Source: Gammaproteobacteria bacterium (GTDB lineage Bacteria; Pseudomonadota; Gammaproteobacteria; JAABTG01). Taken from it: a stretch of 64,000 nucleotides of DNA. Positions 1 through 64,000 of the stretch are shown one piece after another. The translations under genes were made by a program, and so were the position numbers. Numbering within the stretch: the stretch's first letter is position 1; each line of letters starts with the position of its first letter. The notes beneath the pieces were generated by a model. That model made no database searches and was not told where the DNA came from. It saw nothing but the letters and a program-made list of their open reading frames with translations. The stretch spans positions 420,116 through 484,115 of the forward strand of contig JAXHLS010000006.1 of the NCBI GenBank assembly GCA_034522055.1, given 5' to 3'.

Positions 1-60
1 TTCATGATCCGTTAATATACCCCCGCGATAATGGAGGAAACGCGGAGGAACCGGCATCCC

Positions 61-216
61 ATGGCCATACTGAACATCAAGAACTTCCCCGACGACCTCT
101 ACGAGCGCCTCAAGGAAAAGGCCGCCGGCGAGCGGCGCTCGGTGTCCCAGGAGGTCATCGTCATGCTGGAAGCCATGCTCCGTAACGAAACCTCCGAGCC
201 GCCGCAAACCCGTTGA
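61..216 (+). CDS. Orphan ribbon-helix-helix (Arc/FitA-like) antitoxin; no toxin gene follows
   Basis: ORF 31..216, likely start Met11 ([37 protein letters not shown]), a typical RHH antitoxin N-terminus. rmlA starts 14 nt downstream. Confidence 0.6.
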
Positions 217-229
217 TTGGCCTGGCATT

Positions 230-1153
230 ATGACCAACACCATCAAGGGCATCATCCTCGCGGGCGGCTCCGGTACGCGGCTCTATCCCCTCACCCGGGC
301 CATGAGCAAGCAGCTCCTGCCCGTGTACGACAAGCCCATGGTCTACTACCCCCTGTCGGTGCTGATGCTCGCCGGCATTCGGGACATCCTCATCATCTCG
401 ACGCCGGAGGACCTGCCGGGCTTCCAGCGCCTGCTCCAGGACGGCAGCCAGGTGGGCCTCAACATCACCTACGCCGAGCAGCCCCGCCCCGAAGGCCTGG
501 CCCAGGCCTTCACCATCGGGCGGGGCTTCATCGGCCATGATCGGGCTAGCCTGATCCTGGGGGATAACATCTTCTACGGCCACGGCCTGACCGACTCCCT
601 GGCCAGCGCCGTGGCCCAGGAGACCGGCGCCACCGTGTTCGCCTACCGCGTGCGCGACCCCGAACGCTACGGCGTGGTGGATTTCGACACCGCAGGCCGC
701 GCCATCGCCATCGAGGAAAAACCCGCCAAACCCCGCAGCAACTACGCGGTTACCGGCCTGTACTTCTACGACAACGACGTCGTGGACATCGCCGCCGGCC
801 TCGAGCCTTCCCCCCGCGGCGAGCTGGAGATAACCGACCTCAACGCCCACTACCTCGGGCAGGGCCGCCTGCACGTGGAGAAGCTCGGGCGCGGCATTGC
901 GTGGCTCGATACCGGCACCCACGAATCCCTGCTCCAGGCCGGCGCCTTCATCGAGACCATCGAGGAGCGCCAGGGCCTCAAGGTGGCCTGCATCGAGGAG
1001 ATCGCCTACCGCATGGGGTACATCGGCGCCGAACAGCTGGCGGCCCTCGCGGACCCCCTCACCAAGAACCAGTACGGCCACTACCTCAAAGACATATTGG
1101 CCGAGGATGGAAGGGCCGAGGATGGCGGGGCCGAGGACGGACACCCTTCATGA
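230..1153 (+). CDS. rmlA: Glucose-1-phosphate thymidylyltransferase RmlA
   Basis: 307-aa [19 protein letters not shown] nucleotidyltransferase signature and RmlA-like sequence throughout. Atypical acidic AEDG-repeat C-terminal tail. Confidence 0.95.
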
Positions 1154-1722
1154 AAGCCGCACCCCTGGCCATCCCCGAGGTGCTCCTCATCGAACCGGAC
1201 GTGTTCGGGGACAGCCGCGGCTACTTCCAGGAGACCTGGCACGCGAAGAAATACGCCGAGTTGGGGTTGCCCGCCGACTTCGTCCAGGACAACCACTCCC
1301 GCTCGACCCGCGGTGTCCTGCGCGGCCTCCATTACCAACTGGACCACCCCCAGGGCAAGCTGGTGCGGGTGGTGACGGGCGCGGTGTTCGACGTGGCGGT
1401 CGATATCCGCCGCGGCTCGCCCACCTTCGGCCACTGGGCAGGCGCCGAACTCACCGAAGAGAACTTCCACCAACTGTACGTACCGCCGGGCTTCGCCCAC
1501 GGCTTCTGCGTGCTCTCGGAGACCGCGGACTTCCTTTACAAGTGCACCGACTTCTACGCCCCCGAGAGCGAGCACGGCATCATCTGGAACGACCCCGACA
1601 TCGGCATCCAGTGGCCGGCCCCCGGCGGCGCGGCCGACTTCCGCATCTCCGACAAGGACCGCGCCAACCGCCGGCTCCGCGACATGGTGGACGTCCTGCC
1701 CGCCTACGAGGCCACGCCGTGA
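1150..1722 (+). CDS. rmlC: dTDP-4-dehydrorhamnose 3,5-epimerase RmlC
   Basis: Met84 of ORF 901..1722 ([28 protein letters not shown]...RGLHYQ). ATGA overlap with the rmlA stop. Confidence 0.92.
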
Positions 1723-2741
1723 AGGTGGCCGTCACCGGCGCCGGCGGCCAGCTCGGCACCGATCTCGTCCGCCTGTTGCGCGCCGAGGGCCACGACGTGC
1801 TGCCCCTGCACACCGCCGACATCGACTTCGCCGTCCCCCAGGGCGTGGCGGACGCCATCCGCGCCACGGCGGCCCATTGGGTGGTCAATTGCGCCGCCTA
1901 CACCGCCGTCGACAAGGCCGAGGAAGAGCCCGACCTGGCCCTGCGCATCAACCGCGACAGCGCTGGCGAAGTGGCCCGGGGCGTGGCCGCCGGCGGCGGC
2001 CGGCTGGTCCACATCTCCACGGACTTCATATTCGACGGCACCCAGAGCCGCCCCTATACCGAAGACGAGCCCGCCAACCCCCTCGGTGCCTACGGGCGCA
2101 GCAAATGGGAGGGCGAGCAACAAGTGCGGCGCCACCTCCCCGAGGCCGTCATCCTGCGCACCGCGTGGGTCTATGCCGCCCACGGCCGGAACTTCGCCCG
2201 CACCATCCTGCGCCTGGCCGCCGAGCGCGAGCAGCTCAAGGTGGTGGACGACCAGGTGGGCACCCCCTCCTGGACCGCCGACATCGCCCGCGCCGTCCTC
2301 GCCCTGATGCGCGCCGAGGCCACGGGCACCTACCATTTCACCAACGAGGGCGTGGCCTCCTGGTACGACTTCGCCCAGGCCATCGTGGAAGAGGCCCGCC
2401 CATTGGGCATGGAGCTGGCCCTCCGGGAACTCCTGCCCATCCCCACGGTGGATTACCCCACCCCGGCCACCCGCCCCGCCTACTCGGTCCTCAGCAAACA
2501 GAAGATCCGGCCGCTGTATGGGGAACCCATCCCCCACTGGCGCGACAGCCTGCGGGCAATGCTGAGAGAGCTGATCGAACAGGAAGCTTCTATTCCTCGG
2601 GGACAGGACTATCAGCAAACTTCCCCTCTCCCGCAAGGAAGGGGCTATCAGCAAACATCCCCTCTCCCCCCGGGAGAGGGCCATCACCAAACTTCCCCTC
2701 TCCCCCCGGGAGAGGGCCAGGGTGAGGGGAATCATGCCTAG
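1719..2741 (+). CDS. rmlD: dTDP-4-dehydrorhamnose reductase RmlD with repeat-derived C-terminal extension
   Basis: GTG start ([13 protein letters not shown]...) in ORF 897..2741, GTGA overlap with the rmlC stop. The last ~50 codons read through three REP-like units (QQTSPLPxGxG). Confidence 0.9.
2609..2730. repeat. Three tandem ~37-bp REP-like units (hairpin CCCCTCTCCC-N4-GGGAGAGGG)
   Basis: Direct reading of 2609-2718: ctatcagcaaac(t/a)tcccctctccc...gggagaggg repeated three times, then the GGGTGAGGGG tail shared with other REP1 copies. Confidence 0.8.
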
Positions 2742-3798
2742 GAACATCCTCATCACCGGCGGCGCCGGCTTCATCGGCTCCAACTTCGTCCACTACTGGC
2801 TGGCCCACCACCCCGAGGACCGCGTGGTCAACCTGGACCTGCTCACCTACGCCGGCAACCTGGCGAACCTGACCCAGGTGGAAGACCATCCCCATTACCG
2901 CTTCGTCAAGGGCGACATCTGCGACCGCGCCCTGGTGGCGCAGGTCATGGCGGAGGAGAGCATCGATACCGTGGTCAACTTCGCCGCCGAGTCCCACGTC
3001 GACCGTTCCATAACCGGGCCCGAGGAGTTCATCCGCACCAACGTCCACGGCACCTTCACCCTGCTGGACGTGGCCCGTACCCTGTGGGCGGAAGACCCCA
3101 ACTGCCGTTTCCTGCATGTCTCCACCGACGAGGTCTACGGCAGCCTGGGGCCCGACGATCCGCCCTTCACCGAACGCACGCCCTACGCCCCCAACAGCCC
3201 GTACTCCGCCTCCAAGGCGGCTTCGGACCACCTGGTGCGCGCCTACCACCACACCTACGGCCTGCCGGTGGTCACCACCAACTGCTCCAACAACTACGGC
3301 CCCTACCAGTTCCCGGAAAAGCTCATCCCCCTCGTCATCCTCAACGCCCTGGAGGGCAAACCCCTGCCGGTATACGGGGACGGCAAGAACATCCGCGACT
3401 GGCTGTACGTGGAGGACCATTGCAGCGGCATCGACGCCGCGCTGCACCGGGGCCGGGTAGGGGAGACCTACAATATTGGTGGCAACAACGAGATCCACAA
3501 CATCGACATCGTGCGCACCGTATGCCGCCTGCTGGACGACAAGGTGCCCGCCGACCGCCCCCGGGAGGAACTGATTACCTTCGTCAAGGACCGCCCCGGC
3601 CACGACCGCCGCTACGCCATCGACGCCACCAAGACGGCCACCGAGCTGGCCTGGGAACCCGCCCACGGCTTTACCGGAGGCATCGACAAGACCGTGGACT
3701 GGTATTTGGCCCACCGCCCCTGGTGCGAGGCCGTGCGCAACGAGACCTACCAGCGCTATTACGCCCAACAATACGGCGGCGGAGGCAACCCGGCATGA
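2734..3798 (+). CDS. rmlB: dTDP-glucose 4,6-dehydratase RmlB
   Basis: Met5 of ORF 2722..3798. [18 protein letters not shown] Rossmann start, [10 protein letters not shown] (YxxxK) SDR motif, full-length RmlB-like. Confidence 0.95.
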
Positions 3799-3825
3799 TC
3801 CAAGCCCCAGCGCCGAAGGGACGCC

Positions 3826-3892
3826 TCCTCCCGCCCTCTCTCGCTAAACCCCCTCTCCCCCTGGGAGAGGGCCGGGGTGAGGGCCCTCCCCC
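3826..3892. repeat. REP1 hairpin element (CCCTCTCCCCCTGGGAGAGGGCCGGGGTGAGGGCCC)
   Basis: Palindromic GC-rich element. The same family recurs at 6495-6668, 24570-24700, 34276-34335, 35964-36023, 37358-37412, 38806-38862 and 43487-43600. Confidence 0.7.
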
Positions 3893-4435
3893 ATGACCAC
3901 GGACGCCCAACAAGCCACCATGGCGGCCCCCCCGGAAACGCCCCAAAAGCCCCGCCGCAACCTCGCCCAGCGCCTGCTTTCCGGCGCCGCCTGGGTCTTC
4001 GCCGCCAAGATCATCGGCGTCACCAGCGGCCTCGCCATCAACGCCTTCCTGGCGCGCATGCTCCCGCCCGAAGAAATGGGGGCCTATTTCCTCATCACCA
4101 GCGTCGTCATGTTCGCAGCCATCGTCGCCCGATTCGGCCTCAAACAGACCGTAGTGCGCCTGGTGGCGGAATCCATGGCTACCGGCCAACCGGGCAGGGC
4201 CCGGGCTACCCTGCGTATCGTCTACGTCATCGTCACCCTGGGCGCCCTCATCGTCGGAGGCGGCTACTACCTGGGTTTTGGCACTTGGCTGGCCGAGGAT
4301 GTCTTCTCCATCCCGGTCCTGGCCAGCGTCACCGGCCTTACTGCCCTGTGGATTGCTGTCTTAGCCTTCCAAACCCCCGTGGCCGAGACCCCCCGCGCTT
4401 GCTTCCCATGCGTTCTGCACCTGACGCGGCGCTGA
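3893..4435 (+). pseudogene. Truncated duplicate of the wzx 5' end (first 166 codons only)
   Basis: Residues 1-166 are near-identical to ORF 6669..8072 (few substitutions). Homology stops after VAET (4390). An unrelated 14-codon tail follows. Confidence 0.85.
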
Positions 4436-4702
4436 ACCCAGAACGGCCAGCGCTTCTAAAGCAACGCCCGGAATCTAGTGGCGACCTGTACGCTTGCGCG
4501 CAGGATTGCCCGCAGTCCAGAGTTGGGGCTGGAAGTCGGCCGGGGCATGAATGAAGGCGGCGTAAGTGGCCTCGATTCGAGCCAGGCGTCGTCAGATGGT
4601 GGCCAAAAATTGCCATCAACCGACACAATAGGGCAGGCTATCCCGAAGCTAGCCGGGCGCAGCACAAGCGCCAATTATGGCGGGCCGGGAATAACCTGAC
4701 CA

Positions 4703-5053
4703 ATGGATAAGGTTGTGATGCTGCCCAATACAGAACTGGCTGTCATCGTCGAAGAAAAAGTCCGTGATTATCTGCTGTCGGATACCCACCCCCTGGGAAG
4801 ATTCAAGGCGGCAATATTCCGTGGCCTTGGTTACCGACAAAGCGAATGGAGCCGTTTGTCAGCTGACTTGAAGGGCTTTTTGTCAAAGGAAGCCAACCCT
4901 CAGGAATCGACCAAGTATGGGCAGAAGTATGAAATTCGGGGTAGGTTAACGGGGCCAAATGGAAAGTCAGTGTACTTGGTAACGGCCTGGATCGTCCTAA
5001 GGGGGGAGGATTTTCCTCGATTTATAACCGCATACCCGGGGGAACGAAAATGA
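4703..5053 (+). CDS. DUF6883-like small protein (putative TA-like pair, member 1)
   Basis: 116 aa. KVRDYLLSDTHPLGRFKAAIFRGLGY matches my recollection of the DUF6883 N-terminal motif. ATGA overlap with the next ORF. Confidence 0.55.
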   Translation: MDKVVMLPNTELAVIVEEKVRDYLLSDTHPLGRFKAAIFRGLGYRQSEWSRLSADLKGFLSKEANPQESTKYGQKYEIRGRLTGPNGKSVYLVTAWIVLRGEDFPRFITAYPGERK

Positions 5054-5280
5054 CCATCAAGGTGCTGGATACCGTCGTATTGAAACGAGATATCGCCGAG
5101 CATCATCTCAAGAGCGGTGATCTTGGCGCAGTAGTGGAAGCTTATGAGCCGGACGGAATCGAAGTCGAGTTCGTTATGGGGACCGGTAAGACCCATGCGT
5201 TAGTGACACTGACGACGAATGATGTACGGTCGCTGTCGGAATCAGATGTTCTATCTGTAAGGTCCGAACACGCTGCCTGA
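5050..5280 (+). CDS. DUF4926-like small protein (pair member 2)
   Basis: 76 aa. IKVLDTVVLKRDIAEHHLKSGDLGAVVEAY..EVEFV...ALVTL resembles the DUF4926 family. Translationally coupled to 4703..5053. Confidence 0.6.
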   Translation: MTIKVLDTVVLKRDIAEHHLKSGDLGAVVEAYEPDGIEVEFVMGTGKTHALVTLTTNDVRSLSESDVLSVRSEHAA

Positions 5281-5557
5281 GAGAAGAATTCCGCAGCATC
5301 CGGCCCTGGCCGGGCATATAGGCCGGGACAACGGCCGCACGTCCGTTTTCGGCATCCCGGACGCGACCATCGACCTCACCGGCCTCCTGTAGCCCCGTAG
5401 GGCAGGTCAAGCGCAGCGGACCTGCCGGCCGCCCGGGCAACCCCCACCGTCCCAACCGGCCAACCCCCGCGCCTGCCCCCCCCAAGCCCCTGCCAGAGCC
5501 CCCTCAATTCAAAATTGCCTCCCCCCCTGCCAACCCCCTCACAAAACCCCACAACAA

Positions 5558-7166
5558 TTCATGATCCGTTAATATACCCCGGCGATAATGGAGGAACTGC
5601 GGAGGAACCGGCGTCCCATGGCTATACTGAACATCAAGAACTTCCCCGACGACCTCTACGAGCGCCTCAAGGAAAAGACCGCCGAGTCCCACGTCGACCG
5701 TTCCATAACCGGGCCCGAGGAGTTCATCCGCACCAACGTCCACGGCACCTTCACCCTGCTGGACGTGGCCCGCACCCTGTGGGCGGAAGACCCCAACTGC
5801 CGTTTCCTCCATGTCTCCACCGACGAGGTCTACGGCAGCCTGGGGCCCGACGATCCGCCCTTCACCGAACGCACGCCCTACGCCCCCAACAGCCCGTACT
5901 CCGCCTCCAAGGCGGCCTCCGACCACCTGGTACGCGCCTACCACCACACCTACGGCCTGCCGGTGGTCACCACCAACTGCTCCAACAACTACGGCCCCTA
6001 CCAGTTCCCGGAAAAGCTTATCCCCCTGGTCATCTTGAACGCTTTGGAGGGCAAACCCCTGCCGGTATACGGGGATGGCAAGAACATCCGCGACTGGCTG
6101 TACGTGGAGGACCATTGCAGCGGCATCGACGCCGCGTTGCACCGGGGTGGGGTAGGGGAGACCTACAACATCGGCGGCAACAACGAGATCCACAACATCG
6201 ACATCGTGCGCACCGTGTGCCGCCTGCTGGACGACAAGGTACCCGCCGACCGCCCCCGGGAGGACCTCATCACCTTCGTCAAGGACCGCCCCGGCCACGA
6301 CCGCCGCTACGCCATCGATGCCACCAGGACGGCCACCGAGCTGGCCTGGGAACCCGCCCACGGCTTCGCCGGGGGCATCGACAAGACCGTGGACTGGTAC
6401 CTGACCCACCGCCCCTGGTGCGAGGCCGTGCGCAACGAGACCTACCAGCGCTATTACGCCCAACAATACGGCGGCGGAGCCAACCCGGCATGAGCCACGC
6501 CCCATCGCCGAACGGAGGCCTCCTCCCGTCCTCTCTCGCTAAACTCCCTCTCCCCCTGGGAGAGGGCCGGGGTGAGGGCCCTTCCCACTTACTCCCCCTC
6601 CCCCTGGGAGAGGCACTATTCTTACTCCCTCTCCCTCTGGGAGAGGGCCGGGGTGAGGGCCCATCCCCATGACCACGGACGCCCAAAAAGCCACCATGGC
6701 GCCCCCCCCGGAAACGCCCCAAAAGCCCCGCCGCAACCTGGCCCAGCGCCTGTTGTCCGGCGCCGCCTGGGCCTTCGGCGCGAAAATCATCGGCGTCACC
6801 AGCGGCCTCGCCATCAACGCCTTCCTGGCGCGCATGCTTCCCACCGATGAAATGGGGGCCTACTTCCTCATCACCAGCGTTGTCATGTTCGCGGCCATCG
6901 TTGCCCGCTTCGGCCTCAAGCAGACCGTAGTGCGCCTGGTGGCGGAATCCATGGCGACCGGCCAACCGGGCAGGGCGCGGGCCACCCTGCGTATCGTCTA
7001 CGTCATCGTCACCCTGGGCGCCCTCATCGTAGGCGGCGGGTACTACCTGGGTTTCGGCACATGGCTGGCCGAGGATGTCTTCTCCATCCCGGTTCTGGCC
7101 AGCGTCACCGGCCTCACCGCCCTGTGGATTGCTGTTTTAGCCTTCCAAACCCCCGTGGCCGAGACC
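5558..7166. repeat. Diverged direct duplicate: copy of 1..~127 fused to a copy of 2989..4390
   Basis: 5558-5680 aligns to window positions 1-123, and 5684-7166 aligns to 2989-4390 (rmlB codon ~90 through wzx codon 166). Scattered substitutions. The REP spacer is 81 bp longer in the second copy. Confidence 0.9.
5588..6493 (+). pseudogene. In-frame chimera: first ~30 codons of the RHH antitoxin fused to RmlB residues ~90-354
   Basis: [30 protein letters not shown]|[16 protein letters not shown]... The junction lies in GCCGCCG microhomology (121-127 / 2983-2991). The Rossmann GxxGxxG part of RmlB is missing. Confidence 0.85.
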
Positions 7167-8072
7167 TTCCGGGGGCTCCACGATATCCGCCTGGCCGTTT
7201 TCCTGGACGGCATCCTGGCCAGCGCGTTGTTGGCGTCAGTCCTCGCTGTTTTCTGGTTCAATGGCCTGAAGGTGGACTTTGCTCAGGCCGTCCTGCTGTC
7301 CTTGGTGATGGCGGGGGTGAGTCTATTGTTCGGGATGCTGTTGTTTCTAAGAAGGGTCCATGTGTTTGAAGGGGAGGGGGATGTTGGAACCAAGGAAGTA
7401 GTGGCAATTTCGAGCCCACTCTTCGTAACCAATATCGCAAATCAAGCGATGACGAACTTCAGCCTATGGATTGCTGGAGCGTATCTTGTCGCCGAAGATG
7501 TAGCGCTGTACGGAGCAGCCTGGAAGTTGGTCGCGCTGGTGTCGCTTCCGTTGCTATTGATGAATATGTCAGTCCAGCCCTTCATTGCGCAACTCTATGT
7601 GACGGACAAAAAAGCACGCCTACAGAATGCGCTGCGGGGAACCGCTACGCTAGCCGGCGTGCCCGCAATGATAGTGCTCATAGCATTCATCTTGGCCGGC
7701 GCGACTATTCTAGAAGTGGTTTACGGTACTCACTATAGAGAAGCCGCGACAGTGCTTACTATTCTAAGCCTAGGCCTAATGGCAAACGTCGCTACTGGTT
7801 CATGCGGGATGGTGCTCGCCCTTACTGGGCACCAAAAAGCGCTGATGCAAGTAACCATTGCCGCAAGCCTGATCTCCGTCTCTCTAACCGTTCTAGGCGC
7901 CCAATATGGCGGGCTAGTTGGGATAGCAAGTGGTGTAGCCGTGGGCCGTGCCTTGCAGAATCTTCTGAACTGGTTAGTTACCCGCCGAAAGACAGGCCTC
8001 TGGACACACGCGACTGTTAGTCCTTCATTTGTTGGCCAAGCATGTAATCGAGTTCTTAGTCGTTCAACTTAA
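6669..8072 (+). CDS. wzx: Wzx-type polysaccharide flippase (MOP superfamily), compositionally mosaic
   Basis: 467-aa polytopic membrane protein, position and hydrophobic pattern typical of O-antigen/EPS flippases. G+C drops from ~67 % (line 6901) to ~50 % (line 7441) inside the gene. Confidence 0.8.
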   Translation: MTTDAQKATMAPPPETPQKPRRNLAQRLLSGAAWAFGAKIIGVTSGLAINAFLARMLPTDEMGAYFLITSVVMFAAIVARFGLKQTVVRLVAESMATGQPGRARATLRIVYVIVTLGALIVGGGYYLGFGTWLAEDVFSIPVLASVTGLTALWIAVLAFQTPVAETFRGLHDIRLAVFLDGILASALLASVLAVFWFNGLKVDFAQAVLLSLVMAGVSLLFGMLLFLRRVHVFEGEGDVGTKEVVAISSPLFVTNIANQAMTNFSLWIAGAYLVAEDVALYGAAWKLVALVSLPLLLMNMSVQPFIAQLYVTDKKARLQNALRGTATLAGVPAMIVLIAFILAGATILEVVYGTHYREAATVLTILSLGLMANVATGSCGMVLALTGHQKALMQVTIAASLISVSLTVLGAQYGGLVGIASGVAVGRALQNLLNWLVTRRKTGLWTHATVSPSFVGQACNRVLSRST

Positions 8073-8124
8073 GAAGATACCTAGGTCTAAAGGCCATTTA
8101 GTGCAACCAAACGAGAGCCATATA

Positions 8125-9039
8125 ATGAGTTCAACCAAACGAGACGTTGAAATTGTAAACTTCCTAGGGATCGGTGCGCCTAAAGCAGGAACCACCTGGT
8201 TATGGAAACAGCTAAATTCCCATCCGCAAATTTGGTTGCCGCCCCGTAAAGAAATACATTATTTTGACAGAAGCACGAAATATCCGACTTCTAGTCACTT
8301 AGCCTCCGATTCCGTGTTAACCCGAGCATTCGGAGTTCAAAAAAATAACCGTGAGTATCGACGACTTTTTTTAAAAGAACTAATAGGAAAATTAAGCAAA
8401 CGAAAGCTTGCGGAGGCGAAATGGACAATAAACTATTTCTCGGGACCTTTCGACGATGAATGGTACCGCTCTCTCTTTTCAATAGGTCAAGGTAAGGTAT
8501 GTGGCGAAATATCTCCCGGGTACTCACTTCTTGACGATCACGATGTCAAGAGAGTAAACGCCCTTCTTCCAAATGCGAAGATAATTTATATTCTTCGCGA
8601 TCCAGTCGAACGAGCCTGGTCCCAAGTAAGATACGAATGGACTAGGGGCCGACGGCAGAACTCCTCAAATGTGGAAGAACTGATTCGCCGGTGTCGCGAG
8701 CATAAAGTTATTGCTCGGGGACGCTATTCTGAAATAATCGCTCGGTGGAGCGGATGCTATACACGAAATCAAGTCTTTGTCGGATTTTTTGATGAGATGA
8801 TAACGGATCCGGCCAGCTTTCTCGAAAAAGTACTAAATTTTTTAGAGGTAAAAGACGGAAAAGAGCGGTATCAATGGCCAAAAGAAGCTCGAAGAGTCAT
8901 CAATGCTTCAAAGCCACAAACTATGCCTGCGGCGCTTAGAAAAGCCCTCTGCGCTGATTATCAAGCAGAATTAGAGTCTTTAGCGCAACAATACGGCGAT
9001 TATCCTAAAGGGTGGTTGGCCCGTTGTCGTATTGCATAA
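8125..9039 (+). CDS. Sulfotransferase 1
   Basis: Met33 of ORF 8029..9039. PAPS-binding 5'-PSB motif GAPKAGTTWL and 3'-PB-like ILRDPVERAWS. Confidence 0.85.
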   Translation: MSSTKRDVEIVNFLGIGAPKAGTTWLWKQLNSHPQIWLPPRKEIHYFDRSTKYPTSSHLASDSVLTRAFGVQKNNREYRRLFLKELIGKLSKRKLAEAKWTINYFSGPFDDEWYRSLFSIGQGKVCGEISPGYSLLDDHDVKRVNALLPNAKIIYILRDPVERAWSQVRYEWTRGRRQNSSNVEELIRRCREHKVIARGRYSEIIARWSGCYTRNQVFVGFFDEMITDPASFLEKVLNFLEVKDGKERYQWPKEARRVINASKPQTMPAALRKALCADYQAELESLAQQYGDYPKGWLARCRIA

Positions 9040-9095
9040 AGTAAAAATAATCGTGAATTAAATTAGATCTAGAAAAACTCTAGGTAAGTAAGGAA

Positions 9096-10361
9096 ATGAC
9101 ACGCACCGAATCTCTTAGCGCTAATAAGTACCAAGCAATTGGTTTCTTGGATTGGCTTTTTTTTATATGGCTGCTGTCTTTACCGTTTCGTACCTTCAGC
9201 TTAGTCGGCGACCTATCGTTAGATAATATGTTGACGCCTTTTCTAATAATAGTATGGCTAACTCGTCATTTATTCCTTCAAGAACCCTTTCGAGCATATT
9301 TAATTCGTTTTTCTATTCCTATTTTCCTTATGCTGGCGTATTTGTCATTAATGCATCTTAGGCCAATGGGAAGTGAGGAGACCGCAGCGGCGCGATTAAT
9401 TGACGAAATAAAAATTCTAACATACTTCCTAATTCCTATTTTCTACGTCACTGACCACGTTAGGTTACAGATTGCCAACGGAACGATTGTGTTTCAGGCA
9501 CTAATTGGAGGCGCGTCTGCTCTAGCTGCTTCATTGGGGTTTATCGAGTTTGCCAACGTAAGATTTGAAGAATCGCGCCTAGGTATTGACGAACTTCCCA
9601 AGGCTATAGGCCTGTATGGGTCATATGGAGACCTCGCGTTACTTTACGGGTACGCGTTAGTCGTCATACTATTTGGACAAGTGCCACGCCTGCTGCCCGC
9701 CGGAAAGGCATTCCTCACTCGGGGAATTCTGAGTATTTCATTAATAATTGGCTGGCTAGGCTCCCAGTCCCGAAATGTTTTGCTTACATCATTGATAGCA
9801 ATAGCCTGTTATTTGATTTTGCGAAGCTTATATCGGCAAGATTCTCACAAAAGAGCCCTCTCAGGGATAATTTTACTATCAGTCGCCTTATTTGGCGTTG
9901 GCGGTATATACTATTTTTCTGAAGCAATCTATGAATTAATCGCGACATTGGGAGGATCCGGCGCCGCTCGCACTGTTCAATCGCGTGTCGATTCATACAC
10001 CGTCGCGCAAGCCTTGATTAAAGACTCACCTATCTTCGGCGTTGGAGTTGCCGAATATCAGCGATATGGTGAAATCCTAGACGGCCTTCATAATATGTGG
10101 CTGTCAATTTGGGCGCTCGGCGGAGTGGGCGCCCCGATCTGTTTGCTATTTCTATTGTTGCTGGGCGCCAAAGTGGCACACCGTTTTGCCATTCTTGAAA
10201 AGTCTAAAGAAGCAATTATGATCGTTGTATTAATTATCTGCATTCTACAGGCAACTCAGTTTTACGTCGCGAAAAATTCACAGGCCCTTTGGGTCATGAT
10301 GGGGGTTTCTATGGTTTACTTCGTATACGGTCGTCGAATGCTGCCTAGACCAACTAGGTAG
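9096..10361 (+). CDS. wzy: Wzy-type polymerase / O-antigen-ligase-family membrane protein
   Basis: 421 aa, many hydrophobic helices, large loop with GLHNMWLSIWALGG (Wzy_C-like H-N-x-W/L motif). Located in a polysaccharide locus. Confidence 0.75.
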   Translation: MTRTESLSANKYQAIGFLDWLFFIWLLSLPFRTFSLVGDLSLDNMLTPFLIIVWLTRHLFLQEPFRAYLIRFSIPIFLMLAYLSLMHLRPMGSEETAAARLIDEIKILTYFLIPIFYVTDHVRLQIANGTIVFQALIGGASALAASLGFIEFANVRFEESRLGIDELPKAIGLYGSYGDLALLYGYALVVILFGQVPRLLPAGKAFLTRGILSISLIIGWLGSQSRNVLLTSLIAIACYLILRSLYRQDSHKRALSGIILLSVALFGVGGIYYFSEAIYELIATLGGSGAARTVQSRVDSYTVAQALIKDSPIFGVGVAEYQRYGEILDGLHNMWLSIWALGGVGAPICLLFLLLLGAKVAHRFAILEKSKEAIMIVVLIICILQATQFYVAKNSQALWVMMGVSMVYFVYGRRMLPRPTR

Positions 10362-10439
10362 CGGCAAGGAATAAATTGTTTTCCCGATTGGCGAAATTAA
10401 AGAAAGGTCGGCAAATTATGTTAACGCGCGCTTTATAAG

Positions 10440-11405
10440 ATGGAACCAGTATATATTTTTTCTTTGCCGCGCTCAGGTTCCACGCTATTACAACGCTCTC
10501 TAGCTGGACGTAGCGAAATTGCCACAGTTTCAGAACCATGGTTCTTGCTGCCTTTGATCTACTCGCTAAAGAAAGAGGGCGTCTACGCAGAATATAGTCA
10601 TAGGACGTTATATTCGGCAATAGAGGACTTTTACCAACAATTGCCCGGCGGCAAAAGAGACTACATGGAAAGTATTGCGGTCTTTGCTAAAGAACTTTAT
10701 GAAAAGGCTGGCGGTTCAGAGAAAATGTATTTTCTGGATAAGACGCCTCGCTACCATCTTATATGCCAAGAGATAATTGATTTATTTCCAGGTGGGAAGT
10801 TTATATTTCTGTGGCGTAATCCTTTGGCATGTTTGGCTTCAAGACTTCACAGTTATGACGGGAACTGGAGAGTGCATCGAGCGCGGGTGGACCTATATAC
10901 CGGGCTGGTGAATCTTGTTAACACGGCCAAAAATAATGAGGAGCAAGTGCTTCAAGTACGGTACGAAGACTTTGTTGCTTTTCCAGAACAAGAGATGAGG
11001 CGAATTCTAGACTATCTATCGCTAAGTGACGATGTGGAAGATGGTATTCATTTTAACAATTCATCACTAAAGGGACGCATGGGCGATCAGCGTGGGGTCA
11101 GTAAGTATACTGAAGTATCAGTGAACTCCGTTGAGGAGTGGAAGAAGACGTTGGCCTCCCCTGTTCGGAAAAGTTGGGCAAAGCGCTATTTAGAATGGAT
11201 TGGAGAAGAACGATTGGCATATATTGGCCATGATAAAGCGGCTCTGGTTAGCGAACTAAAGGAACTCGATTCCAACCACAAGCAAATGGCGTCGGATATA
11301 ACCAGGATCGCATTTGGGGCACTAGATAGTTTGTTAGATATAGAAATTGTTCTAGAAAAAATTAAGGCAAGGCGTAAGGGTGGGATATATTTGCCACTTA
11401 GGTAA
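10440..11405 (+). CDS. Sulfotransferase 2
   Basis: 321 aa. N-terminal IFSLPRSGSTLLQ P-loop-like PAPS motif and FLWRNPLACLAS second motif. Confidence 0.8.
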   Translation: MEPVYIFSLPRSGSTLLQRSLAGRSEIATVSEPWFLLPLIYSLKKEGVYAEYSHRTLYSAIEDFYQQLPGGKRDYMESIAVFAKELYEKAGGSEKMYFLDKTPRYHLICQEIIDLFPGGKFIFLWRNPLACLASRLHSYDGNWRVHRARVDLYTGLVNLVNTAKNNEEQVLQVRYEDFVAFPEQEMRRILDYLSLSDDVEDGIHFNNSSLKGRMGDQRGVSKYTEVSVNSVEEWKKTLASPVRKSWAKRYLEWIGEERLAYIGHDKAALVSELKELDSNHKQMASDITRIAFGALDSLLDIEIVLEKIKARRKGGIYLPLR

Positions 11406-11466
11406 AGTGCATTACCCGGGATATGATGGGCTATGGCGAAATAAAGTTTCTGTGCGAGGGAAAAGA

Positions 11467-12675
11467 GTGAACGTTGCTATCTTCGCTACTTCAGATTTTC
11501 CCGATGGTACTGCAACTGCGTATAGGCTCCGCATGCTTGGAAGATGCCTTGTTGAGGAGAATGTTGGATGTTATATCTGCCTTATACACCCGTCTACAAA
11601 AGGTCGAGATGAAACATTAAGTTCTGATGATCAGAGCGTAGATGGAATTACATTTTTCTTCGCGACTGGTAGGAATAAGCGGCCGATTCAGCGAAGCGCT
11701 CGGATCATAGAGGTTTTGAAAGGATGGTTTGGTTCAGTGCGTTTTCTTTGGCGCCTCAGAAAGCGCCAGTCTATTGACGCCATTCTATTGTTTACACCGA
11801 ACTTCGTTAAGGTTTGGCCGATTATCTTATATGGAGGCATCCTAAGAATTCCTCTATTTTCAGAGGTTTGTGAGATCCGGAGTTCCATGGTGGACCAGCA
11901 TGTAAATGTCAGCACTATACTGAAACTCGGCAATCAAGTAACAGAAACTTTAATTCCGTTGTTAAGTAGAGGGGTGATAGCAATATCTCGGCCAATAAGA
12001 GATTTTTACGTAAGAAAAGGAGTCAAAAAAGAGGATGTTATTATCATTCCTGCTCTAGTAGAGACTTCCCAATTTTCAATAGAAAGTTCAGATAAAGTGC
12101 CGCCACTTGAAAACAGTAGATATTTTTTAAGTTCTGGATCCCTCAATGAGAAAGAGGGTTTGAGTTACCTGCTTGAAGCATTATCCAAGCTTAGGGAGAC
12201 CCACGAGGACGTCAGTTTGGTGCTTACTGGCGGGATAAAGGACGCGGAGCAGCTTACAATAATAGGCATGGCCAAGGAGTATGATGTATCGAATGCGATA
12301 GTTTTTACGGGGATGCTGACAAGGGAAGAGCTCGCCTGGGCATACCAAAACGCGCAAGGTCTGCTCGCTTGTAGGGTGGATAGCAAGTTTGCACAGTACG
12401 GCTTTCCAAACAAGCTAGTAGAGTATCTGGCATCAGGTACTCCCGTTATATTAACTCCGATAGGGGATATCGGTGCTTACTTGAGAGATCCCTATGATGC
12501 GTACTTCGCGGAAGCGCGGAGCGGTGAAAGCATAGCGGTGAAGATGATGGAAGTACTTAGTAACCCTAATCAAGCTCGTGTTGTAGGTCGAAGTGGTCAG
12601 GAGGTCGCTTTCTCGCACTTTGAGAGGCGGATGCATTCGAGGACCTTGACTGCGTTTTTACAGGATCGACTCTAG
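11467..12675 (+). CDS. Glycosyltransferase (GT-B fold, GT4-like)
   Basis: ORF 11380..12675. I prefer the GTG at 11467 preceded by GAGGGA. C-terminal half has FPNKLVEYLASGTPVILT (EX7E-like) typical of GT4 enzymes. Confidence 0.7.
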   Translation: MNVAIFATSDFPDGTATAYRLRMLGRCLVEENVGCYICLIHPSTKGRDETLSSDDQSVDGITFFFATGRNKRPIQRSARIIEVLKGWFGSVRFLWRLRKRQSIDAILLFTPNFVKVWPIILYGGILRIPLFSEVCEIRSSMVDQHVNVSTILKLGNQVTETLIPLLSRGVIAISRPIRDFYVRKGVKKEDVIIIPALVETSQFSIESSDKVPPLENSRYFLSSGSLNEKEGLSYLLEALSKLRETHEDVSLVLTGGIKDAEQLTIIGMAKEYDVSNAIVFTGMLTREELAWAYQNAQGLLACRVDSKFAQYGFPNKLVEYLASGTPVILTPIGDIGAYLRDPYDAYFAEARSGESIAVKMMEVLSNPNQARVVGRSGQEVAFSHFERRMHSRTLTAFLQDRL

Positions 12676-13026
12676 GAAGAAACTGAGCGGTTTAGCGTTG
12701 CGAAGGGGGCCTCTAACGTTATTAGAGGCTCGATACTTTCTGATTCGTGTGCTGGATGCCGTATAGAAAGGGATGCTTTTAATGCACTTTTACTTCGTGC
12801 GTTAAACGCAAAAGTTGGCCAACCACGAATTGCCTTGACTGGTTCGCCATAGAGCGTTACGTACGAGACGATAGATAAAGATCATTAAGTAATGCAGTCT
12901 AGGGCCGTCCCGTCGAAGGGCACTAACAATTAGCAGTAGGGGAGGGTAATAGAAGTAGGGGCCCGTATGCTTTGTTATTGTTGATGATAGGTTCTTCTCA
13001 ACATACTGGAAACGCGAGAGGGTACT

Positions 13027-13791
13027 GTGAAAAAGTTTATGATTGTTTCAGCTCAGCGGTCAGGCTCGACGTGGGTTGCGGACATGTTGGGTAGCCATCC
13101 GGAAGTCACTATGTTTTCGGAGTTATTTCTTAGGAGTGGCGAGGGATTTCCCGATTGGTCCCCAGAAGGAGGCGTTGCTTACTGGAATACGTATAAGAAA
13201 GAACGCAAATGGGCCGAAGGGGTTTTCTTACGCCCAAGGCTTGTTTGGGTATATCTGAATAGCGTATTTGCCCCGAGATCTAAGAAGTCTGCTTGTGGGT
13301 TGAAGGTTATGTACGATCAATTCATAAGATTTCCAGAAATTTTATTGTATATCCTAGTAAAGCGAGTATCCGTTATTCATTTGGTAAGAGAAGACGTTGT
13401 CGCCTCTTATATATCTGGTCGAATTAGTCATGCGAGAAAGCAACCTCACGCCAGGACAGATGAAGCCGTCAAAGATGTGTCCGTACATATTGACGTTAAG
13501 AGAATGAAGAAGAAATTGGCACGAAGTGAGGCCATGATTAAGGCGACGAGAGTGTTATTTAAGGTGCTCGGGATAAAGTATATAGAAATTGGTTATGAGG
13601 ATCTGGACCATAACCGAAAAAACTTTGACAACTTGCTGCTCTTCGTTGGTGTAGAAATTCACGACTTAAAATCCTCATTAAGGAAATTGCGGGAAGCCGG
13701 GTACGGTAAGTATATAGAGAACAGGAAGGAAATTTTAGAGGCATTTTCTAATACGAAATGGAACCAATTAGCTAAAGAAGCTTTGTCATGA
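13027..13791 (+). CDS. Sulfotransferase 3 (Stf0-like)
   Basis: 254 aa. MIVSAQRSGSTWVADML PAPS-binding motif near the N-terminus. HLVREDVVASYIS second motif. Confidence 0.75.
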   Translation: MKKFMIVSAQRSGSTWVADMLGSHPEVTMFSELFLRSGEGFPDWSPEGGVAYWNTYKKERKWAEGVFLRPRLVWVYLNSVFAPRSKKSACGLKVMYDQFIRFPEILLYILVKRVSVIHLVREDVVASYISGRISHARKQPHARTDEAVKDVSVHIDVKRMKKKLARSEAMIKATRVLFKVLGIKYIEIGYEDLDHNRKNFDNLLLFVGVEIHDLKSSLRKLREAGYGKYIENRKEILEAFSNTKWNQLAKEALS

Positions 13792-13871
13792 AGTATCCTT
13801 GTTCAAAGGGATCTCTCGAATTGGAAGAGTTTACGGCTCCCAATTTTAGTTGACGGGCAGGAGGCGGTTAT

Positions 13872-14948
13872 ATGTTCCGTAGGACTTTTTTGAAGGCGGC
13901 CGCCGGAGTTTGCTTTTCCGGAGCTTTTTCCAAAGTGGGAGCCGCGAGTTGGAGTGGCGCTAGGGGGGTTAATTGTAATTTCGCGCTTGCTGAGGAGGAC
14001 TTGGTAAGATTGCGGTCCTTGAATTGTTGTCTTGTGAGGCAAAGTTTCGCGTTTAGACCGTTAATTAGTAAAGAGCCACCCTATCATTACGACGAGGAGA
14101 TGTTTCGATATCTTCGTTGGCTCGTAGACAGAACGAGAGAATATGGGATAAAGATCGTATTAGATCCTCATACGAGTCCGGGTTTCAGAAAAAACACGAG
14201 TACAAAGGCAGATGATGCCTTCTGGTATGATTCCAAGTGGCATGATTATCTTATTGACCTATGGGGGCGGTTGGCAAAGGAATTTCGCGACGATGGAGAC
14301 GTGTTGATTGGATACGACCTAGTAAATGAGCCGACTTTGCCGAGGCAGACCGCTCTGGCTGGGGCTTCGGATTATGGGCTATTGATCAGGCGGCTAATTG
14401 AAGAAGTTAGACGTTACGATCTAGACCAGTGGTTGATTGTTCAGATTCCAAGGATACATGGCGGGGGTACGAATGGTATTGGTCCGTTTTTCAGGGATGT
14501 TTCTGGCATGCCGCAACTTGTGGATGAACGTTTGGTTTACAGCTTTCATATGTATTGGCCATTTCGATTCACGTTTTCCGGACTTAAAGATCTTAAGGAT
14601 GGTGTGACAACTTACCCTGGTCGAGTTGGTAGGATGCAGGTAGATAAGAGCACCTTACAGGAAGTCTTAGAGCCAATTCGAGAACTTGGAATCATGCAGG
14701 AACGCCCGATTTTTGTGGGGGAATTTAGTGCGGTTCGGTGGTTAGGTGATTCGGGAAATGAGTATCTGAGGGATTTGATTGATATATTTGAACAGTATAG
14801 ATGGAGTTGGGCGTATCATGCTTTTCGCTCCGCGCATATGTGGGATGCGGAATTGTCGAATTTCGAGCGATCTGATAAAAGTTATGTCGGTGATACACCC
14901 AGGATTAGATTATTGAACGAGGCTTTCAAGCTGAGCAAATGTTGGTGA
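13872..14948 (+). CDS. Glycoside hydrolase family 5-like enzyme with twin-arginine signal
   Basis: 358 aa. MFRRTFLKAAAG matches the Tat motif (S/T)RRxFLK. GYDLVNEP (acid/base) and VGEFS (nucleophile) are GH5 hallmarks. Confidence 0.8.
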   Translation: MFRRTFLKAAAGVCFSGAFSKVGAASWSGARGVNCNFALAEEDLVRLRSLNCCLVRQSFAFRPLISKEPPYHYDEEMFRYLRWLVDRTREYGIKIVLDPHTSPGFRKNTSTKADDAFWYDSKWHDYLIDLWGRLAKEFRDDGDVLIGYDLVNEPTLPRQTALAGASDYGLLIRRLIEEVRRYDLDQWLIVQIPRIHGGGTNGIGPFFRDVSGMPQLVDERLVYSFHMYWPFRFTFSGLKDLKDGVTTYPGRVGRMQVDKSTLQEVLEPIRELGIMQERPIFVGEFSAVRWLGDSGNEYLRDLIDIFEQYRWSWAYHAFRSAHMWDAELSNFERSDKSYVGDTPRIRLLNEAFKLSKCW

Positions 14949-14976
14949 TGTTTTATAAATGCGGAAATAGAGAAAA

Positions 14977-15867
14977 GTGAATTTAATCATTGCCGGGGTG
15001 AACAAAGCGGGAACGACATCCTTGTTCTCGATGTTAGCAGCGCATCCTGAAGTATGCGGGTCTCTCGTGAAAGAGACGTGTTATTTCCTTCCAATAAGAT
15101 ATGGAGGGCGTATTGGTCCAATTCAAGACTACGAGCGTCAGTTTCAACATTGTGGACGCCACGCATACTTGATGGAAAGCACGCCGGGTTATTTTTATGG
15201 CGGAAAGGAAATCGCTGAAGCGATTAAGGAAACGCTTGGCTCAGTAAGGGTAGTGGTTGTATTGAGAGAGCCTGTATCAAGAGCTTTTTCTTTTTTTAGA
15301 TTCCAGAAGGCCATGCTTAACTTGCCGGAGGGCATGTCATTCACGGAGTATGTCACCGCTTGCGGTTCGTTTGAGTTGCAAGACTTAAGATTGCAGGAAA
15401 ATAATGCATACTTTGGATTGGAGGGTGGCAATTACGGGAAGTACCTGCAGGATTGGGTGGGTATTTATGGTCAGGAGTTGAAAATTGTTTTTTTTGAGGA
15501 CTTGGCTAATGCTCCACAGGACAGCCTAGGTGAATTGCTCGACTGGTTAGGGCTTGATAATTGTGTTGATGAGGAATTAACTAGGAGTAGTGAGAATGTG
15601 ACGGTTGCGGTTAGGTGGCGTCAGTTTCAACGCTTTGCGTTAACGATGAATCGGCATTATGAATCTTTTTTTCGACGGCACCCAGGCGTGAAGTGGGTGC
15701 TTCGCCGCGCATACTATTCTATTAATGGAGACAAAAAGATTGAGGAGTTTCCTGAGGAAACAAGAAGGCAATTGATAGAGTACTATAGGGCGTCAAATAG
15801 GCAAGCGAGGTCTGTTTTGAGTAGTCAAGGGTACGATAATGTACCTGAGTGGCTATCAGAAGTTTAA
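14977..15867 (+). CDS. Sulfotransferase 4
   Basis: 296 aa (GTG start). GVNKAGTTSLF 5'-PSB motif and VLREPVSRAFSF 3'-PB motif. Confidence 0.85.
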   Translation: MNLIIAGVNKAGTTSLFSMLAAHPEVCGSLVKETCYFLPIRYGGRIGPIQDYERQFQHCGRHAYLMESTPGYFYGGKEIAEAIKETLGSVRVVVVLREPVSRAFSFFRFQKAMLNLPEGMSFTEYVTACGSFELQDLRLQENNAYFGLEGGNYGKYLQDWVGIYGQELKIVFFEDLANAPQDSLGELLDWLGLDNCVDEELTRSSENVTVAVRWRQFQRFALTMNRHYESFFRRHPGVKWVLRRAYYSINGDKKIEEFPEETRRQLIEYYRASNRQARSVLSSQGYDNVPEWLSEV

Positions 15868-15921
15868 AAGTGCTTAGCGTGAAGTATATTTCGGTGTTAG
15901 TTTCTATGCAGGTAATTCTTT

Positions 15922-17034
15922 TTAAGCGGGAAGTGTGACGTGATATTTATCTAGCACGTAAGACCAAGCAAAGGAGCGTCGATGTAATTGTATGCTTGCT
16001 TTTTTCATTGTTAACAAATCTTCGGAGTCTGGAGTTAGGGCAGTTAGTGCGTTAGATAGGGAATCTGCGTCAGCAAAGTAGATTGAAACTGGACCGGCGA
16101 CCCAACTATTGAAGTTATTGTCATGAGCGATAATCGGATTCCCCGCGCCCAGCGCCTCGACTAGGGAGGGATTGGTCCCGCCGACTTGATGCCCGTGAAT
16201 GTAAAAAGCGGCGTGGTACCGCAGCGCTTGCACATTGCGTTTGTCGTAGATCGCCCCGGGAAAAAGTACCGCGTTGTTTGCAGCATCTATTACGGCTCGA
16301 TGGTATGGGTTCTGCTCATCATAGTTGCCCAGGACCACCAGCTTGTAGCCTCGCTCCTGCTGGGAGAATGCCGACACGATTTCCAGGATCGAGTTCTCGG
16401 GCTCGGGCCGAGCGATTACGAGGGCGTACTTCCCGGGTTCGATGGGCAAATCCTCATATGGTGGGGGAGGGTTCTCGTAGAGGGCGTCCGAGCCGTAAGG
16501 GATCATGGTTATCTTCTTTCGTGAGACCCGGGTCGCCAGGTGGTTCTCGATCTCCGGATGGTCGGCGATGAGATGGTTCGCCAGGTAACAGCCGGCCCAT
16601 TCGTTCAGGTACAGCCAGAGACGTTCCATAGGTGACCACTTGGCCCGCTTCCACTCGATGCCATCCATATTCATGAGGTGGGGGATTCTCTTCAAGCGGT
16701 AGGGAATAGAGAAGATCGCCGTGTTGTATCCGAGGGTGAGTACGACGCCCTTTTCCTTGATGGCGTGGCGCATGGCCTTCCAGTCGAAGAGAACGGTGCC
16801 TTTCGCGCCCGGTTGGTTCACCGGGATGATCACCCGGCGTACGCCTTGCCATTCGTCTTCCCGTATCGGGCCGGTACCGTCTTCCTGGCAGTACACAGTG
16901 ACCCGCCACCCCTGCTGAACCATATAAGGTGCCAGATGCTCGGCGAAGGTCTCGAAGCCGCCGTGCTGTGCGGGGACGCCGCGGGTACCTAGGATACGGA
17001 GATGCGGTTTGTCAGGGTTTCGCGGATCCGTCAT
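15922..17034 (-). CDS. Glycosyltransferase with DUF1972-type N-terminus (GT4-like)
   Basis: 370 aa. ILGTRGVPAQHGGFETFAEHLAPY and GHQVGGTNPSLVEALGAG are characteristic. The 3' ~200 nt of the gene is AT-rich and the rest is GC-rich. Confidence 0.8.
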   Translation of the reverse strand: MTDPRNPDKPHLRILGTRGVPAQHGGFETFAEHLAPYMVQQGWRVTVYCQEDGTGPIREDEWQGVRRVIIPVNQPGAKGTVLFDWKAMRHAIKEKGVVLTLGYNTAIFSIPYRLKRIPHLMNMDGIEWKRAKWSPMERLWLYLNEWAGCYLANHLIADHPEIENHLATRVSRKKITMIPYGSDALYENPPPPYEDLPIEPGKYALVIARPEPENSILEIVSAFSQQERGYKLVVLGNYDEQNPYHRAVIDAANNAVLFPGAIYDKRNVQALRYHAAFYIHGHQVGGTNPSLVEALGAGNPIIAHDNNFNSWVAGPVSIYFADADSLSNALTALTPDSEDLLTMKKASIQLHRRSFAWSYVLDKYHVTLPA

Positions 17035-18028
17035 CTATATATCCGAGTTTGGAAGACATATCGTCGAAGAGTGGGATGAGCTCTGGGATCAATTCCGGTT
17101 TGGGCGCCGGGACCTTGGTATACAGCACCTTGGTCGCGTAGGTCAGGACGTCGGCATCCGGGTTGAGCTGACAGTGGTGGAATAGCTTAGCCAACTCCGC
17201 TTCGGGGGCGGCGACCAGGTCTTCATAGCGAATGTGGTGGACCTGTTTCGGGTAGCGTTCGACGGCGGCGAGGCCCTCCCGCATGGTGACGATCCATTCC
17301 GTAGCGGCGCGGTTCACCTGGTCAAGGTCTGTGGGATTGAGCCCGTGGAGGGGCGCAAGCTCCGGATCGCCGCGAACCAGTTCGTCCCACAGGTAACGCC
17401 ATTTGCAGTCGTTGCGGCCCCACCAATCCTCTGTTTCGTTACCGTCTGCGACGCCTTTTCGGTCAGACCAAGTGGAAATGGAACGACAGGCGTCGGCACC
17501 ATTGCGCGTGATCAGTATAAAGCGCGCATCGGGGAAGAGGCTTAGGACGTAGTCTATTCGGAATACCAGTTCAGGGTACTTGTCCAGCACGCGGCTGGCG
17601 GCGACGGCACGGGCATAGCGGCTGTATAGGCGCTGCGCGGCAAGTCGCTCTTTCTCGGAGATTGTTTCCGGCACTAAACGGAACCACGCGGGCCCCTGAC
17701 TGTAGTCACCGGTCACGTCATGGGCCGGGTCGATGACGGTCCACATGGCCTTCGGCTCGTTGAGGAAGCCGACATGGCGATGGAGAGAGAGGATGAGGCC
17801 TAGGATGGTCGTGCCGGAACGGCCCAGGCCAATCAAAAAGATTGGGGCCTTGGGTTGCGGGTTTCCCGGAAATGCCGCAAGGGTTCGCAGCAGCCCGAAG
17901 ACTACCGGATTGAACCACTGCCCCTTGGTGGTGTGAGGACGGCCTTCGAACAGGGCGTAGCTCGCCAGGCGCCGCACAACCTTTGGCAAGCCGAAGCTTC
18001 GGTATTCCCTATCGATCTGGGCGACCAT
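17012..18028 (-). CDS. Sulfotransferase 5
   Basis: 338 aa. FLIGLGRSGTTILGLIL P-loop-like PAPS motif and LITRNGADACRS second motif. Confidence 0.75.
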   Translation of the reverse strand: MVAQIDREYRSFGLPKVVRRLASYALFEGRPHTTKGQWFNPVVFGLLRTLAAFPGNPQPKAPIFLIGLGRSGTTILGLILSLHRHVGFLNEPKAMWTVIDPAHDVTGDYSQGPAWFRLVPETISEKERLAAQRLYSRYARAVAASRVLDKYPELVFRIDYVLSLFPDARFILITRNGADACRSISTWSDRKGVADGNETEDWWGRNDCKWRYLWDELVRGDPELAPLHGLNPTDLDQVNRAATEWIVTMREGLAAVERYPKQVHHIRYEDLVAAPEAELAKLFHHCQLNPDADVLTYATKVLYTKVPAPKPELIPELIPLFDDMSSKLGYIDDGSAKP

Positions 18029-18030
18029 CG

Positions 18031-19257
18031 TCAGGCAGCCTTCCGCGAGACCAGTTCTTGGTATAGGGCGCTCATCTGTTCGAAATACCGTTCAATCGTG
18101 TAGTGGTTGGCCACGCATTCTCGGGCGGCCTTTCCCTGCTCGGTGACGGCGGGGTCCGGCAAATCGCGGTATCGGAGGAGGGTATCGGTGAGCGCGTCGG
18201 TGTCGCCAGACGGGAAGAGGGCGCCGGTGCTGCCGGGCTGGACCAGTTCGGGTATGCCACCGATGTCTGCGCCGATGACGGGTTTGCCCAAGGCATAGCT
18301 CTCCAGCACCGACATGGGCGCGTTCTCGTACCACTCCGACGGCAGTACAACAGCGCGTGCGGAACGGATGAGGTCCCACAGGGCATCGCCGCTTTGGTAG
18401 CCCAGGAATTCAATGTTCGGCGCGTCGCCGGCCAACCGGTGCAGGTCTTGCTCGATGGGGCCGGTGCCAGCGATGCGGAGTTGGATGCCCGAGTTCATGG
18501 CCGCGGCGATGAGCGTCCGCAGGCCCTTCTCGGGCGCCAGCCGGCCGAAGTATACAAACGCCTCTCCCGCGGTAAAGTCGGGCTTGTAGCTCTCCGCGTG
18601 GACGTAGTTGGGGATGTGGACGAGTTTCTCCCGCGGCCATCCCCATTCGGCGAGCTTCTCGCCGTAGAACCGGCTGGGGACGACAACACGGTCCAGGTTC
18701 CGCTTGTAGACCCCCAGGAGGTGATGAACGGCGGACTCGATGGCAATGAGGCTGCTGATTCCCGCAGAGTTGTGAATGCACCGATGGAGTGCCACGTTGA
18801 GGACGTTGCCGCCCTTGCAGCGCTCGCAGACTCCACCGCTGTTGAGCATCTTGTATGCGGGACAGGCGATCTTGAGATCGTGGGCGGTAAGCACCGTAGG
18901 GACCCCTCTTTTCTTCAGCAGGGGCAGCACCGATGGGGACAGATGGTGGTAGATGCAATGAATGTGCGCCACGTTGGCGGGGAACCGATCCAACAGCGTG
19001 CCAAGTTTGCGCTGGGCCTCGAACGAGTAAATCACCTTGGAAGCCATTTTCGCCTTGGCCAGCGGTGAGTAGCTGTGTCCGAACTCGATCTCGTCCACGA
19101 AGTACTCGCTCCATGGCGACGGATCGTTCTTGGGATGGTGCATCGCCATCATGGCCGTATCCCACCCGTTTCGGCGGAACAGGGCATCGTGTTCGAGGAA
19201 CACCACGTCCGAACCACCGCGTCGGTAGTGGTAATTATTGAGAGACAGCAGTTTCAA
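18031..19257 (-). CDS. Glycosyltransferase family 4
   Basis: 408 aa. LPSEWYENAPMSVLESYALGKPVIGADIGGIPELV (EX7E) motif. Confidence 0.85.
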   Translation of the reverse strand: MKLLSLNNYHYRRGGSDVVFLEHDALFRRNGWDTAMMAMHHPKNDPSPWSEYFVDEIEFGHSYSPLAKAKMASKVIYSFEAQRKLGTLLDRFPANVAHIHCIYHHLSPSVLPLLKKRGVPTVLTAHDLKIACPAYKMLNSGGVCERCKGGNVLNVALHRCIHNSAGISSLIAIESAVHHLLGVYKRNLDRVVVPSRFYGEKLAEWGWPREKLVHIPNYVHAESYKPDFTAGEAFVYFGRLAPEKGLRTLIAAAMNSGIQLRIAGTGPIEQDLHRLAGDAPNIEFLGYQSGDALWDLIRSARAVVLPSEWYENAPMSVLESYALGKPVIGADIGGIPELVQPGSTGALFPSGDTDALTDTLLRYRDLPDPAVTEQGKAARECVANHYTIERYFEQMSALYQELVSRKAA

Positions 19258-19398
19258 GTGGGGCGAGACCGGTTAGATAAGAAAAATCCGGCGCGATGCT
19301 ACCACAAGGATCTTTCTACTTGTTGGCGGTACGTCTCACTACGGTGACCTCGGCAAGAATCGTTTTTGGAATGAGACGGCCGAAAGGGCTGGGAGGCC

Positions 19399-19492
19399 GA
19401 GACCGGCCCCTGCACCGTGTCGGTGCATCCGCGGCATTTCTGCCCCACGGAGGTCGAGACCCTGCTGGGAGATCCCACCAAGGCCAAAGGGA
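19399..19492 (+). pseudogene. Degenerate relic of a gmd 3' end
   Basis: gagaccggcccctgcaccgtg...cacggaggtcgagaccctgctgggagatcccaccaaggccaaaggg aligns with gmd codons ETGACIV...[16 protein letters not shown], with many mismatches. Confidence 0.7.
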
Positions 19493-19746
19493 AAGGATGC
19501 ATGGCTTGCACAGTTCTCGTCTCTGACGGGTTTTGATTCTAGTTCCGGCATGTGGCCGTATAATGATACGGGCCGGTGCGTGGTTGCTCGCTCTAAGGGG
19601 TATGGCTTTAGACAGATCGTATGACAGTAGGTGTCATACCGCTGCCGTAGACTCCGCCGCCGTCAGGCCGGAAGGCCGCGGAAAGAAGCAGAGCCGGGTG
19701 ATTACGCCCGTTGGGCTTAACAGAACATGCGAGGGGTGAATTAGTG

Positions 19747-20844
19747 ATGGGTGGGAATAGAAAGAAGGCGCTGATAACGGGCGTGACGGGCCAGGACGGG
19801 GCATACCTCGCCGAGTTCCTGTTGGAGAAGGGCTACGAGGTCCATGGCATCAAGCGCCGGGCGTCGTCCTTCAATACGGACCGTATTGACCATCTCTACC
19901 AGGACCCCCACGAGACGGGGCGGCAGTTCGTGCTCCACTACGGGGACCTGACGGATTCCACCAACCTCATTCGCATCGTCCAGGAGATCCAGCCGGACGA
20001 GATCTACAACCTGGGGGCCCAGAGCCACGTGGCGGTGTCCTTCGAGAGCCCGGAGTACACGGCGGACAGCGTGGGCCTGGGGGCGTTGCGCATGCTGGAG
20101 GCCATCCGCATCGCCGGGCTAACGGACAAGGCTCGCTTCTACCAGGCCTCCACCTCGGAACTCTACGGCCTGGTGCAGGAGGTGCCCCAGAAAGAGACCA
20201 CGCCCTTCTACCCGCGCTCGCCCTACGCGGCGGCCAAGCTCTATGCCTACTGGATAACGGTGAACTACCGCGAGGCCTACGGCATGTATGCCTGCAACGG
20301 CATCCTGTTCAACCACGAATCACCCGTGCGCGGCGAGACCTTCGTCACCCGCAAGATCACCCGCGCCCTGGCCCGTATCCACCTGGGGCTCCAGGACACC
20401 CTGTACCTCGGCAACATGGATGCCCTGCGGGACTGGGGCCATGCCAAGGACTACGTGGAAATGCAGTGGCTGATGCTCCAGCAGGAGGTGCCGGATGATT
20501 TCTGCATCGCCACCGGGGTGCAGTACTCGGTGCGCCAGTTCGTGGAGCGCGCCTACTCGCACCTGGGCAAGGCCATCCGCTGGGAAGGGCAGGGGGTGGA
20601 CGAGAAGGGCTATGACACCGAGACGGGGGCGTGCATCGTGGCGGTGGACCCGCGCTACTTCCGCCCCACGGAGGTGGAGACCCTGCTGGGGGACCCCACC
20701 AAGGCCAAGGAGAAGCTGGGCTGGACGCCAAAGATCACCTTCGACGAGATGGTGACGGAGATGATGGAAAACGACCTGCAACTGGCCAAGCGCGATGCGC
20801 TGGTGAAGGAGGCGGGGTACCGGGCGTTTGATTATCACGAGTGA
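19747..20844 (+). CDS. gmd: GDP-mannose 4,6-dehydratase (copy 1)
   Basis: Met13 of ORF 19711..20844. [39 protein letters not shown] and full-length Gmd-like sequence. Confidence 0.95.
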
Positions 20845-20914
20845 GGCGCGCCGTGCCGCGGCATGGCCGGGTCAGTTCGCGCCCAAGGGCGCCCCTACGG
20901 GTTGAGTTGATTCC

Positions 20915-21856
20915 ATGAACAAAGACGCACGCATCTATGTAGCCGGCCACCGCGGCCTGGTGGGGTCGGCCATCGTCCGGGCTTTGGAGGCCGGGGGGTA
21001 TGGCAACATCATCATCCGCACCAGCAGTGAGCTGGACCTCAAGGACCAGGCGGCGGTGCGGGCCTTCTATGCCGCCGAGGCGCCGGACTACGTGTTCGTG
21101 GCCGCGGCCAAGGTGGGGGGGATCCTGGCCAACGACACCTACCCGGCCGAGTTCCTCTACGACAACCTGATGATCGAGGCCAACCTCATCCATGGTGCCC
21201 ACGAGGCCGGGGTGCAGAAGCTGCTGTTCCTGGGCAGCACCTGCATCTACCCCAAGCTGGCGCCCCAGCCCATGAACGAGGACGCCCTGCTCACGGGCCC
21301 CCTGGAACCCACCAACGAGTGGTACGCGGTGGCCAAGATCGCCGGCATCAAGCTGTGCCAGGCCTACCAGAAGCAGTACGGGTCGCGCTTCATCTCCGCC
21401 ATGCCCACCAACCTCTACGGCCCCGGGGACAATTTCGATCTGGAGAAGTCCCACGTCATGCCGGCGCTCATCCGCAAGTTCCACGAGGCGAAGGTGAACG
21501 ACGCCGGCGCGGTAACGGTATGGGGCACGGGCACGCCGCGGCGCGAGTTCTGCCACGTGGACGACTGCGCCGCGGCCTGCCTGTTCCTGATGGAGCACTA
21601 CGACGGCTACGACTTCGTCAACATCGGCGTGGGGGAGGACATCACCATCCGCGAGCTGGTGGAGATGGTGCAACGGGCGGTGGGCTTCGCGGGCGAGGTG
21701 CTGTGGGACACCACCAAGCCCGACGGCACGCCGCGCAAGCTGGTGGACGTGGGGCGCCTCCATGCGCTGGGCTGGCGGGCGCGCATGCCCTTGGAGGAGG
21801 GGGTGCGTTCCACCTACCAGTGGTTCCTGGAGCACCAGGGGGGTTACCGGGGGTGA
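20915..21856 (+). CDS. fcl: GDP-L-fucose synthase
   Basis: 313 aa. [17 protein letters not shown] Rossmann start and Fcl/WcaG-like sequence. Directly downstream of gmd. Confidence 0.93.
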
Positions 21857-22000
21857 TGGGGCTGCCGGCGGGTCCGCTGCGCTTGACCCACCCTACGGGC
21901 CTGGTCGTGTTGGGGTTCGTTCCTCACCCCAACCTACGAGCTGGAGCACCAGGGGGATTACCGGGGGTGAGGGGGCTGGGTGTCAGGATGAATCCCGACC
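21857..22000. repeat. Composite REP cluster (REP2 GGYGGGTCCGCTGCGCTTGACCCACC hairpin, REP4 GTTGGGGTTCGTTCCTCACCCCAAC, REP3 TGTCAGGATGAATCCCGACC)
   Basis: Palindromes read directly. Related clusters at 23307-23392, 32971-33062, 34276-34500, 35964-36335, 37358-37560, 38806-39145, 43484-43860 and inverted at ~5395-5435. Confidence 0.7.
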
Positions 22001-22057
22001 TTGTGGGGCCTCAGGTATATGGCGAAAAAGCCATACACGCGCTATCCTCAAGTTGTT

Positions 22058-22348
22058 ATGGATGAAACGGATTTCGAGTGGGACGACGTAAAGAGTCTTG
22101 AGAATGAGCGTAAACACGGAATTTCATTTTATGAGGCCCAGTATGCCTTTCTCGACGAGCGCCGTGTAATCGCTCAGGACTTGTCTCATAGCCAAGGCGA
22201 GTTCCGTTACTACTGCTTTGGATTGGACAGGGAGGGCACCGGGGTGCTCACGGTGCGCTTTACGTTTCGCGCCGGACGTATCCGGATCTTCGGGGCGGGA
22301 TATTGGCGAAAAGGCAGAAAGGTGTATGAGCGAACGAATTCACTATAG
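22058..22348 (+). CDS. brnT: BrnT-family (DUF497) toxin
   Basis: Met20 of ORF 22001..22348. DFEWDDVKSLENERKHGISFYEAQYAFLD is the BrnT signature. Confidence 0.85.
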   Translation: MDETDFEWDDVKSLENERKHGISFYEAQYAFLDERRVIAQDLSHSQGEFRYYCFGLDREGTGVLTVRFTFRAGRIRIFGAGYWRKGRKVYERTNSL

Positions 22349-22580
22349 CGACGAACCACTGGGAGAGTTCGAGGTGGTTCCGGATTTCCTGCCGTCCCCA
22401 GATGAACTCGCGCTGAAGAGCCGTCGGACCAAGGTGACTATCTCCTTGAGTGCCGAGAGCGTGGCCTATTTCAAGGACGCTGCCAGAAAGCATCACATGC
22501 AATACCAGAAGATGATCCGGCAGCTGCTGGATGAATACGTGGCTCGGCAGAAGGAGGCAGATAAGCGTAGACATCGGTGA
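22326..22580 (+). CDS. brnA: BrnA-type antitoxin
   Basis: Met37 of ORF 22218..22580. Overlaps the brnT end. C-terminal RHH-like KVTISLSAESVAYFKDAARKHHMQYQKMIRQLL. Confidence 0.8.
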   Translation: MSERIHYSDEPLGEFEVVPDFLPSPDELALKSRRTKVTISLSAESVAYFKDAARKHHMQYQKMIRQLLDEYVARQKEADKRRHR

Positions 22581-22929
22581 CCGGCTCGCGCTCCCGGCAC
22601 ATAGATGTCCAGTGGTTCCTGGAGCGCCAGGACGCCACCTGTACTTGTTTAGTGAGAGTGCTGCGGGGTGAGTCCGCCAGAAGGGCGGAGTTGTCATCTG
22701 TGAACGTCGTTAGCCTTCCTCGGCATGACCCCTGGTAGGCTGCCGCGGCTTCGCGATTTTCAGTCCTTATTAGGTTTGCATAAGATACAGGCAATATTCG
22801 CACCATATGTACCCATCCCCCTGAATTATATTGAGTATCAGATCCCTTCACTGCTGCGCTCGCGGTTCCCTGGTCAATGAGTGTAAGAAATTCCGACACC
22901 CGAAGTCGGTTTCGGGGCTCAGATTAATC

Positions 22930-22968
22930 GCCGTGGGGGCTCGGCTCCTACGGGTGGGTTCGATTCGC
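22930..22968 (+). other. Unoccupied homing site of intron family A (hairpin + TCCTA^CGGGTGGGTTCGATTCGC)
   Basis: gccgtgggggctcggc-tccta|cgggtgggttcgattcgc equals the 5' flank of the introns at 30791 and 51782 joined to the 3' flank at 32710. Confidence 0.8.
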
Positions 22969-23004
22969 GATGCAGGAGCCAGCCCGCTGGCCGATTGGTC
23001 GGTT

Positions 23005-23306
23005 ACGTGGACGACTGCGCCGCGGCCTGCCTGTTCCTGATGGAGCACTACGACGGCTACGACTTCGTCAACATCGGGGTGGGGGAGGACATCACCATCC
23101 GCGAGCTGGTGGCCATGGTGCAGCGGGCAGTGGGCTTCGAGGGCGAGGTGTTATGGGACACCACCAAGCCCGACGGCACGCCGCGCAAGCTGGTGGACGT
23201 GGGGCGCCTCCATGCGCTGGGCTGGCGGGCGCGCATGCCCCTGGAGGAGGGGGTGCGGGCCACCTACCAGTGGTTCCTGGAGCACCAGGGGGATTACCGG
23301 GGGTGA
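23005..23306 (+). pseudogene. fcl 3' fragment (last ~100 codons)
   Basis: [35 protein letters not shown]...[12 protein letters not shown] aligns to fcl 21553-21856 with substitutions. No 5' part. Confidence 0.9.
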
Positions 23307-23631
23307 TGGGGCTGCCGGCGGGTCCGCTGCGCTTGACCTACCCTACGGACCTGGTCATGTTGGGGTTCGTTCCTCACCCCAACCTACGAGCTGCCCTTGG
23401 CAGCCGAGGGAAACTCGGGGCTTTGCGGGCGCGGATGTCGGTTGCCAAGAGTAACCGCCCTACGGGCCGCGTCAAGGCGCGTTCAAATTCGTCCCCGACG
23501 GATTTGTCCCTCGGGGAGAGGGGGCGAGTTGTTCGCTTCTCCTCTGGCTTGCGGGAAGCAGGGGATACTCGCATTGACACAAGTGGCCCCCGCTATAAAC
23601 TGACGTGCGGTCATAAAAGCAGGGGTGTCTA

Positions 23632-23862
23632 ATGCGTACTGTTCAATTCGTCGAAGCCAAAGCCAGCTTCTCCGCGCTCCTGGCGGCCGTCGAGGCCGGC
23701 GAAGAAATTGCCATCACACGCCATGGCAAGGTCGTGGCTCGCATCGTTCCCGACACGCCCCGCATGGCCGCAGACCTTTTCCGGCCTTTCTGGGGCGGGG
23801 AGGATGTCGATCTGGAGGCTCCGGCCGACGGTCCGCCGGAGCCTGCTCCCGAATTGGACTGA
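23632..23862 (+). CDS. Phd/YefM-type antitoxin
   Basis: 76 aa. MRTVQFVEAKASFSALLAAVEAGEEIAITRHGKVVARIVP is typical. The PIN gene follows after 1 nt. Confidence 0.8.
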   Translation: MRTVQFVEAKASFSALLAAVEAGEEIAITRHGKVVARIVPDTPRMAADLFRPFWGGEDVDLEAPADGPPEPAPELD

Positions 23863-23863
23863 C

Positions 23864-24258
23864 ATGCGCTACCTGCTGGACACCAATATCCTTATCGCTG
23901 CGATCAAGGGGGTGCCGCAGGTGCGTGAGAAGCTGGAGGCGACCCCACTTTCGGACATCGTTCTTTCGCCCATCGTCCTGGGTGAATTGGAGCATGGTGT
24001 GGAAAAGAGCCAACAGCTCCAACGCAATCGTGATCGCCTGACGAGGGTCGTCGAAGGCCTGCCGCTCATCCCACTGGATGCCCGGGCCAGTGAACACTAC
24101 GGCGTCGTCCGGGCGAAGCTGGAGCGCCAGGGGATTCCCATCGGGCCAACGATTATTGGATTGCCGCCCAAGCTCTATCTTTGGGTGTGGTGTTAGTTAC
24201 CGACAACGTGGGGGAGTTTTCCCGGGTGCAGGGGCTGTCGGTGGAGAACTGGCTATAG
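23864..24258 (+). pseudogene. vapC: VapC (PIN) toxin with a frameshift near 24140
   Basis: MRYLLDTNILIAAIKG... in one frame (ORF ends 24196). The expected C-terminus [37 protein letters not shown] is in the +1 frame, ending at TAG 24256-24258. Confidence 0.8.
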
Positions 24259-24267
24259 TTTCTACAT

Positions 24268-24569
24268 TCTCGCACCTGGACAAGGCCATCCGCTGGGAAG
24301 GGCAGGGGGTGGACGAGAAGGGCTATGACAGCGAGACGGGGGCCTGCATCGTGGCGGTGGACCCGCGCTACTTCCGCCCCACGGAGGTGGAGACCCTGCT
24401 GGGGGACCCACCAAGGCCAGGGAGAAGCTAGGGTGGACGCCGCGCATCACCTTCGACGAGATGGTGGCGCCCACTGTCGGCAGAGCTGATGGAGAACGAC
24501 CTGCAACTGGCCAAGCGCGATGCGCTGGTGAAGGAGGCGGGGTATCGGGCGTTTGATTATCACGAGTGA
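24268..24569 (+). pseudogene. gmd 3' fragment (from ~codon 285), frameshifted
   Basis: [48 protein letters not shown] then indels. Carries the 13-nt insertion gcgcccactgtcggcagagct-type. Native stop at 24567-24569. Confidence 0.9.
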
Positions 24570-24724
24570 GGGGGTGGTCCCCCCCTCACCCCGGCCCTCT
24601 CCCCCCGAGGGGGGAGATGGAGTATTTGTTGGGCTCCCCCCCTCACCCTGGCCCTCTCCCCCCGAGGGGGGGAGAGGGAGTATTTGTTGTTCACGTACGG
24701 CACACAAGGTGCTACTTTAAGTGC

Positions 24725-24797
24725 GTGAAGACCTTCTCATGGGATTCAGCCAAAAACGATTGGCTCATGGCCGAACGGGGTGTGTCCTTCGAGCGGG
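24725..24797 (+). pseudogene. BrnT-like toxin, 5' part (interrupted by IS21)
   Basis: VKTFSWDSAKNDWLMAERGVSFER, identical in layout to the intact copy at 39187. Ends at the IS21 insertion point. Confidence 0.85.
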
Positions 24798-25071
24798 TGT
24801 AGCTGGCTGTAAAAACCCGCGCATATCTGGCGAAGGATTGATTGCCAGGCCAACCAGTCGCTGAGCCGGCAGGCGTGCGGCGGCAAGCAACCGGTGACAA
24901 GAGTGCCGGAATCGGGTAGATGAAGAGGGGCCGTTGAGACAGGTGCGATACCGGGTGTAATTGACTTGGCCGTCGACCCCGGTATCGCACCCCGGGCCGT
25001 GCAGAGCACGTGCCCGCACACTATTTCTCGTTTTCCCCTGACAATCAAGTCCTCATCGGCCTGGATCGCCG

Positions 25072-25389
25072 ATGGAGAACCCTGCACGCCTGTACAACTG
25101 CGCCCGTTGTCATCGTCAGGTGATGATTTGCAGTGGCTGTGACCGCGGCAACATCTATTGCCCTGAGGGGTGTGCGCAGGCGGCACGAAGCGCGTCTCTG
25201 CGGGCCGCCGGCTGGCGCTACCAGCAGAGCCGCAATGGCCGGCACAAGCATGCCGCGCGGCAACGCCGCTACCGGGCGAGAAGGCAGAAAGTGACGCATC
25301 AGGGTTCCCCGGCCCCGTCCCCTCATGATCCACTACCCCCGTTCCGGCGAGGCCGGCTGGCCGCCGCGGTGCGGATGGCGCGCCGATGA
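25072..25389 (+). pseudogene. IS21 passenger: Cys-rich Arg-rich zinc-ribbon-like ORF, frameshifted in this copy
   Basis: 105 aa here versus 153 aa in copy 2 (56228..56689). [26 protein letters not shown] cysteine pattern. Confidence 0.6.
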
Positions 25390-25548
25390 GGGCGCACATT
25401 CACTGCCACTTCTGCGGCCGTGAGTGCGGGCCCTTCCTGCGTACCGGCCCGCTTCATCGCGCCACCGCCGCCGCTGCGCTCGGAACAGTCACCCGACAGG
25501 GGCCACCAGGCGCCCGGGCTCAGCCCCCTTGAGCCGCCCGGCCACGAG

Positions 25549-27078
25549 ATGAGGAGAAACACATTGGCCATCAGTAAAGAACAAGAGGCGCAGATCCTGC
25601 GCTATCACTACGTCGAGAAGTGGCGGGTGGGCACCATTGCCAGCCAGTTGGGCGTACATCACAACGTCGTCAATCGGGTGCTCTCCCAGGCCGGCATGCC
25701 GAAGGTCGAGCGGACTGCGCAGGCGTCGATGATCGATCCTTATCTGCCGTTCATCACCGACACCCTGGCCCAGTTCCCCAGGCTCACCGCCAGCCGCCTC
25801 TACGGCATGGTGCGTGAACGGGGCTACCCCGGTGGCCCCGACCACTTCCGCCACCAGCTCGCCTGTTACCGGCCACGCCCCCAGCCCGAGGCCTTTCTGC
25901 GCCTGAAGACCCTCCCTGGCGAACAGAGCCAAGTCGACTGGGGCCATTTCGGCAAGCTCACCATCGGCCGCGCAACCCATGCCCTGATGGCCTTTGTCAT
26001 GGTGCTCAGCTACTCCCGGCGGATCTTTGTACGCTTCTTCCTCGGTGCCAAGATGGCCAACTTCCTGCGCGGCCACGAGGCGGCCTTCACCGCCTGGAAC
26101 GGCCTGCCCAAGGTCCTGCTCTACGACAACCTCAAAAGCGCCGTGCTGGAGCGCCAGGGTGAGGCCATCCGTTTCCATCCCACCTTGCTCGAGTTCGCCG
26201 CCCACTACCGCTTCGAGCCCCGTCCGGTGGCGGTGGCCCGGGGCAACGAGAAGGGGCGGGTGGAGCGCGCCATCCGTACGGTACGCGATAACTTCTGGGC
26301 GGCGCGCCAATGGACCGATCTCGATGATCTCAACGCCCAGGCCGAGGCCTGGTGCAACGGCTGGGCCATGGACCGGCCCTGTCCGGAGGACCGTGCCCTC
26401 TCGGTGCGCCAGGCCTTTGAGCAGGAGCCCCTGCTGGCGCTGCCCCATAACCCCTATCCCACCGACGAGCGGGTCGAGGTCCACATCGGCAAGACCCCTT
26501 ACGCGCGCTTCGAGCGCAACGACTACAGCGTGCCCCACACCCATGTGCGCCGCACCCTCACCGCTTCGGCCTCCCCCACCGAGGTGCGGATCCTCGACGG
26601 CGGGGACGTCATCGCCCGCCACCCGCGCAGCTACGACAAGGGCCGGCAGATCGAACAGCCGGAACACATCGAGGCGCTGGTCCAGATCAAACGCCAGGCC
26701 CGACATCATCGCGGCCAGGACCACCTGGCCCAGGCCGCACCGGCCAGCCGGCAGTTACTGGTCCAGGCCGCCGAGCGCGGCGACAACCTCGGCGCCATCA
26801 CCGCAGCCCTGCTGCGCCTCCTCGATGCCTACGGCGCCCCCGAGCTGGAAGCGGCCATCCAGGAGAGCCTGGCCCAGGGGGTGGCCCACCCCAATGGCGT
26901 GCGTATCGCCCTGCAGCGTAGACGCGAGGCGAGAAACCAGCCGCCCCGGGTGGGGGTACGCATCGACCACGCGCGTGCCAGAGGGCTGGTGGTACGCACC
27001 CATGATCTGGGCGGCTACGACGCCTTGCAGTCCACCCCGCCCGAAACCGAAGACGATACCCAGGAGGAGCCCAAATGA
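25549..27078 (+). CDS. istA: IS21 transposase IstA
   Basis: Met44 of ORF 25420..27078. N-terminal HTH ([34 protein letters not shown]), DDE core region, IS21-like organisation upstream of istB. Confidence 0.9.
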
Positions 27079-27848
27079 TCCCTAACGCATCCCTGAAAGA
27101 ACGGGCCACGGCCCTCAAGCTCCATGGCCTGCTGAGCCATTGGGAGGAGAGCGCCGACGCTGGCTGGGTCGAGTCCCTGATCCAGTGGGAAGAGGAGGAA
27201 CGCGCCCACCGCAGCCTCGAGCGGCGCATGAAAGGGGCGCGGCTGGGCCGCTTCAAACCCCTGGCCGACTTCGACTGGGGCTGGCCCAGCCGCTGCGACC
27301 GGGAACTGGTCAGTGAGCTGATGCGCCTCGACTTCCTCACCGAGGCGGTCAATATCATCCTGGTGGGACCCAACGGGGTGGGCAAATCCACCCTGGCCCG
27401 CAACATCGCCCATCAAGCGGTGCTGGCCGGCCACAGCGTCCTCTTTACCAGCGCCGGCCAGATGCTCAATGACTTGGCCGCCCAGGACGGCGACAGCGCC
27501 CTCAAGCGGCGCCTCGCCCGCTACGCCCGCCCTCAACTCCTGGTGGTCGACGAGGTGGGGTATCTCGCCTACTCCAATCGCCATGCCGATCTGCTGTTCG
27601 AGATCGTCTCCCGCCGCTACGAGGAGAAATCCACCCTGGTCACCACCAATCGGCCCTTCGCCGAATGGGGTGAAGTCTTTCCCAACGCCTCCTGCGTGGT
27701 CTCCCTCGTGGACCGGCTGGTACACCGCTCCGAGATCCTCACTATCGAAGGTGAATCCTACCGGCTCAAGGAGGCCAAGGAGCGACAGCAGCAACAGGCA
27801 CAGCGGCGCCGAGCCGCCGCCAAATCCAACAAAGGGGCCCAATCATGA
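27075..27848 (+). CDS. istB: IS21 helper ATPase IstB
   Basis: 257 aa. Walker [10 protein letters not shown], Walker [14 protein letters not shown] overlap with istA. Confidence 0.93.
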
Positions 27849-28021
27849 CCCGTCCCCCGATACCGGACTACTGGACGCCAGAGCAGGCATTGGCAGTCTA
27901 TGACTTTATCGACGACCTCCGCGATGCCATCTGGAGCCGATACGATCGGCAGCTGGTCGAGCTCATGCAACAAGAACGCATAACGACCTTTGAAGTCGAC
28001 GACGATGACTTGACCTTCTGA
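27845..28021 (+). CDS. Small conserved ORF (58 aa) downstream of istB inside IS21
   Basis: ATGA overlap with the istB stop. [58 protein letters not shown]. Kept open with mostly conservative changes in copy 2 (53740..53916). Below the ORF-track cutoff. Confidence 0.45.
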   Translation: MTRPPIPDYWTPEQALAVYDFIDDLRDAIWSRYDRQLVELMQQERITTFEVDDDDLTF

Positions 28022-28159
28022 GCCGACCCTTAAACCCACACCGGCGGCGTGACCTGGCTTGAGTCGAGGCGACCTATCCGCGCTGAGGCCGAGTCACGCC
28101 GCCTGAACCTGCGACTGCGACCTTCGCCATTTATGCGCGGATTTACTCAGCCGCTAACA

Positions 28160-28367
28160 GCGGGTGATGCAGCGTATTGAGATGGGCCAGGTGCTCGATG
28201 TGGTTCGGCACCCGAATCCGGAAAGGTATCCGCACCAGAGGATGTTTATCGTGGATATCGATGGTTACGCCTGCCTGGTTCCGTTCGTTGAATCCGGTGA
28301 CGAGGTTTTTCTCAAGACGATCATCCCAAGCCGCAAGGCGACGAGACGATACCTGGGAGGACGGTGA
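28160..28367 (+). pseudogene. BrnT-like toxin, 3' part (after IS21)
   Basis: (V)MQRIEMGQVLDVVRHPNPERYPHQRMFIVDIDGYACLVPFVESGDEVFLKTIIPSRKATRRYLGGR continues the reading frame broken at 24797. Confidence 0.85.
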
Positions 28368-28648
28368 TGGCCATCCAGCTTAGCCCTGAGGAAAAGGAAC
28401 TGTTGGACTCCTACGACAACGAGGAGTGGGAGTCTGTGATGTCTGTTCAGGAGTTGCGGAAGTACCAGGAGGCCGCGCGAAATACGTTCAGGAAGGACAA
28501 GCGCGTCAACATCCGGATGTCAGGCAAGGATCTGGAATTGTTCCAGGCGCGGGCCTTGCGGGAGGGCATTCCTTACCAGACCCTGATGGCGAGTGTCCTG
28601 CACAAATATGTCTCGGGAGACCTGGTCGATAAGACCCGCAACGGCTAA
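28364..28648 (+). CDS. BrnA-like / CopG-type antitoxin (intact partner of the IS-disrupted toxin)
   Basis: 94 aa. NIRMSGKDLELFQARALREGIPYQTLMASVLHKYVSG is typical. GTGATG overlap with the toxin end. Confidence 0.8.
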   Translation: MMAIQLSPEEKELLDSYDNEEWESVMSVQELRKYQEAARNTFRKDKRVNIRMSGKDLELFQARALREGIPYQTLMASVLHKYVSGDLVDKTRNG

Positions 28649-28745
28649 CGGAGTAGGTCGGCTGCTCCTAGCAGCCGACGGGGCTTGGGCGCGGGGTTCC
28701 GGGGGTTTCGGGGACAGTTTACTTGGGTTCCGGGGACCAGGTGAC

Positions 28746-29091
28746 CTACGGGCCTCTGGGAGCGATCTCGATTAGGGTCTCGCCTTCCAGGAACTGTCGC
28801 TCGATCTCCGGAAGCAGGGTTTCGAACCATCCAAGCAGTGCGCGGCGGGTGGTATTGCCCAACCGGACCCACACCAGTGCCGGGCCGTCGGGCAGGAGAG
28901 TTCTGAGGCTGACGAAGTCTTCGTCCTTGGACACAAGTACTGCTTCGCGCCGTGATGCCTCCTCCCAGATTGCGCGGTCAGGGGCGTCCGCCAAGCCGAT
29001 ATCATAGACGTGCGCCGCGTGGTGCCCCTGCTCGACCAACCAACCAGCGTGCGAGCGCCGGCGGTAGCTGGGCGTCAATCAGGAACCGCAC
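28746..29091 (-). pseudogene. DUF5615-type (PIN-like) toxin with a 4-nt tandem duplication near the 5' end
   Basis: GTG at 29091 gives VRFLIDAQLPPALARWL. An extra TTGG (ccaaccaacca at ~29035-29046) then shifts the frame. The rest (VEQGHHAAHVYDIGLADAPDRAIWEEA...VSKDEDF) is ORF 28746..29078. Confidence 0.7.
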
Positions 29092-29097
29092 CGTTCG

Positions 29098-29322
29098 TTA
29101 GGCTACCCGGAGCACCGGGTGGTCGGTTTGGCGTGCTGCGAAGTCCAGGGCGGCGTGAATATCAGCGGATTCGAGGTAAGGGTAGTCCACCAGAATATCC
29201 TCGGGGCTGGCGCCGGAGGCGAGCATGGCAAGAATGTCCGAGACCCTGATGCGCAGACCCCGGACGCAGGGGCGGCCACCGCAGACGGTGGGGTCGATGG
29301 TGATTCTCGGTTGCTCATTCAT
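29098..29322 (-). CDS. DUF433 antitoxin-like protein
   Basis: 74 aa. ITIDPTVCGGRPCVRGLRIRVSDILAMLASGASPEDILVDYPYL is the DUF433 signature. Confidence 0.8.
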   Translation of the reverse strand: MNEQPRITIDPTVCGGRPCVRGLRIRVSDILAMLASGASPEDILVDYPYLESADIHAALDFAARQTDHPVLRVA

Positions 29323-29415
29323 GGTGTTCTGCGAATTACCTCGGCGCGAACGATAGTTTAGTTGATTTCGTGATTCCGGGGCAGCTTACTTGATCCGCTG
29401 TACGGCACGCTAAGA

Positions 29416-29627
29416 CCGGGGCCTGCATGGTGGCGGTGGACCCGCGCTACTTCCGCCCCACGGAGGTGGAGACCCTGCTGGGGGACCCCACCAAGGCCAG
29501 GGAGAAGCTGGGCTGGACGCCGCGCATCACCTTCGGCGAGATGGTGATGGAGATGATGGAAAACGACCTGCAGCTGGCCAAGTGGGATGCGCTGGTGAAG
29601 GAGGCGGGGTATCGGGCGTTTGATTAA
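29416..29627 (+). pseudogene. gmd tail (from ~codon 303), R1-type
   Basis: [69 protein letters not shown]. Preceded by the junction motif at 29378-29415. Confidence 0.9.
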
Positions 29628-29660
29628 GATGAAGGTAATAGCTCGTAGGCCACCTACCCG

Positions 29661-29795
29661 GTGAAGTTCCTCTACGACAACCTGATGATCGAGGCCAACC
29701 TCATCCATGGTGCCCACGAGGCCGGGGTGCAGAAGCTGCTGTTCCTGGGCAGCACCTGCATCTACCCTAAGCTGGCGCCCCAGCCCATGAACGAG
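29661..29795 (+). pseudogene. Internal fcl fragment (~45 codons)
   Basis: (V)[44 protein letters not shown] equals fcl residues ~85-128. Unrelated sequence follows. Confidence 0.9.
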
Positions 29796-30048
29796 AAGAC
29801 ATGGATCCCCTCCCGATCTCCCCCGCAAGCGGGGGAGGTGCGTTCCAAGTCTCCCTCCTGGCCTTCCCCTTGGCTGTGTTGGCGTGTTCCCGGCCAGAGG
29901 CGGCGGGGAAGCTTACGTATGGAGTTAGGGTATCGGTATGCCGTTGGTTGAGCAGGGTGGCGTCGCGATGCCAAGTTCGCTTTGTGCTTGAAGTGAAACG
30001 ACCTTTTACTTAGAGTGGGACCAACTGGATGGACCATGTGGAGGGGCC

Positions 30049-30279
30049 ATGACGATCGAAGTGAACATCAACGAGGCGAAGGCAAGGCTCTCCAACTTGG
30101 TGGCGCGGGCCGAGCGGGGCGAGGAGGTCGTCATCGCGCGGGCCAACAAGGCGGTGGTGCGGCTCGTGCCGGTGAAGGCTGGCTCCGGCGGCCGGCGCCT
30201 TGGGGAGGCCAAGGGGCTGGTGGAGATCGGCCCTGATTTCGACGACCTTCCGGACGACTTCATGGACCATTTCCGGTGA
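30049..30279 (+). CDS. Phd/YefM-type antitoxin
   Basis: 76 aa. MTIEVNINEAKARLSNLVARAERGEEVVIARANKAVVRLVP. Confidence 0.8.
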   Translation: MTIEVNINEAKARLSNLVARAERGEEVVIARANKAVVRLVPVKAGSGGRRLGEAKGLVEIGPDFDDLPDDFMDHFR

Positions 30280-30662
30280 GGGTGCTGCTGGATACTCATG
30301 CATTCCTGTGGCTGGTGACTGACGACCCGAGGGTCTCTCAAGCGGCGCGTGAGATATTCCTGGATGCGGAGAACGTGATTTTTCTCAGCGGGGTGAGCGG
30401 ACTGGAGATCGCCGTCAAGTACAGCCTGGGCAAGCTGAAGCTTGCGGCCCCGCCCCGGGAGTTCATCGAGGCCCGTATCGCGAATAACGACCTGCTGCCC
30501 CTGCCGGTCGCGCTGGCCCACACTTACCGGCTTGCCCACCTGCCGTTCCATCACCGCGACCCGTTCGATCGCCTCCTGGTCTCCCAGGCCATGGAGGAGG
30601 ACCTGCCGATCGTCACCAGTGATGCCGCGCTGGGGGCCTACGACGTGGAGACAATGTGGTGA
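30276..30662 (+). CDS. vapC: VapC PIN-domain toxin
   Basis: 128 aa. VLLDTHAFLWLV...HHRDPFDRLLVSQAMEEDLPIVTSD PIN acidic residues. Overlaps the antitoxin stop. Confidence 0.88.
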   Translation: MRVLLDTHAFLWLVTDDPRVSQAAREIFLDAENVIFLSGVSGLEIAVKYSLGKLKLAAPPREFIEARIANNDLLPLPVALAHTYRLAHLPFHHRDPFDRLLVSQAMEEDLPIVTSDAALGAYDVETMW

Positions 30663-30790
30663 GCAGGGGGGGAAGCGAGGCGAAGGTGAACGACGCCGGC
30701 TCGGTGACGGTATGGGGCACCGGCACGGGCACGGCGCGCCGCGCCGGGAGGCTCCCACATGGATGAATCGCCGAGGGGGCTCGGCTCCTA

Positions 30791-32709
30791 GTGCGTCCGT
30801 GGAGGCGCATTTTCCGCACGGTGAGAGTCCGTGTCGGGGTAAGCCAAGGCCCCGTAGTCGAAGGTAACTGCGTCGTCGCGAGGCGGGGTGGAGAGCAACC
30901 GGAGGCGAACTGGCGGTCCGTAGGATGACGAACTCGATTCGGCGGTACGGGACGGCGAGCCCGCTAGGAGAAGGTGAAGCCTGAAAATCATCGGATGCGC
31001 TGGGATTGGCGTGGAAAGCGACATTCGGGTCCCCTCCGTGGTTGGAGACGGAACGCTGGGAAGGAAATGCGAGAGAAGCGGGGAGACCTGACCGCCGTGG
31101 TGACGGTGGGCAGGAGTCAGAGCCTTCGTAGTACTGAACGGTTCTGCTGCGGTCATGGCGAGGTGCTGCGGAAACGCGGACCCAAGAGCTGGAGGGCGTC
31201 CTCCGCCTAAAACCGTGGGTGGTGCCGGGAAAGCGCGAAGAACAGAAATCGCGCCGAGGGAAGGGAGGCAGGAAGGTGGATGGGTGAAGTCTGGAGGAGG
31301 TGAGCGCGTATGCAAAGGGTCGAGAGTGTCTCGCAAGAGGCTAAGCCAGACTCGTCCAACCCGGTGGAATGGCCGTGGGTGGACCGCACGATCTGGACGG
31401 AGCGCATGTTGGCGGCGCTGGGTAACGGCGTCCAAGGGACGAAGTGGTTCAGTCTGATCGACAAGGTGCATCGCCCCCAGACCCTGGAACGGGCGTGGCA
31501 GGATGTGCGGGCCAACCGGGGTTCAGCGGGGGTGGATGGCCAGAGTGTGCAGCGTTTTGAGGCCCATGCCGAGCGGTATCTGGCGGAGCTGGGAGAGGCG
31601 CTGGGAAGTGGACGGTACCGACCGGATGCGGTGCGTCGGGTGGAGATTCCGAAGGGGACAGGGACGCGTCCCCTGGGCATTCCGACGGTGAAGGACCGGA
31701 TTGTGCAGGCGGCGATGAAGCGGGTGCTCGAGCCGATTTTCGAGCACCAGTTTTTGCCGATGAGTTACGGGTTTCGCCCGGGTCGCGGGTGCAAGGATGC
31801 GCTGCGGGAAGTGGATGGGCTGGTTCGGGAGGGCTACACCCATGTGGTGGATGCCGACCTGGCCCAGTACTTCGACACCATCCCGCACGAAGCGTTGATG
31901 GCCCGGGTCGAGGACCGGATCAGCGATGGTCGGATCCTCGACCTGCTGCGCGCCTGGTTGCGCCAGGACGTGGTGGCGGAGATAGCGCGCTGGACGCCGA
32001 CCCGGGGCTCGCCCCAAGGGGCGGTGATCAGTCCGTTACTCGCGAATCTGTACCTGCACGGGCTGGATGTACACATGACCCAGCGCGGCTATCGGATGGT
32101 TCGGTATGCTGACGACCTCGTGATCCTGTGTGCCAGTCCGGACGAAGCCCAGGAGGCGCTGCAGGAGTTGCGGCACTGGGTGGAGGCCAATGGTCTGCAA
32201 CTGCACCCGGAGAAGACCCGTGTGGGGGATTGCCGGCAGCCCGGGGAAGGCTTTGAGTTTCTCGGGTACCGGTTTGAAGCGGGACGGCGGTGGGTACGCA
32301 AGAAGAGCCGCAAGGCCCTTTACGACCGGGTCCGGGCCAAAACCCGGCGCAGTCGTGGGGATTCGCTGGCGCGGATTGTGGCCGACCTGAACCCGATGCT
32401 GCGTGGCTGGTTCGTGTATTTCCAGCACGCGCACCCGTGGACCTTTCCTCGCGTGGACGGTTTTGTCCGACGTCGATTACGGGCGCTGTTGCGCAAGCAG
32501 CAGAAGCGCCCGGGAGCGGGTCATTGTCAGTCCGACCATCTCCGCTGGCCGAACGCGTTCTTCGCTGCGGCTGGGCTTTTCACCATGACCGAAGCCCGGA
32601 CGTTGGCGAGCCAATCCCGATGAGGTAACCACCGACTGGAGAGCCGTGTGCGGGAGAACCGCATGCACGGTTCGGAGGGCGGGGAGGGTCACTCCTTCCC
32701 GACCCCTAT
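30791..32709 (+). mobile_element. Group II intron A1 (1,919 bp), intact
   Basis: 5' GTGCG at 30791. Domain V gagccgtgtgcgggagaaccgcatgcacggttc at 32641-32673. Ends ...CCCTAT at 32709. Boundaries confirmed by the empty site at 22950|22951. Confidence 0.9.
31310..32623 (+). CDS. Group II intron reverse transcriptase/maturase (no endonuclease domain evident)
   Basis: 437 aa. RT motifs PLGIPTVKDRIVQ, FRPGRG, DADLAQYFDTIPH, YADDLVIL. Maturase X-like C-terminus. Confidence 0.92.
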   Translation: MQRVESVSQEAKPDSSNPVEWPWVDRTIWTERMLAALGNGVQGTKWFSLIDKVHRPQTLERAWQDVRANRGSAGVDGQSVQRFEAHAERYLAELGEALGSGRYRPDAVRRVEIPKGTGTRPLGIPTVKDRIVQAAMKRVLEPIFEHQFLPMSYGFRPGRGCKDALREVDGLVREGYTHVVDADLAQYFDTIPHEALMARVEDRISDGRILDLLRAWLRQDVVAEIARWTPTRGSPQGAVISPLLANLYLHGLDVHMTQRGYRMVRYADDLVILCASPDEAQEALQELRHWVEANGLQLHPEKTRVGDCRQPGEGFEFLGYRFEAGRRWVRKKSRKALYDRVRAKTRRSRGDSLARIVADLNPMLRGWFVYFQHAHPWTFPRVDGFVRRRLRALLRKQQKRPGAGHCQSDHLRWPNAFFAAAGLFTMTEARTLASQSR

Positions 32710-32727
32710 CGGGTGGGTTCGATTCGC

Positions 32728-32970
32728 TTCGTCAATATCGGCGTGGGGGAGGACATCACCATCCGCGAGTTGGTGGCGATGGTGCAGCGGGCGGTGGGCT
32801 TCGAGGGCGAGGTGCTGTGGGATACCACCAAGCCCGACGGCACCCCCCGCAAGCTGGTGGACGTGGGGCGCCTCCACGCCTTGGGCTGGCGGGCGAAGGT
32901 TCCTTTGGAGGAGGGGGTGCGGACCACCTATGAGTGGTTCCTGGAGCACCAGGGGGATTACCGGGGCTGA
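32728..32970 (+). pseudogene. fcl 3' fragment (last ~80 codons)
   Basis: [80 protein letters not shown]. Starts 18 nt after the intron A1 3' end. Confidence 0.9.
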
Positions 32971-33177
32971 TGGGGTTGGGTGTCGGGATGAATCCCGACC
33001 TACATTCGTGCCGTAGGAACGCGCCGTGGGGGGGTAGGTCGGGCTTCAGCCCGACATCCCGCAAACCGGGGACAGACCACGGTTAAGTGGGGTGTGAAGG
33101 CGGCCCTGCTACCCGCATAAACAATGGCGTGCCCCAGTTAAGCCGGTCCGCAAGTTCCACTTTGAGGACGTTAAGGC

Positions 33178-34275
33178 ATGGTTGGACAAAAGAAGAAGGC
33201 GCTGATCACCGGCGTGACGGGCCAGGACGGGGCGTACCTGTCCGAGTTCCTGCTGGAGAAGGGTTACGAGGTCCATGGCATCAAGCGCCGGGCGTCGTCC
33301 TTCAATACGGACCGTATTGACCACCTGTACCAGGATCCTCACGAGACGGGTCGGCAGTTCGTGCTGCACTACGGAGACCTGACGGATTCCACCAACCTCA
33401 TTCGCATCGTCCAGGAGATCCAGCCGGACGAGATCTACAACCTGGGGGCCCAGAGCCACGTGGCGGTGTCTTTCGAGAGCCCGGAGTACACGGCGGACAG
33501 CGTGGGCCTGGGGGCGTTGCGCATGCTGGAGGCCATTCGCATCGCCGGGCTCACGGACAAGACCCGTTTCTACCAGGCCTCCACCTCGGAGCTCTACGGC
33601 CTGGTGCAGGAGGTGCCCCAGAAAGAGACCACGCCCTTCTACCCGCGCTCGCCCTACGCGGCGGCCAAGCTCTATGCCTACTGGATTACGGTGAACTACC
33701 GCGAGGCCTACGGCATGTATGCCTGCAACGGCATCCTGTTCAACCACGAATCACCCGTGCGCGGCGAGACCTTCGTCACCCGCAAGATCACCCGCGCCCT
33801 GGCCCGTATCCACCTGGGGCTGCAGGACACCCTGTACCTGGGGAACATGGATGCCCTGCGGGACTGGGGCCATGCCCGGGACTACGTGGAGATGCAGTGG
33901 TTGATGCTCCAGCAGGAGGTACCGGATGATTTCTGCATCGCCACCGGGGTGCAGTACTCGGTGCGCCAGTTCGTGGAGCGCGCCTACTCGCACCTGGGCA
34001 AGGCCATCCGCTGGGAAGGGCAGGGGGTGGACGAGAAGGGCTATGACACCGAGACGGGGGCGTGCATCGTGGCGGTGGACCCGCGCTACTTCCGCCCCAC
34101 GGAGGTGGAGACCCTACTGGGGGACCCCACCAAGGCCAGGGAGAAGCTGGGTTGGACGCCGCGCATCACCTTCGACGAGATGGTGACGGAGATGATGGAG
34201 AACGACCTGCAACTGGCAAAGCGCGATGCGCTGGTGAAGGAGGCGGGGTATCGGGCGTTCGATTACCACGAGTGA
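33178..34275 (+). CDS. gmd: GDP-mannose 4,6-dehydratase (copy 2, intact)
   Basis: 365 aa, near-identical protein to copy 1 with scattered nucleotide substitutions. Different upstream region. Confidence 0.93.
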
Positions 34276-34500
34276 GGGGGTGGTCCCCCTCCGCCCCTCA
34301 CCCCGGCCCTCTCCCGGCGGGAGAGGGGGAGTAATCAGAGGGTTCTCTACGGGGGGATTACCGGGGCCGATGGGGCAGCCGGTGGGTCCGCTGCGCTTGA
34401 CCCACCCTACGGGCCGGAATGGGCCGGGATGTCGGGATGAATCCCGACCTACATTCGTGCCCTGGTCATGTTGGGGTTCGTTCCTCACCCCAACGAACTG
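34276..34500. repeat. REP cluster (REP1 + REP2 hairpin 34381-34406 + REP3 ~34430-34453 + REP4 ~34470-34494)
   Basis: ggtgggtccgctgcgcttgacccacc, tgtcgggatgaatcccgacctaca and gttggggttcgttcctcaccccaac read directly. Duplicated at 35964-36335. Confidence 0.75.
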
Positions 34501-34651
34501 CTGTCTATCCGGCCTAGAGGTCCGACTCCTCGATACCCGCAAGCTTCATCAGGTGTCGTTGCAGGCCAGCCTTTAGCGGCTGGCGTTAGCACCCACAAAT
34601 CAGTAATCTGGCGGCCTTGACGGAGTAATCCATTGGATTACTATATGAGGT

Positions 34652-34993
34652 ATGCATACAATCGTGGAACTACCGGAATTTCAGCGTCGAGCGATGGCTC
34701 TGCTCTCTGATTCCGAAAAGCAGCGAATTATCAGCTACTTGGCTGCGCATCCGCAGTCCGGTGCAGTTATGCAGAGCACTGGTGGTATCCGGAAACTTCG
34801 GTGGGCATCTGGTAGCAAAGGGAAAAGTGGTGGTGTCCGCGTCATTTACTACTACCACAACGAATCGATGCCGCTGTTCCTGTTAACCGTATTCGGCAAA
34901 AGCGAAAAGGCCAATCTTTCCAAAGCCGAACGGAATGAATTTGCCAAGTTCACGAGTATCTTGGCTAAGAATTATGGTGGAAAAAATGTCTGA
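34652..34993 (+). CDS. RelE/ParE-superfamily (HigB-like) toxin
   Basis: 113 aa. GGIRKLRWASGSKGKSGGVRVIYYYHNESMPLFLLTVFGKSEKANLS is typical of this toxin group. Confidence 0.75.
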   Translation: MHTIVELPEFQRRAMALLSDSEKQRIISYLAAHPQSGAVMQSTGGIRKLRWASGSKGKSGGVRVIYYYHNESMPLFLLTVFGKSEKANLSKAERNEFAKFTSILAKNYGGKNV

Positions 34994-35273
34994 AATATTC
35001 AACAGTATCAAACAGGGCTTGAAAGAGGCAGTAGCGTACTCCGAGGGAAAATTCCCTGAGGCCGTAGTGCATGAATTCTCCCCAATCGATGTAAAGAATG
35101 TCCGAGCGAAAATGGGCATGAGTCAAAACGAATTTGCGTCGGCGTTTGGCATCAGCGTCAGCACACTGAGGCACTGGGAACGTGGAGATCGCGTACCTCA
35201 TGGACCGGCCTTAGTTCTACTCAACGTGGTTGAAAAAGAACCCCAGGCCGTACTTAAAGCCCTGGGCGGCTAA
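34986..35273 (+). CDS. XRE-family HTH antitoxin (HigA-like)
   Basis: Met18 of ORF 34935..35273. VRAKMGMSQNEFASAFGISVSTLRHWERGDRVPHGPALVLLNVV. Overlaps the toxin stop by 8 nt. Confidence 0.78.
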   Translation: MSEIFNSIKQGLKEAVAYSEGKFPEAVVHEFSPIDVKNVRAKMGMSQNEFASAFGISVSTLRHWERGDRVPHGPALVLLNVVEKEPQAVLKALGG

Positions 35274-35326
35274 TCGGCACAAACCGCGGACAGACCACGG
35301 TTAAGTGGGGTGTGAAGGCGGCCCTG

Positions 35327-35963
35327 CTACCCGCGCTCGCCCTACGCGGCGGCCAATCTCTATGCCTACTGGATAACGGTGAACTACCGCGAGGCCTACG
35401 GCATGTATGCCTGCAACGGCATTCTTTTTAATCACGAATCACCCGTGCGCGGCGAGACCTTCGTCACCCGCAAGATAACCCGCGCCCTGGCCCGTATCCA
35501 CCTGGGGCTGCAGGACACCCTGTACTTGGGGAACATGGATGCCCTGCGGGACTGGGGCCATGCCCGGGACTACGTGGAGATGCAGTGGTTGATGCTCCAG
35601 CAGGAGGTACCGGATGATTTCTGCATCGCCACCGGGGTGCAGTACTCGGTGCGCCAGTTCGTGGAGCGCGCCTACTCACACCTGGGCAAGGCCATCCGCT
35701 GGGAAGGGCAGGGGGTGGACGAGAAGGGCTATGACAGCGAGACGGGGGCCTGCATCGTGGCGGTGGACCCGCGCTACTTCCGCCCCACGGAGGTGGAGAC
35801 CCTGCTGGGGGACCCCACCAAGGCCAGGGAGAAGCTGGGTTGGACGCCGCGCATCACCTTCGACGAGATGGTGACGGAGATGATGGAGAACGACCTGCAA
35901 CTGGCAAAGCGCGATGCGCTGGTGAAGGAGGCGGGGTATCGGGCGTTCGATTACCACGAGTGA
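35327..35963 (+). pseudogene. gmd lacking the 5' half (from ~codon 165)
   Basis: [25 protein letters not shown]... to the native stop. Joined to a copy of the gmd2 upstream region through 8-bp microhomology CTACCCGC (35327-35334). Confidence 0.9.
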
Positions 35964-36335
35964 GGGGGTGGTCCCCCTCCGCCCCTCACCCCGGCCCTCT
36001 CCCGGCGGGAGAGGGGGAGTAATCAGAGGGTTCTCTACGGGGGGATTACCGGGGCCGATGGGGCAGCCGGTGGGTCCGCTGCGCTTGACCCACCCTACGT
36101 TGCTGCGTGTTTTGGCGTCATGGGAAGGTCCCTTCTCCCTTGGGGAGAAGGACAGGATGAGGGGATGCTGGGCGGGGGGTGTAGGTCGGGCTTCAGCCCG
36201 ACAGCCCGCGGGTGGGATTTCCGGCCCGGCTCATGGTGTGTGCGCCCGGGTTGGATGTCGGGATGAATCCCGACCTACATTCGTGCCCTGGTCATGTTGG
36301 GGTTCGTTCCTCACCCCAACCTACGAGCTTGTCGA
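35964..36335. repeat. REP cluster, expanded paralogue of 34276-34500
   Basis: Same order of REP1/REP2/REP3/REP4 units, with extra GTAGGTCGGGCTTCAGCCCGACA-type hairpins. Confidence 0.7.
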
Positions 36336-36424
36336 ACTCCCGGTAGGCCTGCCGCGGTGCTATAGACGCACCCCGGCATACGGATCATACTGATCGCATC
36401 AATCGATATGCTTGAGAGGAACTC

Positions 36425-36697
36425 ATGATTACCGAAGTCAATGCCGTAAGTTTCCGGCAGAACCTGGGAGACATGATCAACCGGGTGCAGTACCGGAATG
36501 ACAGTGTCGTCATCAACAAGGATGGCAAGCCGGTAGCGGTGCTGGTCGACGCGGAGTTGTTTGCCCGCATCCAGCGCATGCGTGCCCGCTTCGATGAACT
36601 GAGTGCGCGTATTTCGGAGGGTTACGCCGATGTGCCGGCCGAGGAGGGGCTGGCCGAGATTGAAGACGCGGTAGCTGCGGCGCGCAAACGGCGCTGA
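36425..36697 (+). CDS. Phd/YefM-type antitoxin
   Basis: 90 aa. SFRQNLGDMINRVQYRNDSVVINKDGKPVAVLVDAELFARI. Confidence 0.8.
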   Translation: MITEVNAVSFRQNLGDMINRVQYRNDSVVINKDGKPVAVLVDAELFARIQRMRARFDELSARISEGYADVPAEEGLAEIEDAVAAARKRR

Positions 36698-37110
36698 TGC
36701 CCGATTTGCGTGTGGTCCTCGACACCAACGTGCTGGTGTCGGGACTGGCCTATCCGGGCAGCGTGCCGGGGCGTATCGTCGCCGCCTGGCGCCAGGGCGG
36801 CCTGGAGGTAGTGCTGTCCCATTACATACTCGACGAGCTGGCGAGGGTGCTGCCTCGGTTGTCCAGGGTCCGGATGTTGCAGGTGGAGGCCCGTGACTTG
36901 ACCGATAGTCTGATGTTCCTTGCCGATATCGTCGAGGCGCGAGGTATGCCTGATGAAAACCTGCGTGACCCTGCTGATCAACCAGTGCTACTCACCCTGG
37001 TGGCGGCGCGGGCTGACTACCTCGTAACCGGCGACAAGGATTTGCTGGCCCTGGCGGCCAAGTATCCCATTGTCACACCGGGAGAGTTCTGGAGACGCCA
37101 CGGAGAGTAA
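36697..37110 (+). CDS. PIN-family toxin (TIGR00305-like)
   Basis: 137 aa. RVVLDTNVLVSGLAYPGSVPGRIV...DPADQPVLLTLVAARADYLVTGDKDLL. Confidence 0.8.
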   Translation: MPDLRVVLDTNVLVSGLAYPGSVPGRIVAAWRQGGLEVVLSHYILDELARVLPRLSRVRMLQVEARDLTDSLMFLADIVEARGMPDENLRDPADQPVLLTLVAARADYLVTGDKDLLALAAKYPIVTPGEFWRRHGE

Positions 37111-37140
37111 GCGGGTCGGTTGGGTTCCGGGCGGTTCCGG

Positions 37141-37299
37141 GTAGAGTAGAGAGCAGGCCCTAACGCCCGTAGGTCCGGCTTAGCGGTTCCCGCCCCTTTC
37201 GTTTGGCGGTGCCTAAATAGCCGGGCCGTAGCCACCAAGGCCAGCCCTCCCTCATCAAACCGTGCATACGGTTCTCCCGTACACGGCTTTCCGATGTGC
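37141..37299 (-). mobile_element. Intron B 3'-terminal fragment (domains V-VI only), fused to a 58-nt gmd tail at 37300-37357
   Basis: Identical-type sequence to 41222-41380 (gtagagtagagagcagg...cggctttccgatgtgc), then caagcgcgatgcgctggtgaaggaggcgggg...tga. Confidence 0.85.
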
Positions 37300-37660
37300 C
37301 AAGCGCGATGCGCTGGTGAAGGAGGCGGGGTATCGGGCGGTTGATTATCATGAGTGAGGGGGTGGTCCCCCCCCCTCACCCCGGCCCTCTCCCGGAGGGA
37401 GAGGGGGAGTAATCAGAAGGTTCTCTACGGGGGGATTACCGGGGCCGATGGGGCAGCCGGTGGGTCCGCTGCGCTTGACCCACCCTACGTTGCGGTGCGC
37501 TTTGGCGTTATGGGAAGGTCCCTTCTCCCGTGGGGAGAAGGACAGGATGAGGGGATGCTGGGCGGGATGAAAAGGTTTGCCGAGGCGTTGCACTGCGTAT
37601 TGCTCACGTGGGGCTCACGTGTGCGCTTGCCGGCAATTGACATAAAAATGTCTGCTTAGT

Positions 37661-37915
37661 ATGTTTCGGCGCATGAGGACCACCGTACGATTGGACGATG
37701 AGTTGTTGAGAGAGACCAAACGTTTCGCCGCCGAGCACGGGCGGACCGTGACGAGTCTCGTCGAGGATGGGCTGCGTGAAATCCTCTCACGACGGGCAGG
37801 TCCGGCGGCGGCCGGGCCCATCAGGCTGCACACTGTCGCGGGTTCGGGACTTCGGGCCGGCGTGGATCTGGATGATTCGGTGGCGTTGCTCGAACACATG
37901 GATGAGGACGGGTGA
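37661..37915 (+). CDS. RHH (CopG/VapB-type) antitoxin
   Basis: 84 aa. MRTTVRLDDELLRETKRFAAEHGRTVTSLVEDGLREIL. The start may be Met5 (37673). Confidence 0.75.
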   Translation: MFRRMRTTVRLDDELLRETKRFAAEHGRTVTSLVEDGLREILSRRAGPAAAGPIRLHTVAGSGLRAGVDLDDSVALLEHMDEDG

Positions 37916-38340
37916 TCCTGCCGGACGTCAACGTGCTGGTCTACGCTCACCGCGAGGATGCCGGGAATCACACTGCTTACCGTGAGTGGTTGGAAGCCGA
38001 GCTGAGTTCGGAGCGCAGCTACGGCATCTGTGATCTGGTCCTGAGTGGCTTCGTCCGGATTGTCACCCATCCTAAAGTATTCAAGGAACCGTCCACTATG
38101 GAGGATGCACTGACGTTTGCGGGGCAGGTGCGGGGCCGGCCCAATTGTGTCTGTGTCGTCCCGGGACCCCGCCACTGGGGCATCTTCACCCGGCTGTGCC
38201 GTGAGCGCGGCGTCAAGGGCAATCTGGTGCCGGATGCCTACCTTGCTGCCATCGCCATCGAATCCGGCAGCGAGTGGATCACTTCGGACCGCGACTTCAG
38301 CCGCTTCACCGGGCTGCGATGGCGCCACCCGCTGAGTTGA
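37912..38340 (+). CDS. vapC: VapC-family PIN toxin
   Basis: 142 aa. ILPDVNVLVYAHRED...NLVPDAYLAAIAIESGSEWITSDRDFSRF. Confidence 0.85.
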   Translation: MILPDVNVLVYAHREDAGNHTAYREWLEAELSSERSYGICDLVLSGFVRIVTHPKVFKEPSTMEDALTFAGQVRGRPNCVCVVPGPRHWGIFTRLCRERGVKGNLVPDAYLAAIAIESGSEWITSDRDFSRFTGLRWRHPLS

Positions 38341-38382
38341 CCCGGACTCGGGCTTCGGGAAAACCGGGGACAGCAGCGGCTT

Positions 38383-38805
38383 GGCCATGCCCGGGACTAC
38401 GTGGAGATGCAGTGGCTGATGCTCCAGCAGGAGGTGCCGGATGATTTCTGCATCGCCACCGGGGTGCAGTATTCGGTGCGCCAGTTCGTGGAGCGCGCCT
38501 ACTCGCACCTGGGCAAGGCCATCCGCTGGGAAGGGCAGGGGGTGGACGAGAAGGGCTATGACACCGAGACGGGGGCCTGCATCGTGGCGGTGGACCCGCG
38601 CTACTTCCGCCCCACACGGAAGTGGAGACCCTGCTGGGGGACCCCACCAAGGCGAAGGAGAAGCTGGGTTGGACGCCAAAGATTACCTTCGATGAGATGG
38701 TGACGCCCACTGTCGGCAGACATGATGGAAAACGACCTGCAACTGGCCAAGCGGGATGCGCTGGTGAAGGAGGCGGGGTATCGGGCGTTTGATTACCACG
38801 AGTGA
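38383..38805 (+). pseudogene. gmd 3' fragment (from ~codon 243), frameshifted
   Basis: [51 protein letters not shown]... with indels and the 13-nt insertion variant. Stop at 38803-38805. An fcl tail relic lies at 38877-38935. Confidence 0.9.
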
Positions 38806-39186
38806 GGGGGTGGCCCCCCCCCCTCACCCCGGCCCTCTCCCGGAGGGAGAGGGGGAGTAATCAGAAGGTTCTCTACGGAGGGTGCGTTCCACCTACCGGT
38901 GGTTTCTGGAGCACCAGGGGGATTTCAGGGGGTGAGGGGGTGGGGTGTCGGGATGAATCCCGACCTACATTCGTGCCGTAGGAACGCGCCGTGAGGGGGG
39001 TGTAGGTCGGGCTTCAGCCCGACATCCCGCCGGTGGGATTTCCGGCCCGGCTCATGGTGTGTGCGGCCGGGTTGGATGTCGGGATAAATCCCGACCTACA
39101 TCCGTGCCCTGGTCATGTTGGGGTTCGTTCCTCACCCCAACCTACGAGTTGTTCACGTACGGCACACAAGGTGCTACTTTAAGTGC

Positions 39187-39462
39187 GTGAAGACCTTCTC
39201 ATGGGATTCAGCCAAAAACGATTGGCTCATGGCCGAACGGGGCGTGTCCTTCGAGCGGGTGATGCAGCGTATTGAGATGGGCCAGGTGCTCGATGTGGTT
39301 CGGCACCCGAATCCGGAAAGGTATCCGTACCAGAGGATGTTTATCGTGGATATCGATGGTTACGCCTGCCTGGTTCCGTTCGTTGAATCCGGTGACGAGG
39401 TTTTTCTCAAGACGATCATCCCAAGCCGCAAGGCGACGAGACGATACCTGGGAGGACGGTGA
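39187..39462 (+). CDS. BrnT-like toxin (intact paralogue of the IS21-disrupted copy)
   Basis: GTG (Val25 of ORF 39115..39462). KTFSWDSAKNDWLMAERGVSFERVMQRIEMGQVLDVVRHPNPERYP. Confidence 0.75.
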   Translation: MKTFSWDSAKNDWLMAERGVSFERVMQRIEMGQVLDVVRHPNPERYPYQRMFIVDIDGYACLVPFVESGDEVFLKTIIPSRKATRRYLGGR

Positions 39463-39743
39463 TGGCCATCCAGCTTAGCCCTGAGGAAAAGGAACTGTTG
39501 GACTCCTACGACAACGAGGAGTGGGAGTCTGTGATGTCCGTTGAGGAGTTGCGGAAGTACCAGGAGGCCGCGCGGAATACGTTCAGGAAGGACAAGCGCG
39601 TCAACATTCGGATGTCAGGCAAGGATCTGGAATTGCTCCAGGCGCGGGCCTTGCGGGAGGGCATTCCTTACCAGACCCTGATGGCGAGTGTCCTGCACAA
39701 ATATGTCTCGGGAGACCTGGTCGATAAGACCCGCAACGGCTAA
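39459..39743 (+). CDS. BrnA-like / CopG-type antitoxin
   Basis: 94 aa, differs from 28364..28648 by two residues seen in the track (Q->E, F->L). Confidence 0.8.
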   Translation: MMAIQLSPEEKELLDSYDNEEWESVMSVEELRKYQEAARNTFRKDKRVNIRMSGKDLELLQARALREGIPYQTLMASVLHKYVSGDLVDKTRNG

Positions 39744-39809
39744 CGGAGTAGGTTGAGGTATCCCCACAATTCGGTGGTGAAAAGGTCGCGGGGACAAGTG
39801 GATAGAGGA

Positions 39810-39920
39810 TCGACGCGCATGCAGATCGAGGAGGCCTTTCGTGACACCAAAGGGCACCGTTGGGGATTCGCGATGGCCTACGCCCGAACCCGCACAGCCG
39901 CGCGCCTGGAGCGCCCGCAA
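39810..39920 (+). pseudogene. C-terminal fragment of an IS4-family transposase
   Basis: QIEEAFRDTKGHRWGFAMAYARTRTAARLE resembles the IS4-family Y-R-E-K region. No upstream part. Confidence 0.55.
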
Positions 39921-39924
39921 CCGG

Positions 39925-40328
39925 GTAGAGTAGAGAGCAGGCCCTAACGCCCGTAGGTCCGGCTTAGCGGTTCCCGCCCCTTTCGTTTGGCGGTGCCTAA
40001 ATAGCCGGGCCCTAGCCACCAGGGCCAGCCCTCCCTCATCAAACCGTGCATACGGTTCTCCCGTACACGGCTTTCCGATGTGCTTCACGCCAAGGCATGC
40101 GCTGAGCGCCAGCCTGCTTTATGGGATAGCTTGAGTAATCCAAGGGCGTCGTGGAGGTGGGCGTAGGGATGTAGATGGCTGTAAAAACCCGCGCATTATG
40201 TCACGCAATACATAATGCGCGGGTTTTTACAGCCAGCTACACCGCTAACACGCGACACTACAAAGGTGTACGAGCAACTCCTTTGGCGGGACTCTAACCC
40301 GCTAGTTAATCAGCCTGTTACGGCATAC
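39925..40328 (-). mobile_element. Intron B remnant (B4): 3' end and 5' end retained, ~1.6 kb internal deletion
   Basis: 39925-40169 matches 41222-41466, and ~40250-40328 matches the last ~80 nt before 43213. Its flanks reconstitute the empty site at 33059-33086. Confidence 0.85.
40170..40241. mobile_element. 72-bp palindromic miniature element made of two copies of one IS21 terminus
   Basis: TGTAGATGGCTGTAAAAACCCGCGCATTATGT-cacgcaat-ACATAATGCGCGGGTTTTTACAGCCAGCTACA. The arms match the IS21 end seen at 24798 and 56963. Confidence 0.8.
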
Positions 40329-40367
40329 GGACAGACCACGGTTAATCGCGGCTTGCGGCGCGTCTGA

Positions 40368-40901
<534 letters not shown>

Positions 40902-40905
<4 letters not shown>

Positions 40906-41147
40906 GATTCGCCGGTGAACAGGCGCTCGATGGCTTCATCACCCATGGTATCGAAGTCATCCGGAACGGCGATTTGGCCGGCCAGGAAACCCAGGCGCCG
41001 AACGTTTCGTGGCTCGGGGGCATCGACGGCCATTACCTTGACCAGGGGTTTGCCCGCTTTGGCGATGATGAAGGGCTCGCCCTTGGCGGCTTGATCCAAC
41101 AGCCGTGATAGATGGGTCTTGGCCTCGTGGACGTTGACGATGCGCAT
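40902..41147 (-). CDS. Phd/YefM-type antitoxin
   Basis: 81 aa. MRIVNVHEAKTHLSRLLDQAAKGEPFIIAKAGKPLVKVM. Confidence 0.82.
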
Positions 41148-41221
41148 CGCTTCGTTCCTCTGCTGATGGACTAAGTTTAGTAAACTTAGGCTAATCTGTC
41201 CGGTGCTGCAACGGGTTGCGG

Positions 41222-43213
41222 GTAGAGTAGAGAGCAGGCCCTAACGCCCGTAGGTCCGGCTTAGCGGTTCCCGCCCCTTTCGTTTGGCGGTGCCTAAATA
41301 GCCGGGCCCTAGCCACCAGGGCCAGCCCTCCCTCATCAAACCGTGCATACGGTTCTCCCGTACACGGCTTTCCGATGTGCTTCACGCCAAGGCATGCGCT
41401 GAGCGCCAGCCTGCTTTGTGGGATAGCTTGAGTAATCCTAGGGCGTCGTGGAGGTGGGCGTAGGGAAAGCGTTCGTAACCGCGCGTGCGAGTGCGCACTT
41501 TGTGACGCCGCCGCAGTTGGGTACGCACGCGTTCCTCAGTGAACCACCGGACGCGTCCGAAAGCCTTGGTGCAGTTGCCGTAGTGGAAGTAGCCCGGCCA
41601 GCCGCGTAGCACTTGGTTCACTTCCGTGATCATACGCGGCATCGGCACCGGGGTGCGGCGCCGCGCGGTGAGTTCCTTGATGCGCGCCTTGATCCTTCGT
41701 TCGGCGCGGCGGCTCGGCTCAACGTGAGGGTAGCCGTTGCCGGTTCGTCGGCTGCGTGCCCATTTGATGCTGAAGCCAAGAAAGTCGAACGCCTGTCGGC
41801 GGGCATCCACCACGTGGGTTTTCTCCCGGTTGAGCGTCAACTCCAGGCGTGTCAGCACCGTCTCAAGCACCGCCATGGCCGGCGCGGTGTCCCCACGACA
41901 CAGAATCACGGCATCGTCAGCGTAACGCACGAGGCGCGCCCCTAACCGTCGTTCCAAGTCGTGCCGTTCCCAAATCCGGTCCAGCAGATGTAGATAAAGA
42001 TTGGCCAGCAGCGGGGAAACAACCCCGCCTTGCGGCGTCCCTTTCCGATTCCCTTTACCGCCACTCGGGCGTTGCTTGCCTCGCCCATCCTCTTCGATGA
42101 CCGGGGCCTTGAGCCATTGCTGAATGAGGGCGAGGACGCCCCCATCGGCAAGGCGCTCGGCAACCACGGCCATGAGCTTGGCGTGCGGGATCGTATCGAA
42201 ATACTTCGATAGATCCGCATCGATGATTTGGGTCTTTCCCTGAAACAGACCGTCGGTGACGGCCTTCACCGCATCATGGGCCGAACGCTGCGGGCGAAAT
42301 CCATAGGAGTGCTCGCAGAAATCAGCCTCGAAGATCGGCTCCACCACCAGCTTGAGCGCCATCTGTACGATCCGATCCCGGATTGTGGGGATCCCCAATG
42401 GGCGCTCACTGCCATCCGGCTTGGGTATCCAGACCCGACGCACGCCGTCCGCGCCGTACGTCTTCTGCTCCAGTTCCCGTTGCAATTCCGCCAAGTAGGC
42501 GTCTCTTCCGACCCCCGCCTCGATGGCCTCACAGGTCACACCATCGATTCCTGGCGCGCCCCGATTGGACCTGACACGATCATAGGCGTGACCGAGAGTG
42601 TCTGCCCGATAGACCTTGTCATACAAGGCGTAGAAGCGAAACGCCGGCTCTTGCTTGGCCTTGACGTAGAGCTTCCTCTGCAGCGTCCTGATCTTTTCCG
42701 GAGTTGTTAGCGACATCGCCGCAATCTCCTGACCCTCTGCGTTTCGGTTGCGTGCACAAAGTAGGGTCCCTTCCCTCAGGTCGGGTTATGTTGTCCCAGA
42801 CCCTCAATCGGTACTATGAACCCCTCCGACTCCCACGACGGTCGATGACGACTTCGGACTGGCCTTATACGCCACCGTCGGCAGTTCTCACCTGCCACCG
42901 CCGCGGGCCTCCCGCACTGGGACCAATCAACTTCCACCACATGCCACCCGTACTACCCCGGAAGACTCAGCGGGACGCTCTCGTCGTCTCCTCCCACCAA
43001 CAGCGGCCTTCCCCGACTGTCCACCGGGTCGGCATCTTCACTTTGTTCACGAGGCTACATCTCGGTTCGCTTGCGCTGCGGCCTGCGGTTTTGCATCTAC
43101 GTAACTTACGACCCCCGGTTACCCGGACGCCGCTCCGCGACACTACAAAGGTGTACGAGCAACTCCTTTGGCGGGACTCTAACCCGCTAGTTAATCAGCC
43201 TGTTACGGCATAC
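41222..43213 (-). mobile_element. Group II intron B1 (1,992 bp), intact
   Basis: Minus-strand 5' end GTATGCCGTAACAGG at 43213, domain V at 41370-41338, 3' end ...CTCTACTCTAC at 41222. Boundaries fixed by filled/empty site comparison (B4 versus 33059-33086). Confidence 0.88.
41382..42716 (-). CDS. Group II intron reverse transcriptase/maturase (family B)
   Basis: 444 aa. PLGIPTIRDRIVQ, FRPQRSAHDA, DADLSKYFDTIPH, YADDAVILC and maturase region. Confidence 0.92.
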   Translation of the reverse strand: MSLTTPEKIRTLQRKLYVKAKQEPAFRFYALYDKVYRADTLGHAYDRVRSNRGAPGIDGVTCEAIEAGVGRDAYLAELQRELEQKTYGADGVRRVWIPKPDGSERPLGIPTIRDRIVQMALKLVVEPIFEADFCEHSYGFRPQRSAHDAVKAVTDGLFQGKTQIIDADLSKYFDTIPHAKLMAVVAERLADGGVLALIQQWLKAPVIEEDGRGKQRPSGGKGNRKGTPQGGVVSPLLANLYLHLLDRIWERHDLERRLGARLVRYADDAVILCRGDTAPAMAVLETVLTRLELTLNREKTHVVDARRQAFDFLGFSIKWARSRRTGNGYPHVEPSRRAERRIKARIKELTARRRTPVPMPRMITEVNQVLRGWPGYFHYGNCTKAFGRVRWFTEERVRTQLRRRHKVRTRTRGYERFPYAHLHDALGLLKLSHKAGWRSAHALA

Positions 43214-43250
43214 GGACAGCTTACTTAATTCGCTGTGCGGCACGCCAAGA

Positions 43251-43483
43251 GCGGCGCCTGCATCGTGGCGGTGGACCCGCGCTACTTCCGCCCCACGGCG
43301 GTGGAGACCTTGCTGGGGGACCCGACCAGGGCGAAGGAGAAGTTGGGGTGGACGCCGCGTATCACCTTCGACGAGATGGTGACCCCCCTGTCAGCGGAGA
43401 TGATGGAGAACGACCTGCAGCTGGCGAAGCGGGATGCGCTGGTGAAGGAGGCAGGGTATCGGGCGTTTGATTATCACGAGTGA
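43251..43483 (+). pseudogene. gmd tail, R1-type, with an in-frame 12-nt insertion
   Basis: [75 protein letters not shown]. Junction motif at 43214-43250. Confidence 0.9.
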
Positions 43484-43860
43484 GCGTGTGGCCCCCCCCC
43501 TCACCCCGGGTTTCTCCCCCCGAGGGGGAGAGGGAGTATTTGTTGGGCTTTCCCCCGTCACCCCGGCCCTCTCCCGGAGGGAGAGGGGGAGTAATCAGAG
43601 GGTTCTCTACGGGGGGATTACCGGGGTCGATGGGACAGCCGGCGGGTCCGCTGCGCTTGACCCGCCCTACGTTGCTGCGCGCTTTGGCGTCATGGGAAGG
43701 TCCCTTCTCCCATGGGGAGAAGGACAGGATGAGGGGATGCTGGGCGGGGGGTGTAGGTCGGGCTTCAGCCCGACAGCCCGCGGGTGGTTTCGACCCGGCC
43801 CGTGGTGCGTGCGGTGGGCTTTAATGTCGGGATGAATCCCGACCTCCCGGCTGTGGGTCC
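43484..43860. repeat. REP cluster (REP1 x2, REP2, REP3-type hairpins)
   Basis: cctcaccccggccctctcccggagggagaggggg, ggcgggtccgctgcgcttgacccgcc and gtaggtcgggcttcagcccgaca read directly. Confidence 0.7.
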
Positions 43861-43933
43861 GCTGTGCCTGCCCCACCCTGCGGCGCTACGGCGATGGTCT
43901 CCGGGAGTCCGGAGGATGGGAATGAGGCCGTCT

Positions 43934-44341
43934 TCAGGGGTTGAATGGGTTCAGCGTAGCCACGCCTGTCGGTGTGAAGTGTCGGGTGTTGCGAGTCACC
44001 ACGGTGAGGCCGTGCTCCAGGGCCGTTGCCGCGATCAACAGGTCGGCGCTTTGGTTACCGATGGCGGCGCTGAGTTGTCCCCAGCGGCGGGCGACGGGGA
44101 TATCCACCGCAAGTACCCGATCGGCGTATAGGTCGAGCACGGTGTCGAGCCAGCGGGCGAGGGTGATGGCGAAGGCGGGGTTGCGGCCTCGTTGCTGCAC
44201 AATGCCCCGCTCTATCTCGCCGATGGTGACCACGCTGAGGAACAGGTCCGGGGTCCGTTGATTCGCGATCCACGCCACCAGATGCGGATTCCGGTGCTGC
44301 TTGCGCAGTTCCGACAGGACCACGGTGTCCAGAAGGTGCAT
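43934..44341 (-). CDS. vapC: VapC/FitB-like PIN toxin
   Basis: 135 aa. HLLDTVVLSELRKQHRNPHLVAW...IAATALEHGLTVVTRNTRHF. Confidence 0.88.
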   Translation of the reverse strand: MHLLDTVVLSELRKQHRNPHLVAWIANQRTPDLFLSVVTIGEIERGIVQQRGRNPAFAITLARWLDTVLDLYADRVLAVDIPVARRWGQLSAAIGNQSADLLIAATALEHGLTVVTRNTRHFTPTGVATLNPFNP

Positions 44342-44601
44342 CAGAGCTCGATGGCGCGGGGTCGCAAGGGGATGCGGTCGAAGTCGAGGTCGTCCTGGGG
44401 CACGGTGAGCAGTAGTTCGCCGAAGGTGGGCGCTGCGGTTTTTCCCTGTCGTCGCAATCGCTCGTACTCATCGGCGGCGATGACCACCACAGCCGGTTTG
44501 CCTCGTCGGGTCACCCGTTGGGGGTCACCCTTGAGCGCCCTGTCAACCAGTGCACTGAAACGATTCTTGGCGTCATGTAGGGACCATTCCGGATCAGACA
44601 T
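44341..44601 (-). CDS. Phd/YefM-type antitoxin
   Basis: 86 aa. WSLHDAKNRFSALVDRALKGDPQRVTRRGKPAVVVIAADEYERL. Confidence 0.82.
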   Translation of the reverse strand: MSDPEWSLHDAKNRFSALVDRALKGDPQRVTRRGKPAVVVIAADEYERLRRQGKTAAPTFGELLLTVPQDDLDFDRIPLRPRAIEL

Positions 44602-44719
44602 TTGAGATTCCTGGCTAGATAAGATGGCTAGATTAATGGACTGTTTCCGCTCTAGTCAATCGGGCACTGTCGGGGGTTCCGGGGACCGTTTACTTAATTC
44701 GCTGTACGGCACGCCAAGA

Positions 44720-44952
44720 CTGGGCCCGCATGGTGATGGCGGACCCGCGCTACTTCCGCCCCACGGAGGTGGAGACCCTGCTGGGGGACTCCACCAAGGC
44801 CAAGGAGAAGCCGGGGTGGACGCCGCGTATCACCTTCGACGAAATGGTGGCGCCCACTGTCGGCAGAGCTGATGGAAAACGACCTGCAACTGGCCAAGCG
44901 CGATGCGCTGGTGAAAGAGGCGGGGTACCGGGCGTTTGATTATCACGAGTGA
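44720..44952 (+). pseudogene. gmd tail, R1-type, 13-nt insertion (frameshift), followed by gmd-fcl spacer and a 61-nt fcl tail (45006-45066)
   Basis: [40 protein letters not shown] then a shifted frame. tgaggcgcgccgggctgc... matches the spacer at 20842-20914. Confidence 0.9.
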
Positions 44953-45140
44953 GGCGCGCCGGGCTGCACAATGACCGGGTCGGTTCGCGCCCGAGGGCGC
45001 TCCTAGGGGCGGGTGCGAGCCACCCACCAGTGGCTTCTGGAGCACCAGGGAGATTACCGCGGGTAGGGCATTCTCTTCCGGTCCTGGTGTAAAATCTGAG
45101 TCAGAAGAAAATCGCCAGCCAAGGGCCGGAGCAGAATGCC

Positions 45141-45832
45141 ATGAGGACGCTAACGAAAGGGAAGCCCGATCCGAGGGAGATGCCTGCCTACGCTATCTCG
45201 GAAGCGGCGCATTATCTCGGAGTGCCCCAGGCAACCATCCGGTATTGGGCAACGGGTCAGAACCAGTATGGGGGGCTCATCCATGTGCCGAAACTTCGGC
45301 CCGTCCTGCTGTCCTTTCTTAACATGGTCGAGTTACATGTCCTGGCGGCCTCCGGCGCAAGCACGCGGTGACCCTGCCGAAGGTGCGGGCAGCCATCGAG
45401 TACCTCAAGGAGAACACCGAGGGGGAATCGGATCGCAGACATCCCCTGATCAGCCGACAGCTGGAGACCGATGGGCTTGACCTCTTCATCCAGCGCTACG
45501 GTCAACTGGTGAACATCAGCCGGGCGGGCCAGGTGGCCATGCGCGAGGTCATGAGTGCAGCGCTGCAACGCATCGAGCGGGATGCCAGCGGCGTTCCCGT
45601 AAAGCTCTACCCATTCACCCGTAGCCAAGTCGAAGGGGCGCCCGCGATGGTGGTGATCGATCCCGCTTTGTCCGGCGGGAGACCGGTGATCGCGGGAACC
45701 GGACTAGCGACAGACGTGATTGCGGAGCGCTACAAGGCGGGTGAATCGGTGAGCGAACTGGCCAGGGACTACGAGCGTGACGAAGCCGAGATCGAGGAAG
45801 CGATCCGCTGCGAACTCCAGGCGGCCGCCTGA
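45141..45832 (+). pseudogene. HTH + DUF433 antitoxin-like gene with a 1-nt frameshift near 45345
   Basis: ORFs 45141..45371 and 45368..45832 form one protein if one nt is restored (..VELHVLAA|LRRKHAVTLPKVRAAIEYL..). C-terminal IDPALSGGRPVIAGTGLATDVIAERYKAGESVSELARDY is DUF433. Confidence 0.7.
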
Positions 45833-45839
45833 AGCGCCT

Positions 45840-46219
45840 GTCTATTACCTCGACCGGAATCTCGGTAGGCATCGCATCGCGGATGCCCTGAGAGAGGCAG
45901 GGCTCGTGGTGGAGATCCACGACGACCACCTGCCCTAGAACGCCCCGGACGATGACTGGATTGCGTTGGTGGGAAGCCGCGGGTGGGTTGCGCCCTGACC
46001 AAGGACAAGAACATCCGTTACCGTACGGCAGAGCTTGATGCGGTGAGGCGGCATAGCGCGATGGTGATCGTCATTCGCGCCAAGGACGCGACAGCTGACG
46101 ATATGGCGGCCTTGCTGATCGAGCATTCTGCGCAGATTGCGCGCTTCGTGCAGCGCACCCAGCCGCCTTTCGTCTGCGGGTTGGACCGCTCAGGGAGGCT
46201 GAAGCACTATGACTTATGA
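45840..46219 (+). pseudogene. PIN-like (DUF5615-type) toxin with an in-frame TAG and a frameshift
   Basis: YYLDRNLGRHRIADALREAGLVVEIHDDHLP*NAPDDDWIALVGSRGW / (shift) ALTKDKNIRYRTAELDAV... The start is not identifiable. Confidence 0.5.
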
Positions 46220-46261
46220 ACGCACGAACGGGCAAACCAGCAAACCAGGGACACAAACCAG

Positions 46262-47715
46262 GTAGAGTAGAGAGCAGGCCCTAACGCCCGTAGGTCCGGC
46301 TTAGCGGTTCCCGCCCCTTTCGTTTGGCGGTGCCTAAATAGCCGGGCCGTAGCCACCAGGGCCAGCCCTCCCTCATCAAACCGTGCATACGGTTCTCCCG
46401 TACACGGCTTTCCGATGTGCTTCACGCCAAGGCATGCGCTGAGCGCCAGCCTGCTTTATGGGATAGCTTGAGTAATCCAAGGGCGTCGTGGAGGTGGGCG
46501 TAGGGAAAGCGTTCGTAACCGCGCGTGCGAGTGCGCACTTTGTGACGCCGCCGCAGTTGGGTACGCACGCGTTCCTCAGTGAACCACCGGACGCGTCCGA
46601 AAGCCTTGGTGCAGTTACCGTAGTGGAAGTAGCCCGACCAGCCGCGTAGCACTTGGTTGACTTCCGTGATCATACGCGGCAGGCGTGCGGGATCGTATCG
46701 AAATACTTCGATAGATCCGCATCGATGATTTGGGTCTTTCCCTGAAACAGGCCGTCGGTGACGGCCTTCACCGCATCATGGGCCGAGCGCTGCGGGCGAA
46801 ATCCATAGGAGTGCTCGCAGAAATCAGCCTCGAAGATCGCCTCCACCACCAGCTTGAGCGCCATCTGTACGATCCGATCCCGGTTTGTGGGGATCCCCAA
46901 TGGGCGCTCACTGCCATCCGGCTTGGGTATCCAGACCCGACGCACGCCGTCCGCGCCGTACGTCTTCTGCTCCAGTTCCCGTTGCAATTCCGCCAAGTAG
47001 GCGTCTCTTCCGACCCCCGCCTCGATGGCCTCACAGGTCACACCATCGATTCCTGGCGCGCCCCGATTGGACCTGACACGATCATAGGCGTGACCGAGAG
47101 TGTCTGCCCGATAGACCTCGTCATACAAGGCGTAGAAGCGAAACGCCGGCTCTTGCTTGGCCTTGACGTAGAGCTTCCTCTGCAGCGTCCTGATCTTTTC
47201 CGGAGTTGTTAGCGACATCGCCGCAATCTCCTGACCCTCTGCGTTTCGGTTGCGTGCACAAAGTAGGGTCCCTTCCCTCAGGTCGGGTTATGTTGTCCCA
47301 GACCCTCAATCGGTACTATGAACCCCTCCGACTCCCACGACGGTCGATGACGACTTCGGACTGGCCTTATACGCCACCGTCGGCAGTTCTCACCTGCCAC
47401 CGCCGCGGGCCTCCCGCACTGGGACCAATCAACTTCCACCACATGCCACCCGTACTACCCCGGAAGACTCAGCGGGACGCTCTCGTCGTCTCCTCCCACC
47501 AACAGCGGCCTTCCCCGACTGTCCACCGGGTCGGCATCTTCACTTTGTTCACGAGGCTACATCTCGGTTCGCTTGCGCTGCGGCCTGCGGTTTTGCATCT
47601 ACGTAACTTACGACCCCCGGTTACCCGGACGCCGCTCCGCGACACTACAAAGGTGTACGAGCAACTCCTTTGGCGGGACTCTAACCCGCTAGTTAATCAG
47701 CCTGTTACGGCATAC
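46262..47715 (-). mobile_element. Group II intron B2 with a 538-bp internal deletion in the RT gene
   Basis: Same ends as B1. RT split into ORFs 46670..47218 (N-terminal 182 aa) and 46422..46673 (C-terminal 83 aa). Deletion junction at ~46675-46685. Confidence 0.88.
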
Positions 47716-47752
47716 GGACAGCTTACTTAATTCGCTGTGCGGCACGCCAAGA

Positions 47753-47986
47753 GCGGCGCCTGCATCGTGGCGGTGGACCCGCGCTACTTCCGCCCCACGG
47801 CGGTGGAGACCTTGCTGGGGGACCCGACCAGGGCGAAGGAGAAGTTGGGGTGGACGCCGCGTATCACCTTCGACGAAATGGTGGCGCCCACTGTCGGCAG
47901 AGCTGATGGAAAACGACCTGCAACTGGCCAAGCGCGATGCGCTGGTGAAAGAGGCGGGGTACCGGGCGTTTGATTATCACGAGTGA
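47753..47986 (+). pseudogene. gmd tail, R1-type, recombinant (5' like 43.2 kb copy, 3' like 44.8 kb copy)
   Basis: Identical to 43214-43375 up to ...cgtatcaccttcgacga, then identical to 44840-45000 including the 13-nt insertion and spacer. Confidence 0.88.
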
Positions 47987-48046
47987 GGCGCGCCGGGCTG
48001 CACAATGACCGGGTCGGTTCGCGCCCAAGGGCGCTCGGCAAACGGG

Positions 48047-48439
48047 TTACGGTGGCGTGGCAAGGTCGGTGTGGATGAAATCCTGCCCCTTATAGAGCAG
48101 CGGGGCGCCCTCTACTTTCGCGAGGGCGTAAGCAAAGCAGTCACCGTAGTTCAGACCGGCCGGATGGCGGCCCTTGCCGAACTCCCGGTAGGCCCGCCGC
48201 GCCAGGTTGCCCTGGTCCACGTCAACGGGAATGAGTTCGATGTGGGCCTTGCTCAGGAACAGGTCGAGGTCCCGTGCCCCCTCCATGCCAAAGCGGGCTT
48301 CTATGACGATGGCGGTCTCCAGGAAGTTGGCCACCGACATGACGCACGGCGCCGCAGCCTCTATTACCGTTACGAACGTCCGGCGCTCAGGTTCGTTCAT
48401 GAGGATCGCGATTAGTGCGGAGCTGTCGAGGACAATCAT
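48047..48439 (-). CDS. vapC: VapC PIN-domain toxin
   Basis: 130 aa. IVLDSSALIAILMNEPE...GLNYGDCFAYALAKVEGAPLLYKGQDF. Confidence 0.88.
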   Translation of the reverse strand: MIVLDSSALIAILMNEPERRTFVTVIEAAAPCVMSVANFLETAIVIEARFGMEGARDLDLFLSKAHIELIPVDVDQGNLARRAYREFGKGRHPAGLNYGDCFAYALAKVEGAPLLYKGQDFIHTDLATPP

Positions 48440-48690
48440 CGCGGGATGCCGCGGGAATCGTAGTCCAGGATCTCTTCGGGCGAACGGTCGTCCAGGACCG
48501 GCAGGTTCGCACAGTGCAGGGCGATTTCGTCCAGCTCATCTGCCAGCCGCGGCCCGGCGGGTTGGCGCTTGAGGCGCTTGAGCTGCTCGCGCAGGGCATC
48601 AGTGACTGCCCGGGTCTTCGTTTGGCCGGTAAGCCGTGCAAGCTCGTCGGCCAAGCGCTCGGCATCTGGGTTTCGAATATTTAGCGCCAT
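48436..48690 (-). CDS. vapB: VapB-type antitoxin
   Basis: Met22 of ORF 48436..48753. MALNIRNPDAERLADELARLTGQTKTRAVTDALREQLKRL. Confidence 0.8.
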   Translation of the reverse strand: MALNIRNPDAERLADELARLTGQTKTRAVTDALREQLKRLKRQPAGPRLADELDEIALHCANLPVLDDRSPEEILDYDSRGIPR

Positions 48691-49323
48691 GGTCTCGGTG
48701 TGTAGCTGTGTTGAAAAATGTAAGCATACTACACAGGAGGGGCCCGGGCCCAATGCAGGCTACGGGATGCGCTGGTGAAGGAGGCGGGGTATCGGGGACA
48801 GGGTATCGGGGTCAGCAGCGGCTTGGCAATGCCGCACATTCTAGCGGGTGGGAATCCCGCCCGGGTAACCGCTAGCCACGGGCCCGGTATCGAGCCTTGC
48901 AGTCAGTCCGGTGACGGGCTGGTTGATGCGTAGGTACGAAAGCAGGCGAGGTGCAAGGGTAACGGGTGAAGCCGACCTTGAAGGTGTGGAGCTCCGAAAA
49001 GTTCGTCGGTGAGTGCCGATGGGTTTGTCCCACCAGCAGGCAACAGCCGTCATGCGCCCTGGCAAGCATGACGGGCACTCCCCGGAGTCCGAGGCCGTAT
49101 CGAGCCTGACATTGCGAATGTGCGGTAACCAAGGAGATCCCATCATCGGTGTGCAGGAGGTGCGCACCCGTGGACAAGCGATAACAAGCGAGGAAGCGGG
49201 CGGTGTTGATGGGAAGTCGGAGGCACCCATAGTAGCGAGGAGTCCCGGTAATCCGGGAGGAGCCAAGGGGTGTCGGCTTGAGATAACGGGAGAGGGGCAA
49301 CACGGCCCTACGCTGAGAGGACT

Positions 49324-50765
49324 ATGCCCGTGAGCACACGACTCGAACGTTTCACACAAAAGGCGCGTGCCGAGCCGCAGTTGCGGTTCACGTCCCTGAT
49401 GGGGATGCTGTTCGATCCCGAGGGGCTGCACGCCAGCTTCGAGCGCCAGGACGGAAGTAAGGCGCCCGGAGTGGATGGGGTAAGGAAGGAGACGTATCTA
49501 CAGGGACTGGACGAGCGGATAGCAGACCTGTCGGCCCGCCTGCGCCGGCTGGGCTACCGGCCCAAACCGGCCCGGCGAACCTACATCCCCAAAGGGGACG
49601 GTCGCTACCGCCCGCTGGGTGTCCCCAGCTTCGAGGATCGGTTGGTGCAGGACCGGCTGAGCCAAATCCTGCAAGCCATCTGGGAACCGGAATTCCGCGA
49701 CTGCTCTTAGGCCACTGACGAGAATTAGCTTGTCACTCTGATAGCCGCATCGAGCTTATCCGTAGTAGTCGCCAGATCGAAAGATGGCAAGTTAATTTCG
49801 ATCAGGCTCCTTACGGCTTCCGTCCGGGCCGAAGCGCCCACGACGCCCTGCGCCGGATGGCGGAAGTCATCACGAACGAGCAGACGCAAAGGGTGGTGGA
49901 GGCCGACATCAAAGGCTTCTTTGACCACGTCAGCCACGACCACCTGATGCGGTTTCTGGCCCACCGGATAGGCGATCCGAATTTTCTGCGGATCATCCGC
50001 CGATTTCTCAAGGCAGGGATCATGGAAGATGGGGTGTTCACAGCCAGCGACGAAGGCACCCCGCAAGGCGGGCTGGTGTCCCCCGTGCTGGCGAACATCT
50101 ACCTCCACTATGTACTGGACCTGTGGTTCGAGGCGCGCTATGCCCGGCAGTGTCAGGGCAAGGCGTACCTCATCCGCTATGCGGACGACTATATCGCCTG
50201 CTTCCAGTACGAAGAGGACGCCAAGGGCTTTCATCAAGCGATGAAAGCGCGCTTGAGCGCATTCGACCTGGAAGTCGAGCCCAGCAAGACGGCCATCCTG
50301 CGCTTCGGCAGCACCGCCCTGCGTATCCCTGCGCGGGAGGGAGAGCCGAAGACCTTCAGCTTTCTCGGCTTCACCCACTACGTGGGCCGCAGCCGGAAAG
50401 GCCGGTTTGTCGTTGGGCGCAAGACCGACGGCAAGCGACAGCGCAAGAAGCTCAAGGCGCTCAATGCCAAGCTGAAGGCCATGCGCAGCAAAGGAGGGGC
50501 GGCGATGATTGCCTTCCTGCGGCGGCACCTACGGGGCCATATCCAGTATTACGGCGTCAGCGGCAACAGCCGGAGCGTGGCGAGCTATGTCTACTTCGCC
50601 TCCGGCTACCTGTTCAAGTGGCTGAACCGCCGTAGCCAGCGACGCTCGCTGACCTGGAAACGCTTCGGCGAGGCCATCAGTCCGTGGCTGCCGACCGCCT
50701 GCATCGTCCACATCCTCTACCCCGTGCCGAAGTGGAAGACTCAAGCTGGGAGCCGGATGGTGTAA
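49324..50765 (+). pseudogene. Group II intron RT/maturase (family C) split by a ~100-bp insertion
   Basis: ORF 49324..49710 (..PLGVPSFEDRLVQ..EFRDCS*) and ORF 49857..50765. YGFRPGRSAHDA resumes at 49812 in another frame. YADDYIACF present. Confidence 0.85.
49708..49811. mobile_element. AT-rich ~100-bp miniature insertion with imperfect terminal inverted repeats
   Basis: gacgagaattagcttgtc near the left end versus reverse complement gatcgaaattaacttgcc near the right end (12 of 18 positions match). Interrupts the conserved RT motif. Confidence 0.45.
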
Positions 50766-50936
50766 CTCTCCAAGTCCGGTTCTGCGAGGAGCCGGGGACG
50801 AACCGACGCATGGCCGAGATATTGTGGCACCGCCGGGAAACCAGGCGGCAAACAGAGAACACAAACTTCGGCCTAACCGTCGGCAAGGAACCGGCTTACT
50901 CTCCGTTTACTTAATTCGCTGTACGGCACGCCAAGA

Positions 50937-51161
50937 CTGGGGCCTGCATGGTGGTGGCGGACCCGCGCTATTTCCATCCCACGGAGGTGCAGACCCTGCT
51001 GGGGGACCCCACCAAGGCCAGAGAGAAGTTGGGCTGGACGCCAAAGATCACCTTCGACCAGATGGTGGCGCCCACTGTCGGCAGAGATGATGGAGAACGA
51101 CTTGCAACTGGCCAAGCGGGATGCGCTGGTTAAGGAAGGGGGGTATCGGGCGTTTGATTAA
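50937..51161 (+). pseudogene. gmd tail, R1-type, 13-nt insertion variant
   Basis: [42 protein letters not shown] then a shifted frame. Junction motif at 50904-50936. TAA at 51159-51161. Confidence 0.9.
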
Positions 51162-51162
51162 G

Positions 51163-51399
51163 ATGAAGGTAACGGAGTACTTTCTGGCGACGCGTCAGCG
51201 CCGTGATAGGGCAGCGATACAGGAAGCCTGGATTCGTCGAGTCATGGAGATGCCGGAAGAGGAAGAGCGACAGGCAGATGACCGGATTCGGCGTTGGGCT
51301 CGAGTGGAGGAAGCGGATGGAAAGGTGTTGCGGGTCGTGTTGCTGGAGGACGGCGAAACAGTCCACAACGCGTTCTTCGACCGGGGGTATAAGCCATGA
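51163..51399 (+). CDS. Small protein of the kind usually paired with DUF2283 (putative toxin-like partner)
   Basis: Met15 of ORF 51121..51399. ...RIRRWARVEEADGKVLRVVLLEDGETVHNAFFDRGYKP. I do not recall the family name with certainty. Confidence 0.5.
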   Translation: MKVTEYFLATRQRRDRAAIQEAWIRRVMEMPEEEERQADDRIRRWARVEEADGKVLRVVLLEDGETVHNAFFDRGYKP

Positions 51400-51593
51400 A
51401 GGTACAGTATTTCCAGGATACGGACACACTATACGTCGAGTTCCGAGGCGATGAGATCACCCAGACTAGGGACTTGGACGAAAACACCGTTCTTGATTTG
51501 AATGCTCTGGGGGACGTTTGTGCGTTGACCCTGGAGCATGCGAGCAAGCGGGCCGACTTGGGCCATCTCATTGTGGAAGGTATCGCTGCATAG
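51396..51593 (+). CDS. DUF2283-family small protein
   Basis: 65 aa. MKVQYFQDTDTLYVEFRGDEITQTRDLDENTVLDLNALGDVCALTLEHASKR is DUF2283-like. ATGA overlap with the upstream ORF. Confidence 0.7.
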   Translation: MKVQYFQDTDTLYVEFRGDEITQTRDLDENTVLDLNALGDVCALTLEHASKRADLGHLIVEGIAA

Positions 51594-51612
51594 CTCGTAG
51601 GCCACCTACCTG

Positions 51613-51745
51613 GTGAAGTTCCTCTACGACAACCTGATGATCGAGGTGAACCTCATCACATGGTGCCCACGAGGCCGGGGTGCAGAAGCTGCTGTTCCTG
51701 GGCAGCACTTGCATCTACCCCAAGCTGGCCCCCCAGCCCATGAAC
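51613..51745 (+). pseudogene. Internal fcl fragment (paralogue of 29661-29795) with a 1-nt insertion
   Basis: (V)[14 protein letters not shown] then a frameshift (catcacatggtgcc versus catccatggtgcc). Homology ends at cccatgaac. Confidence 0.88.
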
Positions 51746-52300
51746 TCATTCGCAAGAATCGCCGAGGGGGCTCGGCTCCTAGTGCGTCCGTGGAGGCGCA
51801 TTTTCTGCACGGTGAGAGTCCGTGTCGGGGTAAGCCAAGGCCCCGTAGTCGAAGGTAACTGCGTCGTCGCGAGGCGGGGTGGAGAGCAACCGGAGGCGAA
51901 CTGGCGGTCCGTAGGATGACGAACTCGATTCGGCGGTACGGGACGGCGAGCCCGCTAGGAGAAGGTGAAGCCTGAAAATCATCGGATGCGCTGGGATTGG
52001 CGTGGAAAGCGACATTCGGGTCCCCTCCGTGGTTGGAGACGGAACGCTGGGAAGGAAATGCGAGAGAAGCGGGGAGACCTGACCGCCGTGGTGACGGTGG
52101 GCAGGAGTCAGAGCCTTCGTAGTACTGAACGGTTCTGCTGCGGTCATGGCGAGGTGCTGCGGAAACGCGGACCCAAGAGCTGGAGGGCGTCCTCCGCCTA
52201 AAACCGTGGGTGGTGCCGGGAAAGCGCGAAGAACAGAAATCGCGCCGAGGGAAGGGAGGCAGGAAGGTGGATGGGTGAAGTCCGGAGGAGGTGAGCGCGT

Positions 52301-53614
52301 ATGCAAAGGGTCGAGAGTGTCTCGCAAGAGGCTAAGCCAGACTCGTCCAACCCGGTGGAATGGCCGTGGGTGGACCGCACGATCTGGACGGAGCGCATGT
52401 TGGCGGCGCTGGGTAACGGCGTCCAAGGGACGAAGTGGTTCAGTCTGATCGACAAGGTGCATCGCCCCCAGACCCTGGAACGGGCGTGGCAGGATGTGCG
52501 GGCCAACCGGGGTTCAGCGGGGGTGGATGGCCAGAGTGTGCAGCGTTTTGAGGCCCATGCCGAGCGGTATCTGGCGGAGTTGGGAGAGGCGCTGGGAATT
52601 GGACGGTACCGACCGGATGCGGTGCGTCGGGTGGAGATTCCGAAGGGGACAGGGACGCGTCCCCTGGGCATTCCGACGGTGAAGGACCGGATTGTGCAGG
52701 CGGCGATGAAGCGGGTGCTCGAGCCGATTTTCGAGCACCAGTTTTTGCCGATGAGTTACGGGTTTCGCCCGGGTCGCGGGTGCAAGGATGCGCTGCGGGA
52801 AGTGGATGGGCTGGTTCGGGAGGGCTACACCCATGTGGTGGATGCCGACCTGGCCCAGTACTTCGACACCATCCCGCACGAAGCGTTGATGGCCCGGGTC
52901 GAGGACCGGATCAGCGATGGTCGGATCCTCGACCTGCTGCGCGCCTGGTTGCGCCAGGACGTGGTGGCGGAGATAGCGCGCTGGACGCCGACCCGGGGCT
53001 CGCCCCAAGGGGCGGTGATCAGTCCGTTACTCGCGAATCTGTACCTGCACGGGCTGGATGTACACATGACCCAGCGCGGCTATCGGATGGTTCGGTATGC
53101 TGACGACCTCGTGATCCTGTGTGCCAGTCCGGACGAAGCCCAGGAGGCGCTGCAGGAGTTGCGGCACTGGGTGGAGGCCAATGGTCTGCAACTGCACCCG
53201 GAGAAGACCCGTGTGGGGGATTGCCGGCAGCCCGGGGAAGGCTTTGAGTTTCTCGGGTACCGGTTTGAAGCGGGACGGCGGTGGGTACGCAAGAAGAGCC
53301 GCAAGGCCCTTTACGACCGGGTCCGGGCCAAAACCCGGCGCAGTCGTGGGGATTCGCTGGCGCGGATTGTGGCCGACCTGAACCCGATGCTGCGTGGCTG
53401 GTTCGTGTATTTCCAGCACGCGCACCCGTGGACCTTTCCTCGCGTGGACGGTTTTGTCCGACGTCGATTACGGGCGCTGTTGCGCAAGCAGCAGAAGCGC
53501 CCGGGAGCGGGTCATTGTCAGTCCGACCATCTCCGCTGGCCGAACGCGTTCTTCGCTGCGGCTGGGCTTTTCACCATGACCGAAGCCCGGACGTTGGCGA
53601 GTGTTAGCGGCTGA
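52301..53614 (+). CDS. Intron A2 reverse transcriptase/maturase (last 3 codons replaced by IS21 sequence)
   Basis: 437 aa. One substitution in the track versus A1 (GSGRY to GIGRY). C-terminus ..RTLASVSG versus ..RTLASQSR. Confidence 0.88.
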   Translation: MQRVESVSQEAKPDSSNPVEWPWVDRTIWTERMLAALGNGVQGTKWFSLIDKVHRPQTLERAWQDVRANRGSAGVDGQSVQRFEAHAERYLAELGEALGIGRYRPDAVRRVEIPKGTGTRPLGIPTVKDRIVQAAMKRVLEPIFEHQFLPMSYGFRPGRGCKDALREVDGLVREGYTHVVDADLAQYFDTIPHEALMARVEDRISDGRILDLLRAWLRQDVVAEIARWTPTRGSPQGAVISPLLANLYLHGLDVHMTQRGYRMVRYADDLVILCASPDEAQEALQELRHWVEANGLQLHPEKTRVGDCRQPGEGFEFLGYRFEAGRRWVRKKSRKALYDRVRAKTRRSRGDSLARIVADLNPMLRGWFVYFQHAHPWTFPRVDGFVRRRLRALLRKQQKRPGAGHCQSDHLRWPNAFFAAAGLFTMTEARTLASVSG

Positions 53615-53739
53615 GTAAATCCGCGCATAAATGGCGAAGGTCGCAGTCGCGGGTTCGGGCGGCGTGACTCGGCCTCGGCGCGGATAGGTCGCCTCGAGTC
53701 AAGCCCGGTCACGCCGCCGGGGTGGGCTTAAGGGTCGGC

Positions 53740-53916
53740 TCAGAAGGTCAAGTCATCGTCGTCGACTTCAAAGGTGGTTATGCGGTCTTGTTGCATGAGT
53801 TCGACCAGCTGCCGATCGTATCGGCTCCAGATGGCATCGCGGAGTTCGTCGATAAAGTCATAGATCGCCAATGCCTGCTCTGGCGTCCAGTCGTCCGGTA
53901 TCGGGGGATGGGTCAT
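53740..53916 (-). CDS. Small conserved ORF downstream of istB (copy 2)
   Basis: MTHPPIPDDWTPEQALAIYDFIDELRDAIWSRYDRQLVELMQQDRITTFEVDDDDLTF. Same length as 27845..28021. Confidence 0.45.
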   Translation of the reverse strand: MTHPPIPDDWTPEQALAIYDFIDELRDAIWSRYDRQLVELMQQDRITTFEVDDDDLTF

Positions 53917-53918
53917 GG

Positions 53919-54686
53919 TTAGGCTCCTTTGTTGGATTTGGCGGCGGCTCGGCGCCGCTGTGCCTGTTGCTGCTGTCGCTCCTTGGCCTCCTTGAGCCGG
54001 TAGGATTCACCTTCGATGGTGAGGATCTCGGAGCGGTGTACCAGCCGGTCCACGAGGGAGACCACGCAGGAGGCGTTGGGAAAGACTTCACCCCATTCGG
54101 CGAAGGGTCGGTTGGTGGTGACCAGGGTGGATTTCTCCTCGTAGCGGCGGGAGACGATCTCGAACAGCAGATCGGCATGGCGATTGGAGTAGGCGAGATA
54201 CCCCACCTCGTCGACCGCTAGCAGTTGAGGGCGGGCGTAGCGGGCGAGGCGCCGCTTGAGGGCGCTGTCGCCGTCCTGGGCGGCCAAGTCATTGAGCATC
54301 TGGCCGGCGCTGGTAAAGAGGACGCTGTGGCCGGCCAGCACCGCTTGATGGGCGATGTTGCGGGCCAGGGTGGATTTGCCGACCCCGTTGGGTCCCACCA
54401 GGATGATATTGACCGCCTCGGTAAGGAAGTCGAGGCGCATCAGCTCACTGACCAGTTCCCGGTCGCAGCGGCTGGGCCAGCCCCAGTCGAAGTCGGCCAG
54501 GGGTTTGAAGCGGCCCAGCCGCGCCCCTTTCATGCGCCGCTCGAGGCTGCGGTCGGCACGTTCCTCCTCTTCCCACTGGATCAGGGACTCGACCCAGCCA
54601 GCGTCGGCGCTCTCCTCCCAATGGCTCAGCAGGCCATGGAGCTTGAGGGCCGTGGCCCGTTCTTTCAGGGATGCGTTAGGGATCAT
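53919..54686 (-). CDS. istB: IstB helper ATPase (copy 2)
   Basis: 255 aa, Walker [10 protein letters not shown]. Two codons shorter than copy 1. Confidence 0.92.
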   Translation of the reverse strand: MIPNASLKERATALKLHGLLSHWEESADAGWVESLIQWEEEERADRSLERRMKGARLGRFKPLADFDWGWPSRCDRELVSELMRLDFLTEAVNIILVGPNGVGKSTLARNIAHQAVLAGHSVLFTSAGQMLNDLAAQDGDSALKRRLARYARPQLLAVDEVGYLAYSNRHADLLFEIVSRRYEEKSTLVTTNRPFAEWGEVFPNASCVVSLVDRLVHRSEILTIEGESYRLKEAKERQQQQAQRRRAAAKSNKGA

Positions 54687-56211
54687 TTGAGCTCCTTTTG
54701 AGTGTCGTCTTCAGTTTCGGGCGGAGTGGACTGCAAGGCGTCGTAGCCGCCCAGATCATGGGTGCGTACCACCAACCCCCTGGCGCGCGCGTTGTCGATG
54801 CGTACCCCCACCCGGGGCGGCTGGTTTCTCGCCTCGCGCCTACGCTGCAGGGCGATGCGCACGCCGTTGGGGTGAGCCACCCCGTGGGCCAGGCTCTCCT
54901 GGATGGCCGCTTCCAGCTCGGGGGCGCCGTACGCATCGAGGAGGCGCAGCAGGGCTGCGGTGATGGCGCCGAGGTTGTCGCCGCGCTCGGCGGCCTGGAT
55001 CAGCAACTGCCGGCTGGCCGGTGCGGCCTGGGCCAGGTGGTCCTGGCCGCGATGATGTCGGGCCTGGCGTTTGAGCTGGACCAGTGCCTCGATGTGTTCC
55101 GGCTGTTCGATCTGCCGGCCCTTGTCGTAGCTGCGCGGGTGGCGGGCGATGACGTCTCCGCCGTCGAGGATCCGCACCTCGGTGGGTGAGGCCGAGACGG
55201 TGAGGGTGCGCCGCACATGGGTGTGGGGCACGCTGTAGTCGTTGCCCTCGAAGCGCGCGTAGGGGTCTTGCCGATGTGGACCTCGACCCGCTCGTCGGTG
55301 GGATAGGGGTTATCGGGCAGCGCCAGCAGGGGCTCCTGCTCGAAGGCCTGGCGCACCGAGAGGGCACGGTCCTCCGGGCAGGGCCGGTCCATGGCCCAGC
55401 CGTTGCACCAGGCCTCGGCCTGGGCATTGAGGTCATCGATGTCGGTCCATTGGCGGGCCGGCCAGAAATTATCGCGTATCGTGCGGATGGCGCGCTCCAC
55501 CCGCCCCTTCTCGTTGCCCCGGGCCACCGCCACCGGACGGGGCTCAAAGCGGTAGTGGGCGGCGAACTCGAGCAAGGTGGGATGGAAGCGGATGGCCTCA
55601 CCCTGGCGCTCCAGCACGGCGCTTTTGAGGTTGTCGTAGAGCAGGACCTTGGGCAGGCCGTTCGAGGCAGTGAAGGCCGCCTCGTGGCCCCGCAGGAAGT
55701 TGGCCATCTTGGCACCGAGGAAGAAGCGTACAAAGATCCGCCGGGAGTAGCTGAGCACCATGACAAAGGCCATCAGGGCATGGGTTGCGCGGCCGATGGT
55801 GAGCTTGCCGAAATGGCCCCAGTCGATCTGTCCCTGGTCGCCGGGCAGGGTCTTCAGGCGCAGAAAGGCCTCGGGCCGGGGGCGTGGCCGGTAACAGGCG
55901 AGCTGATGGCGGAAGTGGTCGGGGCCGCCGGGGTAGCCCCGTTCACGCACCATGCCGTAGAGGCGGCTGGCGGTGAGCGTGGGGAACTGCGCCAGGGTGT
56001 CGGTGATGAACGGCAGATAAGGGTCGATCATCGACGGCTGCGCAGCCCGCTCGACCTTCGGCATGCCGGCCTGGGAGAGCACCCGATTGACGACGTTGTG
56101 GTGTACGCCCAACTGGCTGGCAATGGTGCCCACCCGCCACTTCTCGACGTAGTGATAGCGCAGGATCTGCGCCTCTTGTTCTTTGCTGATGGCCAATGCG
56201 TTTCTCCTCAT
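54683..56211 (-). pseudogene. istA: IstA transposase (copy 2) with a 1-nt deletion near 55260
   Basis: Split into ORFs 55000..56340 and 54683..55231. Copy 1 reads cccttacgcgcgc where copy 2 reads ccctacgcgcgc. Confidence 0.88.
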
Positions 56212-56227
56212 CTCGTGGCCGGCCGGC

Positions 56228-56689
56228 TCAAGGGGGCTGAGCCCGGGCGCCTGGTGGCCCCTGTCGGGTGACTGTTCCAAGCGCAGCAGCGGCGGTGGCG
56301 CGATGAAGCGGGCCGGTACGCAGGAAAGGTCCGCACTCACGGCCGCAGAAGTGGCAGCGAATGGGCGCCATCATCGGCGCGCCATCCGCACCGCGGCGGC
56401 CAGCCGGCCTCGCCGGAACGGGGGGTAGTGGATCATGAGGGGGCGGGGCCGGGGAACCCTGATGCGTCACTTTCTGCCTTCTCGCCCGGTAGCGGCGTTG
56501 CCGCGCGGCATGCTTGTGCCGGCCATTGCGGCTCTGCTGGTAGCGCCAGCCGGCGGCCCGCAGAGACGCGCTTCGTGCCACCTGCGCACACCCCTCAGGG
56601 CAATAGATGTTGCCGCGGTCACAGCCACTGCAGATCATCACCTGACGATGACAACGGGCGCAGTTGTACAGGCGTGCAGAGTTCTCCAT
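56228..56689 (-). CDS. IS21 passenger: Cys-rich, Arg-rich zinc-ribbon-like protein (intact, 153 aa)
   Basis: [25 protein letters not shown] ... CHFCGREC. Located between the IS end and istA in both copies. Confidence 0.55.
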
Positions 56690-57110
56690 CGGCGATCCAG
56701 GCCGATGAGGACTTGATTGTCAGGGGAAAACGAGAAATAGTGTTTGGGCTCGTGCTCTGCACGGCCCGGGGTGCGATACCGGGATCGACCGCCAAGTCAA
56801 TTAGACCCGGTATCGCACCTGTCTCAACGGCCCCGCTTCATCTACCCGATTCCGGCACTCTTGTCACCGGTTGCTCGCGGCCGCCCGCCAGCCGGCTCAG
56901 CGACTGGTTGGCCTGGCAATCAATCCTTCGCCAGATATGCGCGGGTTTTTATAGCCATCTACAGCGAGCCAATCCCGATGAGGTAACCACCGACTGGAGA
57001 GCCGTGTGCGGGAGAACCGCATGCACGGTTCGGAGGGCGGGGAGGGTCACTCCTTCCCGACCCCTATCGGCGGGTTCCGGGGACAGGGTTCCGGGGTTCC
57101 GGGGTTCCGG

Positions 57111-59102
57111 GTAGAGTAGAGAGCAGGCCCTAACGCCCGTAGGTCCGGCTTAGCGGTTCCCGCCCCTTTCGTTTGGCGGTGCCTAAATAGCCGGGCCGTA
57201 GCCACCAGGGCCAGCCCTCCCTCATCAAACCGTGCATACGGTTCTCCCGTACACGGCTTTCCGATGTGCTTCACGCCAAGGCATGCGCTGAGCGCCAGCC
57301 TGCTTTGTGGGATAGCTTGAGTAATCCAAGGGCGTCGTGGAGGTGGGCGTAGGGAAAGCGTTCGTAACCGCGCGTGCGAGTGCGCACTTTGTGACGCCGC
57401 CGCAGTTGGGTACGCACGCGTTCCTCAGTGAACCACCGGACGCGTCCGAAAGCCTTGGTGCAGTTGCCGTAGTGGAAGTAGCCCGACCAGCCGCGTAGCA
57501 CTTGGTTGACTTCCGTGATCATACGCGGCATCGGCACCGGGGTGCGGCGCCGCGCGATGAGTTCCTTGATGCGCGCCTTGATCCTTCGTTCGGCGCGGCG
57601 GCTCGGCTCAACGTGAGGGTAGCCGTTGCCGGTTCGTCGGCTGCGTGCCCATTTGATGCTGAAGCCAAGAAAGTCGAACGCCTGTCGGCGGGCATCGACC
57701 ACGTGGGTTTTCTCCCGGTTGAGCGTCAACTCCAGGCGTGTCAGCACCGTCTCAAGCACCGCCATGGCCGGCGCGGTGTCCCCACGACACAGAATCACGG
57801 CATCGTCAGCGTAACGCACGAGGCGCGCCCCTAACCGCCGTTCCAAGTCGTGCCGTTCCCAAATCCGGTCCAGCAGATGTAGATAAAGATTGGCTAGCAG
57901 CGGGGAAACAACCCCGCCTTGCGGCGTCCCTTTCCGATTCCCTTTACCGCCACTCGGGCGTTGCTTGCCTCGCCCATCCTCTTCGATGACCGGGGCCTTG
58001 AGCCATTGCTGAATGAGGGCGAGGACGCCCCCATCGGCAAGGCGCTCGGCAACCACGGCCATGAGCTTGGCGTGCGGGATCGTATCGAAATACTTCGATA
58101 GATCCGCATCGATGATTTGGGTCTTTCCCTGAAACAGACCGTCGGTGACGGCCTTCACCGCATCATGGGCCGAGCGCTGCGGGCGAAATCCATAGGAGTG
58201 CTCGCAGAAATCAGCCTCGAAGATCGGCTCCACCAGCAGCTTGAGCGCCATCTGTACGATCCGATCCCGGATTGTGGGGATCCCCAATGGGCGCTCACTG
58301 CCATCCGGCTTGGGTATCCAGACCCGACGCACGCCGTCCGCGCCGTACGTCTTCTGCTCCAGTTCCCGTTGCAATTCCGCCAAGTAGGCGTCTTTTCCGA
58401 CCCCCGCCTCGATGGCCTCACAGGTCACACCATCGATTCCTGGCGCGCCCCGATTGGACCTGACACGATCATAGGCGTGACCGAGAGTGTCTGCCCGATA
58501 GACCTTGTCATACAAGGCGTAGAAGCGAAACGCCGGCTCTTGCTTGGCCTTGACGTAGAGCTTCCTCTGCAGCGTCCTGATCTTTTCCGGAGTTGTTAGC
58601 GACATCGCCGCAATCTCCTGACCCTCTGCGTTTCGGTTGCGTGCACAAAGTAGGGTCCCTTCCCTCAGGTCGGGTTATGTTGTCCCAGACCCTCAATCGG
58701 TACTATGAACCCCTCCGACTCCCACGACGGTCGATGACGACTTCGGACTGGCCTTATACGCCACCGTCGGCAGTTCTCACCTGCCACCGCCGCGGGCCTC
58801 CCGCACTGGGACCAATCAACTTCCACCACATGCCACCCGTACTACCCCGGAAGACTCAGTGGGACGCTCTCGTCGTCTCCTCCCACCAACAGCGGCCTTC
58901 CCCGACTGTCCACCGGATCGGCATCTTCACTTTGTTCACGAGGCTACATCTCGGTTCGCTTGCGCTGCGGCCTGCGGTTTTGCATCTACGTAACTTACGA
59001 CCCCCGGTTACCCGGACGCCGCTCCGCGACACTACAAAGGTGTACGAGCAACTCCTTTGGCGGGACTCTAACCCGCTAGTTAATCAGCCTGTTACGGCAT
59101 AC
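57111..59102 (-). mobile_element. Group II intron B3 (1,992 bp), intact
   Basis: Constant offset of 15,889 nt from B1 for both ends and for the RT ORF. Flanked by ggttccgg | ... | ggacagtttacc. Confidence 0.88.
57271..58605 (-). CDS. Group II intron reverse transcriptase/maturase (family B, copy 3)
   Basis: 444 aa, a few substitutions relative to 41382..42716. Confidence 0.92.
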   Translation of the reverse strand: MSLTTPEKIRTLQRKLYVKAKQEPAFRFYALYDKVYRADTLGHAYDRVRSNRGAPGIDGVTCEAIEAGVGKDAYLAELQRELEQKTYGADGVRRVWIPKPDGSERPLGIPTIRDRIVQMALKLLVEPIFEADFCEHSYGFRPQRSAHDAVKAVTDGLFQGKTQIIDADLSKYFDTIPHAKLMAVVAERLADGGVLALIQQWLKAPVIEEDGRGKQRPSGGKGNRKGTPQGGVVSPLLANLYLHLLDRIWERHDLERRLGARLVRYADDAVILCRGDTAPAMAVLETVLTRLELTLNREKTHVVDARRQAFDFLGFSIKWARSRRTGNGYPHVEPSRRAERRIKARIKELIARRRTPVPMPRMITEVNQVLRGWSGYFHYGNCTKAFGRVRWFTEERVRTQLRRRHKVRTRTRGYERFPYAHLHDALGLLKLSHKAGWRSAHALA

Positions 59103-59233
59103 GGACAGTTTACCTAACCTGTCAGGGGCGGCCGAGCGAAGGGCTCGGGAGAAGCTGGGTTGGACACCGAGGATCACCTATGACGAGCGGGTGACCCGAC
59201 TGTCAGCGTCCGGGTTGACGCTGTTTTCATGCA

Positions 59234-59497
59234 TTATTCGTAATGACTCCATAGCCGTAACACCTTAACGACCCGCTCCTTTTCCAGCACTTGGTATACC
59301 AACCGATGCTGTATATTGATTCGCCTCGAATAAGCTCCAGCAAGATCGCCGACGAGCTTCTCGAAAGAGGGCGGCTTCTGAAACGGGTCTTCAGCGAGGA
59401 TGGCCAATAACTCCCGTCCCTTTGGTTTCAATCCGCTTGAAGCCAGCTTCTTCGCGTCCTTTTGTGCTTGCTTCGTATAGACTAGCCGCCAACTCAC
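59234..59497 (-). CDS. yoeB: YoeB/Txe-family toxin
   Basis: GTG at 59497 overlapping the antitoxin stop. SWRLVYTKQAQKDAKKLASSGLKPK...YSRRINIQHRLVYQVLEKERVVKVLRLWSHYE. Confidence 0.88.
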   Translation of the reverse strand: MSWRLVYTKQAQKDAKKLASSGLKPKGRELLAILAEDPFQKPPSFEKLVGDLAGAYSRRINIQHRLVYQVLEKERVVKVLRLWSHYE

Positions 59498-59736
59498 CAA
59501 TCCAGGTCCTTGGCGCACTCGTCAATGGGCGTTTCCATGCCTTCCCGGATCGATTCGCGCATACCAGGGACAGATAGCAGAAACAGCGTCTCTTGGATCG
59601 CCTCCCAGTCTTCCTCGGCAATTAGCACCGCTTTGTTCCGCTTTCCCGATATCAGCAACGGCTGATGTGAGGATGCGGCCTCGTCGATCAGGCGATACAA
59701 GTTAGCACGGGCTTCACTGGCCGTAATTGCGGTCAT
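59494..59736 (-). CDS. yefM: YefM/Phd-family antitoxin
   Basis: 80 aa. MTAITASEARANLYRLIDEAASSHQPLLISGKRNKAVLIAEEDWEAIQETLFLL. Confidence 0.88.
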   Translation of the reverse strand: MTAITASEARANLYRLIDEAASSHQPLLISGKRNKAVLIAEEDWEAIQETLFLLSVPGMRESIREGMETPIDECAKDLDW

Positions 59737-59913
59737 GATACCTCTCCGTTAGGGCTGTCTGGCTTCAGTGTACGTAATATCGTACGTACGTCAAGAGGTA
59801 CGCCCCGGCTGCATGACGTGGATATCGATGGTTACGCTTGCCTGGTTTCGTTCGTTGAATCCTGCTTGATCCCTCGTTGCCACGCCCCCATGTTTCCGGA
59901 AAAAGAGGGCAGC

Positions 59914-60198
59914 ATGGCCAGCACCGATCCATCCCCCTTCACCCGGTGGCGCAAGCGCCGTCAGCGGCAGGGCTTCGTGCGCGTCGAGGTTCAGGTCCGG
60001 AAGGAAGACGCCGCTCTCGTTCGGGAGGTCGCTACAGCCCTCGGCGATCCCGAGCGCGAAACCGAGACGCGCGCCATCCTCCGAGAGAAGATCGCGCTGC
60101 CCTGGACCGGCGATCTCAAGGCGCTGCTCGCCTCTGCGCCGCTCGAGGGAATCGATCTCGAACGCCCGCGCGATTTCGGGCGCGATGTCGTGCTGTGA
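59914..60198 (+). CDS. Putative antitoxin coupled to a PIN gene fragment
   Basis: Met33 of ORF 59818..60198 preceded by AGAGGG. Arg-rich N-terminus FTRWRKRRQRQGFVRVEVQV. GTGA overlap with the VapC fragment. 59818-59862 upstream is a 45-nt relic of the BrnT-like toxin. Confidence 0.5.
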   Translation: MASTDPSPFTRWRKRRQRQGFVRVEVQVRKEDAALVREVATALGDPERETETRAILREKIALPWTGDLKALLASAPLEGIDLERPRDFGRDVVL

Positions 60199-60365
60199 GT
60201 TTTCTCATCGACACCAACATCGTCGCGGAGGTTCGCAAGGGCGACCGCTGCGATCCGGCCCTGGCGGCTTGGTGGGCGGGCGTCGCGGAGGACGACCTCT
60301 GGCTCAGCGCGCTGGTGCTGGGCGAGATCCGCAAGGGCGTGGAACTGGTGCGAGGGCGCGATCCC
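60195..60365 (+). pseudogene. vapC: VapC/FitB-like PIN toxin, N-terminal ~57 codons only
   Basis: VSFLIDTNIVAEVRKGDRCDPALAAWWAGVAEDDLWLSALVLGEIRKGVELVRGRDP, then transposase-derived sequence on the opposite strand. Confidence 0.75.
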
Positions 60366-61390
60366 TGGATGCGGATGGGCAGCGCCTCGATATTGTGCTC
60401 ATGCATCTGGGCCCGGATTTTGCGTTCGATGAGGCTCAGCAGCATCAAGGCGACGAACCATATCAGGAGCATGGCCTCGATGCGCCGGTTATTTTTGAGA
60501 AATACCGGGGCGACCTGCAAGACGGTCTTGCCGGCGCTGAAGCGCTTCTCCAGATGGGGTTGGTCCTTGTAGGCGAGGAAGACTTCCTCGGGAGACAGGT
60601 CGGTATTGTGCAGCAACGGGAACAGTCCGTCGGTGCGCCGGGCGGCGGCGATGGCGCGGTCGTTGCGCTGCCAGTGCAGCTCGAAGGTGACGTGCTCGCG
60701 GGTTTCGTACCGGCTGTTGGGGCCGGGGCGTCCCGGGCCGACTTTCACCCTTTCGGAGCGGTGGTGCTCGCTCAGCTGCGCGTCGATGTAGGGATGGGCA
60801 CTGCCGAGCGCCTTGTCCACGGCCTTTTCGATGGCCTGCCGGGATTTGAGTCGATGCCGGCCGAGCTTGCCGGCCAGCTCGGTCAGCGCCTGTTCGGCCT
60901 TGTCGAGGGTCCGGTCGCGATTGCCCCGTTCCAGGGCGGCCTTGCTCTCGGAGTGGACCCACACGATGCGATGGCCCTGCCAGGGCTGCGGGGCCTGGAA
61001 CAGGCGGTAGTGTTGTTCGTCGCCTTTCTTGCGCGGATTGGGGCGGCTCAGCTGCTGTTGCCAGGGGATGTCGGTGCCCTCGCGGATCTGCTCGAGGAAG
61101 GCGGTGACGGGCTTGAAGTTCCGGGGCATGATCGTGATGAACTGCCCGCCGTGTTCGGCGATGCGGTCGAGGTTGTCCTGGGCGCAGAGCTTGCTGTCGG
61201 CGACGTAGATGAAGTCGCTGCGGCCGAGCAGCTGGCGTAGCGCCTGCCAGTTGGTCTGATGGGTGGTGACATCGCTGCGGTTGCCGTCGTACCACTGCGC
61301 CAGCAGTGGCACATGGCCGTCGGCGGTGACGTTCAGGCCGAAGACGATCTGCTTGCAGTCTGGCCGGTGGTCTTTGTTGTAGCCGTGGCA
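60366..61390 (-). pseudogene. IS4/IS1634-like DDE transposase fragment, truncated at both ends
   Basis: Part of ORF 60116..61312. ..LLAQWYDGNRSDVTTH..FIYVADSKLCAQDNL..FITIMPRNF..YKDQPHLEKRFSAGKTVLQVAPVFLKNNRRIEAM. Frame open upstream of the first Met. C-terminal ~80 aa of the ORF are antisense to the VapC fragment. Confidence 0.6.
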
Positions 61391-61845
61391 AAGATAAGGA
61401 GCAGGCGCAGGCGGCCGAGCACTGGGTGTTGGAGAAGGCGCAAGCCATCCTTGAAGGACGTTCCGGCCCAGTGGCGGCCGGGATAAGGATCAAGGCCAAG
61501 CGCTGCGCGCTGTCAGCGAAGAAGCAAGAGGTCATCGCGACAGTGGCGAATTACTTGACCAACCATACTGCGATGTTGCGTTACGACCAGTTCATGCAAC
61601 AGGGTTACCCGATAGCAACCGGCGTGATCGAAGGCGCGTGCCGCCATCTGATTGCTGATCGGTTCGAAATAACGGGGGCGCGTTGGTCGCTAAAAACCGC
61701 GGAGGGCATCCTTCGGCTTCGTGCGATCCGCGCCAGTGGCGACTGGGATAGGTATCAGGCATTCCACAAGAAGCAGGAGTGGAAAAGAAACCACCTTCAG
61801 CGCTTCCACGGGCCGGAAACACAAGCCATGGTTTGGGCGGAATGA
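61390..61845 (+). pseudogene. C-terminal fragment of an ISKra4-like transposase
   Basis: ORF 61426..61845. QGYPIATGVIEGACRHLIADRFEITGARWSLKTAEGILRLRAIRASGDWDRY resembles ISKra4-family C-termini. No N-terminal part. Abuts the other transposase fragment head to head. Confidence 0.55.
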
Positions 61846-62042
61846 GTCGTTCTAAAAGAGCCGCACCCTAAGTCTTTGTCAACTAATGTATTCCGTTGTC
61901 ATAAGACTCTGAGGGTGTTGCTGAATTGGCGGCTTTGATCTAAGTTATATTTCTGAATGCCATCATAAGCATAGCTGTTAGGGTCCGCGGGCGGGGCGCT
62001 CGATCTCGCCTGCCGTCGGCAAATAGGGAAGGGGACCGTACT

Positions 62043-63425
62043 ATGGGCCAGGAACAGCCACTCTTTTCCTTGATTTCCAGCCAACCGGAGGCGCTTGCCG
62101 CTTGGCTGAAGCCTCATCTCGAGCATCTAAAACCCGATTCCATCCGTTATCTGACCCCCGGGGCGCTGGCGACTGTGGTATTGGGGCCTCATGAGGCCTT
62201 GATAGTCGACTTTACCTCGTTCGATGCGGATCCCCGGGCAGGGATTGCATGGTCCAAGCTCAAGAACCACCCGGTGCTCGGTCTGCTTCCTGCCGAGGAG
62301 ATCGAAATACCCAGTCAGCGTACCCAAGGCTGTAGTGAGGTTATAGCCTGGCCGGGAGTGCATGAGGAACTGGCGGCCAAACTTCAGCGCCTGCAGCGTC
62401 TGGCCTCGGCCGGGCGACGGATCGAACAGACATTGCTGCTCAAAATCAACCTCATTGGTGAATCCGAGGCGTTTCGTAAGGTCATGTCGGATATCGGCAA
62501 ATATTGCAAATGCGATGCGCCGGTGTTGATTCTGGGCGAGACCGGCACGGGCAAGGAGATGATCGCCCGCGCTATTCACTACCAGGGGCTGGAGGATGGT
62601 AAGCCGTTCGTCGCGGTCAACTGCGGCGCCTTGCCGGATAACCTGGTGGAAAACGAACTCTTCGGTCATGCCAAGGGCGCGTATACCGATGCCCGGCAGG
62701 CGCAGTGCGGTCTGGTGGAGCAGGCCAAGGGTGGCACGTTGTTTCTGGATGAGATCGAGGCCCTCAGTGCCAAGGGCCAAGTGGCCTTGTTGCGGTTTCT
62801 GCAGGATTATGAGTTTCGGCCCTTGGGCGCGTCGCGCAGCAGACGAGCGCAGTTACGCCTGATCACCGCCAGCAACGAGCCCTTGGAGCACCTGGTAGCA
62901 CAGGGCTTTTTCCGCAGGGACCTGTTTTATCGAATCAATATACTCAGGTTATGCCTGCCGCCCTTGCACGAGCGCGGTAATGATGTGGTAATGCTGGCCG
63001 AGCATTTTGTCTCCCGATATCGAGAGATTTATCAGCAGTACGACAAATATCTGGATCCCAATACGCTCAGGTGGATGGTGCACTACGACTGGCCCGGGAA
63101 CGTGCGCGAACTGGAGAATCTGATCCTGCGTGAATTTTTACTGTCCGATTCGTCCTGTATCAGCATACAACCACTCTCCGCCGCTGTCGGCGAGGGGCGC
63201 AGCAATATCTGTGAACGTCGCTTTGGCGATCTCTACGACCGTAATTTCCAGGACGCCAAATCGACGGTGGTGCAGGAATTCGAGCGCAGTTATCTGCAAT
63301 ATGTGCTCCAGGAGGCCAACGGCAACGTGTCTCAAGCGGCGCGCCAGGCGGGCAAGGAGCGCCGCACCTTCGACAAACTGCTGGAAAAGCACGGTATTAG
63401 CAGAAAGCAATTTGTCAGCGAGTGA
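62043..63425 (+). CDS. Sigma-54-dependent transcriptional activator (bEBP, NtrC family)
   Basis: 460 aa. AAA+ core LILGETGTGKEMIARAIH, GAYTDA (GAFTGA variant), GGTLFLDEI, RVIAS-like LRLITASN. C-terminal Fis-type HTH GNVSQAARQAGKERRTFDKLLEKHGI. Confidence 0.9.
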   Translation: MGQEQPLFSLISSQPEALAAWLKPHLEHLKPDSIRYLTPGALATVVLGPHEALIVDFTSFDADPRAGIAWSKLKNHPVLGLLPAEEIEIPSQRTQGCSEVIAWPGVHEELAAKLQRLQRLASAGRRIEQTLLLKINLIGESEAFRKVMSDIGKYCKCDAPVLILGETGTGKEMIARAIHYQGLEDGKPFVAVNCGALPDNLVENELFGHAKGAYTDARQAQCGLVEQAKGGTLFLDEIEALSAKGQVALLRFLQDYEFRPLGASRSRRAQLRLITASNEPLEHLVAQGFFRRDLFYRINILRLCLPPLHERGNDVVMLAEHFVSRYREIYQQYDKYLDPNTLRWMVHYDWPGNVRELENLILREFLLSDSSCISIQPLSAAVGEGRSNICERRFGDLYDRNFQDAKSTVVQEFERSYLQYVLQEANGNVSQAARQAGKERRTFDKLLEKHGISRKQFVSE

Positions 63426-63535
63426 TACCGTACCAGGCCATCCATTAAACGCTGCAATTCAATCGTCCCCTGTGCCGTGAACAGGAGGGATAGCCCTGCT
63501 GTCGCTGTGCTATGCCCGCAACATCCCCGGCGCGC

Positions 63536-63547
63536 CGCGGTACCGCG
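63536..63547. promoter_or_regulatory. Perfect 12-bp palindrome CGCGGTACCGCG, candidate activator binding site (UAS)
   Basis: Read directly. Centre lies ~129 bp upstream of the -24 GG of the sigma-54 promoter at 63669, a typical UAS distance. Confidence 0.35.
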
Positions 63548-63668
63548 CCCGCTATAGGGGCAAATCTGCCCAACTCAAGGGGAAGGATGCGGGCCTTTTT
63601 ACCCGAGTGGCCGCCCTCAAACGCAGGGCCCATCATTAAGGATCAAGAGGTTACCTCCCGTGATTGCT

Positions 63669-63684
63669 TGGCATGCTTTCTGCT
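63669..63684 (+). promoter_or_regulatory. Sigma-54 (-24/-12) promoter
   Basis: TGGCATGCTTTCTGCT. GG at 63670-63671 and GC at 63682-63683 have the canonical spacing of TGGCACG-N4-TTGC. ~25 nt upstream of the ATG at 63709. Confidence 0.7.
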
Positions 63685-63708
63685 CACCCCCTTAGGTAAG
63701 CAACGAGC

Positions 63709-63969
63709 ATGAGGTCACCCATGGGTGAGAGGGAGGAGCGGGTCCGCGACGTGGCCCGAGAAATCGAACATTACTTAGAGTCTCATCCACAAGCGGCCGA
63801 CTCCCTCGAGGGCATCGCCAACTGGTGGATATCGCGACAGCGCTTGCAAACCGAACTCGAAGTGGTTCGAGCGGCTTTGGAACAGTTGTCTCAAGCGGGA
63901 ATTGTTTCCGCCCGGTGGGGCCGTGACAGGCAGGGCCCGATTTATCGTCTGAACAAGAAAAATCACTGA
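63709..63969 (+). CDS. Small hypothetical protein (86 aa), possibly winged-helix-like
   Basis: ORF directly downstream of the sigma-54 promoter. No family recognised. An alternative start is at 63721. Confidence 0.5.
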   Translation: MRSPMGEREERVRDVAREIEHYLESHPQAADSLEGIANWWISRQRLQTELEVVRAALEQLSQAGIVSARWGRDRQGPIYRLNKKNH

Positions 63970-64000
63970 GCAGTGACCATAGGCGTTGATTAGAGACATG

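Follow-up and report, generated by a model that had tools for sequence, protein, structure and literature searches.

The locus was found in a metagenome-assembled genome (MAG) of an uncultured gammaproteobacterium, and the window referred to here is the whole stretch of 64,000 nucleotides that was analyzed. Five intact sulfotransferase genes (ST1 to ST5), each above the Pfam cut-off, are located between wzx and gmd, and the same interval also encodes a Wzy-type polymerase, three GT4 glycosyltransferases (GT_A, GT_B, and GT_C), and a GH5 hydrolase (Table 1). It is flanked by rmlACDB on the upstream side and by gmd-fcl on the downstream side. All the genes listed in an earlier note on this DNA were present in the translations at the coordinates it gave. 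Pfam, NCBIfam, and homologues agreed with its description of a Wzx/Wzy locus bracketed by dTDP-rhamnose and GDP-fucose precursor genes, and Pfam supported each of the Wzy, the three GT4-like glycosyltransferases, and the GH5 that it had placed between wzx and gmd. The start it assigned to the feature, position 7300, was less exact, as it falls inside wzx.

The eleven core ORFs showed no frameshift or truncation, and Pfam domains covered them essentially end to end. The sulfotransferase genes lie among wzx, wzy, and the glycosyltransferase genes, and the arrays so formed are tight and mostly co-directional, the intergenic gaps being at most 100 nt with a single exception of 352 nt. Window positions 7064-19863, with both of the GC transitions described below, recur at 100% identity on an independent public contig, which argues against a chimeric assembly.

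Table 1. Annotated features, in window coordinates, with the support for each
Feature	Position	Strand	Support and remarks
rmlA, glucose-1-phosphate thymidylyltransferase	230-1153	+	NCBIfam TIGR01207, 494.4 bits (cut-off 360.65)
rmlC, dTDP-4-dehydrorhamnose 3,5-epimerase	1150-1722	+	PF00908, 248.6 bits
rmlD, dTDP-4-dehydrorhamnose reductase	1719-2741	+	PF04321, 298.3 bits; GTG start at 1719
rmlB, dTDP-glucose 4,6-dehydratase, full copy	2734-3798	+	homologue names; Pfam
wzx', truncated remnant (first ~166 codons), duplicate of wzx 5' end	3893-4435	+	nucleotide match
'rmlB, truncated copy fused to a 5' piece duplicating window 1-127	5588-6493	+	nucleotide match
wzx, flippase, chimeric	6669-8072	+	PF01943, 52.5 bits; also MatE, Polysacc_synt_3
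ST1, sulfotransferase, heparan-sulfate 3-OST/NDST-like clade	8125-9039	+	PF13469, 60.8 bits, E 2.9e-16; PF00685, 56.1 bits
wzy, Wzy-type polymerase, Wzy_C membrane protein	9096-10361	+	PF04932, 48.7 bits (cut-off 31.7)
ST2, sulfotransferase, CurM-ST/TPST-like clade	10440-11405	+	PF13469, 98.9 bits, E 6.6e-28
GT_A, GT4 glycosyltransferase	11467-12675	+	PF00534, 76.6 bits; start as called on independent contig L001
ST3, sulfotransferase, NodH/Stf0-like, rare clade	13027-13791	+	PF13469, 35.7 bits, E 1.4e-08
GH5 glycoside hydrolase	13872-14948	+	PF00150, 70.1 bits
ST4, sulfotransferase, 3-OST/NDST-like clade	14977-15867	+	PF13469, 40.3 bits; PF00685, 38.8 bits
GT_B, DUF1972-type GT4	15922-17034	-	PF09314 (DUF1972), 71.1 bits
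ST5, sulfotransferase, TPST/CurM-like clade	17012-18028	-	PF13469, 97.5 bits, E 1.7e-27; intermediate-GC DNA
GT_C, GT4 glycosyltransferase	18031-19257	-	PF00534, 95.2 bits; PF13692, 93.5 bits
gmd, GDP-mannose 4,6-dehydratase	19747-20846	+	TIGR01472, 602.2 bits (cut-off 415)
fcl, GDP-L-fucose synthase	20915-21856	+	NF047922, 523.8 bits (cut-off 500)

RmlA, Gmd, and Fcl passed their NCBIfam equivalog cut-offs, and the best named homologue of RmlB was from Thiohalobacter sp. COW1 (79% identity). The chimeric wzx remains open over 467 aa in a single frame, and hydrophobic segments are spread along its whole length; the Wzy-type protein has at least seven such segments. GT_B is probably a rhamnosyltransferase, as suggested by its match to the NCBIfam Cps2T beta-1,4-rhamnosyltransferase model (166.2 bits, well under the equivalog cut-off of 500). 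GT_A is followed by a terminator-like hairpin (12707-12731), and the GH5 carries a twin-arginine-type signal (MFRRTFLK...) and the NEP and GEF catalytic motifs in its translation, matching the endoglucanase PDB 8b3y at 138.8 bits. With E. coli CysC, CysN, and CysD and with WbaP-type and WecA-type queries, no tblastn match was obtained in the window at E <= 1, with the sole exception of one 25-residue noise match. As the earlier note had also reported, no priming, export, or PAPS-synthesis genes are found in the window.

Sulfotransferase families and their distribution

The claim of five separate PAPS-type sulfotransferases had been offered as refutable by profile searches, and these supported the fold: each protein exceeded the gathering score of Pfam PF13469 (Sulfotransfer_3, 27 bits), and all the motifs quoted earlier, namely PKAGTTW/RDPVER for ST1, PRSGST/WRNP for ST2, QRSGSTW for ST3, NKAGTTS/REPVSR for ST4, and GRSGTT/TRNG for ST5, were found in the translations. 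When all window ORFs of at least 120 aa were scanned with iterated HMMs, exactly these five were returned; chance cannot account for five above-cut-off matches to a single superfamily in 10 kb. The PAPS-binding loops (5'-PSB and 3'-PB) and a candidate catalytic glutamate are retained in all of them, and no membrane segment was detected in any. Because their pairwise identity is at most 22%, they represent five lineages and not recent duplicates.

By similarity, the five may be grouped into three clades. In the 3-OST/NDST-like group, ST1 (motifs GAPKAGTT, KEIHYF, and RDPVERAWS) matched PDB 3rnl at E 1.1e-15 and 3-OST/NDST at about 1e-8, and ST4 (GVNKAGTT, KETCYF, and REPVSRAFS) matched 3-OST-3A at E 1.4e-09 and NDST at E 2.3e-09; ST4 has a cysteine instead of a histidine beside the catalytic glutamate. 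In the TPST/CurM/NoeE-like group, ST2 matched the CurM sulfotransferase (E 3.3e-07) and ST5 a tick TPST (E 0.002), its GRSGTT, NEP, DKYP, and TRNG...S segments aligning to the TPST motifs. Both also matched the NCBIfam NoeE model weakly (66.5 and 38.4 bits, far below the equivalog cut-off of 500). The ST2 family is large (2979 homologues, the best non-self identity being at most 51%), and R11, G13, S14, T15, E32, K101, R126, and S134 were invariant among the 28 members aligned. ST3, in the NodH/Stf0-like group, has only 15 relatives found (identity at most 36%), one of them labeled "LPS sulfotransferase NodH" by JGI; the clade conserves RSGST, E32, and an H-L-x-R...S motif. Its AF2 model (pLDDT 89.3) was compared with the PDB by Foldseek, and the top 24 matches were all PAPS sulfotransferases, including Stf0 (TM 0.50/0.53). 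The closest relative of ST3 belongs to a different polysaccharide cluster, one that also encodes WbaP, Wzy, and a DUF1972 glycosyltransferase.

The 10-kb neighborhoods of ST2-family genes were surveyed in 80 other genomes, of which 29 had a Wzx homologue there, 10 had an APS-kinase (CysC) homologue, and 16 had at least three sulfotransferase-like ORFs. Pfam confirmed five sulfotransferases in one genome, a Gaiellales MAG in which they occupy about 8 kb, and four in two, a Rubrobacteraceae MAG and an Actinomycetota MAG. Five per locus is thus high but not unique, and the recurrence of such arrays in unrelated genomes suggests that the combination is under selection.

Low-GC core and rearranged surroundings

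Base composition divides the locus, a feature absent from the earlier note, as were the partial duplicates and rearranged surroundings described below. The core, at about 7166-15900, is low in GC (GC3 0.38-0.57, vs. 0.82-0.94 in host genes) and is a foreign, horizontally acquired cassette joined inside the chimeric wzx. The first 498 nt of this gene are host-like (GC3 0.86) and the last 906 nt foreign (0.57), with the junction at 7166. Seven of the 11 core genes, including four of the five sulfotransferases, belong to the cassette; GC3 is 0.38-0.46 in ST1-ST4, 0.72 in ST5, 0.79 in GT_C, and 0.90 in rmlA. The serotype-specific core, from the 3' part of wzx through ST4, probably arrived as one unit by horizontal transfer.

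The surroundings are heavily rearranged. Upstream, window 3848-4390 matches 6624-7166 at 93.6%, the homology stopping at 4391/7166, which accounts for the wzx' remnant; 2984-3891 matches 5679-6586 (rmlB) at 95.6%, and 1-127 matches 5558-5684 at 95%. In the 40 kb on the downstream side, IS21 elements, group II introns, toxin-antitoxin modules, and gmd/fcl fragments are densely packed.

Putative pathway and alternative readings

An intact Wzx/Wzy cluster with five different sulfotransferases probably means a sulfated rhamnose/fucose polymer, and we favor, with moderate confidence, the reading that this locus directs Wzx/Wzy-dependent synthesis of a sulfated surface polysaccharide, either an O-antigen or an exopolysaccharide, containing rhamnose and/or fucose. 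The earlier note had predicted a fucoidan- or rhamnan-sulfate-like product with a multiply sulfated repeat. By homology, RmlABCD supply dTDP-L-rhamnose, and Gmd with Fcl GDP-L-fucose. A priming phosphoglycosyl transferase encoded elsewhere would start the unit on undecaprenyl phosphate, and GT_B (Cps2T-like), GT_A, and GT_C could lengthen it, giving about four sugars in all. Different hydroxyls of the lipid-linked unit may then be sulfated by several of the five sulfotransferases, which are predicted to be soluble, cytoplasmic, and PAPS-dependent; this is suggested by how far the enzymes have diverged from one another, by their intact catalytic motifs, and by the absence of export signals, although their acceptor specificities cannot be read from sequence. 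Wzx would flip the sulfated unit and Wzy polymerize it, as proposed for synechan. Hydrolases trim or release polymer in other exopolysaccharide loci, and the Tat-exported GH5 may do so here in the periplasm.

Several points count against this reading. The window holds no priming transferase, chain-length regulator, export/ligase, or PAPS-synthesis genes, and the Wzy_C domain is common to polymerases and WaaL ligases. Four of the sulfotransferase genes belong to a recently acquired low-GC cassette, whose expression may be weak in a host with about 65% GC. With five sulfotransferases and only three glycosyltransferases, more than one sulfate per sugar would also be expected, a level that no bacterial polysaccharide is known to reach.

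A possible but rather unlikely alternative is that the polysaccharide is lightly sulfated and that the five enzymes are not all directed at a single repeat unit, some acting on other acceptors (lipid A/core, another glycan, or glycolipids) or being redundant, conditional, or inactive. The two GC3 strata imply that ST1-ST5 were not assembled as one co-evolved set, and the small number of glycosyltransferases and the cysteine of ST4 point the same way, as does the dispensability of XssE, one of the two synechan sulfotransferases, for polymer production (PMC8205485). However, the PAPS-binding and base residues are retained in all five, their genes are interleaved with those of the polymer pathway, and such arrays recur in unrelated genomes.

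It is improbable that the cassette is a recent, silent or decaying arrival in a recombination hot spot and that no sulfated polymer is currently made. The strong compositional mismatch, the chimeric wzx with truncated copies upstream, and the mobile elements and gene fragments downstream would fit such a history, but none of the 11 core genes is damaged, domain coverage is full, and the wzx frame remains open with its hydrophobic segments. Functional O-antigen and capsule loci, moreover, normally have central genes of low GC. Finally, RaxST sulfates peptide tyrosines and the best solved-structure matches of ST2 and ST5 are the CurM sulfotransferase and tyrosylprotein sulfotransferases, but action of these or others of the five on peptide tyrosines, lipids, or small metabolites is very improbable given the frequent proximity of Wzx to the ST2 family, the weak NoeE matches (a Nod-factor fucose sulfotransferase), and the finding of no peptide or polyketide partner gene or dedicated transporter nearby.

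Comparison with known systems

The five proteins share the PAPS-binding fold and motifs with heparan-sulfate 3-OST/NDST, Stf0, NodH, and NoeE at identities of 13-22%; ST1 and ST4 align to 3-OST/NDST, and the ST3 model superposes on Stf0. At the level of the locus, the sulfated-polysaccharide reading can be compared with the synechan (xss) cluster on plasmid pSYSM of Synechocystis sp. PCC 6803 (Maeda et al. 2021; PMC8205485). There, each repeat carries two sulfates, equal to the number of sulfotransferases, and these are proposed to be added before flipping (PMC8205485). Both loci are Wzx/Wzy-dependent, with sulfotransferases from different subfamilies whose genes are interleaved with glycosyltransferase genes; rhamnose in the product, sulfation on the cytoplasmic side, and a sulfate number close to that of the sulfotransferases would be further likenesses. 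However, xss has two sulfotransferases and eight glycosyltransferases, vs. five and three here; it encodes a priming transferase (XssP), a co-polymerase (XssK), and the regulators XssQ/R/S, for which no counterparts were seen here, and lacks the GH5 and gmd/fcl present here. None of the proteins is an ortholog of an xss protein: the best matches were ST1-XssA (32% over 147 aa) and ST5-XssE (33% over 131 aa), and Wzx and Wzy had no match among the xss proteins at E <= 0.01.

The capsule locus of Vibrio sp. KMM 8419 has three sulfotransferases over an 80-gene region (PMC11641403). It is likewise gammaproteobacterial, with an rml operon, sulfotransferases, mobile elements, and signs of horizontal transfer, and its chemically proven polymer is sulfated and contains rhamnose, as predicted here. 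That capsule, in contrast, follows the ABC-transporter (Kps) pathway, and its locus includes extra cysDNC copies for PAPS that this window lacks.

Partial synteny is seen with the uncharacterized locus of the isolate Ca. Litorirhabdus singularis IMCC14734, which runs wzx, ST3-like, wzy, ST2-like, GT_A-like, another sulfotransferase, GT4, and gmd-fcl. Protein identities are 29-45% (32% for the Wzy-type protein, in the same position). Of its sulfotransferases, three exceed the Pfam cut-off and a fourth scores exactly at it. It has in addition heparinase II/III-like, UDP-glucose dehydrogenase, exosortase (EpsH-DUF3485), and WecA-type genes, and it lacks the GH5 and, within the 21 kb fetched, rml genes. 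The rarity was overstated in the earlier note: five sulfotransferases exceed the number in any characterized cluster, but comparable loci with five or four exist in uncharacterized genomes. The locus is a rich example of an already known cluster type, and not a new type.

Gene content of the locus and its five sulfotransferases

The ORF map, the translations and Pfam searches recovered all the genes that the earlier note had named, from rmlACDB and wzx to gmd and fcl. The five ORFs that it had read as sulfotransferases (ST1 to ST5) each score above the PF13469 (Sulfotransfer_3) gathering cut-off of 27 bits, and in an iterated HMM scan of all ORFs of at least 120 aa they were the only sulfotransferases in the window. 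Their genes are interleaved with those for a Wzy_C membrane protein, a GH5 hydrolase, and three GT4 glycosyltransferases (GT_A, GT_B, and GT_C). RmlA, Gmd, and Fcl are above the NCBIfam equivalog cut-offs, while RmlC and RmlD were confirmed through Pfam and RmlB through named homologues. On the public Logan contig matching the window (L001), an ORF without Pfam match is called at 11040–12005, equivalent to 18103–19068 of the window on the + strand; this is likely a mis-call in high-GC DNA, as GT_C on the opposite strand scores 95 bits. The Rfam search gave no match within the locus, group II introns being found downstream only, and a promoter and terminator scan of 6400–19800 returned counts not above those of shuffled sequences (16 vs. 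12.3 ± 3.0 and 16 vs. 14.8 ± 4.0). The sole scan candidate worth naming is a hairpin directly 3' of GT_A.

Features of the locus and its surroundings (window positions; the two motifs given for each sulfotransferase are the predicted 5'-phosphosulfate- and 3'-phosphate-binding motifs, read from the translation)
Feature	Position	Strand	Match or remark
Sequence upstream of rmlA, and its copy	1–127; 5558–5684
rmlB 3'/wzx 5' tandem duplication	2984–4390; 5679–7166		93–96% identity
Truncated wzx'	3893–4435
DUF6883/DUF4926 gene pair	4703–5280
Truncated 'rmlB	5588–6493
Wzx	6669–8072		PF01943 52.5 bits, also PF13440
ST1	8125–9039	+	PF13469 60.8 bits; PKAGTT / RDPVERAWS
Wzy_C membrane protein	9096–10361		Pfam; PF04932 48.7 bits
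ST2	10440–11405	+	PF13469 98.9 bits; PRSGST / WRNPLACLAS
GT_A (GT4)	11467–12675	+	Pfam
Hairpin	12707–12731
ST3	13027–13791	+	PF13469 35.7 bits; QRSGST / REDVVASYIS
GH5	13872–14948		Pfam
ST4	14977–15867	+	PF13469 40.3 bits; NKAGTT / REPVSRAFS
GT_B (GT4)	15922–17034	-	Pfam
ST5	17012–18028	-	PF13469 97.5 bits; GRSGTT / TRNGADACRS
GT_C (GT4)	18031–19257	-	Pfam
gmd 3'-end copies	~19384, 24269, 29413, 33831, 35519, 37298, 38383, 43242, 44722, 47744, 48763, 50928, 59148	+	81–96% identity
fcl 3'-end fragments	23005–23393; 32727–32975
Second full gmd	33178–34277		95.7% identical to first gmd
Half gmd (C-terminal)	35321–35965
IS21-family elements	24798–28159; 53602–56963		inverted, 96.5% identity
Toxin-antitoxin genes	28159–28658, 30276–30662, 36425–37110, 37912–38340, 39115–39743, 40519–40905, 43934–44341, 45368–45832, 48047–48439
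Group II intron copies	30765–32709, 41213–43228, 46258–47730, 48851–50765, 51756–53601 plus 56997–57067, 57102–59117; also 37141–37291, 39925–40075
23-nt repeat	2706, 3861, 6556, 6637	+
23-nt repeat	24583, 24640, 34295, 35983, 37373, 38821, 43555	-
Sigma-54 activator	62043–63425

The five sulfotransferases are not recent duplicates of one another. The best pairwise matches are 21% over 151 residues for ST1 and ST4 and 22% over 247 residues for ST2 and ST5, and the remaining pairs have little in common past the N-terminal loop. Sequence searches against solved structures place them in three clades. ST1 and ST4 match the bacterial sulfotransferase 3rnl, heparan-sulfate 3-O-sulfotransferases, and the sulfotransferase domain of NDST; for ST2 the matches are the CurM sulfotransferase domain and tyrosylprotein sulfotransferases, and for ST5 a tick tyrosylprotein sulfotransferase. 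Both ST2 and ST5 also match the NCBIfam NoeE model, with scores far under its cut-off. N-sulfation by ST1 and ST4, which the NDST similarity brought to mind, was judged unlikely because no deacetylase is present.

ST3, on its own in the third clade, had no significant sequence match in the PDB. Fifteen relatives could be detected, and they retain RSGST, E32, and an H-L-x-R...S motif. An AlphaFold (AF2) model built from 16 sequences reached a pLDDT of 89.3 and a pTM of 0.86, and in a Foldseek search of the PDB its ranks 1–24 were all PAPS-dependent sulfotransferases, Stf0 included, at modest TM scores of 0.37–0.53. The structure modelling, which covered ST3 only, supports a sulfotransferase alpha/beta fold for the weakest of the five members.

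All five carry the R...S motif for 3'-phosphate binding and the 5'-phosphosulfate-binding loop, which was sought downstream of the first strand as [KR]-x-G-[ST]-[ST]. These motifs align to the equivalent ones of PDB chains, and the positions of both are invariant in the ST2 and ST3 family alignments. The catalytic base of sulfotransferases is a glutamate, or a histidine in cytosolic SULTs, about 20 residues past the 5'-phosphosulfate-binding loop. Candidates at this position are found in ST1 (KEIHYF) and ST4 (KETCYF, aligned to E-x-H-F-F of 3-OST-3A), in ST2 (E32, invariant in the family alignment), in ST3 (E32, kept in at least 90% of relatives), and in ST5, where the glutamate of an NEP motif aligns to the GEET motif of TPST; by their position, we infer that these glutamates act as the base. 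No membrane segment or signal peptide is predicted in any of the five, which fits the use of cytoplasmic PAPS.

The mosaic cassette and the rearranged DNA around it

The gene-level reading of the earlier note was supported. The mosaic structure of the locus had not been seen there. The GC content drops from 60–69% to ~44% between 8.0 and 16.0 kb. GC3 is 0.82–0.94 in the rml genes, gmd, fcl, and the first 498 nt of wzx, 0.57 in the remainder of wzx, 0.38–0.46 in ST1, wzy, ST2, GT_A, ST3, GH5, and ST4, and 0.66–0.79 in GT_B, ST5, and GT_C. The composition break in wzx, at 7166, is also the end of its homology to a truncated wzx' that follows the full rmlB, and a truncated 'rmlB precedes the full wzx. 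Together, these pieces make up a partial tandem duplication of the 3' part of rmlB and the 5' part of wzx; between its two halves lie a DUF6883/DUF4926 gene pair and a second occurrence of the stretch found 5' of rmlA. From these results, the serotype-specific core is a horizontally acquired cassette joined inside wzx, with the partial duplication as the remaining scar.

The databases searched gave no close relative of the cassette. Self-matches aside, identity reached at most 51% for ST2, among 2979 homologues, and 36% for ST3, and the best match of ST2 among the GTDB species representatives was 48%. An independently assembled Logan contig from SRR26473340 is identical (100%) to window positions 7064–19863, across both GC transitions, which argues against an assembly chimera. 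The source is an uncultured MAG. The nearest named relatives of its RmlB are from Thiohalobacter (79% and 72% identity), a single-gene hint that does not amount to a placement.

The 40 kb downstream of fcl are a rearrangement zone, with a second full gmd, a C-terminal half gmd, and two 3'-end fragments of fcl. About 13 copies of the gmd 3' end, up to ~450 nt long, lie in 19384–59195, all on the same strand. Most of these copies stop at or near the gmd stop codon, their 5' ends differ, and a frame-breaking 13-nt insertion, CCCACTGTCGGCA, is common to 6 of the 10 copies aligned, from which it follows that they were copied as fragments. Between them lie toxin-antitoxin modules, introns, and IS elements. 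Homology-anchored insertions, recurring at the edge of the polysaccharide locus, could have produced the copies, as could tandem island accretion.

Type II toxin-antitoxin genes are dense in this zone, with at least six PIN-domain toxins, Phd/YefM, a DUF433 protein, and two BrnT/BrnA-CopG pairs that are 98.8% identical over 500 nt. The two IS21-family elements encode IstA (with a Mu-transposase C-terminal domain) and IstB, and could invert the ~25 kb between them. The group II introns, recognized by reverse transcriptase/maturase ORFs and Rfam domain matches, belong to two families with several full and partial copies, and cluster members reveal many more copies elsewhere in this MAG. One copy ends exactly where the second IS21 element starts, and a match to intron domain 5/6 lies just beyond that element. 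In addition, when up to 3 mismatches are allowed, the window has 11 sites of a GC-rich 23-nt repeat, CTGGGAGAGGGCCGGGGTGAGGG, vs. 0 expected by chance. The sites are intergenic, for example between rmlB and wzx or directly 3' of gmd copies. The repeat yields spurious 'GEGRGEG' peptide strings in overlapping ORFs and probably represents a REP-type element of the source genome.

Assembly functions and the predicted product

Wzx has at least nine hydrophobic segments. The Wzy_C protein scores above the PF04932 cut-off; this domain is also found in WaaL ligases, and the adjacency to wzx and a matching gene in the isolate Candidatus Litorirhabdus singularis IMCC14734 (L047) favour a Wzy polymerase. 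GT_B carries DUF1972, its best NCBIfam match being the beta-1,4-rhamnosyltransferase Cps2T (166 bits vs. a 500-bit cut-off), and a putative role as rhamnosyltransferase, which agrees with the adjoining rml genes, is only a lead. The GH5 protein keeps the catalytic motifs NEP and GEF and begins with MFRRTFLK, a twin-arginine-type signal as read from the translation. Its nearest solved relatives are endoglucanases (nearest PDB entries 8AG9, 8ANX, and 8B3Y), and by analogy with hydrolases of other exopolysaccharide loci it may be read as a periplasmic trimming or release enzyme.

The absence of priming and PAPS-synthesis genes from the window, remarked on before, was borne out by tblastn, in which E. 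coli CysC, CysN, CysD, WbaP-type, and WecA-type queries found no match in the 64 kb. Pfam searches of the larger window ORFs also gave no priming phosphoglycosyl transferase, and this enzyme may be encoded elsewhere in the genome. For many O-antigen loci, wecA is encoded away from the locus. Chain-length and export genes had likewise been reported as missing, and among the window ORFs examined there was no chain-length regulator or co-polymerase, outer-membrane export protein, or ligase. A link to exosortase/PEP-CTERM systems, prompted by L047 and by weak stp2/stp3 matches of GT_C and GT_A, was dropped because the window has no exosortase and its sigma-54 activator matches PrsR (TIGR02915) no better than NifA, NtrC, and others, with all scores below cut-off.

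Homology shows genes for making dTDP-rhamnose and GDP-fucose, along with those for a MOP flippase, a Wzy_C protein, three GT4 enzymes, a GH5 hydrolase with its catalytic residues, and five sulfotransferases in which the cofactor and base motifs are intact. A repeat unit would be started by a primer enzyme encoded elsewhere and extended by GT_B, GT_A, and GT_C to about four sugars, several sulfotransferases would then modify distinct hydroxyls at the cytoplasmic face, and the unit would be flipped by Wzx and polymerised by Wzy before the GH5 enzyme processes the polymer in the periplasm. The locus lies between rml and gmd/fcl and has no Wza/Wzc in its vicinity, which points to an O-antigen; the exported hydrolase and the comparison with L047 point to a free or capsular exopolysaccharide.

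That all five sulfotransferases act on one rhamnose/fucose-containing repeat of about four sugars, giving more than one sulfate per sugar, we hold to be unlikely. A light sulfation, in which the five enzymes would not all act on the same unit, is possible though short of probable: the ST genes are of mixed origin, and XssE is dispensable in synechan, the product of the xss cluster of Synechocystis sp. PCC 6803 (PMC8205485), but the motifs of all five are intact and multi-sulfotransferase arrays recur in other genomes. It is doubtful that the cassette is a silent or decaying recent import, as its rearranged surroundings might suggest, since the eleven core ORFs are intact and low-GC cores are usual in working O-antigen loci. 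The use of non-glycan substrates by the TPST/CurM-like enzymes is most improbable, given that the genomic context speaks against it.

If the five enzymes did serve one repeat, bacteria would have an equivalent of fucoidan or rhamnan sulfate, with a sulfate density above that of any prokaryotic polysaccharide described. Its genes would span a compact ~13 kb, or ~22 kb including the precursor genes, and could be transferred to a production host. Heparin, fucoidan, and carrageenan are valuable sulfated polysaccharides that are now sourced from animals or algae. To our knowledge, few bacterial pathways for sulfated polysaccharides have been characterised, and hardly any bacterial polysaccharide sulfotransferase has a known acceptor. 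The cluster offers five divergent enzymes as candidates and, alongside them, the glycan scaffold on which they likely act.

Comparison with other sulfotransferase loci and known systems

GTDB species representatives were scanned with the ST2-family alignment, and 552 loci were confirmed among the first 600 pattern matches. The comparison set is the best 80 of these at least 552 loci, with the neighbourhood defined as 10 kb around the ST2-family gene. Iterated HMMs found at least two sulfotransferase-like ORFs in 34 of the 80, at least three in 16, and at least four in 5, and these are slight overestimates, because one flagged ORF in each of three loci (L025, L018, and L068) lacked Pfam confirmation. 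The Pfam-confirmed sulfotransferases number five in L025, from a Gaiellales MAG, and four each in L018 (Rubrobacteraceae MAG) and L068 (Actinomycetota MAG); L047 has three, with one more exactly on the cut-off. The earlier note had considered five to be unusual. Five is indeed more than in the characterised systems, such as synechan, with two sulfotransferases, eight glycosyltransferases, and two sulfates per eight-sugar repeat (PMC8205485), or Vibrio sp. KMM 8419, with three sulfotransferases across an 80-gene region that holds extra cysDNC copies (PMC11641403), but its rarity was overstated. Five tops the observed range, where it is matched by at least one other locus, L025.

Within 10 kb of the ST2-family gene, a Wzx homologue was found in 29/80 loci and an APS-kinase (CysC) homologue in 10/80, which ties the family to polysaccharide assembly and PAPS; the latter lends indirect support to PAPS-dependent transfer as the predicted function. 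ST2-family genes often lie immediately 3' of wzx, and they occur in very diverse lineages that include Rubrobacteraceae, Solirubrobacterales, Gaiellales, Nitrospirota, Zetaproteobacteria, Poribacteria, cyanobacteria, and one halobacterial archaeon MAG, suggesting that the wzx-sulfotransferase module is widely shared. The closest relative of ST3 is encoded in a separate polysaccharide cluster, alongside WbaP, Wzy, and a DUF1972 glycosyltransferase. In the comparison set, multi-sulfotransferase polysaccharide loci occur in Actinomycetota, Gammaproteobacteria, and other phyla, not in cyanobacteria alone, so sulfated bacterial surface glycans may be commoner in nature than one would expect from the literature on characterised systems.

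The synechan system resembles the window locus in its mode of working, yet the latter is not a member of it. Identity of the sulfotransferases to XssA/XssE is at most 33% at no more than 61% coverage (BLASTP against pSYSM proteins), and in a search for orthologues of XssH and XssF, the window Wzx and Wzy had no match to pSYSM proteins at E ≤0.01. The XssQ (STAND)/XssR/XssS module and the co-polymerase are lacking from the locus, and there are no STAND or two-component genes beside the cluster in the window; the only regulator found is a generic sigma-54 activator 43 kb off. L047, annotated through Pfam, is partly syntenic, with the order sulfotransferase, an ORF of no assigned function, wzx, ST3-like, wzy, ST2-like, GT_A-like, sulfotransferase, GT4, gmd, fcl, exosortase, and a WecA-type gene. 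From its sequence, the window locus would thus be of an already-known kind, a Wzx/Wzy polysaccharide cluster with embedded PAPS sulfotransferases, and it stands out by its ratio of five sulfotransferases to three glycosyltransferases and by its cassette structure.

Follow-up and report, generated by a model that had tools for sequence, protein, structure and literature searches.

Toxin-antitoxin modules alternate with gmd and fcl gene tails in a 40-kb gammaproteobacterial array that may have grown by additive recombination

The closest described precedent for the locus analyzed here is the "insertion with long target duplication" of restriction-modification (RM) addiction modules, for which a cycle of invasion, amplification and release was proposed (PMC2853133); in the present case, the modules are toxin-antitoxin (TA) systems. 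A role in cassette formation was proposed for IIC-attC introns (PMC3001079). The locus is also like integron arrays in that it is rich in TA genes, contains numerous small cassettes whose functions are unrelated, and carries IIC-like introns oriented against the neighboring genes. Unlike those of an integron, the cassettes here come with promoters of their own and point in either direction, and both array ends lack intI and attI.

In the window, the whole 64-kb stretch of DNA that was analyzed, an array of ~40 kb adjoins a cell-surface sugar (polysaccharide) gene cluster and is flanked by GT/gmd at the left and by an IS and a sigma-54 regulator at the right. Gene pieces were detected by self-BLAST and by a BLAST search of the window with the intact gmd-fcl region; all "native", gmd and fcl nucleotide numbers are window positions of the intact gmd1-fcl region (Table 1). 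The array contains two intact gmd genes, one intact fcl gene, 13 extra gmd pieces (starting at 19384, 24269, 29413, 35321, 37298, 38383, 40372, 43242, 44722, 47744, 50928 and 59148, plus a short piece at 48763-48796) and 7 fcl pieces (starting at 23005, 29651, 30676, 32727, 38880, 45005 and 51603). A previous sequence-only reading had counted the same intact genes, at least eleven gmd pieces and about seven fcl pieces; its tally is borne out, with all coordinates within ~15 nt of the BLAST-derived starts and the short piece added to its list. As that reading also stated, most pieces run to the native stop codon, which nine gmd pieces reach or miss by at most 10 nt, whereas those at 19384, 40372, 48763 and 59148 are internal and lack the native end. 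The identity of the gmd pieces to gmd1 spans 81-97% and their 5' breakpoints vary; therefore, again in agreement with the reading, the copies do not stem from one recent amplification.

Table 1. Features of the array and of the second site (window positions; numbers in brackets are native nucleotides)
Feature	Position	Strand	Evidence or remark
Second site, direct duplication of rmlB 3' part + wzx 5' part	2984-7166	+	repeats 2984-4390 / 5679-7166
Degenerate gmd fragment (20605-20714, 81%), upstream of gmd1	19384-19493	+	BLAST
gmd1, intact GDP-mannose 4,6-dehydratase, 365 aa	19747-20844	+	Pfam PF16363 full length, E 1e-158
fcl, sole intact GDP-fucose synthase gene	20915-21856	+	Pfam; native REP cluster behind it extends to ~22001
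TA-1, BrnT/BrnA-like	22058-22580	+	
Intron-less copy of intron Y target hairpin (GCCGTGGGGGCTCGGCTCCTA/CGGGTGGGTTCGATTCGC)	22925-22975	+	
fcl tail + downstream REPs (21555-21943, 96%)	23005-23393	+	BLAST
TA-2, Phd/PIN	23632-24196	+	
gmd tail (from 20556), 13-nt insertion, 1-nt deletion	24269-24569	+	
TA-3, BrnT/BrnA, toxin gene split by IS21	24686-28648	+	IS21 24798-28159; istA 25420-27078, istB 27075-27848
TA-4, DUF5615/DUF433	28746-29322	-	
Motif A, gmd tail (20621-20834), fcl internal piece (21136-21280)	29386-29795	+	junction at 29638
TA-5, Phd/PIN	30049-30662	+	homologous block in L085
fcl fragment (21484-21545)	30676-30738	+	BLAST
Group II intron Y1	30791-32709	+	RT 31310-32623, 437 aa, no En domain; inserted after hairpin 30765-30790
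fcl tail (21613-21856, 90.6%), then REPs	32727-32970	+	BLAST
gmd2, intact, 96% identical to gmd1	33178-34275	+	Pfam GDP_Man_Dehyd full length, E 1e-158; own upstream element GGACAGACCACGGTTAA at 33070
TA-6, RelE/HTH (HigBA-like)	34652-35273	+	
gmd2-type upstream element + gmd fragment (from 20202)	35288-35963	+	REPs to ~36330
TA-7, Phd/PIN_3	36425-37110	+	97% block in L085
Intron X remnant, domains 5-6 only	37141-37297	-	
gmd tail, last 60 nt, then REPs	37298-37357	+	
TA-8, VapB/PIN	37661-38340	+	
gmd tail (from ~20420, 96.6%, 13-nt insertion), REP, fcl end scrap	38383-38935	+	
TA-9, BrnT/BrnA, intact copy	39115-39743	+	
Intron X remnant with internal deletions	39925-40328	-	
GGACAGACCACGGTTAA element, gmd internal fragment (20309-20417), 32-nt Phd scrap	40329-40509	+	scrap resembles Phd gene of TA-11
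TA-10, PIN/Phd	40519-41147	-	
Group II intron X1	41222-43213	-	RT 41382-42716, 444 aa; insertion site GGTTGCGG/GGACAG
Motif A + gmd tail, in-frame 12-nt (PLSA) insertion	43221-43483	+	REPs to ~43850
TA-11, PIN/Phd	43934-44601	-	
Motif A, gmd tail, gmd-fcl intergenic (to 20901), last 60 nt of fcl	44690-45064	+	
TA-12: HTH, DUF433 protein, broken PIN_10/DUF5615-like toxin	45141-46219	+	
Intron X2, internally deleted copy	46262-47715	-	
Motif A + recombinant gmd tail	47723-48034	+	
TA-13, PIN/Rv0623-like antitoxin	48047-48753	-	
gmd tail scrap, 34 nt	48763-48796	+	BLAST
Degenerate group II intron Z, approximate ends	48826-50800	+	D1-D4 48851-49097; RT split, 49324-49710 / 49857-50765
Motif A + gmd tail (to 20834)	50907-51160	+	
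TA-14, DUF4258/DUF2283	51121-51593	+	in place of gmd 20835 through fcl 21135
fcl internal piece ending at 21277	51603-51745	+	
Intron Y2, split by IS21	51782-57067	+	second IS21, inverted, 53602-56963
Intron X3	57111-59102	-	
Motif B (GGACAGTTTACCTAACCTGTC...) + degenerate gmd fragment (20709-20756)	59103-59195	+	
TA-15, YoeB/ParE-like toxin + Phd antitoxin, right array end	59234-59736	-	followed by BrnT scrap, then IS (DDE) 60116-61312

Fifteen type II TA modules, 14 of them distinct, were assigned to families by Pfam. They belong to different families or are at most 51% identical, with the sole exception of TA-3, a near-identical duplicate of the BrnTA module TA-9. Fourteen of the 15 are located directly behind a tail block, a position in which the sequence-only reading had placed thirteen, and with at most one TA-TA adjacency among 15 modules and 18 tail blocks (P=1.6e-4), TA modules alternate with gene-tail blocks far more regularly than expected by chance. 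Decay is confined to redundant TA copies: the BrnT gene of TA-3, split by IS21, has its intact counterpart in TA-9, and intact array copies likewise exist for the TA-14 paralogue that left a deletion scar (417 bp) at 29638, for the Phd scrap at 40478-40509 and for the BrnT scrap at 59817-59862. The one exception is the broken toxin of TA-12, which has no relative but TA-4 of the same family (antitoxins 32% identical). The unique modules seem to be intact, as they possess full-length ORFs, no internal stops and Pfam matches; their TA function and the lethality of their loss are predicted from family membership only.

The gmd copies originate from several alleles that had diverged under purifying selection. 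Among the 42 differences between gmd2 and gmd1, 33 are at third codon positions (6/3/33), and in the pieces at 35321 (4/5/21), 38383 (1/1/12, thus 12 of 14) and 40372 (0/0/4) nearly all differences from gmd1 are likewise third-position ones; therefore, at least three functional alleles contributed. The distal tails are the older ones: they are 89-92% identical to gmd1, with differences spread nearly evenly over codon positions and with indels, and the farther along the array a copy lies, the lower its identity to gmd1 (rho -0.65, p=0.017). A common breakpoint and a 26-nt motif (motif A) unite five tails, which represent near-neutral divergence from one old truncation that is also present in three other metagenome assemblies. 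An unnatural 12/13-nt insertion, absent from 86 natural gmd loci, is common to six tails (four of the five motif-A tails and those at 24269 and 38383). Both kinds of sharing contradict the idea that each unit was an independent integration, and the pieces around gmd2 resemble longer gmd copies that deletions later trimmed, rather than short arms. The piece at 47744 directly displays homologous exchange between tails: this clean recombinant is identical to the piece at 43242 as far as a single 31-nt stretch of identity and, beyond it, to the piece at 44722 with its intergenic sequence. Self-BLAST also revealed duplications within the array, of a tail-REP-BrnTA segment (92-99% identity) and of intron X with a tail (98.5%).

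Within the proposed regular unit of junction motif, tail, REP and TA, the junction motif precedes only five tails, the others having two different junction elements or none. Motif A (5 copies versus 0 expected, all on the plus strand) precedes gmd nt ~20615 in the five window copies and in the metagenome contigs L085 and L088-L090; its left neighbor varies across the copies, five or more kinds being present, and conservation at its left edge fades gradually, without a sharp drop. The other two junction elements, GGACAGACCACGGTTAA and the GCCGNGGGGGCTCGGC element, occur in 3 copies each versus ~0 expected. By inspection, ~10 of 14 gmd copies (13 pieces and gmd2) have an element or intron X at the left end. 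The REP hairpins reported behind tails are of the GTAG/CTAC type and follow most of them; hairpins of this kind also lie outside the array, at 2691-2729, 3849-3883 and 5391-5434. Four units have a REP block that stops at native 21943, and in four units unit-specific sequence begins directly 3' of ...CCTACGAGC. The fcl breakpoint at nt 21277 recurs within 3 nt at 29795 and in L088, with three different right neighbors. The 3' flank AAACCGGGGACAG is common to the unrelated TA-6, TA-8 and the L085 homologue of TA-5; neither its 10-mer alone nor the short core GGGGACAG is enriched in the window.

Two IIC-like intron families, X and Y, home into the junction hairpin elements: comparison of filled and empty sites places both intact families exactly at these hairpins. 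A gmd fragment lies on the 5'-exon side of all five intron X copies and remnants, and a TA module on the other side of four. The intron copies are 99.2-99.8% identical and the two IS21 copies 96.5% (self-BLAST, repeats of 2-3.4 kb).

A second site in the window shows the order intact rmlB, wzx 5' fragment, two-gene module (a DUF6883/DUF4926 pair, 4703-5280), rmlB 3' fragment, intact wzx, which is exactly the topology left by Campbell-type or additive homologous integration. In its duplicated arms, nearly all differences fall on third codon positions (7/2/23 and 4/2/25), and there are no indels. In L085, homologues of TA-5 and TA-7 are 250 bp apart, the corresponding window interval being 5.7 kb, with gmd2 and TA-6 inside it; the two blocks diverge unequally from the window (93.3% identity for TA-5, 97.3% for TA-7). 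L088 carries the motif A-tail junction behind unrelated upstream genes, and an arrangement of TA, motif A, tail, motif B and TA recurs in independent assemblies. An unrelated MAG (L006) contains a mirrored mini-array (fcl-head, MntA-HepT, fcl-head, MntA-HepT, fcl), and a relative (L081) has a plain GT-gmd-fcl-Bac_transf locus. In other genomes, TA homologues are cleanly inserted between core genes, without duplication.

The regular alternation, the low identity among TA modules, the multi-allelic tails, the recombinant tail and the decay of redundant modules only, together with the rmlB/wzx site, the spacing in L085, the L006 array, the plain L081 locus and the RM precedent, favor an array built by homologous recombination. 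Against it stand fixed block ends with variable neighbors (motif A, fcl 21277, REP 21943), since homologous events and random illegitimate ones alone do not predict them, as well as the common AAACCGGGGACAG flank and the tails that have drifted neutrally by 10-14% and are still undeleted; moreover, several gmd copies functional in one genome would also produce third-position bias. The fixed ends, the enriched elements at most left ends, the plus-strand motif A copies and their junctions in L085 and L088-L090, even behind unrelated genes, the shared TA flank and the REPs with unit-specific sequence right behind CCTACGAGC would fit a cassette system with site or structure specificity whose enzyme is encoded beyond the window, either a tyrosine recombinase in trans or a HUH/RAYT-like nickase that generates rolling-circle products with one fixed and one variable end. 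Motif A, GGACAGACCACGGTTAA and the GCCGNGGGGGCTCGGC element would then be the ends, and the gmd/fcl tails hitch-hiking target or arm sequence. Such a system is unlikely: the 64 kb contain no recombinase or nuclease gene, the 20-48-nt junction elements show no attC core-site match in a pattern scan and are not dif-like, the short core is not enriched, and motif A decays gradually at its left edge. Furthermore, GGACAGACCACGGTTAA may be no more than the upstream sequence native to the gmd2 allele, and shared ancestry with homologous spread explains five neutrally diverged motif A copies. Growth in situ, by unequal crossing-over of the gmd-fcl 3' region in one lineage with TAs inserting independently at a REP hotspot downstream of fcl and no imported arms, is distinctly unlikely. 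The intra-array duplications, the derived insertion shared by six tails and the clean entry of TA homologues elsewhere agree with it, but unequal crossing-over would also duplicate the intervening TA, whereas 14 of 15 modules are unique, and independent insertion leaves one TA per interval unexplained. The near-synonymous differences, with few or no indels, of the non-functional pieces at 35321, 38383 and 40372 and of the rmlB/wzx fragments also indicate that these diverged as working genes before truncation.

Since the junction motifs serve as homing sites of the two IIC-like introns, a hairpin-directed mechanism, which the sequence-only reading did not consider, may have acted. By analogy with the IIC-attC introns, ectopic recombination between intron copies, or reverse transcriptase run-on into the 5' exon, could have copied TA flanks and joined them to gmd/fcl fragments. 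Besides the insertion at hairpins and the constant gmd side of intron X, the hybrid tail at 47744 is the product expected of one-sided 5'-exon co-conversion during homing: its match to the X1 flank begins at the intron and ends within the tail, and its 3'-exon side differs from the first base. In class-A tails, moreover, the end next to the intron is fixed and the distal ends vary. Nevertheless, this scenario is improbable, because most junctions are intron-free, perfect empty sites would need precise intron loss, motif A conservation reaches ~8-10 nt past the insertion point, and the same topology occurs at the rmlB/wzx site and in L006, with no intron seen at the former by a gathering-threshold Rfam scan or at the latter by ORF and Pfam analysis; simple homing into pre-existing hairpins explains the association equally well. 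Despite the integron-like traits named at the outset, a sedentary chromosomal integron or CALIN with overlooked attC sites or integrase is very improbable. As the sequence-only reading had noted, integron machinery is missing: a scan for the core-site pattern RYYYAAC/GTTRRRY at 50-150 nt spacing (rather than the covariance model of IntegronFinder) gave no attC candidate in the array, the only pairs folding end-to-end lying inside the intron X RT gene; no dif-like site was found in the array; no integrase was present among the scanned ORFs, which included every ORF longer than 150 aa with coding-like codon bias and were all assigned to other families; and no 1-kb gap or unassigned space of at least 900 nt could hold intI. 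Hardly credible is an assembly chimera or mis-joined repeat. The near-identical introns and IS21 copies could mislead a short-read assembler, but the gene-tail repeats are far less similar and each lies beside unique TA genes, the contig spans 1.3 Mb, and the junction types are reproduced in the independent metagenome contigs L085 and L088-L090, which disfavors an artefact.

The best explanation, to which we assign about an even chance, is an accretion array that recombination built and addiction stabilizes, at the edge of a polysaccharide locus subject to horizontal exchange. DNA imported from related genomes, consisting of the gmd-fcl 3' end, REPs and a differing downstream TA, would have been repeatedly added, rather than substituted, by homologous recombination anchored in gmd/fcl. 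The serial Campbell-type integration of circles envisaged in the sequence-only reading is partly supported by the rmlB/wzx topology and the tail exchange, but it is one of three routes, since a double crossover bringing in a unit with a tail on either side, or an unequal exchange, would yield the identical product. Each addition would leave one functional gene and one redundant copy, which would then decay through deletions; we propose that mostly the tail and REPs survive beside the next TA because deletions cannot enter the neighboring antitoxin or its promoter. Invasion by the IIC-like introns and IS21 would have come later. Direct repeats normally loop out, but here the loss of a unique TA would be lethal, and we therefore propose a ratchet by which the array may grow and shuffle without collapsing.

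The intact gmd and fcl genes, whose partial copies alternate with toxin-antitoxin (TA) modules, come after a set of polysaccharide genes (see the table). The G+C content of the window is 60-67%, save for a block of 43-45% at 8-16 kb, which carries sulfotransferase, Wzy and glycosyltransferase genes and is flanked by gmd-fcl and rmlB-wzx. Horizontal acquisition of this block (8000-16000), as a gene set for making a sulfated polysaccharide, is probable. The closest gmd proteins (88-89% amino acid identity) come from Sedimenticola, Sulfuriflexus and other Gammaproteobacteria. A FitA-like ribbon-helix-helix gene stands solitary at the left end of the window, which begins just upstream of it, and no toxin partner lies beside it within the window.

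Positions of features in the window
Feature	Position	Remark
FitA-like ribbon-helix-helix gene	61-216	directly 5' of rmlA
rmlA	230-1153	Pfam
rmlC		listed between rmlA and rmlB; Pfam
rmlB, intact	2722-3798	Pfam; first element of the 2.7-8.1 kb order
wzx, duplicate fragment		first 166 codons; after intact rmlB
DUF6883/DUF4926 pair, then REP	4703-5280 (pair)	after the wzx fragment
FitA-like gene, 5' fragment		after the REP; small gene, natively 5' of rmlA
rmlB fragment		from codon 88; followed by intact wzx
wzx, intact (Wzx-type flippase)	6669-8072	Pfam; end of the 2.7-8.1 kb order
Five sulfotransferases, Wzy-like protein, GH5 enzyme, glycosyltransferases	low-G+C block at 8-16 kb and its flanks	Pfam
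gmd1, intact	19747-20844	
fcl, intact	20915-21856	
IS21 pair	24798-28159 and 53602-56963	inside the TA-3 BrnT gene and intron Y2
istA ORFs of second IS21 copy	54683-55231 and 55000-56340	
G-rich octamer runs	48790-48825, 57075-57110, 28697-28745	unit junctions
TA-14 paralogue, lost	29386-29795 (unit)	417-bp deletion
gmd2, intact	33178-34275	
Phd scrap	40478	32 nt
Intron Z	48826-50800	third group II intron
BrnT scrap	59817	46 nt; right edge of the array
IS with DDE_Tnp_1 transposase	60116-61312 (-)	after the BrnT scrap
sigma-54 activator	62043-63425	beyond the right-edge IS; core-genome-looking

All gmd and fcl pieces listed in the sequence-only reading were recovered within ~15 nt, both by self-BLAST and by BLAST of the intact gmd-fcl pair against the window, and its count of two full-length gmd genes (gmd1 and gmd2) and one full-length fcl was upheld; the latter search added a 34-nt gmd scrap at 48763. 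Most gmd tails reach the stop codon. Beyond it lies either the native gmd-fcl spacer or a version in which a REP replaces almost all of fcl, keeping only its last ~20-60 nt and the natively following REPs. The REPs after the tails are of the GTAG/CTAC type and, by self-BLAST, occur outside the array too. With the rmlB/wzx site included, direct repeats in the window span 60-1400 bp. A relative (L081) has a single gmd-fcl in the order glycosyltransferase-gmd-fcl-Bac_transf, with nothing intervening and no array. The earlier view that the array is not one recent amplification is borne out by identities to gmd1 of 81-97%, by at least eight different 5' breakpoints (nt 20202, ~20285, ~20420, 20556, ~20615 in five pieces, 20709, 20785 and 20791 of gmd1) and by a unique TA module per interval; near-identical head-to-tail copies with one common junction, as recent tandem amplification would leave, were not found.

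The 15 two-gene modules are predicted by Pfam to be TA pairs: five Phd/PIN, three BrnT/BrnA, two DUF5615/DUF433, and one each of VapB/PIN, PIN/Rv0623-like, RelE/HTH, YoeB/Phd and DUF4258/DUF2283. In all-against-all BLASTP they are distinct (toxins ≤39% and antitoxins ≤51% identical), except for a BrnTA duplicate at 98%. They form two-gene operons with their own upstream regions, ten on the plus and five on the minus strand. When the 18 tail blocks and 15 modules are ordered, only one TA-TA adjacency is seen (the probability of at most one by chance is 1.6e-4); exactly one module lies in twelve of the intervals, two lie in one, and three hold introns only. The inserted units consist of TA genes, REPs and gene fragments only, without transposase or integrase. 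IS21 and the introns are secondary insertions, which interrupt TA-3 or intron Y2 or sit in junction hairpins. The two IS21 copies are 96.5% identical and in inverted orientation, and the pair could invert the intervening 25 kb; istA of the second copy is apparently split into two ORFs.

The absence of integron machinery, noted before from the sequence alone, was supported by an attC scan and an ORF survey of the array. The attC search, a core-site pattern scan plus folding that is distinct from the IntegronFinder covariance model, found no RYYYAAC...GTTRRRY pairs 50-150 nt apart in the array, and end-pairing candidates lay only inside the reverse transcriptase (RT) gene of intron X. The ORF survey took in all ORFs of >150 aa whose codon bias is coding-like; every ORF scanned was accounted for by family and none matched Phage_integrase. 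Unassigned gaps within 19.4-62 kb are all shorter than 900 nt, too small for an integrase. With both strands used and upstream regions of their own, the TA modules are not the mostly promoterless, one-orientation cassettes of an integron. The window contains no XerC/XerD dif-like sites at ≤3 mismatches to the consensus and no tRNA by tRNA scan, and Rfam returned group II intron matches and nothing else. Integrase-mediated accretion would leave an identical att core everywhere together with a tyrosine or serine recombinase; here breakpoints vary and no recombinase was found. Collapse or chimerism in assembly is excluded because the repeats are too diverged, and the junctions are reproduced in unrelated assemblies (the metagenome contigs L085 and L088-L090). 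By these results for the window, the array is neither an integron nor an artefact. It resembles sedentary chromosomal integrons and CALINs as a long, TA-rich array of small unrelated cassettes; in those arrays TA modules are thought to prevent cassette loss, and IIC introns lie antisense at cassette boundaries, as here. Unlike them, it has no intI, attI or attC within the window, what recurs in it is a 60-650-nt stretch from a housekeeping gene together with REPs, and its modules bear their own promoters in both orientations.

The history of the gmd copies was read from differences counted at codon positions 1/2/3; between natural gmd genes these fall mostly at third positions (e.g. 10/3/40 for L081 versus L083). 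Against gmd1, the counts were 6/3/33 for gmd2 and 4/5/21, 1/1/12 and 0/0/4 for the pieces f35321, f38383 and f40372 (named by their starts); f38383 differs from gmd2 by 1/2/13. Since these three pieces are truncated and cannot be functional yet are third-position-biased, they diverged as working genes and were recently cut down, and at least three functional alleles have fed the array. The distal tails starting at 43242, 44722, 47744 and 50928 are 89-92% identical to gmd1, with indels, and show little codon bias against each other and against L088 (e.g. 6/6/9 and 6/7/11); they have long been pseudogenes. Indels in the tails that seem to restore the frame leave no readable gene, as a stop codon arises between them. 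Identity to gmd1 drops along the array (rho -0.65, p=0.017), in a trend that is not monotonic, and the youngest-looking pieces are grouped just right of gmd2.

Five tails start at gmd nt ~20615-20627, each preceded by the 26-nt junction sequence motif A, TTACTTAATTCGCTGTACGGCACGCC (5 copies, none expected). Six tails (24269, 38383, 43242, 44722, 47744 and 50928) and a remnant at 59148 have in common a 12/13-nt insertion, CCCCCTGTCAGCG / GCCCACTGTCGGCA, at the equivalents of 20756-20758; it would add the residues PLSA and also shifts the frame in five of the six tails. It occurs as a natural allele in none of 86 gmd loci and 21 close homologues, and could be the footprint of an excised element. 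As the distributions of motif A and of the insertion do not coincide perfectly, the tails are mosaics. Left of a 31-nt common stretch, the piece f47744 agrees at all diagnostic sites with f43242 and the adjoining intron flank; right of it, f47744 has the same sequence as f44722 and the spacer that follows. Homologous exchange between tails has thus occurred recently, and the hybrid structure of f47744 would be explained equally well by a tail-by-tail crossover or by one-sided 5'-exon co-conversion during intron X homing. The five same-breakpoint tails represent one old truncation, spread by recombination.

Integrative islands accrete in tandem at the 3' ends of tRNA or protein genes via an integrase, and the element brings a replacement 3' end. 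The array is similar in that 3' gene ends have been displaced one after another, each acquired element accounting for one, while the intact gene stands at one end, and the five tails with a common breakpoint are what an att core would give. Unlike island accretion, however, it has no integrase, most of its breakpoints differ, and the five same-breakpoint tails arose by neutral divergence from one ancestor, not by repeated cutting.

In the second duplicated region (2984-7166), the rmlB 3' part is 95.6% and the wzx 5' part 93.6% identical between the arms, with differences of 7/2/23 and 4/2/25 by codon position. Given this third-position bias and the lack of any indel, one arm is an allele that was functional while it diverged, either elsewhere or as a second working copy. 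An in-frame fusion joins the right-hand rmlB fragment to codons 1-25 of the FitA-like gene, and both flanking genes (rmlB and wzx) are left whole. Such a structure would be the expected product of a single crossover by a circle carrying an rmlB-wzx segment, or of an equivalent additive double exchange.

Three group II intron families were found in the array with Rfam and Pfam, and the ends of introns X and Y were fixed by comparing filled and empty sites. Intron X (minus strand, GUAUG...CUCUAC) is inserted between GGTTCCGG and GGACAG, where motif A or one of its variants has its left edge, with empty sites in L085 and at position 44677; intron Y (plus strand, GUGCG...CCCCUAU) follows the hairpin GCCGNGGGGGCTCGGCTCCTA, with an empty site at 22930. 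The same comparison ruled out that intron X begins with motif A, since it puts the GUAUG start 6 nt left of the YTTAC in the motif. The RTs of Y and X (437 and 444 aa) have RVT_1 and GIIM domains only, without an endonuclease domain, and both introns insert just 3' of palindromes. These features and a short IBS1 are those of group IIC, and by RT domains and insertion sites X and Y are classed as IIC-like. Group IIC introns insert after palindromes, and an attC-specific lineage lies antisense to neighbouring cassettes (PMC3001079). X and Y agree with these introns in the ~440-aa RT without endonuclease domain and in post-palindrome insertion, and X, like the IIC-attC introns, is oriented against the adjacent gene pieces; the difference is that their targets are array-specific hairpin elements, not attC sites or obvious terminators. 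On its 5'-exon side, each of the five X copies adjoins a gmd fragment. A third element, GGACAGACCACGGTTAA, lies in front of gmd2 and of two fragments, and may simply be the upstream region of the gmd2 allele. The 10-mer core CCGGGGACAG is not enriched in the window, and therefore only the longer elements were taken as evidence. G-rich octamer runs (GGGGTTCC / GGGGACAG / GGGTATCG) include that half of the intron X site which lies in the 3' exon. Intron Z has a strong D1-D4 Rfam match (125 bits) and a split RT gene, and its 5' flank repeats the junction GGGGNCAGCAGCGGCTTGGC, also found before the gmd tail at 38367.

Redundant TA copies have decayed. Every broken copy (the TA-3 BrnT split by IS21, with TA-9 as its intact counterpart, the lost TA-14 paralogue, and the Phd and BrnT scraps) has an intact counterpart in the array, save the TA-12 toxin pseudogene, whose sole relative, TA-4, is of the same family with antitoxins 32% identical. 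The modules without a backup appear intact, with full-length ORFs, no internal stops and Pfam matches, as addiction would predict.

Related loci were sought in other assemblies. A metagenome scan with the motif A pattern returned one contig, L085, on which homologues of TA-5 and TA-7 are separated by motif A, a 30-nt gmd tail and motif B, another junction sequence. On L088-L090, where motif A differs by one base from the scan pattern and which were found through the tail protein instead, motif A is joined to the gmd tail with the breakpoint seen in the window. On L088 the motif A-tail block runs on through the spacer into a decayed fcl broken at nt 21277, as in the window pieces that end at 29795 and 51745 (within 3 nt); beyond the break all three differ, and the upstream genes of L088 are unrelated to the window. 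The ~725-bp block of L088 (6246-6970; likewise in L089 and L090) comprises motif A, decayed gmd tail, spacer and decayed fcl head. Both its ends match the ends of window units, its neighbours are DUF1254/DUF1214, porin-like and lipoprotein genes, and no gmd lies within 6 kb upstream.

A gmd-based scan with one genome per species gave no comparable array at any of 84 loci, the best match being 80% at the amino acid level. Partial fcl repeats with TA modules occurred at just one of these loci, in the unrelated MAG L006 (gmd only 80% identical), where gmd and fcl are separated by two MntA/HepT modules and the first 53-117 nt of fcl are copied before each (9686-14716: gmd, ORF6N, fcl head, MntA/HepT, fcl head, MntA/HepT, full fcl). 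The end of this fcl and the sequence downstream of it recur 5' of gmd as a copy of 290 nt, at 87% identity. The TA homologues in other genomes (L093-L097) had neither flanking repeats nor the motif, and TA-5 homologues elsewhere are inserted cleanly between core genes, repeat-free. Given the rmlB/wzx site and L006 on the one hand and the repeat-free TA-5 homologues on the other, the pattern is unusual yet recurrent. The viral contigs searched gave no match, and the plasmid collection gave ordinary gmd genes and nothing else. Short database "gmd tail" proteins were mostly rejected as real tails, being frameshifted or contig-end genes.

Conserved sugar-pathway genes (rml, gmd/fcl, gnd) border O-antigen and capsule loci and are recombination sites. 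The location at gmd-fcl and rmlB-wzx is shared with such recombination; however, ordinary locus exchange is replacement and leaves no stacked partial copies, whereas the events in the array appear additive. We favour an account that combines homology-anchored addition, deletion and TA addiction. Addition would be anchored by gmd/fcl (and rmlB/wzx) homology at an exchange-prone locus, and redundant gene sequence would afterwards be lost through deletion; the incoming DNA may have been circular, the central inference of the sequence-only reading. TA addiction would disfavour the swap of a resident module for an incoming allele, leaving additive survivors, and would forbid the direct repeats so formed from looping out what lies between them. 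The bias to 3' tails would arise because deletions may enter the end of the preceding toxin gene, whereas the following module cannot lose its promoter or antitoxin.

This account explains poorly why block ends are fixed while their neighbours vary, and why neutrally drifting tails survive for long, and on these grounds we retain a hairpin-directed cassette mechanism and an intron-mediated one as rivals. Although it has drifted neutrally by 10-14%, the motif A-tail block persists with fixed ends in four or more independent assemblies. We consider it unlikely that the pseudogene tails, with the hairpin elements at their junctions, are functional components of a cassette system lacking an integrase and not scars. 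In such a system, a portable conserved gmd/fcl piece with a fixed hairpin-bearing end would be the attachment site, and small TA units would excise and integrate beside gmd in different genomes. The agent could be RecA, or a nuclease or reverse transcriptase that is specific for hairpins and supplied in trans; each capture would be irreversible through TA addiction, and selection at the element level would lie behind the persistence of the motif A-tail block.

By analogy, the closest published concept is the insertion of RM gene complexes with long target duplication (Nobusato et al. 2000, cited by Furuta et al. 2010, PMC2853133); an invade-amplify-release cycle has been proposed for RM modules (Furuta, Abe & Kobayashi 2010; PMC2853133). 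In both cases host sequence forms long direct repeats on either side of a small post-segregational-killing module (here a predicted one, from its Pfam families), and neither a transposase nor an integrase is present; in the RM case the repeats are proposed to permit amplification and release. The array differs in that its cargo is type II TA modules, 15 of them stand in series in place of single insertions, the same two genes supply all the partial copies that make up its repeats, and at least some repeats are allelic, by third-position divergence, and not the recipient's own target.

Many environmental bacteria carry very large numbers of chromosomal TA modules, and their arrival and clustering are poorly understood apart from integrons and classical islands. 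The locus suggests a simple route of TA acquisition that needs no dedicated recombinase, in which a housekeeping gene provides the landing homology, and addiction turns allelic replacement into addition and shields the direct repeats from collapse. The IIC-like introns at non-attC junction hairpins bear on the proposal that such introns help build cassettes. If general, the route would account for the piling up of TA modules where exchanged loci, O-antigen clusters among them, have their borders, and would extend the idea of long target duplication from RM to TA systems. Stacked partial copies of conserved genes would then mark such ratchets in other genomes, as L006 and the rmlB/wzx site give a first hint.

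Follow-up and report, generated by a model that had tools for sequence, protein, structure and literature searches.

The short sequence that precedes five truncated copies of gmd in this stretch of gammaproteobacterial DNA (64 kb, hereafter the window) is on balance probably a left boundary inherited along with a decayed 3' fragment of gmd that was multiplied by copying, and probably doubles as a homing site on both strands for group IIC-like introns. By this account, the 3' tail of a gmd gene cut near codon 288-290 would have been joined to approximately 20-45 nt of foreign sequence and, together with the gmd-fcl spacer and the 5' part of fcl, would have formed an ancestral block. The block would then have been copied and have decayed at the far edge of a polysaccharide (O-antigen/EPS-type) cluster, surrounded by TA modules, IS21 and three group II introns. 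The single breakpoint in all copies would be due to one shared ancestor rather than to recurring recombination. Copy number may have been raised by segmental duplication together with unequal or intron-mediated homologous recombination, while the differing cargo to the left of each copy may stem from recombination between dispersed intron copies. The motif is not an attC-type site, and a function as a cassette junction is unlikely.

A 30-nt core (TTACTTAATTCGCTGTRCGGCACGCCAAGA) occurs five times on the plus strand of the window, at 29386 (with three mismatches), 43221, 44690, 47723 and 50907; it had no match in 100 shuffled sequences, with zero expected by chance. All five sites named in the original prediction were found again in this way, as were the two degenerate versions that it placed at ~28711-28730 and ~59103. 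These were delimited to 28708-28730 (TCGGGGACAGTTTACTTGGG, lacking a tail) and 59103-59140, the latter of which looks like a deletion derivative of the motif and its tail. In the intron-free copies and in a metagenomic locus described below (L008), the conserved block reaches about 10 nt further left as GGGGTTCCGG. What lies to the left differs from copy to copy, as had been noticed earlier, and is a TA operon, intron B or intron C. The features are collected in Table 1. Sites resembling CCGGGGACAG are found only on the plus strand of the array, and several of them (33066, 35284 and 38364) form the left edge of other duplicated blocks.

Table 1. Positions of the motif copies, gmd sequences, mobile elements and adjacent TA operons within the window.
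Feature	Position	Strand	Remarks
Motif copy at 44683 with left extension	44673-44719	+	GGGGTTCCGG GGACCG TTTACTTAATTCGCTGTACGGCACGCCAAGA; intron-free
Motif copy at 43214	43214-43250	+	Left end adjoins intron B
Motif copy at 47716	47716-47752	+	Adjoined by internally deleted intron B
Motif copy at 50905	50905-50936	+	Is the 3' exon of intron C
Motif copy at 29379, diverged	29379-29415	+	Core with 3 mismatches; 1-nt deletion GGGG-CAG; intron-free
Degenerate copy ("motif-2")	59103-59140	+	GGACAGTTTACCTAACCTGTCAGGGG..; adjoined by intron B; gmd joined near codon 303
Truncated degenerate copy	28708-28741	+	TCGGGGACAGTTTACTT, then second GGGTTCCGGGGAC; without gmd tail
gmd tail after copy at 43214	43251-43484	+	In frame; 12-nt insertion
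Other gmd tails	29416-29626, 44720-44954, 47753-47988, 50937-51160	+	Three with 13-nt frameshifting insertion
Intact resident gmd	33178-34275	+	Reads straight through breakpoint
Second intact gmd-fcl pair	~19762-21856
Intron B, full copy	41222-43213	-	5' GUAUGCCG ... CUCUACUCUAC 3'; protein gene 41382-42716
Intron B, other copies	46262-47715, 57111-59102
Intron B fragments	39925-40328, 37141-37299
Intron C	48815-50904	+	5' GCAGCGGCUUGG ... CUUACUCUCC 3'; EBS1 loop UUUGUCCCA; protein gene frameshifted
Intron C 5' fragment	38373-38391		Fused directly to gmd codon ~231
Intron A	30791-32709	+	Inside fcl pseudogene
Intron A, second copy	51782-57067		Interrupted by IS21
Phd/PIN TA operon	43934-44601	-	Abuts motif copy at 44683
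Three other, unrelated TA operons	28746-29322, 40519-41147, 48047-48753	-	Equivalent position and orientation
IS21 (istA/istB)	25420-27848	+
IS21, second copy	53919-56340		Inverted; the two copies bracket most of the array

The statement that the motif is not gmd sequence stands for approximately GGACAGYTTACTTAATTC, which is clearly non-gmd, and is doubtful for the remainder. Since the motif holds an in-frame TAA followed by open reading into the gmd frame, its last 10 nt, possibly about 19 nt, are plausibly diverged gmd coding sequence. Two candidate sources of the left part are the fcl codons for GPGDNF (CCGGGGACAATTT at 21423), which match it at 14 of 17 positions, and the end of the gmd tail (GGGGTATCGGG); both matches are very short. 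Separately, a promoter or terminator role for the motif was considered and rejected, with no sigma-70-like site and only a marginal stem of five pairs, followed by a T-rich run, at 44675-44697.

Descent from one junction is suggested by the sequence to the right of the motif. All five core copies are directly followed by a gmd 3' fragment, as originally described. The tails do not, however, start at codon ~303: clear homology to the resident gmd begins near codon 290 instead, and an ungapped comparison in frame can be traced back to codon 287-288 or thereabouts (CAC GCC AAG.. against GAC ACC GAG..). A junction near codon 303 is found only at the degenerate copy at 59103. Homology on the right spans at least 215 nt in all five copies and at least 1.3 kb in two pairs. 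The copies at 43214 and 47716 are recent duplicates (98.5% over 1.3 kb), and those at 29379 and 50905 belong to one duplicated block comprising the tail, a DUF4258/DUF2283 TA operon, an fcl fragment and intron A; in the first copy of this block (29379), that TA operon has been deleted and another inserted.

Small changes within the tails tell a similar story. Only the tails at 43214 and 29379 are in frame, while those at 44683, 47716 and 50905 carry the 13-nt insertion and are frameshifted, the first of them with a further 1-nt deletion. The insertion of 12-13 nt is common to four motif-bearing tails and to two motif-less gmd fragments that read normally through the breakpoint, and the polymorphisms among the tails are mosaic, which points to gene conversion among the copies. 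Two short gmd ORFs (P0121 and P0126) were examined as further cases of the shared breakpoint and rejected as frameshifted gmd. There are about a dozen gmd fragments in total, with various 5' limits (q656, q763, q891, q1010 and q1239 among the breakpoints). Of the readings raised earlier, the end of one amplified ancestral unit is the best fit to the longer homologous block on the right, the shared derived indels and the two pairs of segmental duplicates. Four window copies differ at zero or one of the 30 core positions and their tails are 84-94% identical; the excess conservation of the core has only weak statistical backing (P about 0.02-0.07), and gene conversion might account for it.

The surroundings of the motif are crowded. 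The region from 1 to 19 kb of the window is a polysaccharide cluster with a low-GC core, encoding an RmlA-type nucleotidyltransferase, an RmlB-type dehydratase, a flippase, Wzy, glycosyltransferases and five sulfotransferases. Between 28 and 60 kb, at least 13 type II TA operons occupy about 32 kb (two BrnTA, DUF433/DUF5615, four Phd/PIN, HigBA-like, MerR/DUF433, VapBC, DUF4258/DUF2283 and Phd/YoeB) and are interleaved with intact gmd, fragments of gmd and fcl, REPIN-like palindromes, three group II intron families and two copies of IS21. The left edge of the motif is adjoined by four unrelated TA operons, each encoded on the minus strand with its antitoxin start 56-81 nt away.

Of the introns, B could be delimited most directly, with four 5' junctions and five 3' junctions giving its ends as GUAUGCCG...CUCUACUCUAC. 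The RNA ends are GUAUG...CUCUAC, and relatives of B share both of them; one relative (77% protein identity) is present as ten copies in other genomes, with the same end bases and at unrelated sites after hairpins. A loop in D1 of intron B (GUGGACAGU) holds the EBS1 GGACAG (intron nt 192-197), the exact complement of the 5' exon CUGUCC, and the relatives carry GGUCAG paired with CUGACC, a compensatory change. The 3' exons begin with CCGG or CTGG. The placement of B exactly at CCGG^GGACAG is thus borne out by the junctions and by the ends of the relatives. For EBS2, no complement to exon positions -7 to -13 was found in the first 700 nt of the intron. The minus strand upstream of B can form a hairpin of 5 bp, seen as ACAGC-N11-GCUGU followed by IBS1 CUGUCC at the copy at 43214, which overlaps IBS1 in the occupied copies and is not better than those of shuffled sequences; the sites of B relatives have clear hairpins. 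The motif was also considered as the 5' end of a minus-strand intron (GUGCCG..), a candidate that was dropped because GUAUGCCG begins all four B copies and ten relatives, and the motif is still present at the empty sites.

Intron C extends from G48815 to C50904, as set by relatives at 96% and 76% protein identity, and the 3' exons of C and its relatives all start with G. It had been placed one base off, as ending exactly before CGTTTACTT; its last base is 50904, before GTTTACTT. The insertion is at GGGGACA^GTTTACTT, 5 nt from the B site and on the opposite strand, and the 5' exon half that matches the copy at 50905 (GGGGACA, with a 14-nt tandem duplication) lies at 48787-48814. The EBS1/IBS1 pairs of this family covary, with UGUCCC/GGGACA in the window, UGUCCA/UGGACA in one related locus (L026) and UGACCC/GGGUCA in five others (L027-L031). 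On the top strand at the C site, only a GGTTC/GGAC(C) stem of 4-5 bp can form, again not better than in shuffled sequences. A GCTTACT shared with the end of C had prompted the idea that a plus-strand intron ends in the motif, which would then be domain VI at its 3' end. This was discarded, since every relative puts the end of C at 50904 and leaves the motif as the 3' exon of C.

EBS1-IBS1 pairing, with covariation among relatives in other genomes, fixes the insertion points of B and C. The left part of the motif may be viewed as a two-sided homing site for two IIC-like introns that lack an endonuclease. On the top strand, GGGACA would serve as IBS1 for C, with insertion at GGGGACA^G. On the bottom strand, the small hairpin and CUGUCC would serve as the 5' exon for B, with insertion at CUGUCC^CCGG. 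Both intron-free copies (44683 and 29379) have mismatched IBS1s for B and C; at 44683 there is one mismatch each (CGGUCC for B and GGGACC for C).

All three introns have RNA features of group II. Rfam models RF02005 and RF00029 match B and C, RF00029 matches A, and the 5' ends read GUAUG (B), GUGCG (A) and GCAGCG (C, mutated from the GUGCG of its relatives). In the PDB, which holds few intron classes, proteins A and B find their best matches in the GsI-IIC reverse transcriptase 6AR1 (7e-58 and 3e-66) and the E.r. IIC protein 7UIM, and score lower against a IIB protein (6ME0) and a IIA protein (LtrA); the class call is the closest solved structure and not a phylogeny. By this measure, the predicted A and B proteins come closest to the group IIC enzymes. 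Pfam detected RVT_1 and GIIM only in the A and B proteins, and no endonuclease domain. Named relatives of the intron proteins come from Thiohalocapsa, Sedimenticola, Halorhodospira and Methylohalobius. Group IIC introns recognise IBS1 plus a stem-loop (PMC1702495), and a structure of the E.r. IIC retroelement on a DNA hairpin is available (PMC10190682). The likeness to such stem-loop-seeking introns that was suggested at first holds for the IIC-like proteins of A and B, in which no endonuclease domain was detected, and for an intron B without EBS2; the small hairpin next to IBS1 upstream of B is a candidate stem-loop.

Outside the window, a scan of GTDB representative genomes gave one chance match only, inside a histidine-kinase gene, and a scan of viral contigs gave none. 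In JGI metagenomes there was one true match, L008, from a strain 93-97% identical. At this locus, the extended motif, about 34 nt of tail and "motif-2" join two TA modules that are 5.7 kb apart in the window, and the content of the array differs between the two strains. Three further loci (L023, L024 and L025) were reached by a protein search with the motif-plus-tail peptide. They represent an ~85%-identical lineage in which the motif (35/37), tail, spacer and fcl 5' part occur in a different context and stop at the fcl breakpoint (..CCCATGAAC) also seen in the two window copies; from a reading of the translation, the block appears to be inserted after a truncated asmA-like gene. The original prediction had named confinement of the motif to this DNA, always inside a longer identical block, as grounds for giving it up, and instead at least two other metagenomic lineages carry the unit. 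Compared with L023 (35/37, with flanks 85% identical), the motif is not significantly more conserved than its flanks (P about 0.07). Moreover, three motif positions distinguish L024 and L025 from L023 beside a left flank that is 99.6% identical, which argues against strict constraint on the motif. No Rfam intron match was obtained at the right end of L023, where the contig continues for only 176 nt past the breakpoint. In L021, from an unrelated low-GC organism, a gmd tail, a Phd/PIN_3 TA module and fcl fragments lie at the end of a polysaccharide cluster, an analogous arrangement with an unrelated TA module.

The left edge of the motif, a recurrent boundary as first suggested, is less simply explained. 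Homology among the window copies ends on the left at GGGGTTCCGG or at an intron end, and in all window copies, L008 and L023 this limit falls within a few bases of the intron insertion points, which is not predicted by a pure duplication model. A different origin is conceivable, though not likely, in which the motif is an exon scar made by the introns. B and C would have entered several GGGGACAG-type sites, recombination between intron copies would have joined the motif and tail to varied partners, and the introns would later have been lost; the motif would be fixed as the intron insertion point and the cargo variable as the other exon. Besides the coincident limit, the B copy at 46262-47715 has the 3' flank CTGGTTTG.. 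instead of the expected CCGGAACC, and is thus recombinant. The 5' fragment of C fused to gmd codon ~231, the restriction of the CCGGGGACAG-like sites to one strand at the edges of other blocks, and the orientation of all four adjacent TA operons like that of B would also be expected. A similar role in cassette formation has been proposed for IIC-attC introns (PMC3001079, citing Leon and Roy 2009), and lends the idea a precedent. Against it, a presumed precise loss of introns would be needed at 44683, 29379, L008 and L023. No co-oriented TA operon follows the other B copies, the relatives of B and C in other genomes occupy unrelated hairpin sites without such arrays, and the L023 junction has mismatched IBS1s (GTGACA) and no intron nearby. 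Under the preferred reading of an inherited edge, the oddities on the left, the flank-mismatched B copy and the C stub fused to gmd fit a shuffling of left cargo by intron-copy recombination, without proving it.

It is rather improbable that the array arose by site-specific recombination outside the integron system, with small TA modules that lack an integrase, whether or not they have a gmd tail of their own, accreting at the 3' part of gmd as e14 does in icd or as in CIME/ICE accretion, the motif as the module-side arm beside the crossover, and a recombinase encoded at another locus acting in trans. Such an origin would account for the same-orientation array of motif and tail, in which 1-3 kb of TA cargo separates the tails and most have an intact gmd on their left, for a boundary that is constant in the window, L008 and L023, and for the attP-like arrangement of L008, in which the motif and ~34 nt of gmd core lie between two TA modules. 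The variable content of arrays in strains 93-97% identical, and the independent arrangement of gmd tail, TA module and fcl fragment in the unrelated polysaccharide locus L021, could be read likewise. However, the 60 ORFs tested in the 64-kb window yielded no tyrosine, serine or DDE recombinase except IS21 and a possible IS4-type DDE transposase, and the 6 kb upstream in L023 yielded none either. Three of the five tails could not restore gmd, being frameshifted, and many gmd fragments have other breakpoints (q656 to q1239, as above). There is no attL-type gmd 5' end, the core is absent from the far ends of the TA modules, the three motif differences between L023 and L024 accompany nearly identical left flanks, and the site has no inverted-repeat architecture.

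Closely related is the doubtful proposition that the left part of the motif (GGGGTTCCGGGGACAG) is the junction site of a non-integron TA cassette system at a decayed gmd-fcl locus, where small modules would be gained, exchanged and passed between strains. Cassettes would be joined either by a putative recombinase with a site of at most 70 nt, or by pairs of IIC-like introns whose EBS1s are reverse-complementary. In the intron version, recombination between intron copies followed by intron loss would stitch cargo to the constant arm. Four unrelated, co-oriented TA operons at the motif and the link between two TA modules in L008 are the reasons for which a cassette-junction role is called only unlikely.

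The comparison with attC sites in the original prediction does not survive. When both strands of the five copies were folded as DNA to look for conserved imperfect hairpins, no stem exceeded 5 bp, with a loop of 11 nt (z -1.5 to +1.3); this hairpin is no better than in shuffled sequences and is broken in two copies (44683 and 50905). Folding found no attC-type imperfect palindrome (~57-141 nt, with extrahelical bases) at the motif. By eye, an ACTTAAT heptamer one mismatch away from RYYYAAC has no GTTRRRY partner within attC distance, and the core-like heptamers of L008 are in the wrong order. An inverted-repeat scan of 28-60 kb detected no palindrome family between the TA modules and only REPIN-like pairs, and Pfam detected no Phage_integrase or Recombinase domain, and no tyrosine or serine recombinase, among the 60 ORFs tested in the window. 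The loss of the weak hairpin in two copies and the lack of a palindrome family are what make the analogy fail. In a CALIN, IntI is absent by definition. A true attC site in an integron or CALIN array is thus close to refuted: the wealth of TA modules, as in chromosomal integrons, the IIC-type intron placed opposite the repeated arm, as in IIC-attC introns (PMC3001079), and the one core-like heptamer are set against the destroyed hairpin, the unpaired core, the absence of 50-140-nt imperfect palindromes between modules, the absence of intI from the Pfam matches to the window ORFs, and modules on both strands.

In its ordinary reading, the region would be a well-documented case of one accidental junction that became a multi-copy landmark. 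Duplications and gene conversion would have passed the junction on, it would have moved between lineages, and two retroelements with nearly reverse-complementary guide sequences would have settled in it, one from each strand. It could aid the annotation of intron-rich gammaproteobacterial genomes, and it would supply exact homing sites and natural resistant variants, as predicted from sequence, for two uncharacterised IIC-like introns. Should the motif instead be a cassette junction, TA modules would be assembled and exchanged without an integron, and the locus would provide a natural test of whether IIC introns build cassettes; with intron pairs as the joining agent, the formation of cassettes by introns, as proposed for integrons, would have a natural instance here.

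Among known systems, the target sites of IIC introns of the B.h.I1 type (PMC1702495) are similar in several respects. Proteins A and B are nearest to IIC reverse transcriptases, with no endonuclease domain detected, intron B has no EBS2 complement in D1, and it is inserted right behind a candidate hairpin that overlaps IBS1 with its 3' arm; the sites lie between genes or in other non-coding DNA, and relatives of B and C follow clear hairpins elsewhere. Unlike typical IIC introns, IBS1-EBS1 pairing is 6 bp rather than 3-4 bp, the ribozyme part (~650 nt) is larger than the minimal form, the hairpin at the motif is weak (5 bp) and not a terminator, and the 5' ends of B and C (GUAUG and GCAGCG) depart from GUGYG. 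Integron attC sites and IIC-attC introns (PMC3001079; PMC2727003) share with the window a repeated junction between variable small cassettes, many of them TA modules, and an intron (B) on the strand opposite to the repeated arm, with intron-mediated reassortment of flanks being plausible. In contrast to integrons, the window has no attC architecture, no integron integrase was found in it, its modules lie on both strands, and the repeated arm is a gene fragment of 215-270 nt and not a palindrome.

Elements that integrate into the 3' end of a gene offer another comparison. The 3' end of the target gene is duplicated by e14 and phage 21 in icd, by islands in tRNA genes, and by CIME/ICE accretion at fda in Streptococcus thermophilus. 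Here too, several gene 3' ends in the same orientation share a 5' limit and the same preceding non-gene sequence, with cargo between them. Unlike those elements, neither the window nor the 6 kb upstream of the L023 motif yielded an integrase, most tails are frameshifted, and many further gmd fragments have other limits; the units carry the gmd-fcl spacer and pieces of fcl, and thus consist of chromosomal operon debris with no dedicated attP. Debris of this kind is familiar from the edges of O-antigen and capsule loci, which the array resembles in its position at the distal end of a cluster with genes of the rmlA/rmlB type, in its decayed gmd-fcl repeats and in the analogous arrangement of L021. 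It differs from such debris in an unusual density of TA operons (at least 13 in ~32 kb) and in the conservation of one junction across lineages.

The decayed gmd and fcl copies of the window share marks beyond the ~35-nt junction motif that precedes the gmd tails. In two copies in the window and in L023, from a lineage of about 85% identity that carries the same unit, fcl is broken at one identical point (..CAGCCCATGAAC, at about codon 122), and the sequence past it is different in all three. This cut is a second conserved breakpoint and limits the same unit as the motif. The gmd tails also contain a 13-nt insertion, GCCCACTGTCGGC, between ..ATGGTG and GAGATGATGG, which is common to motif-bearing and motif-less fragments; in the copy at 43214 it is 12 nt long and in frame. 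Hairpins of the form GTAGGTCGGG-N-CCCGAC, arranged as REPIN-like inverted pairs, are located 3' of several gmd/fcl copies. In L011, a contig with a relative of intron B, that relative is adjoined by a Y1 transposase, a possible RAYT.

Within about 32 kb, the decayed gmd-fcl copies alternate with at least 13 type II toxin-antitoxin (TA) operons, which lie on both strands and are mostly without relation to one another. One of these modules is placed within fcl in the window versus adjoining the motif in L008, a related strain. Most of the array is enclosed by two inverted copies of IS21 (istA/istB), the second of which appears to sit within the second copy of intron A.

Coordinates of the features discussed
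Feature	Source	Position
TA-gmd/fcl array	window	28164-59736
TA module of differing placement	window	29820-30664
fcl breakpoint	window	29792; 51745
fcl breakpoint	L023	6970
gmd-tail insertion (approximate)	window	43370-43385; 44850-44865; 47885-47900; 51070-51085; 38690-38705; 24460-24475
REPIN-like pairs	window	32978-33059; 36180-36279; 38939-39103; 43755-43845
IS21 copies	window	25420-28159; 53602-56400
Intron A, second copy	window	51782-57067
Intron C	window	48815-50904
Intron C, piece with the RT domain	window	49857-50765
Intron C, putative N-terminal piece	window	49324-49710
Tandem repeats at intron ends	window	57068-57110; 46230-46261; 37110-37140; 48787-48814
Low-GC stretch	window	8000-16000
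Sigma-54 activator	window	62043-63425
Contractile-tail-like cluster	L009	1883-6338
gmd tail, TA and fcl fragments	L021	7940-10058

The group II intron C begins with GCAGCGG versus GUGCGG in its relatives, and its reverse-transcriptase gene appears to be in two pieces, one with the RT domain and the other a putative N-terminal piece. A 96% relative (L026) shares the GCAGCGG start and has an intact ORF of 445 aa. The window copy is probably immobile and perhaps non-splicing. In three metagenome contigs (L030, L032 and L034), a C-type intron runs from its 3' end (..CUUACUCUCC) straight into the 5' end of another copy, GUGCGGCUUGG; the joint may stem from tandem copies, from the junction of an intron circle or from faulty assembly. 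Short tandem repeats directly flank intron ends in the window. Examples past the 3' end of intron B, in minus-strand reading, are (CCGGAACC)3-CTGTCC-CCGGAACC and CTGGTTTG-TGTCC-(CTGGTTTG)2; a 14-nt tandem duplication (GGGTATCGGGGACA/GGGTATCGGGGTCA) precedes intron C. These repeats look like multiplied exon target sequence.

Towards the left of the window, a stretch of 43-45% GC, versus 60-67% for the genome, encodes Wzy, glycosyltransferases, a GH5 cellulase-family protein and several sulfotransferases. This stretch probably represents a region of a sulfated polysaccharide locus that varies and was gained horizontally. At the right end lies a sigma-54 activator, after which the Logan contig L009 continues downstream with a contractile-tail-like cluster (Pvc16_N, phage sheath and T4 gp19-like tube). 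In L021, from an unrelated low-GC organism, a polysaccharide cluster is followed by a gmd tail that begins about 10 codons ahead of IVAVDPRYF, then by a Phd/PIN_3 TA module and fcl fragments. TA modules and gene debris may be a recurrent pattern where polysaccharide clusters end in gmd-fcl.
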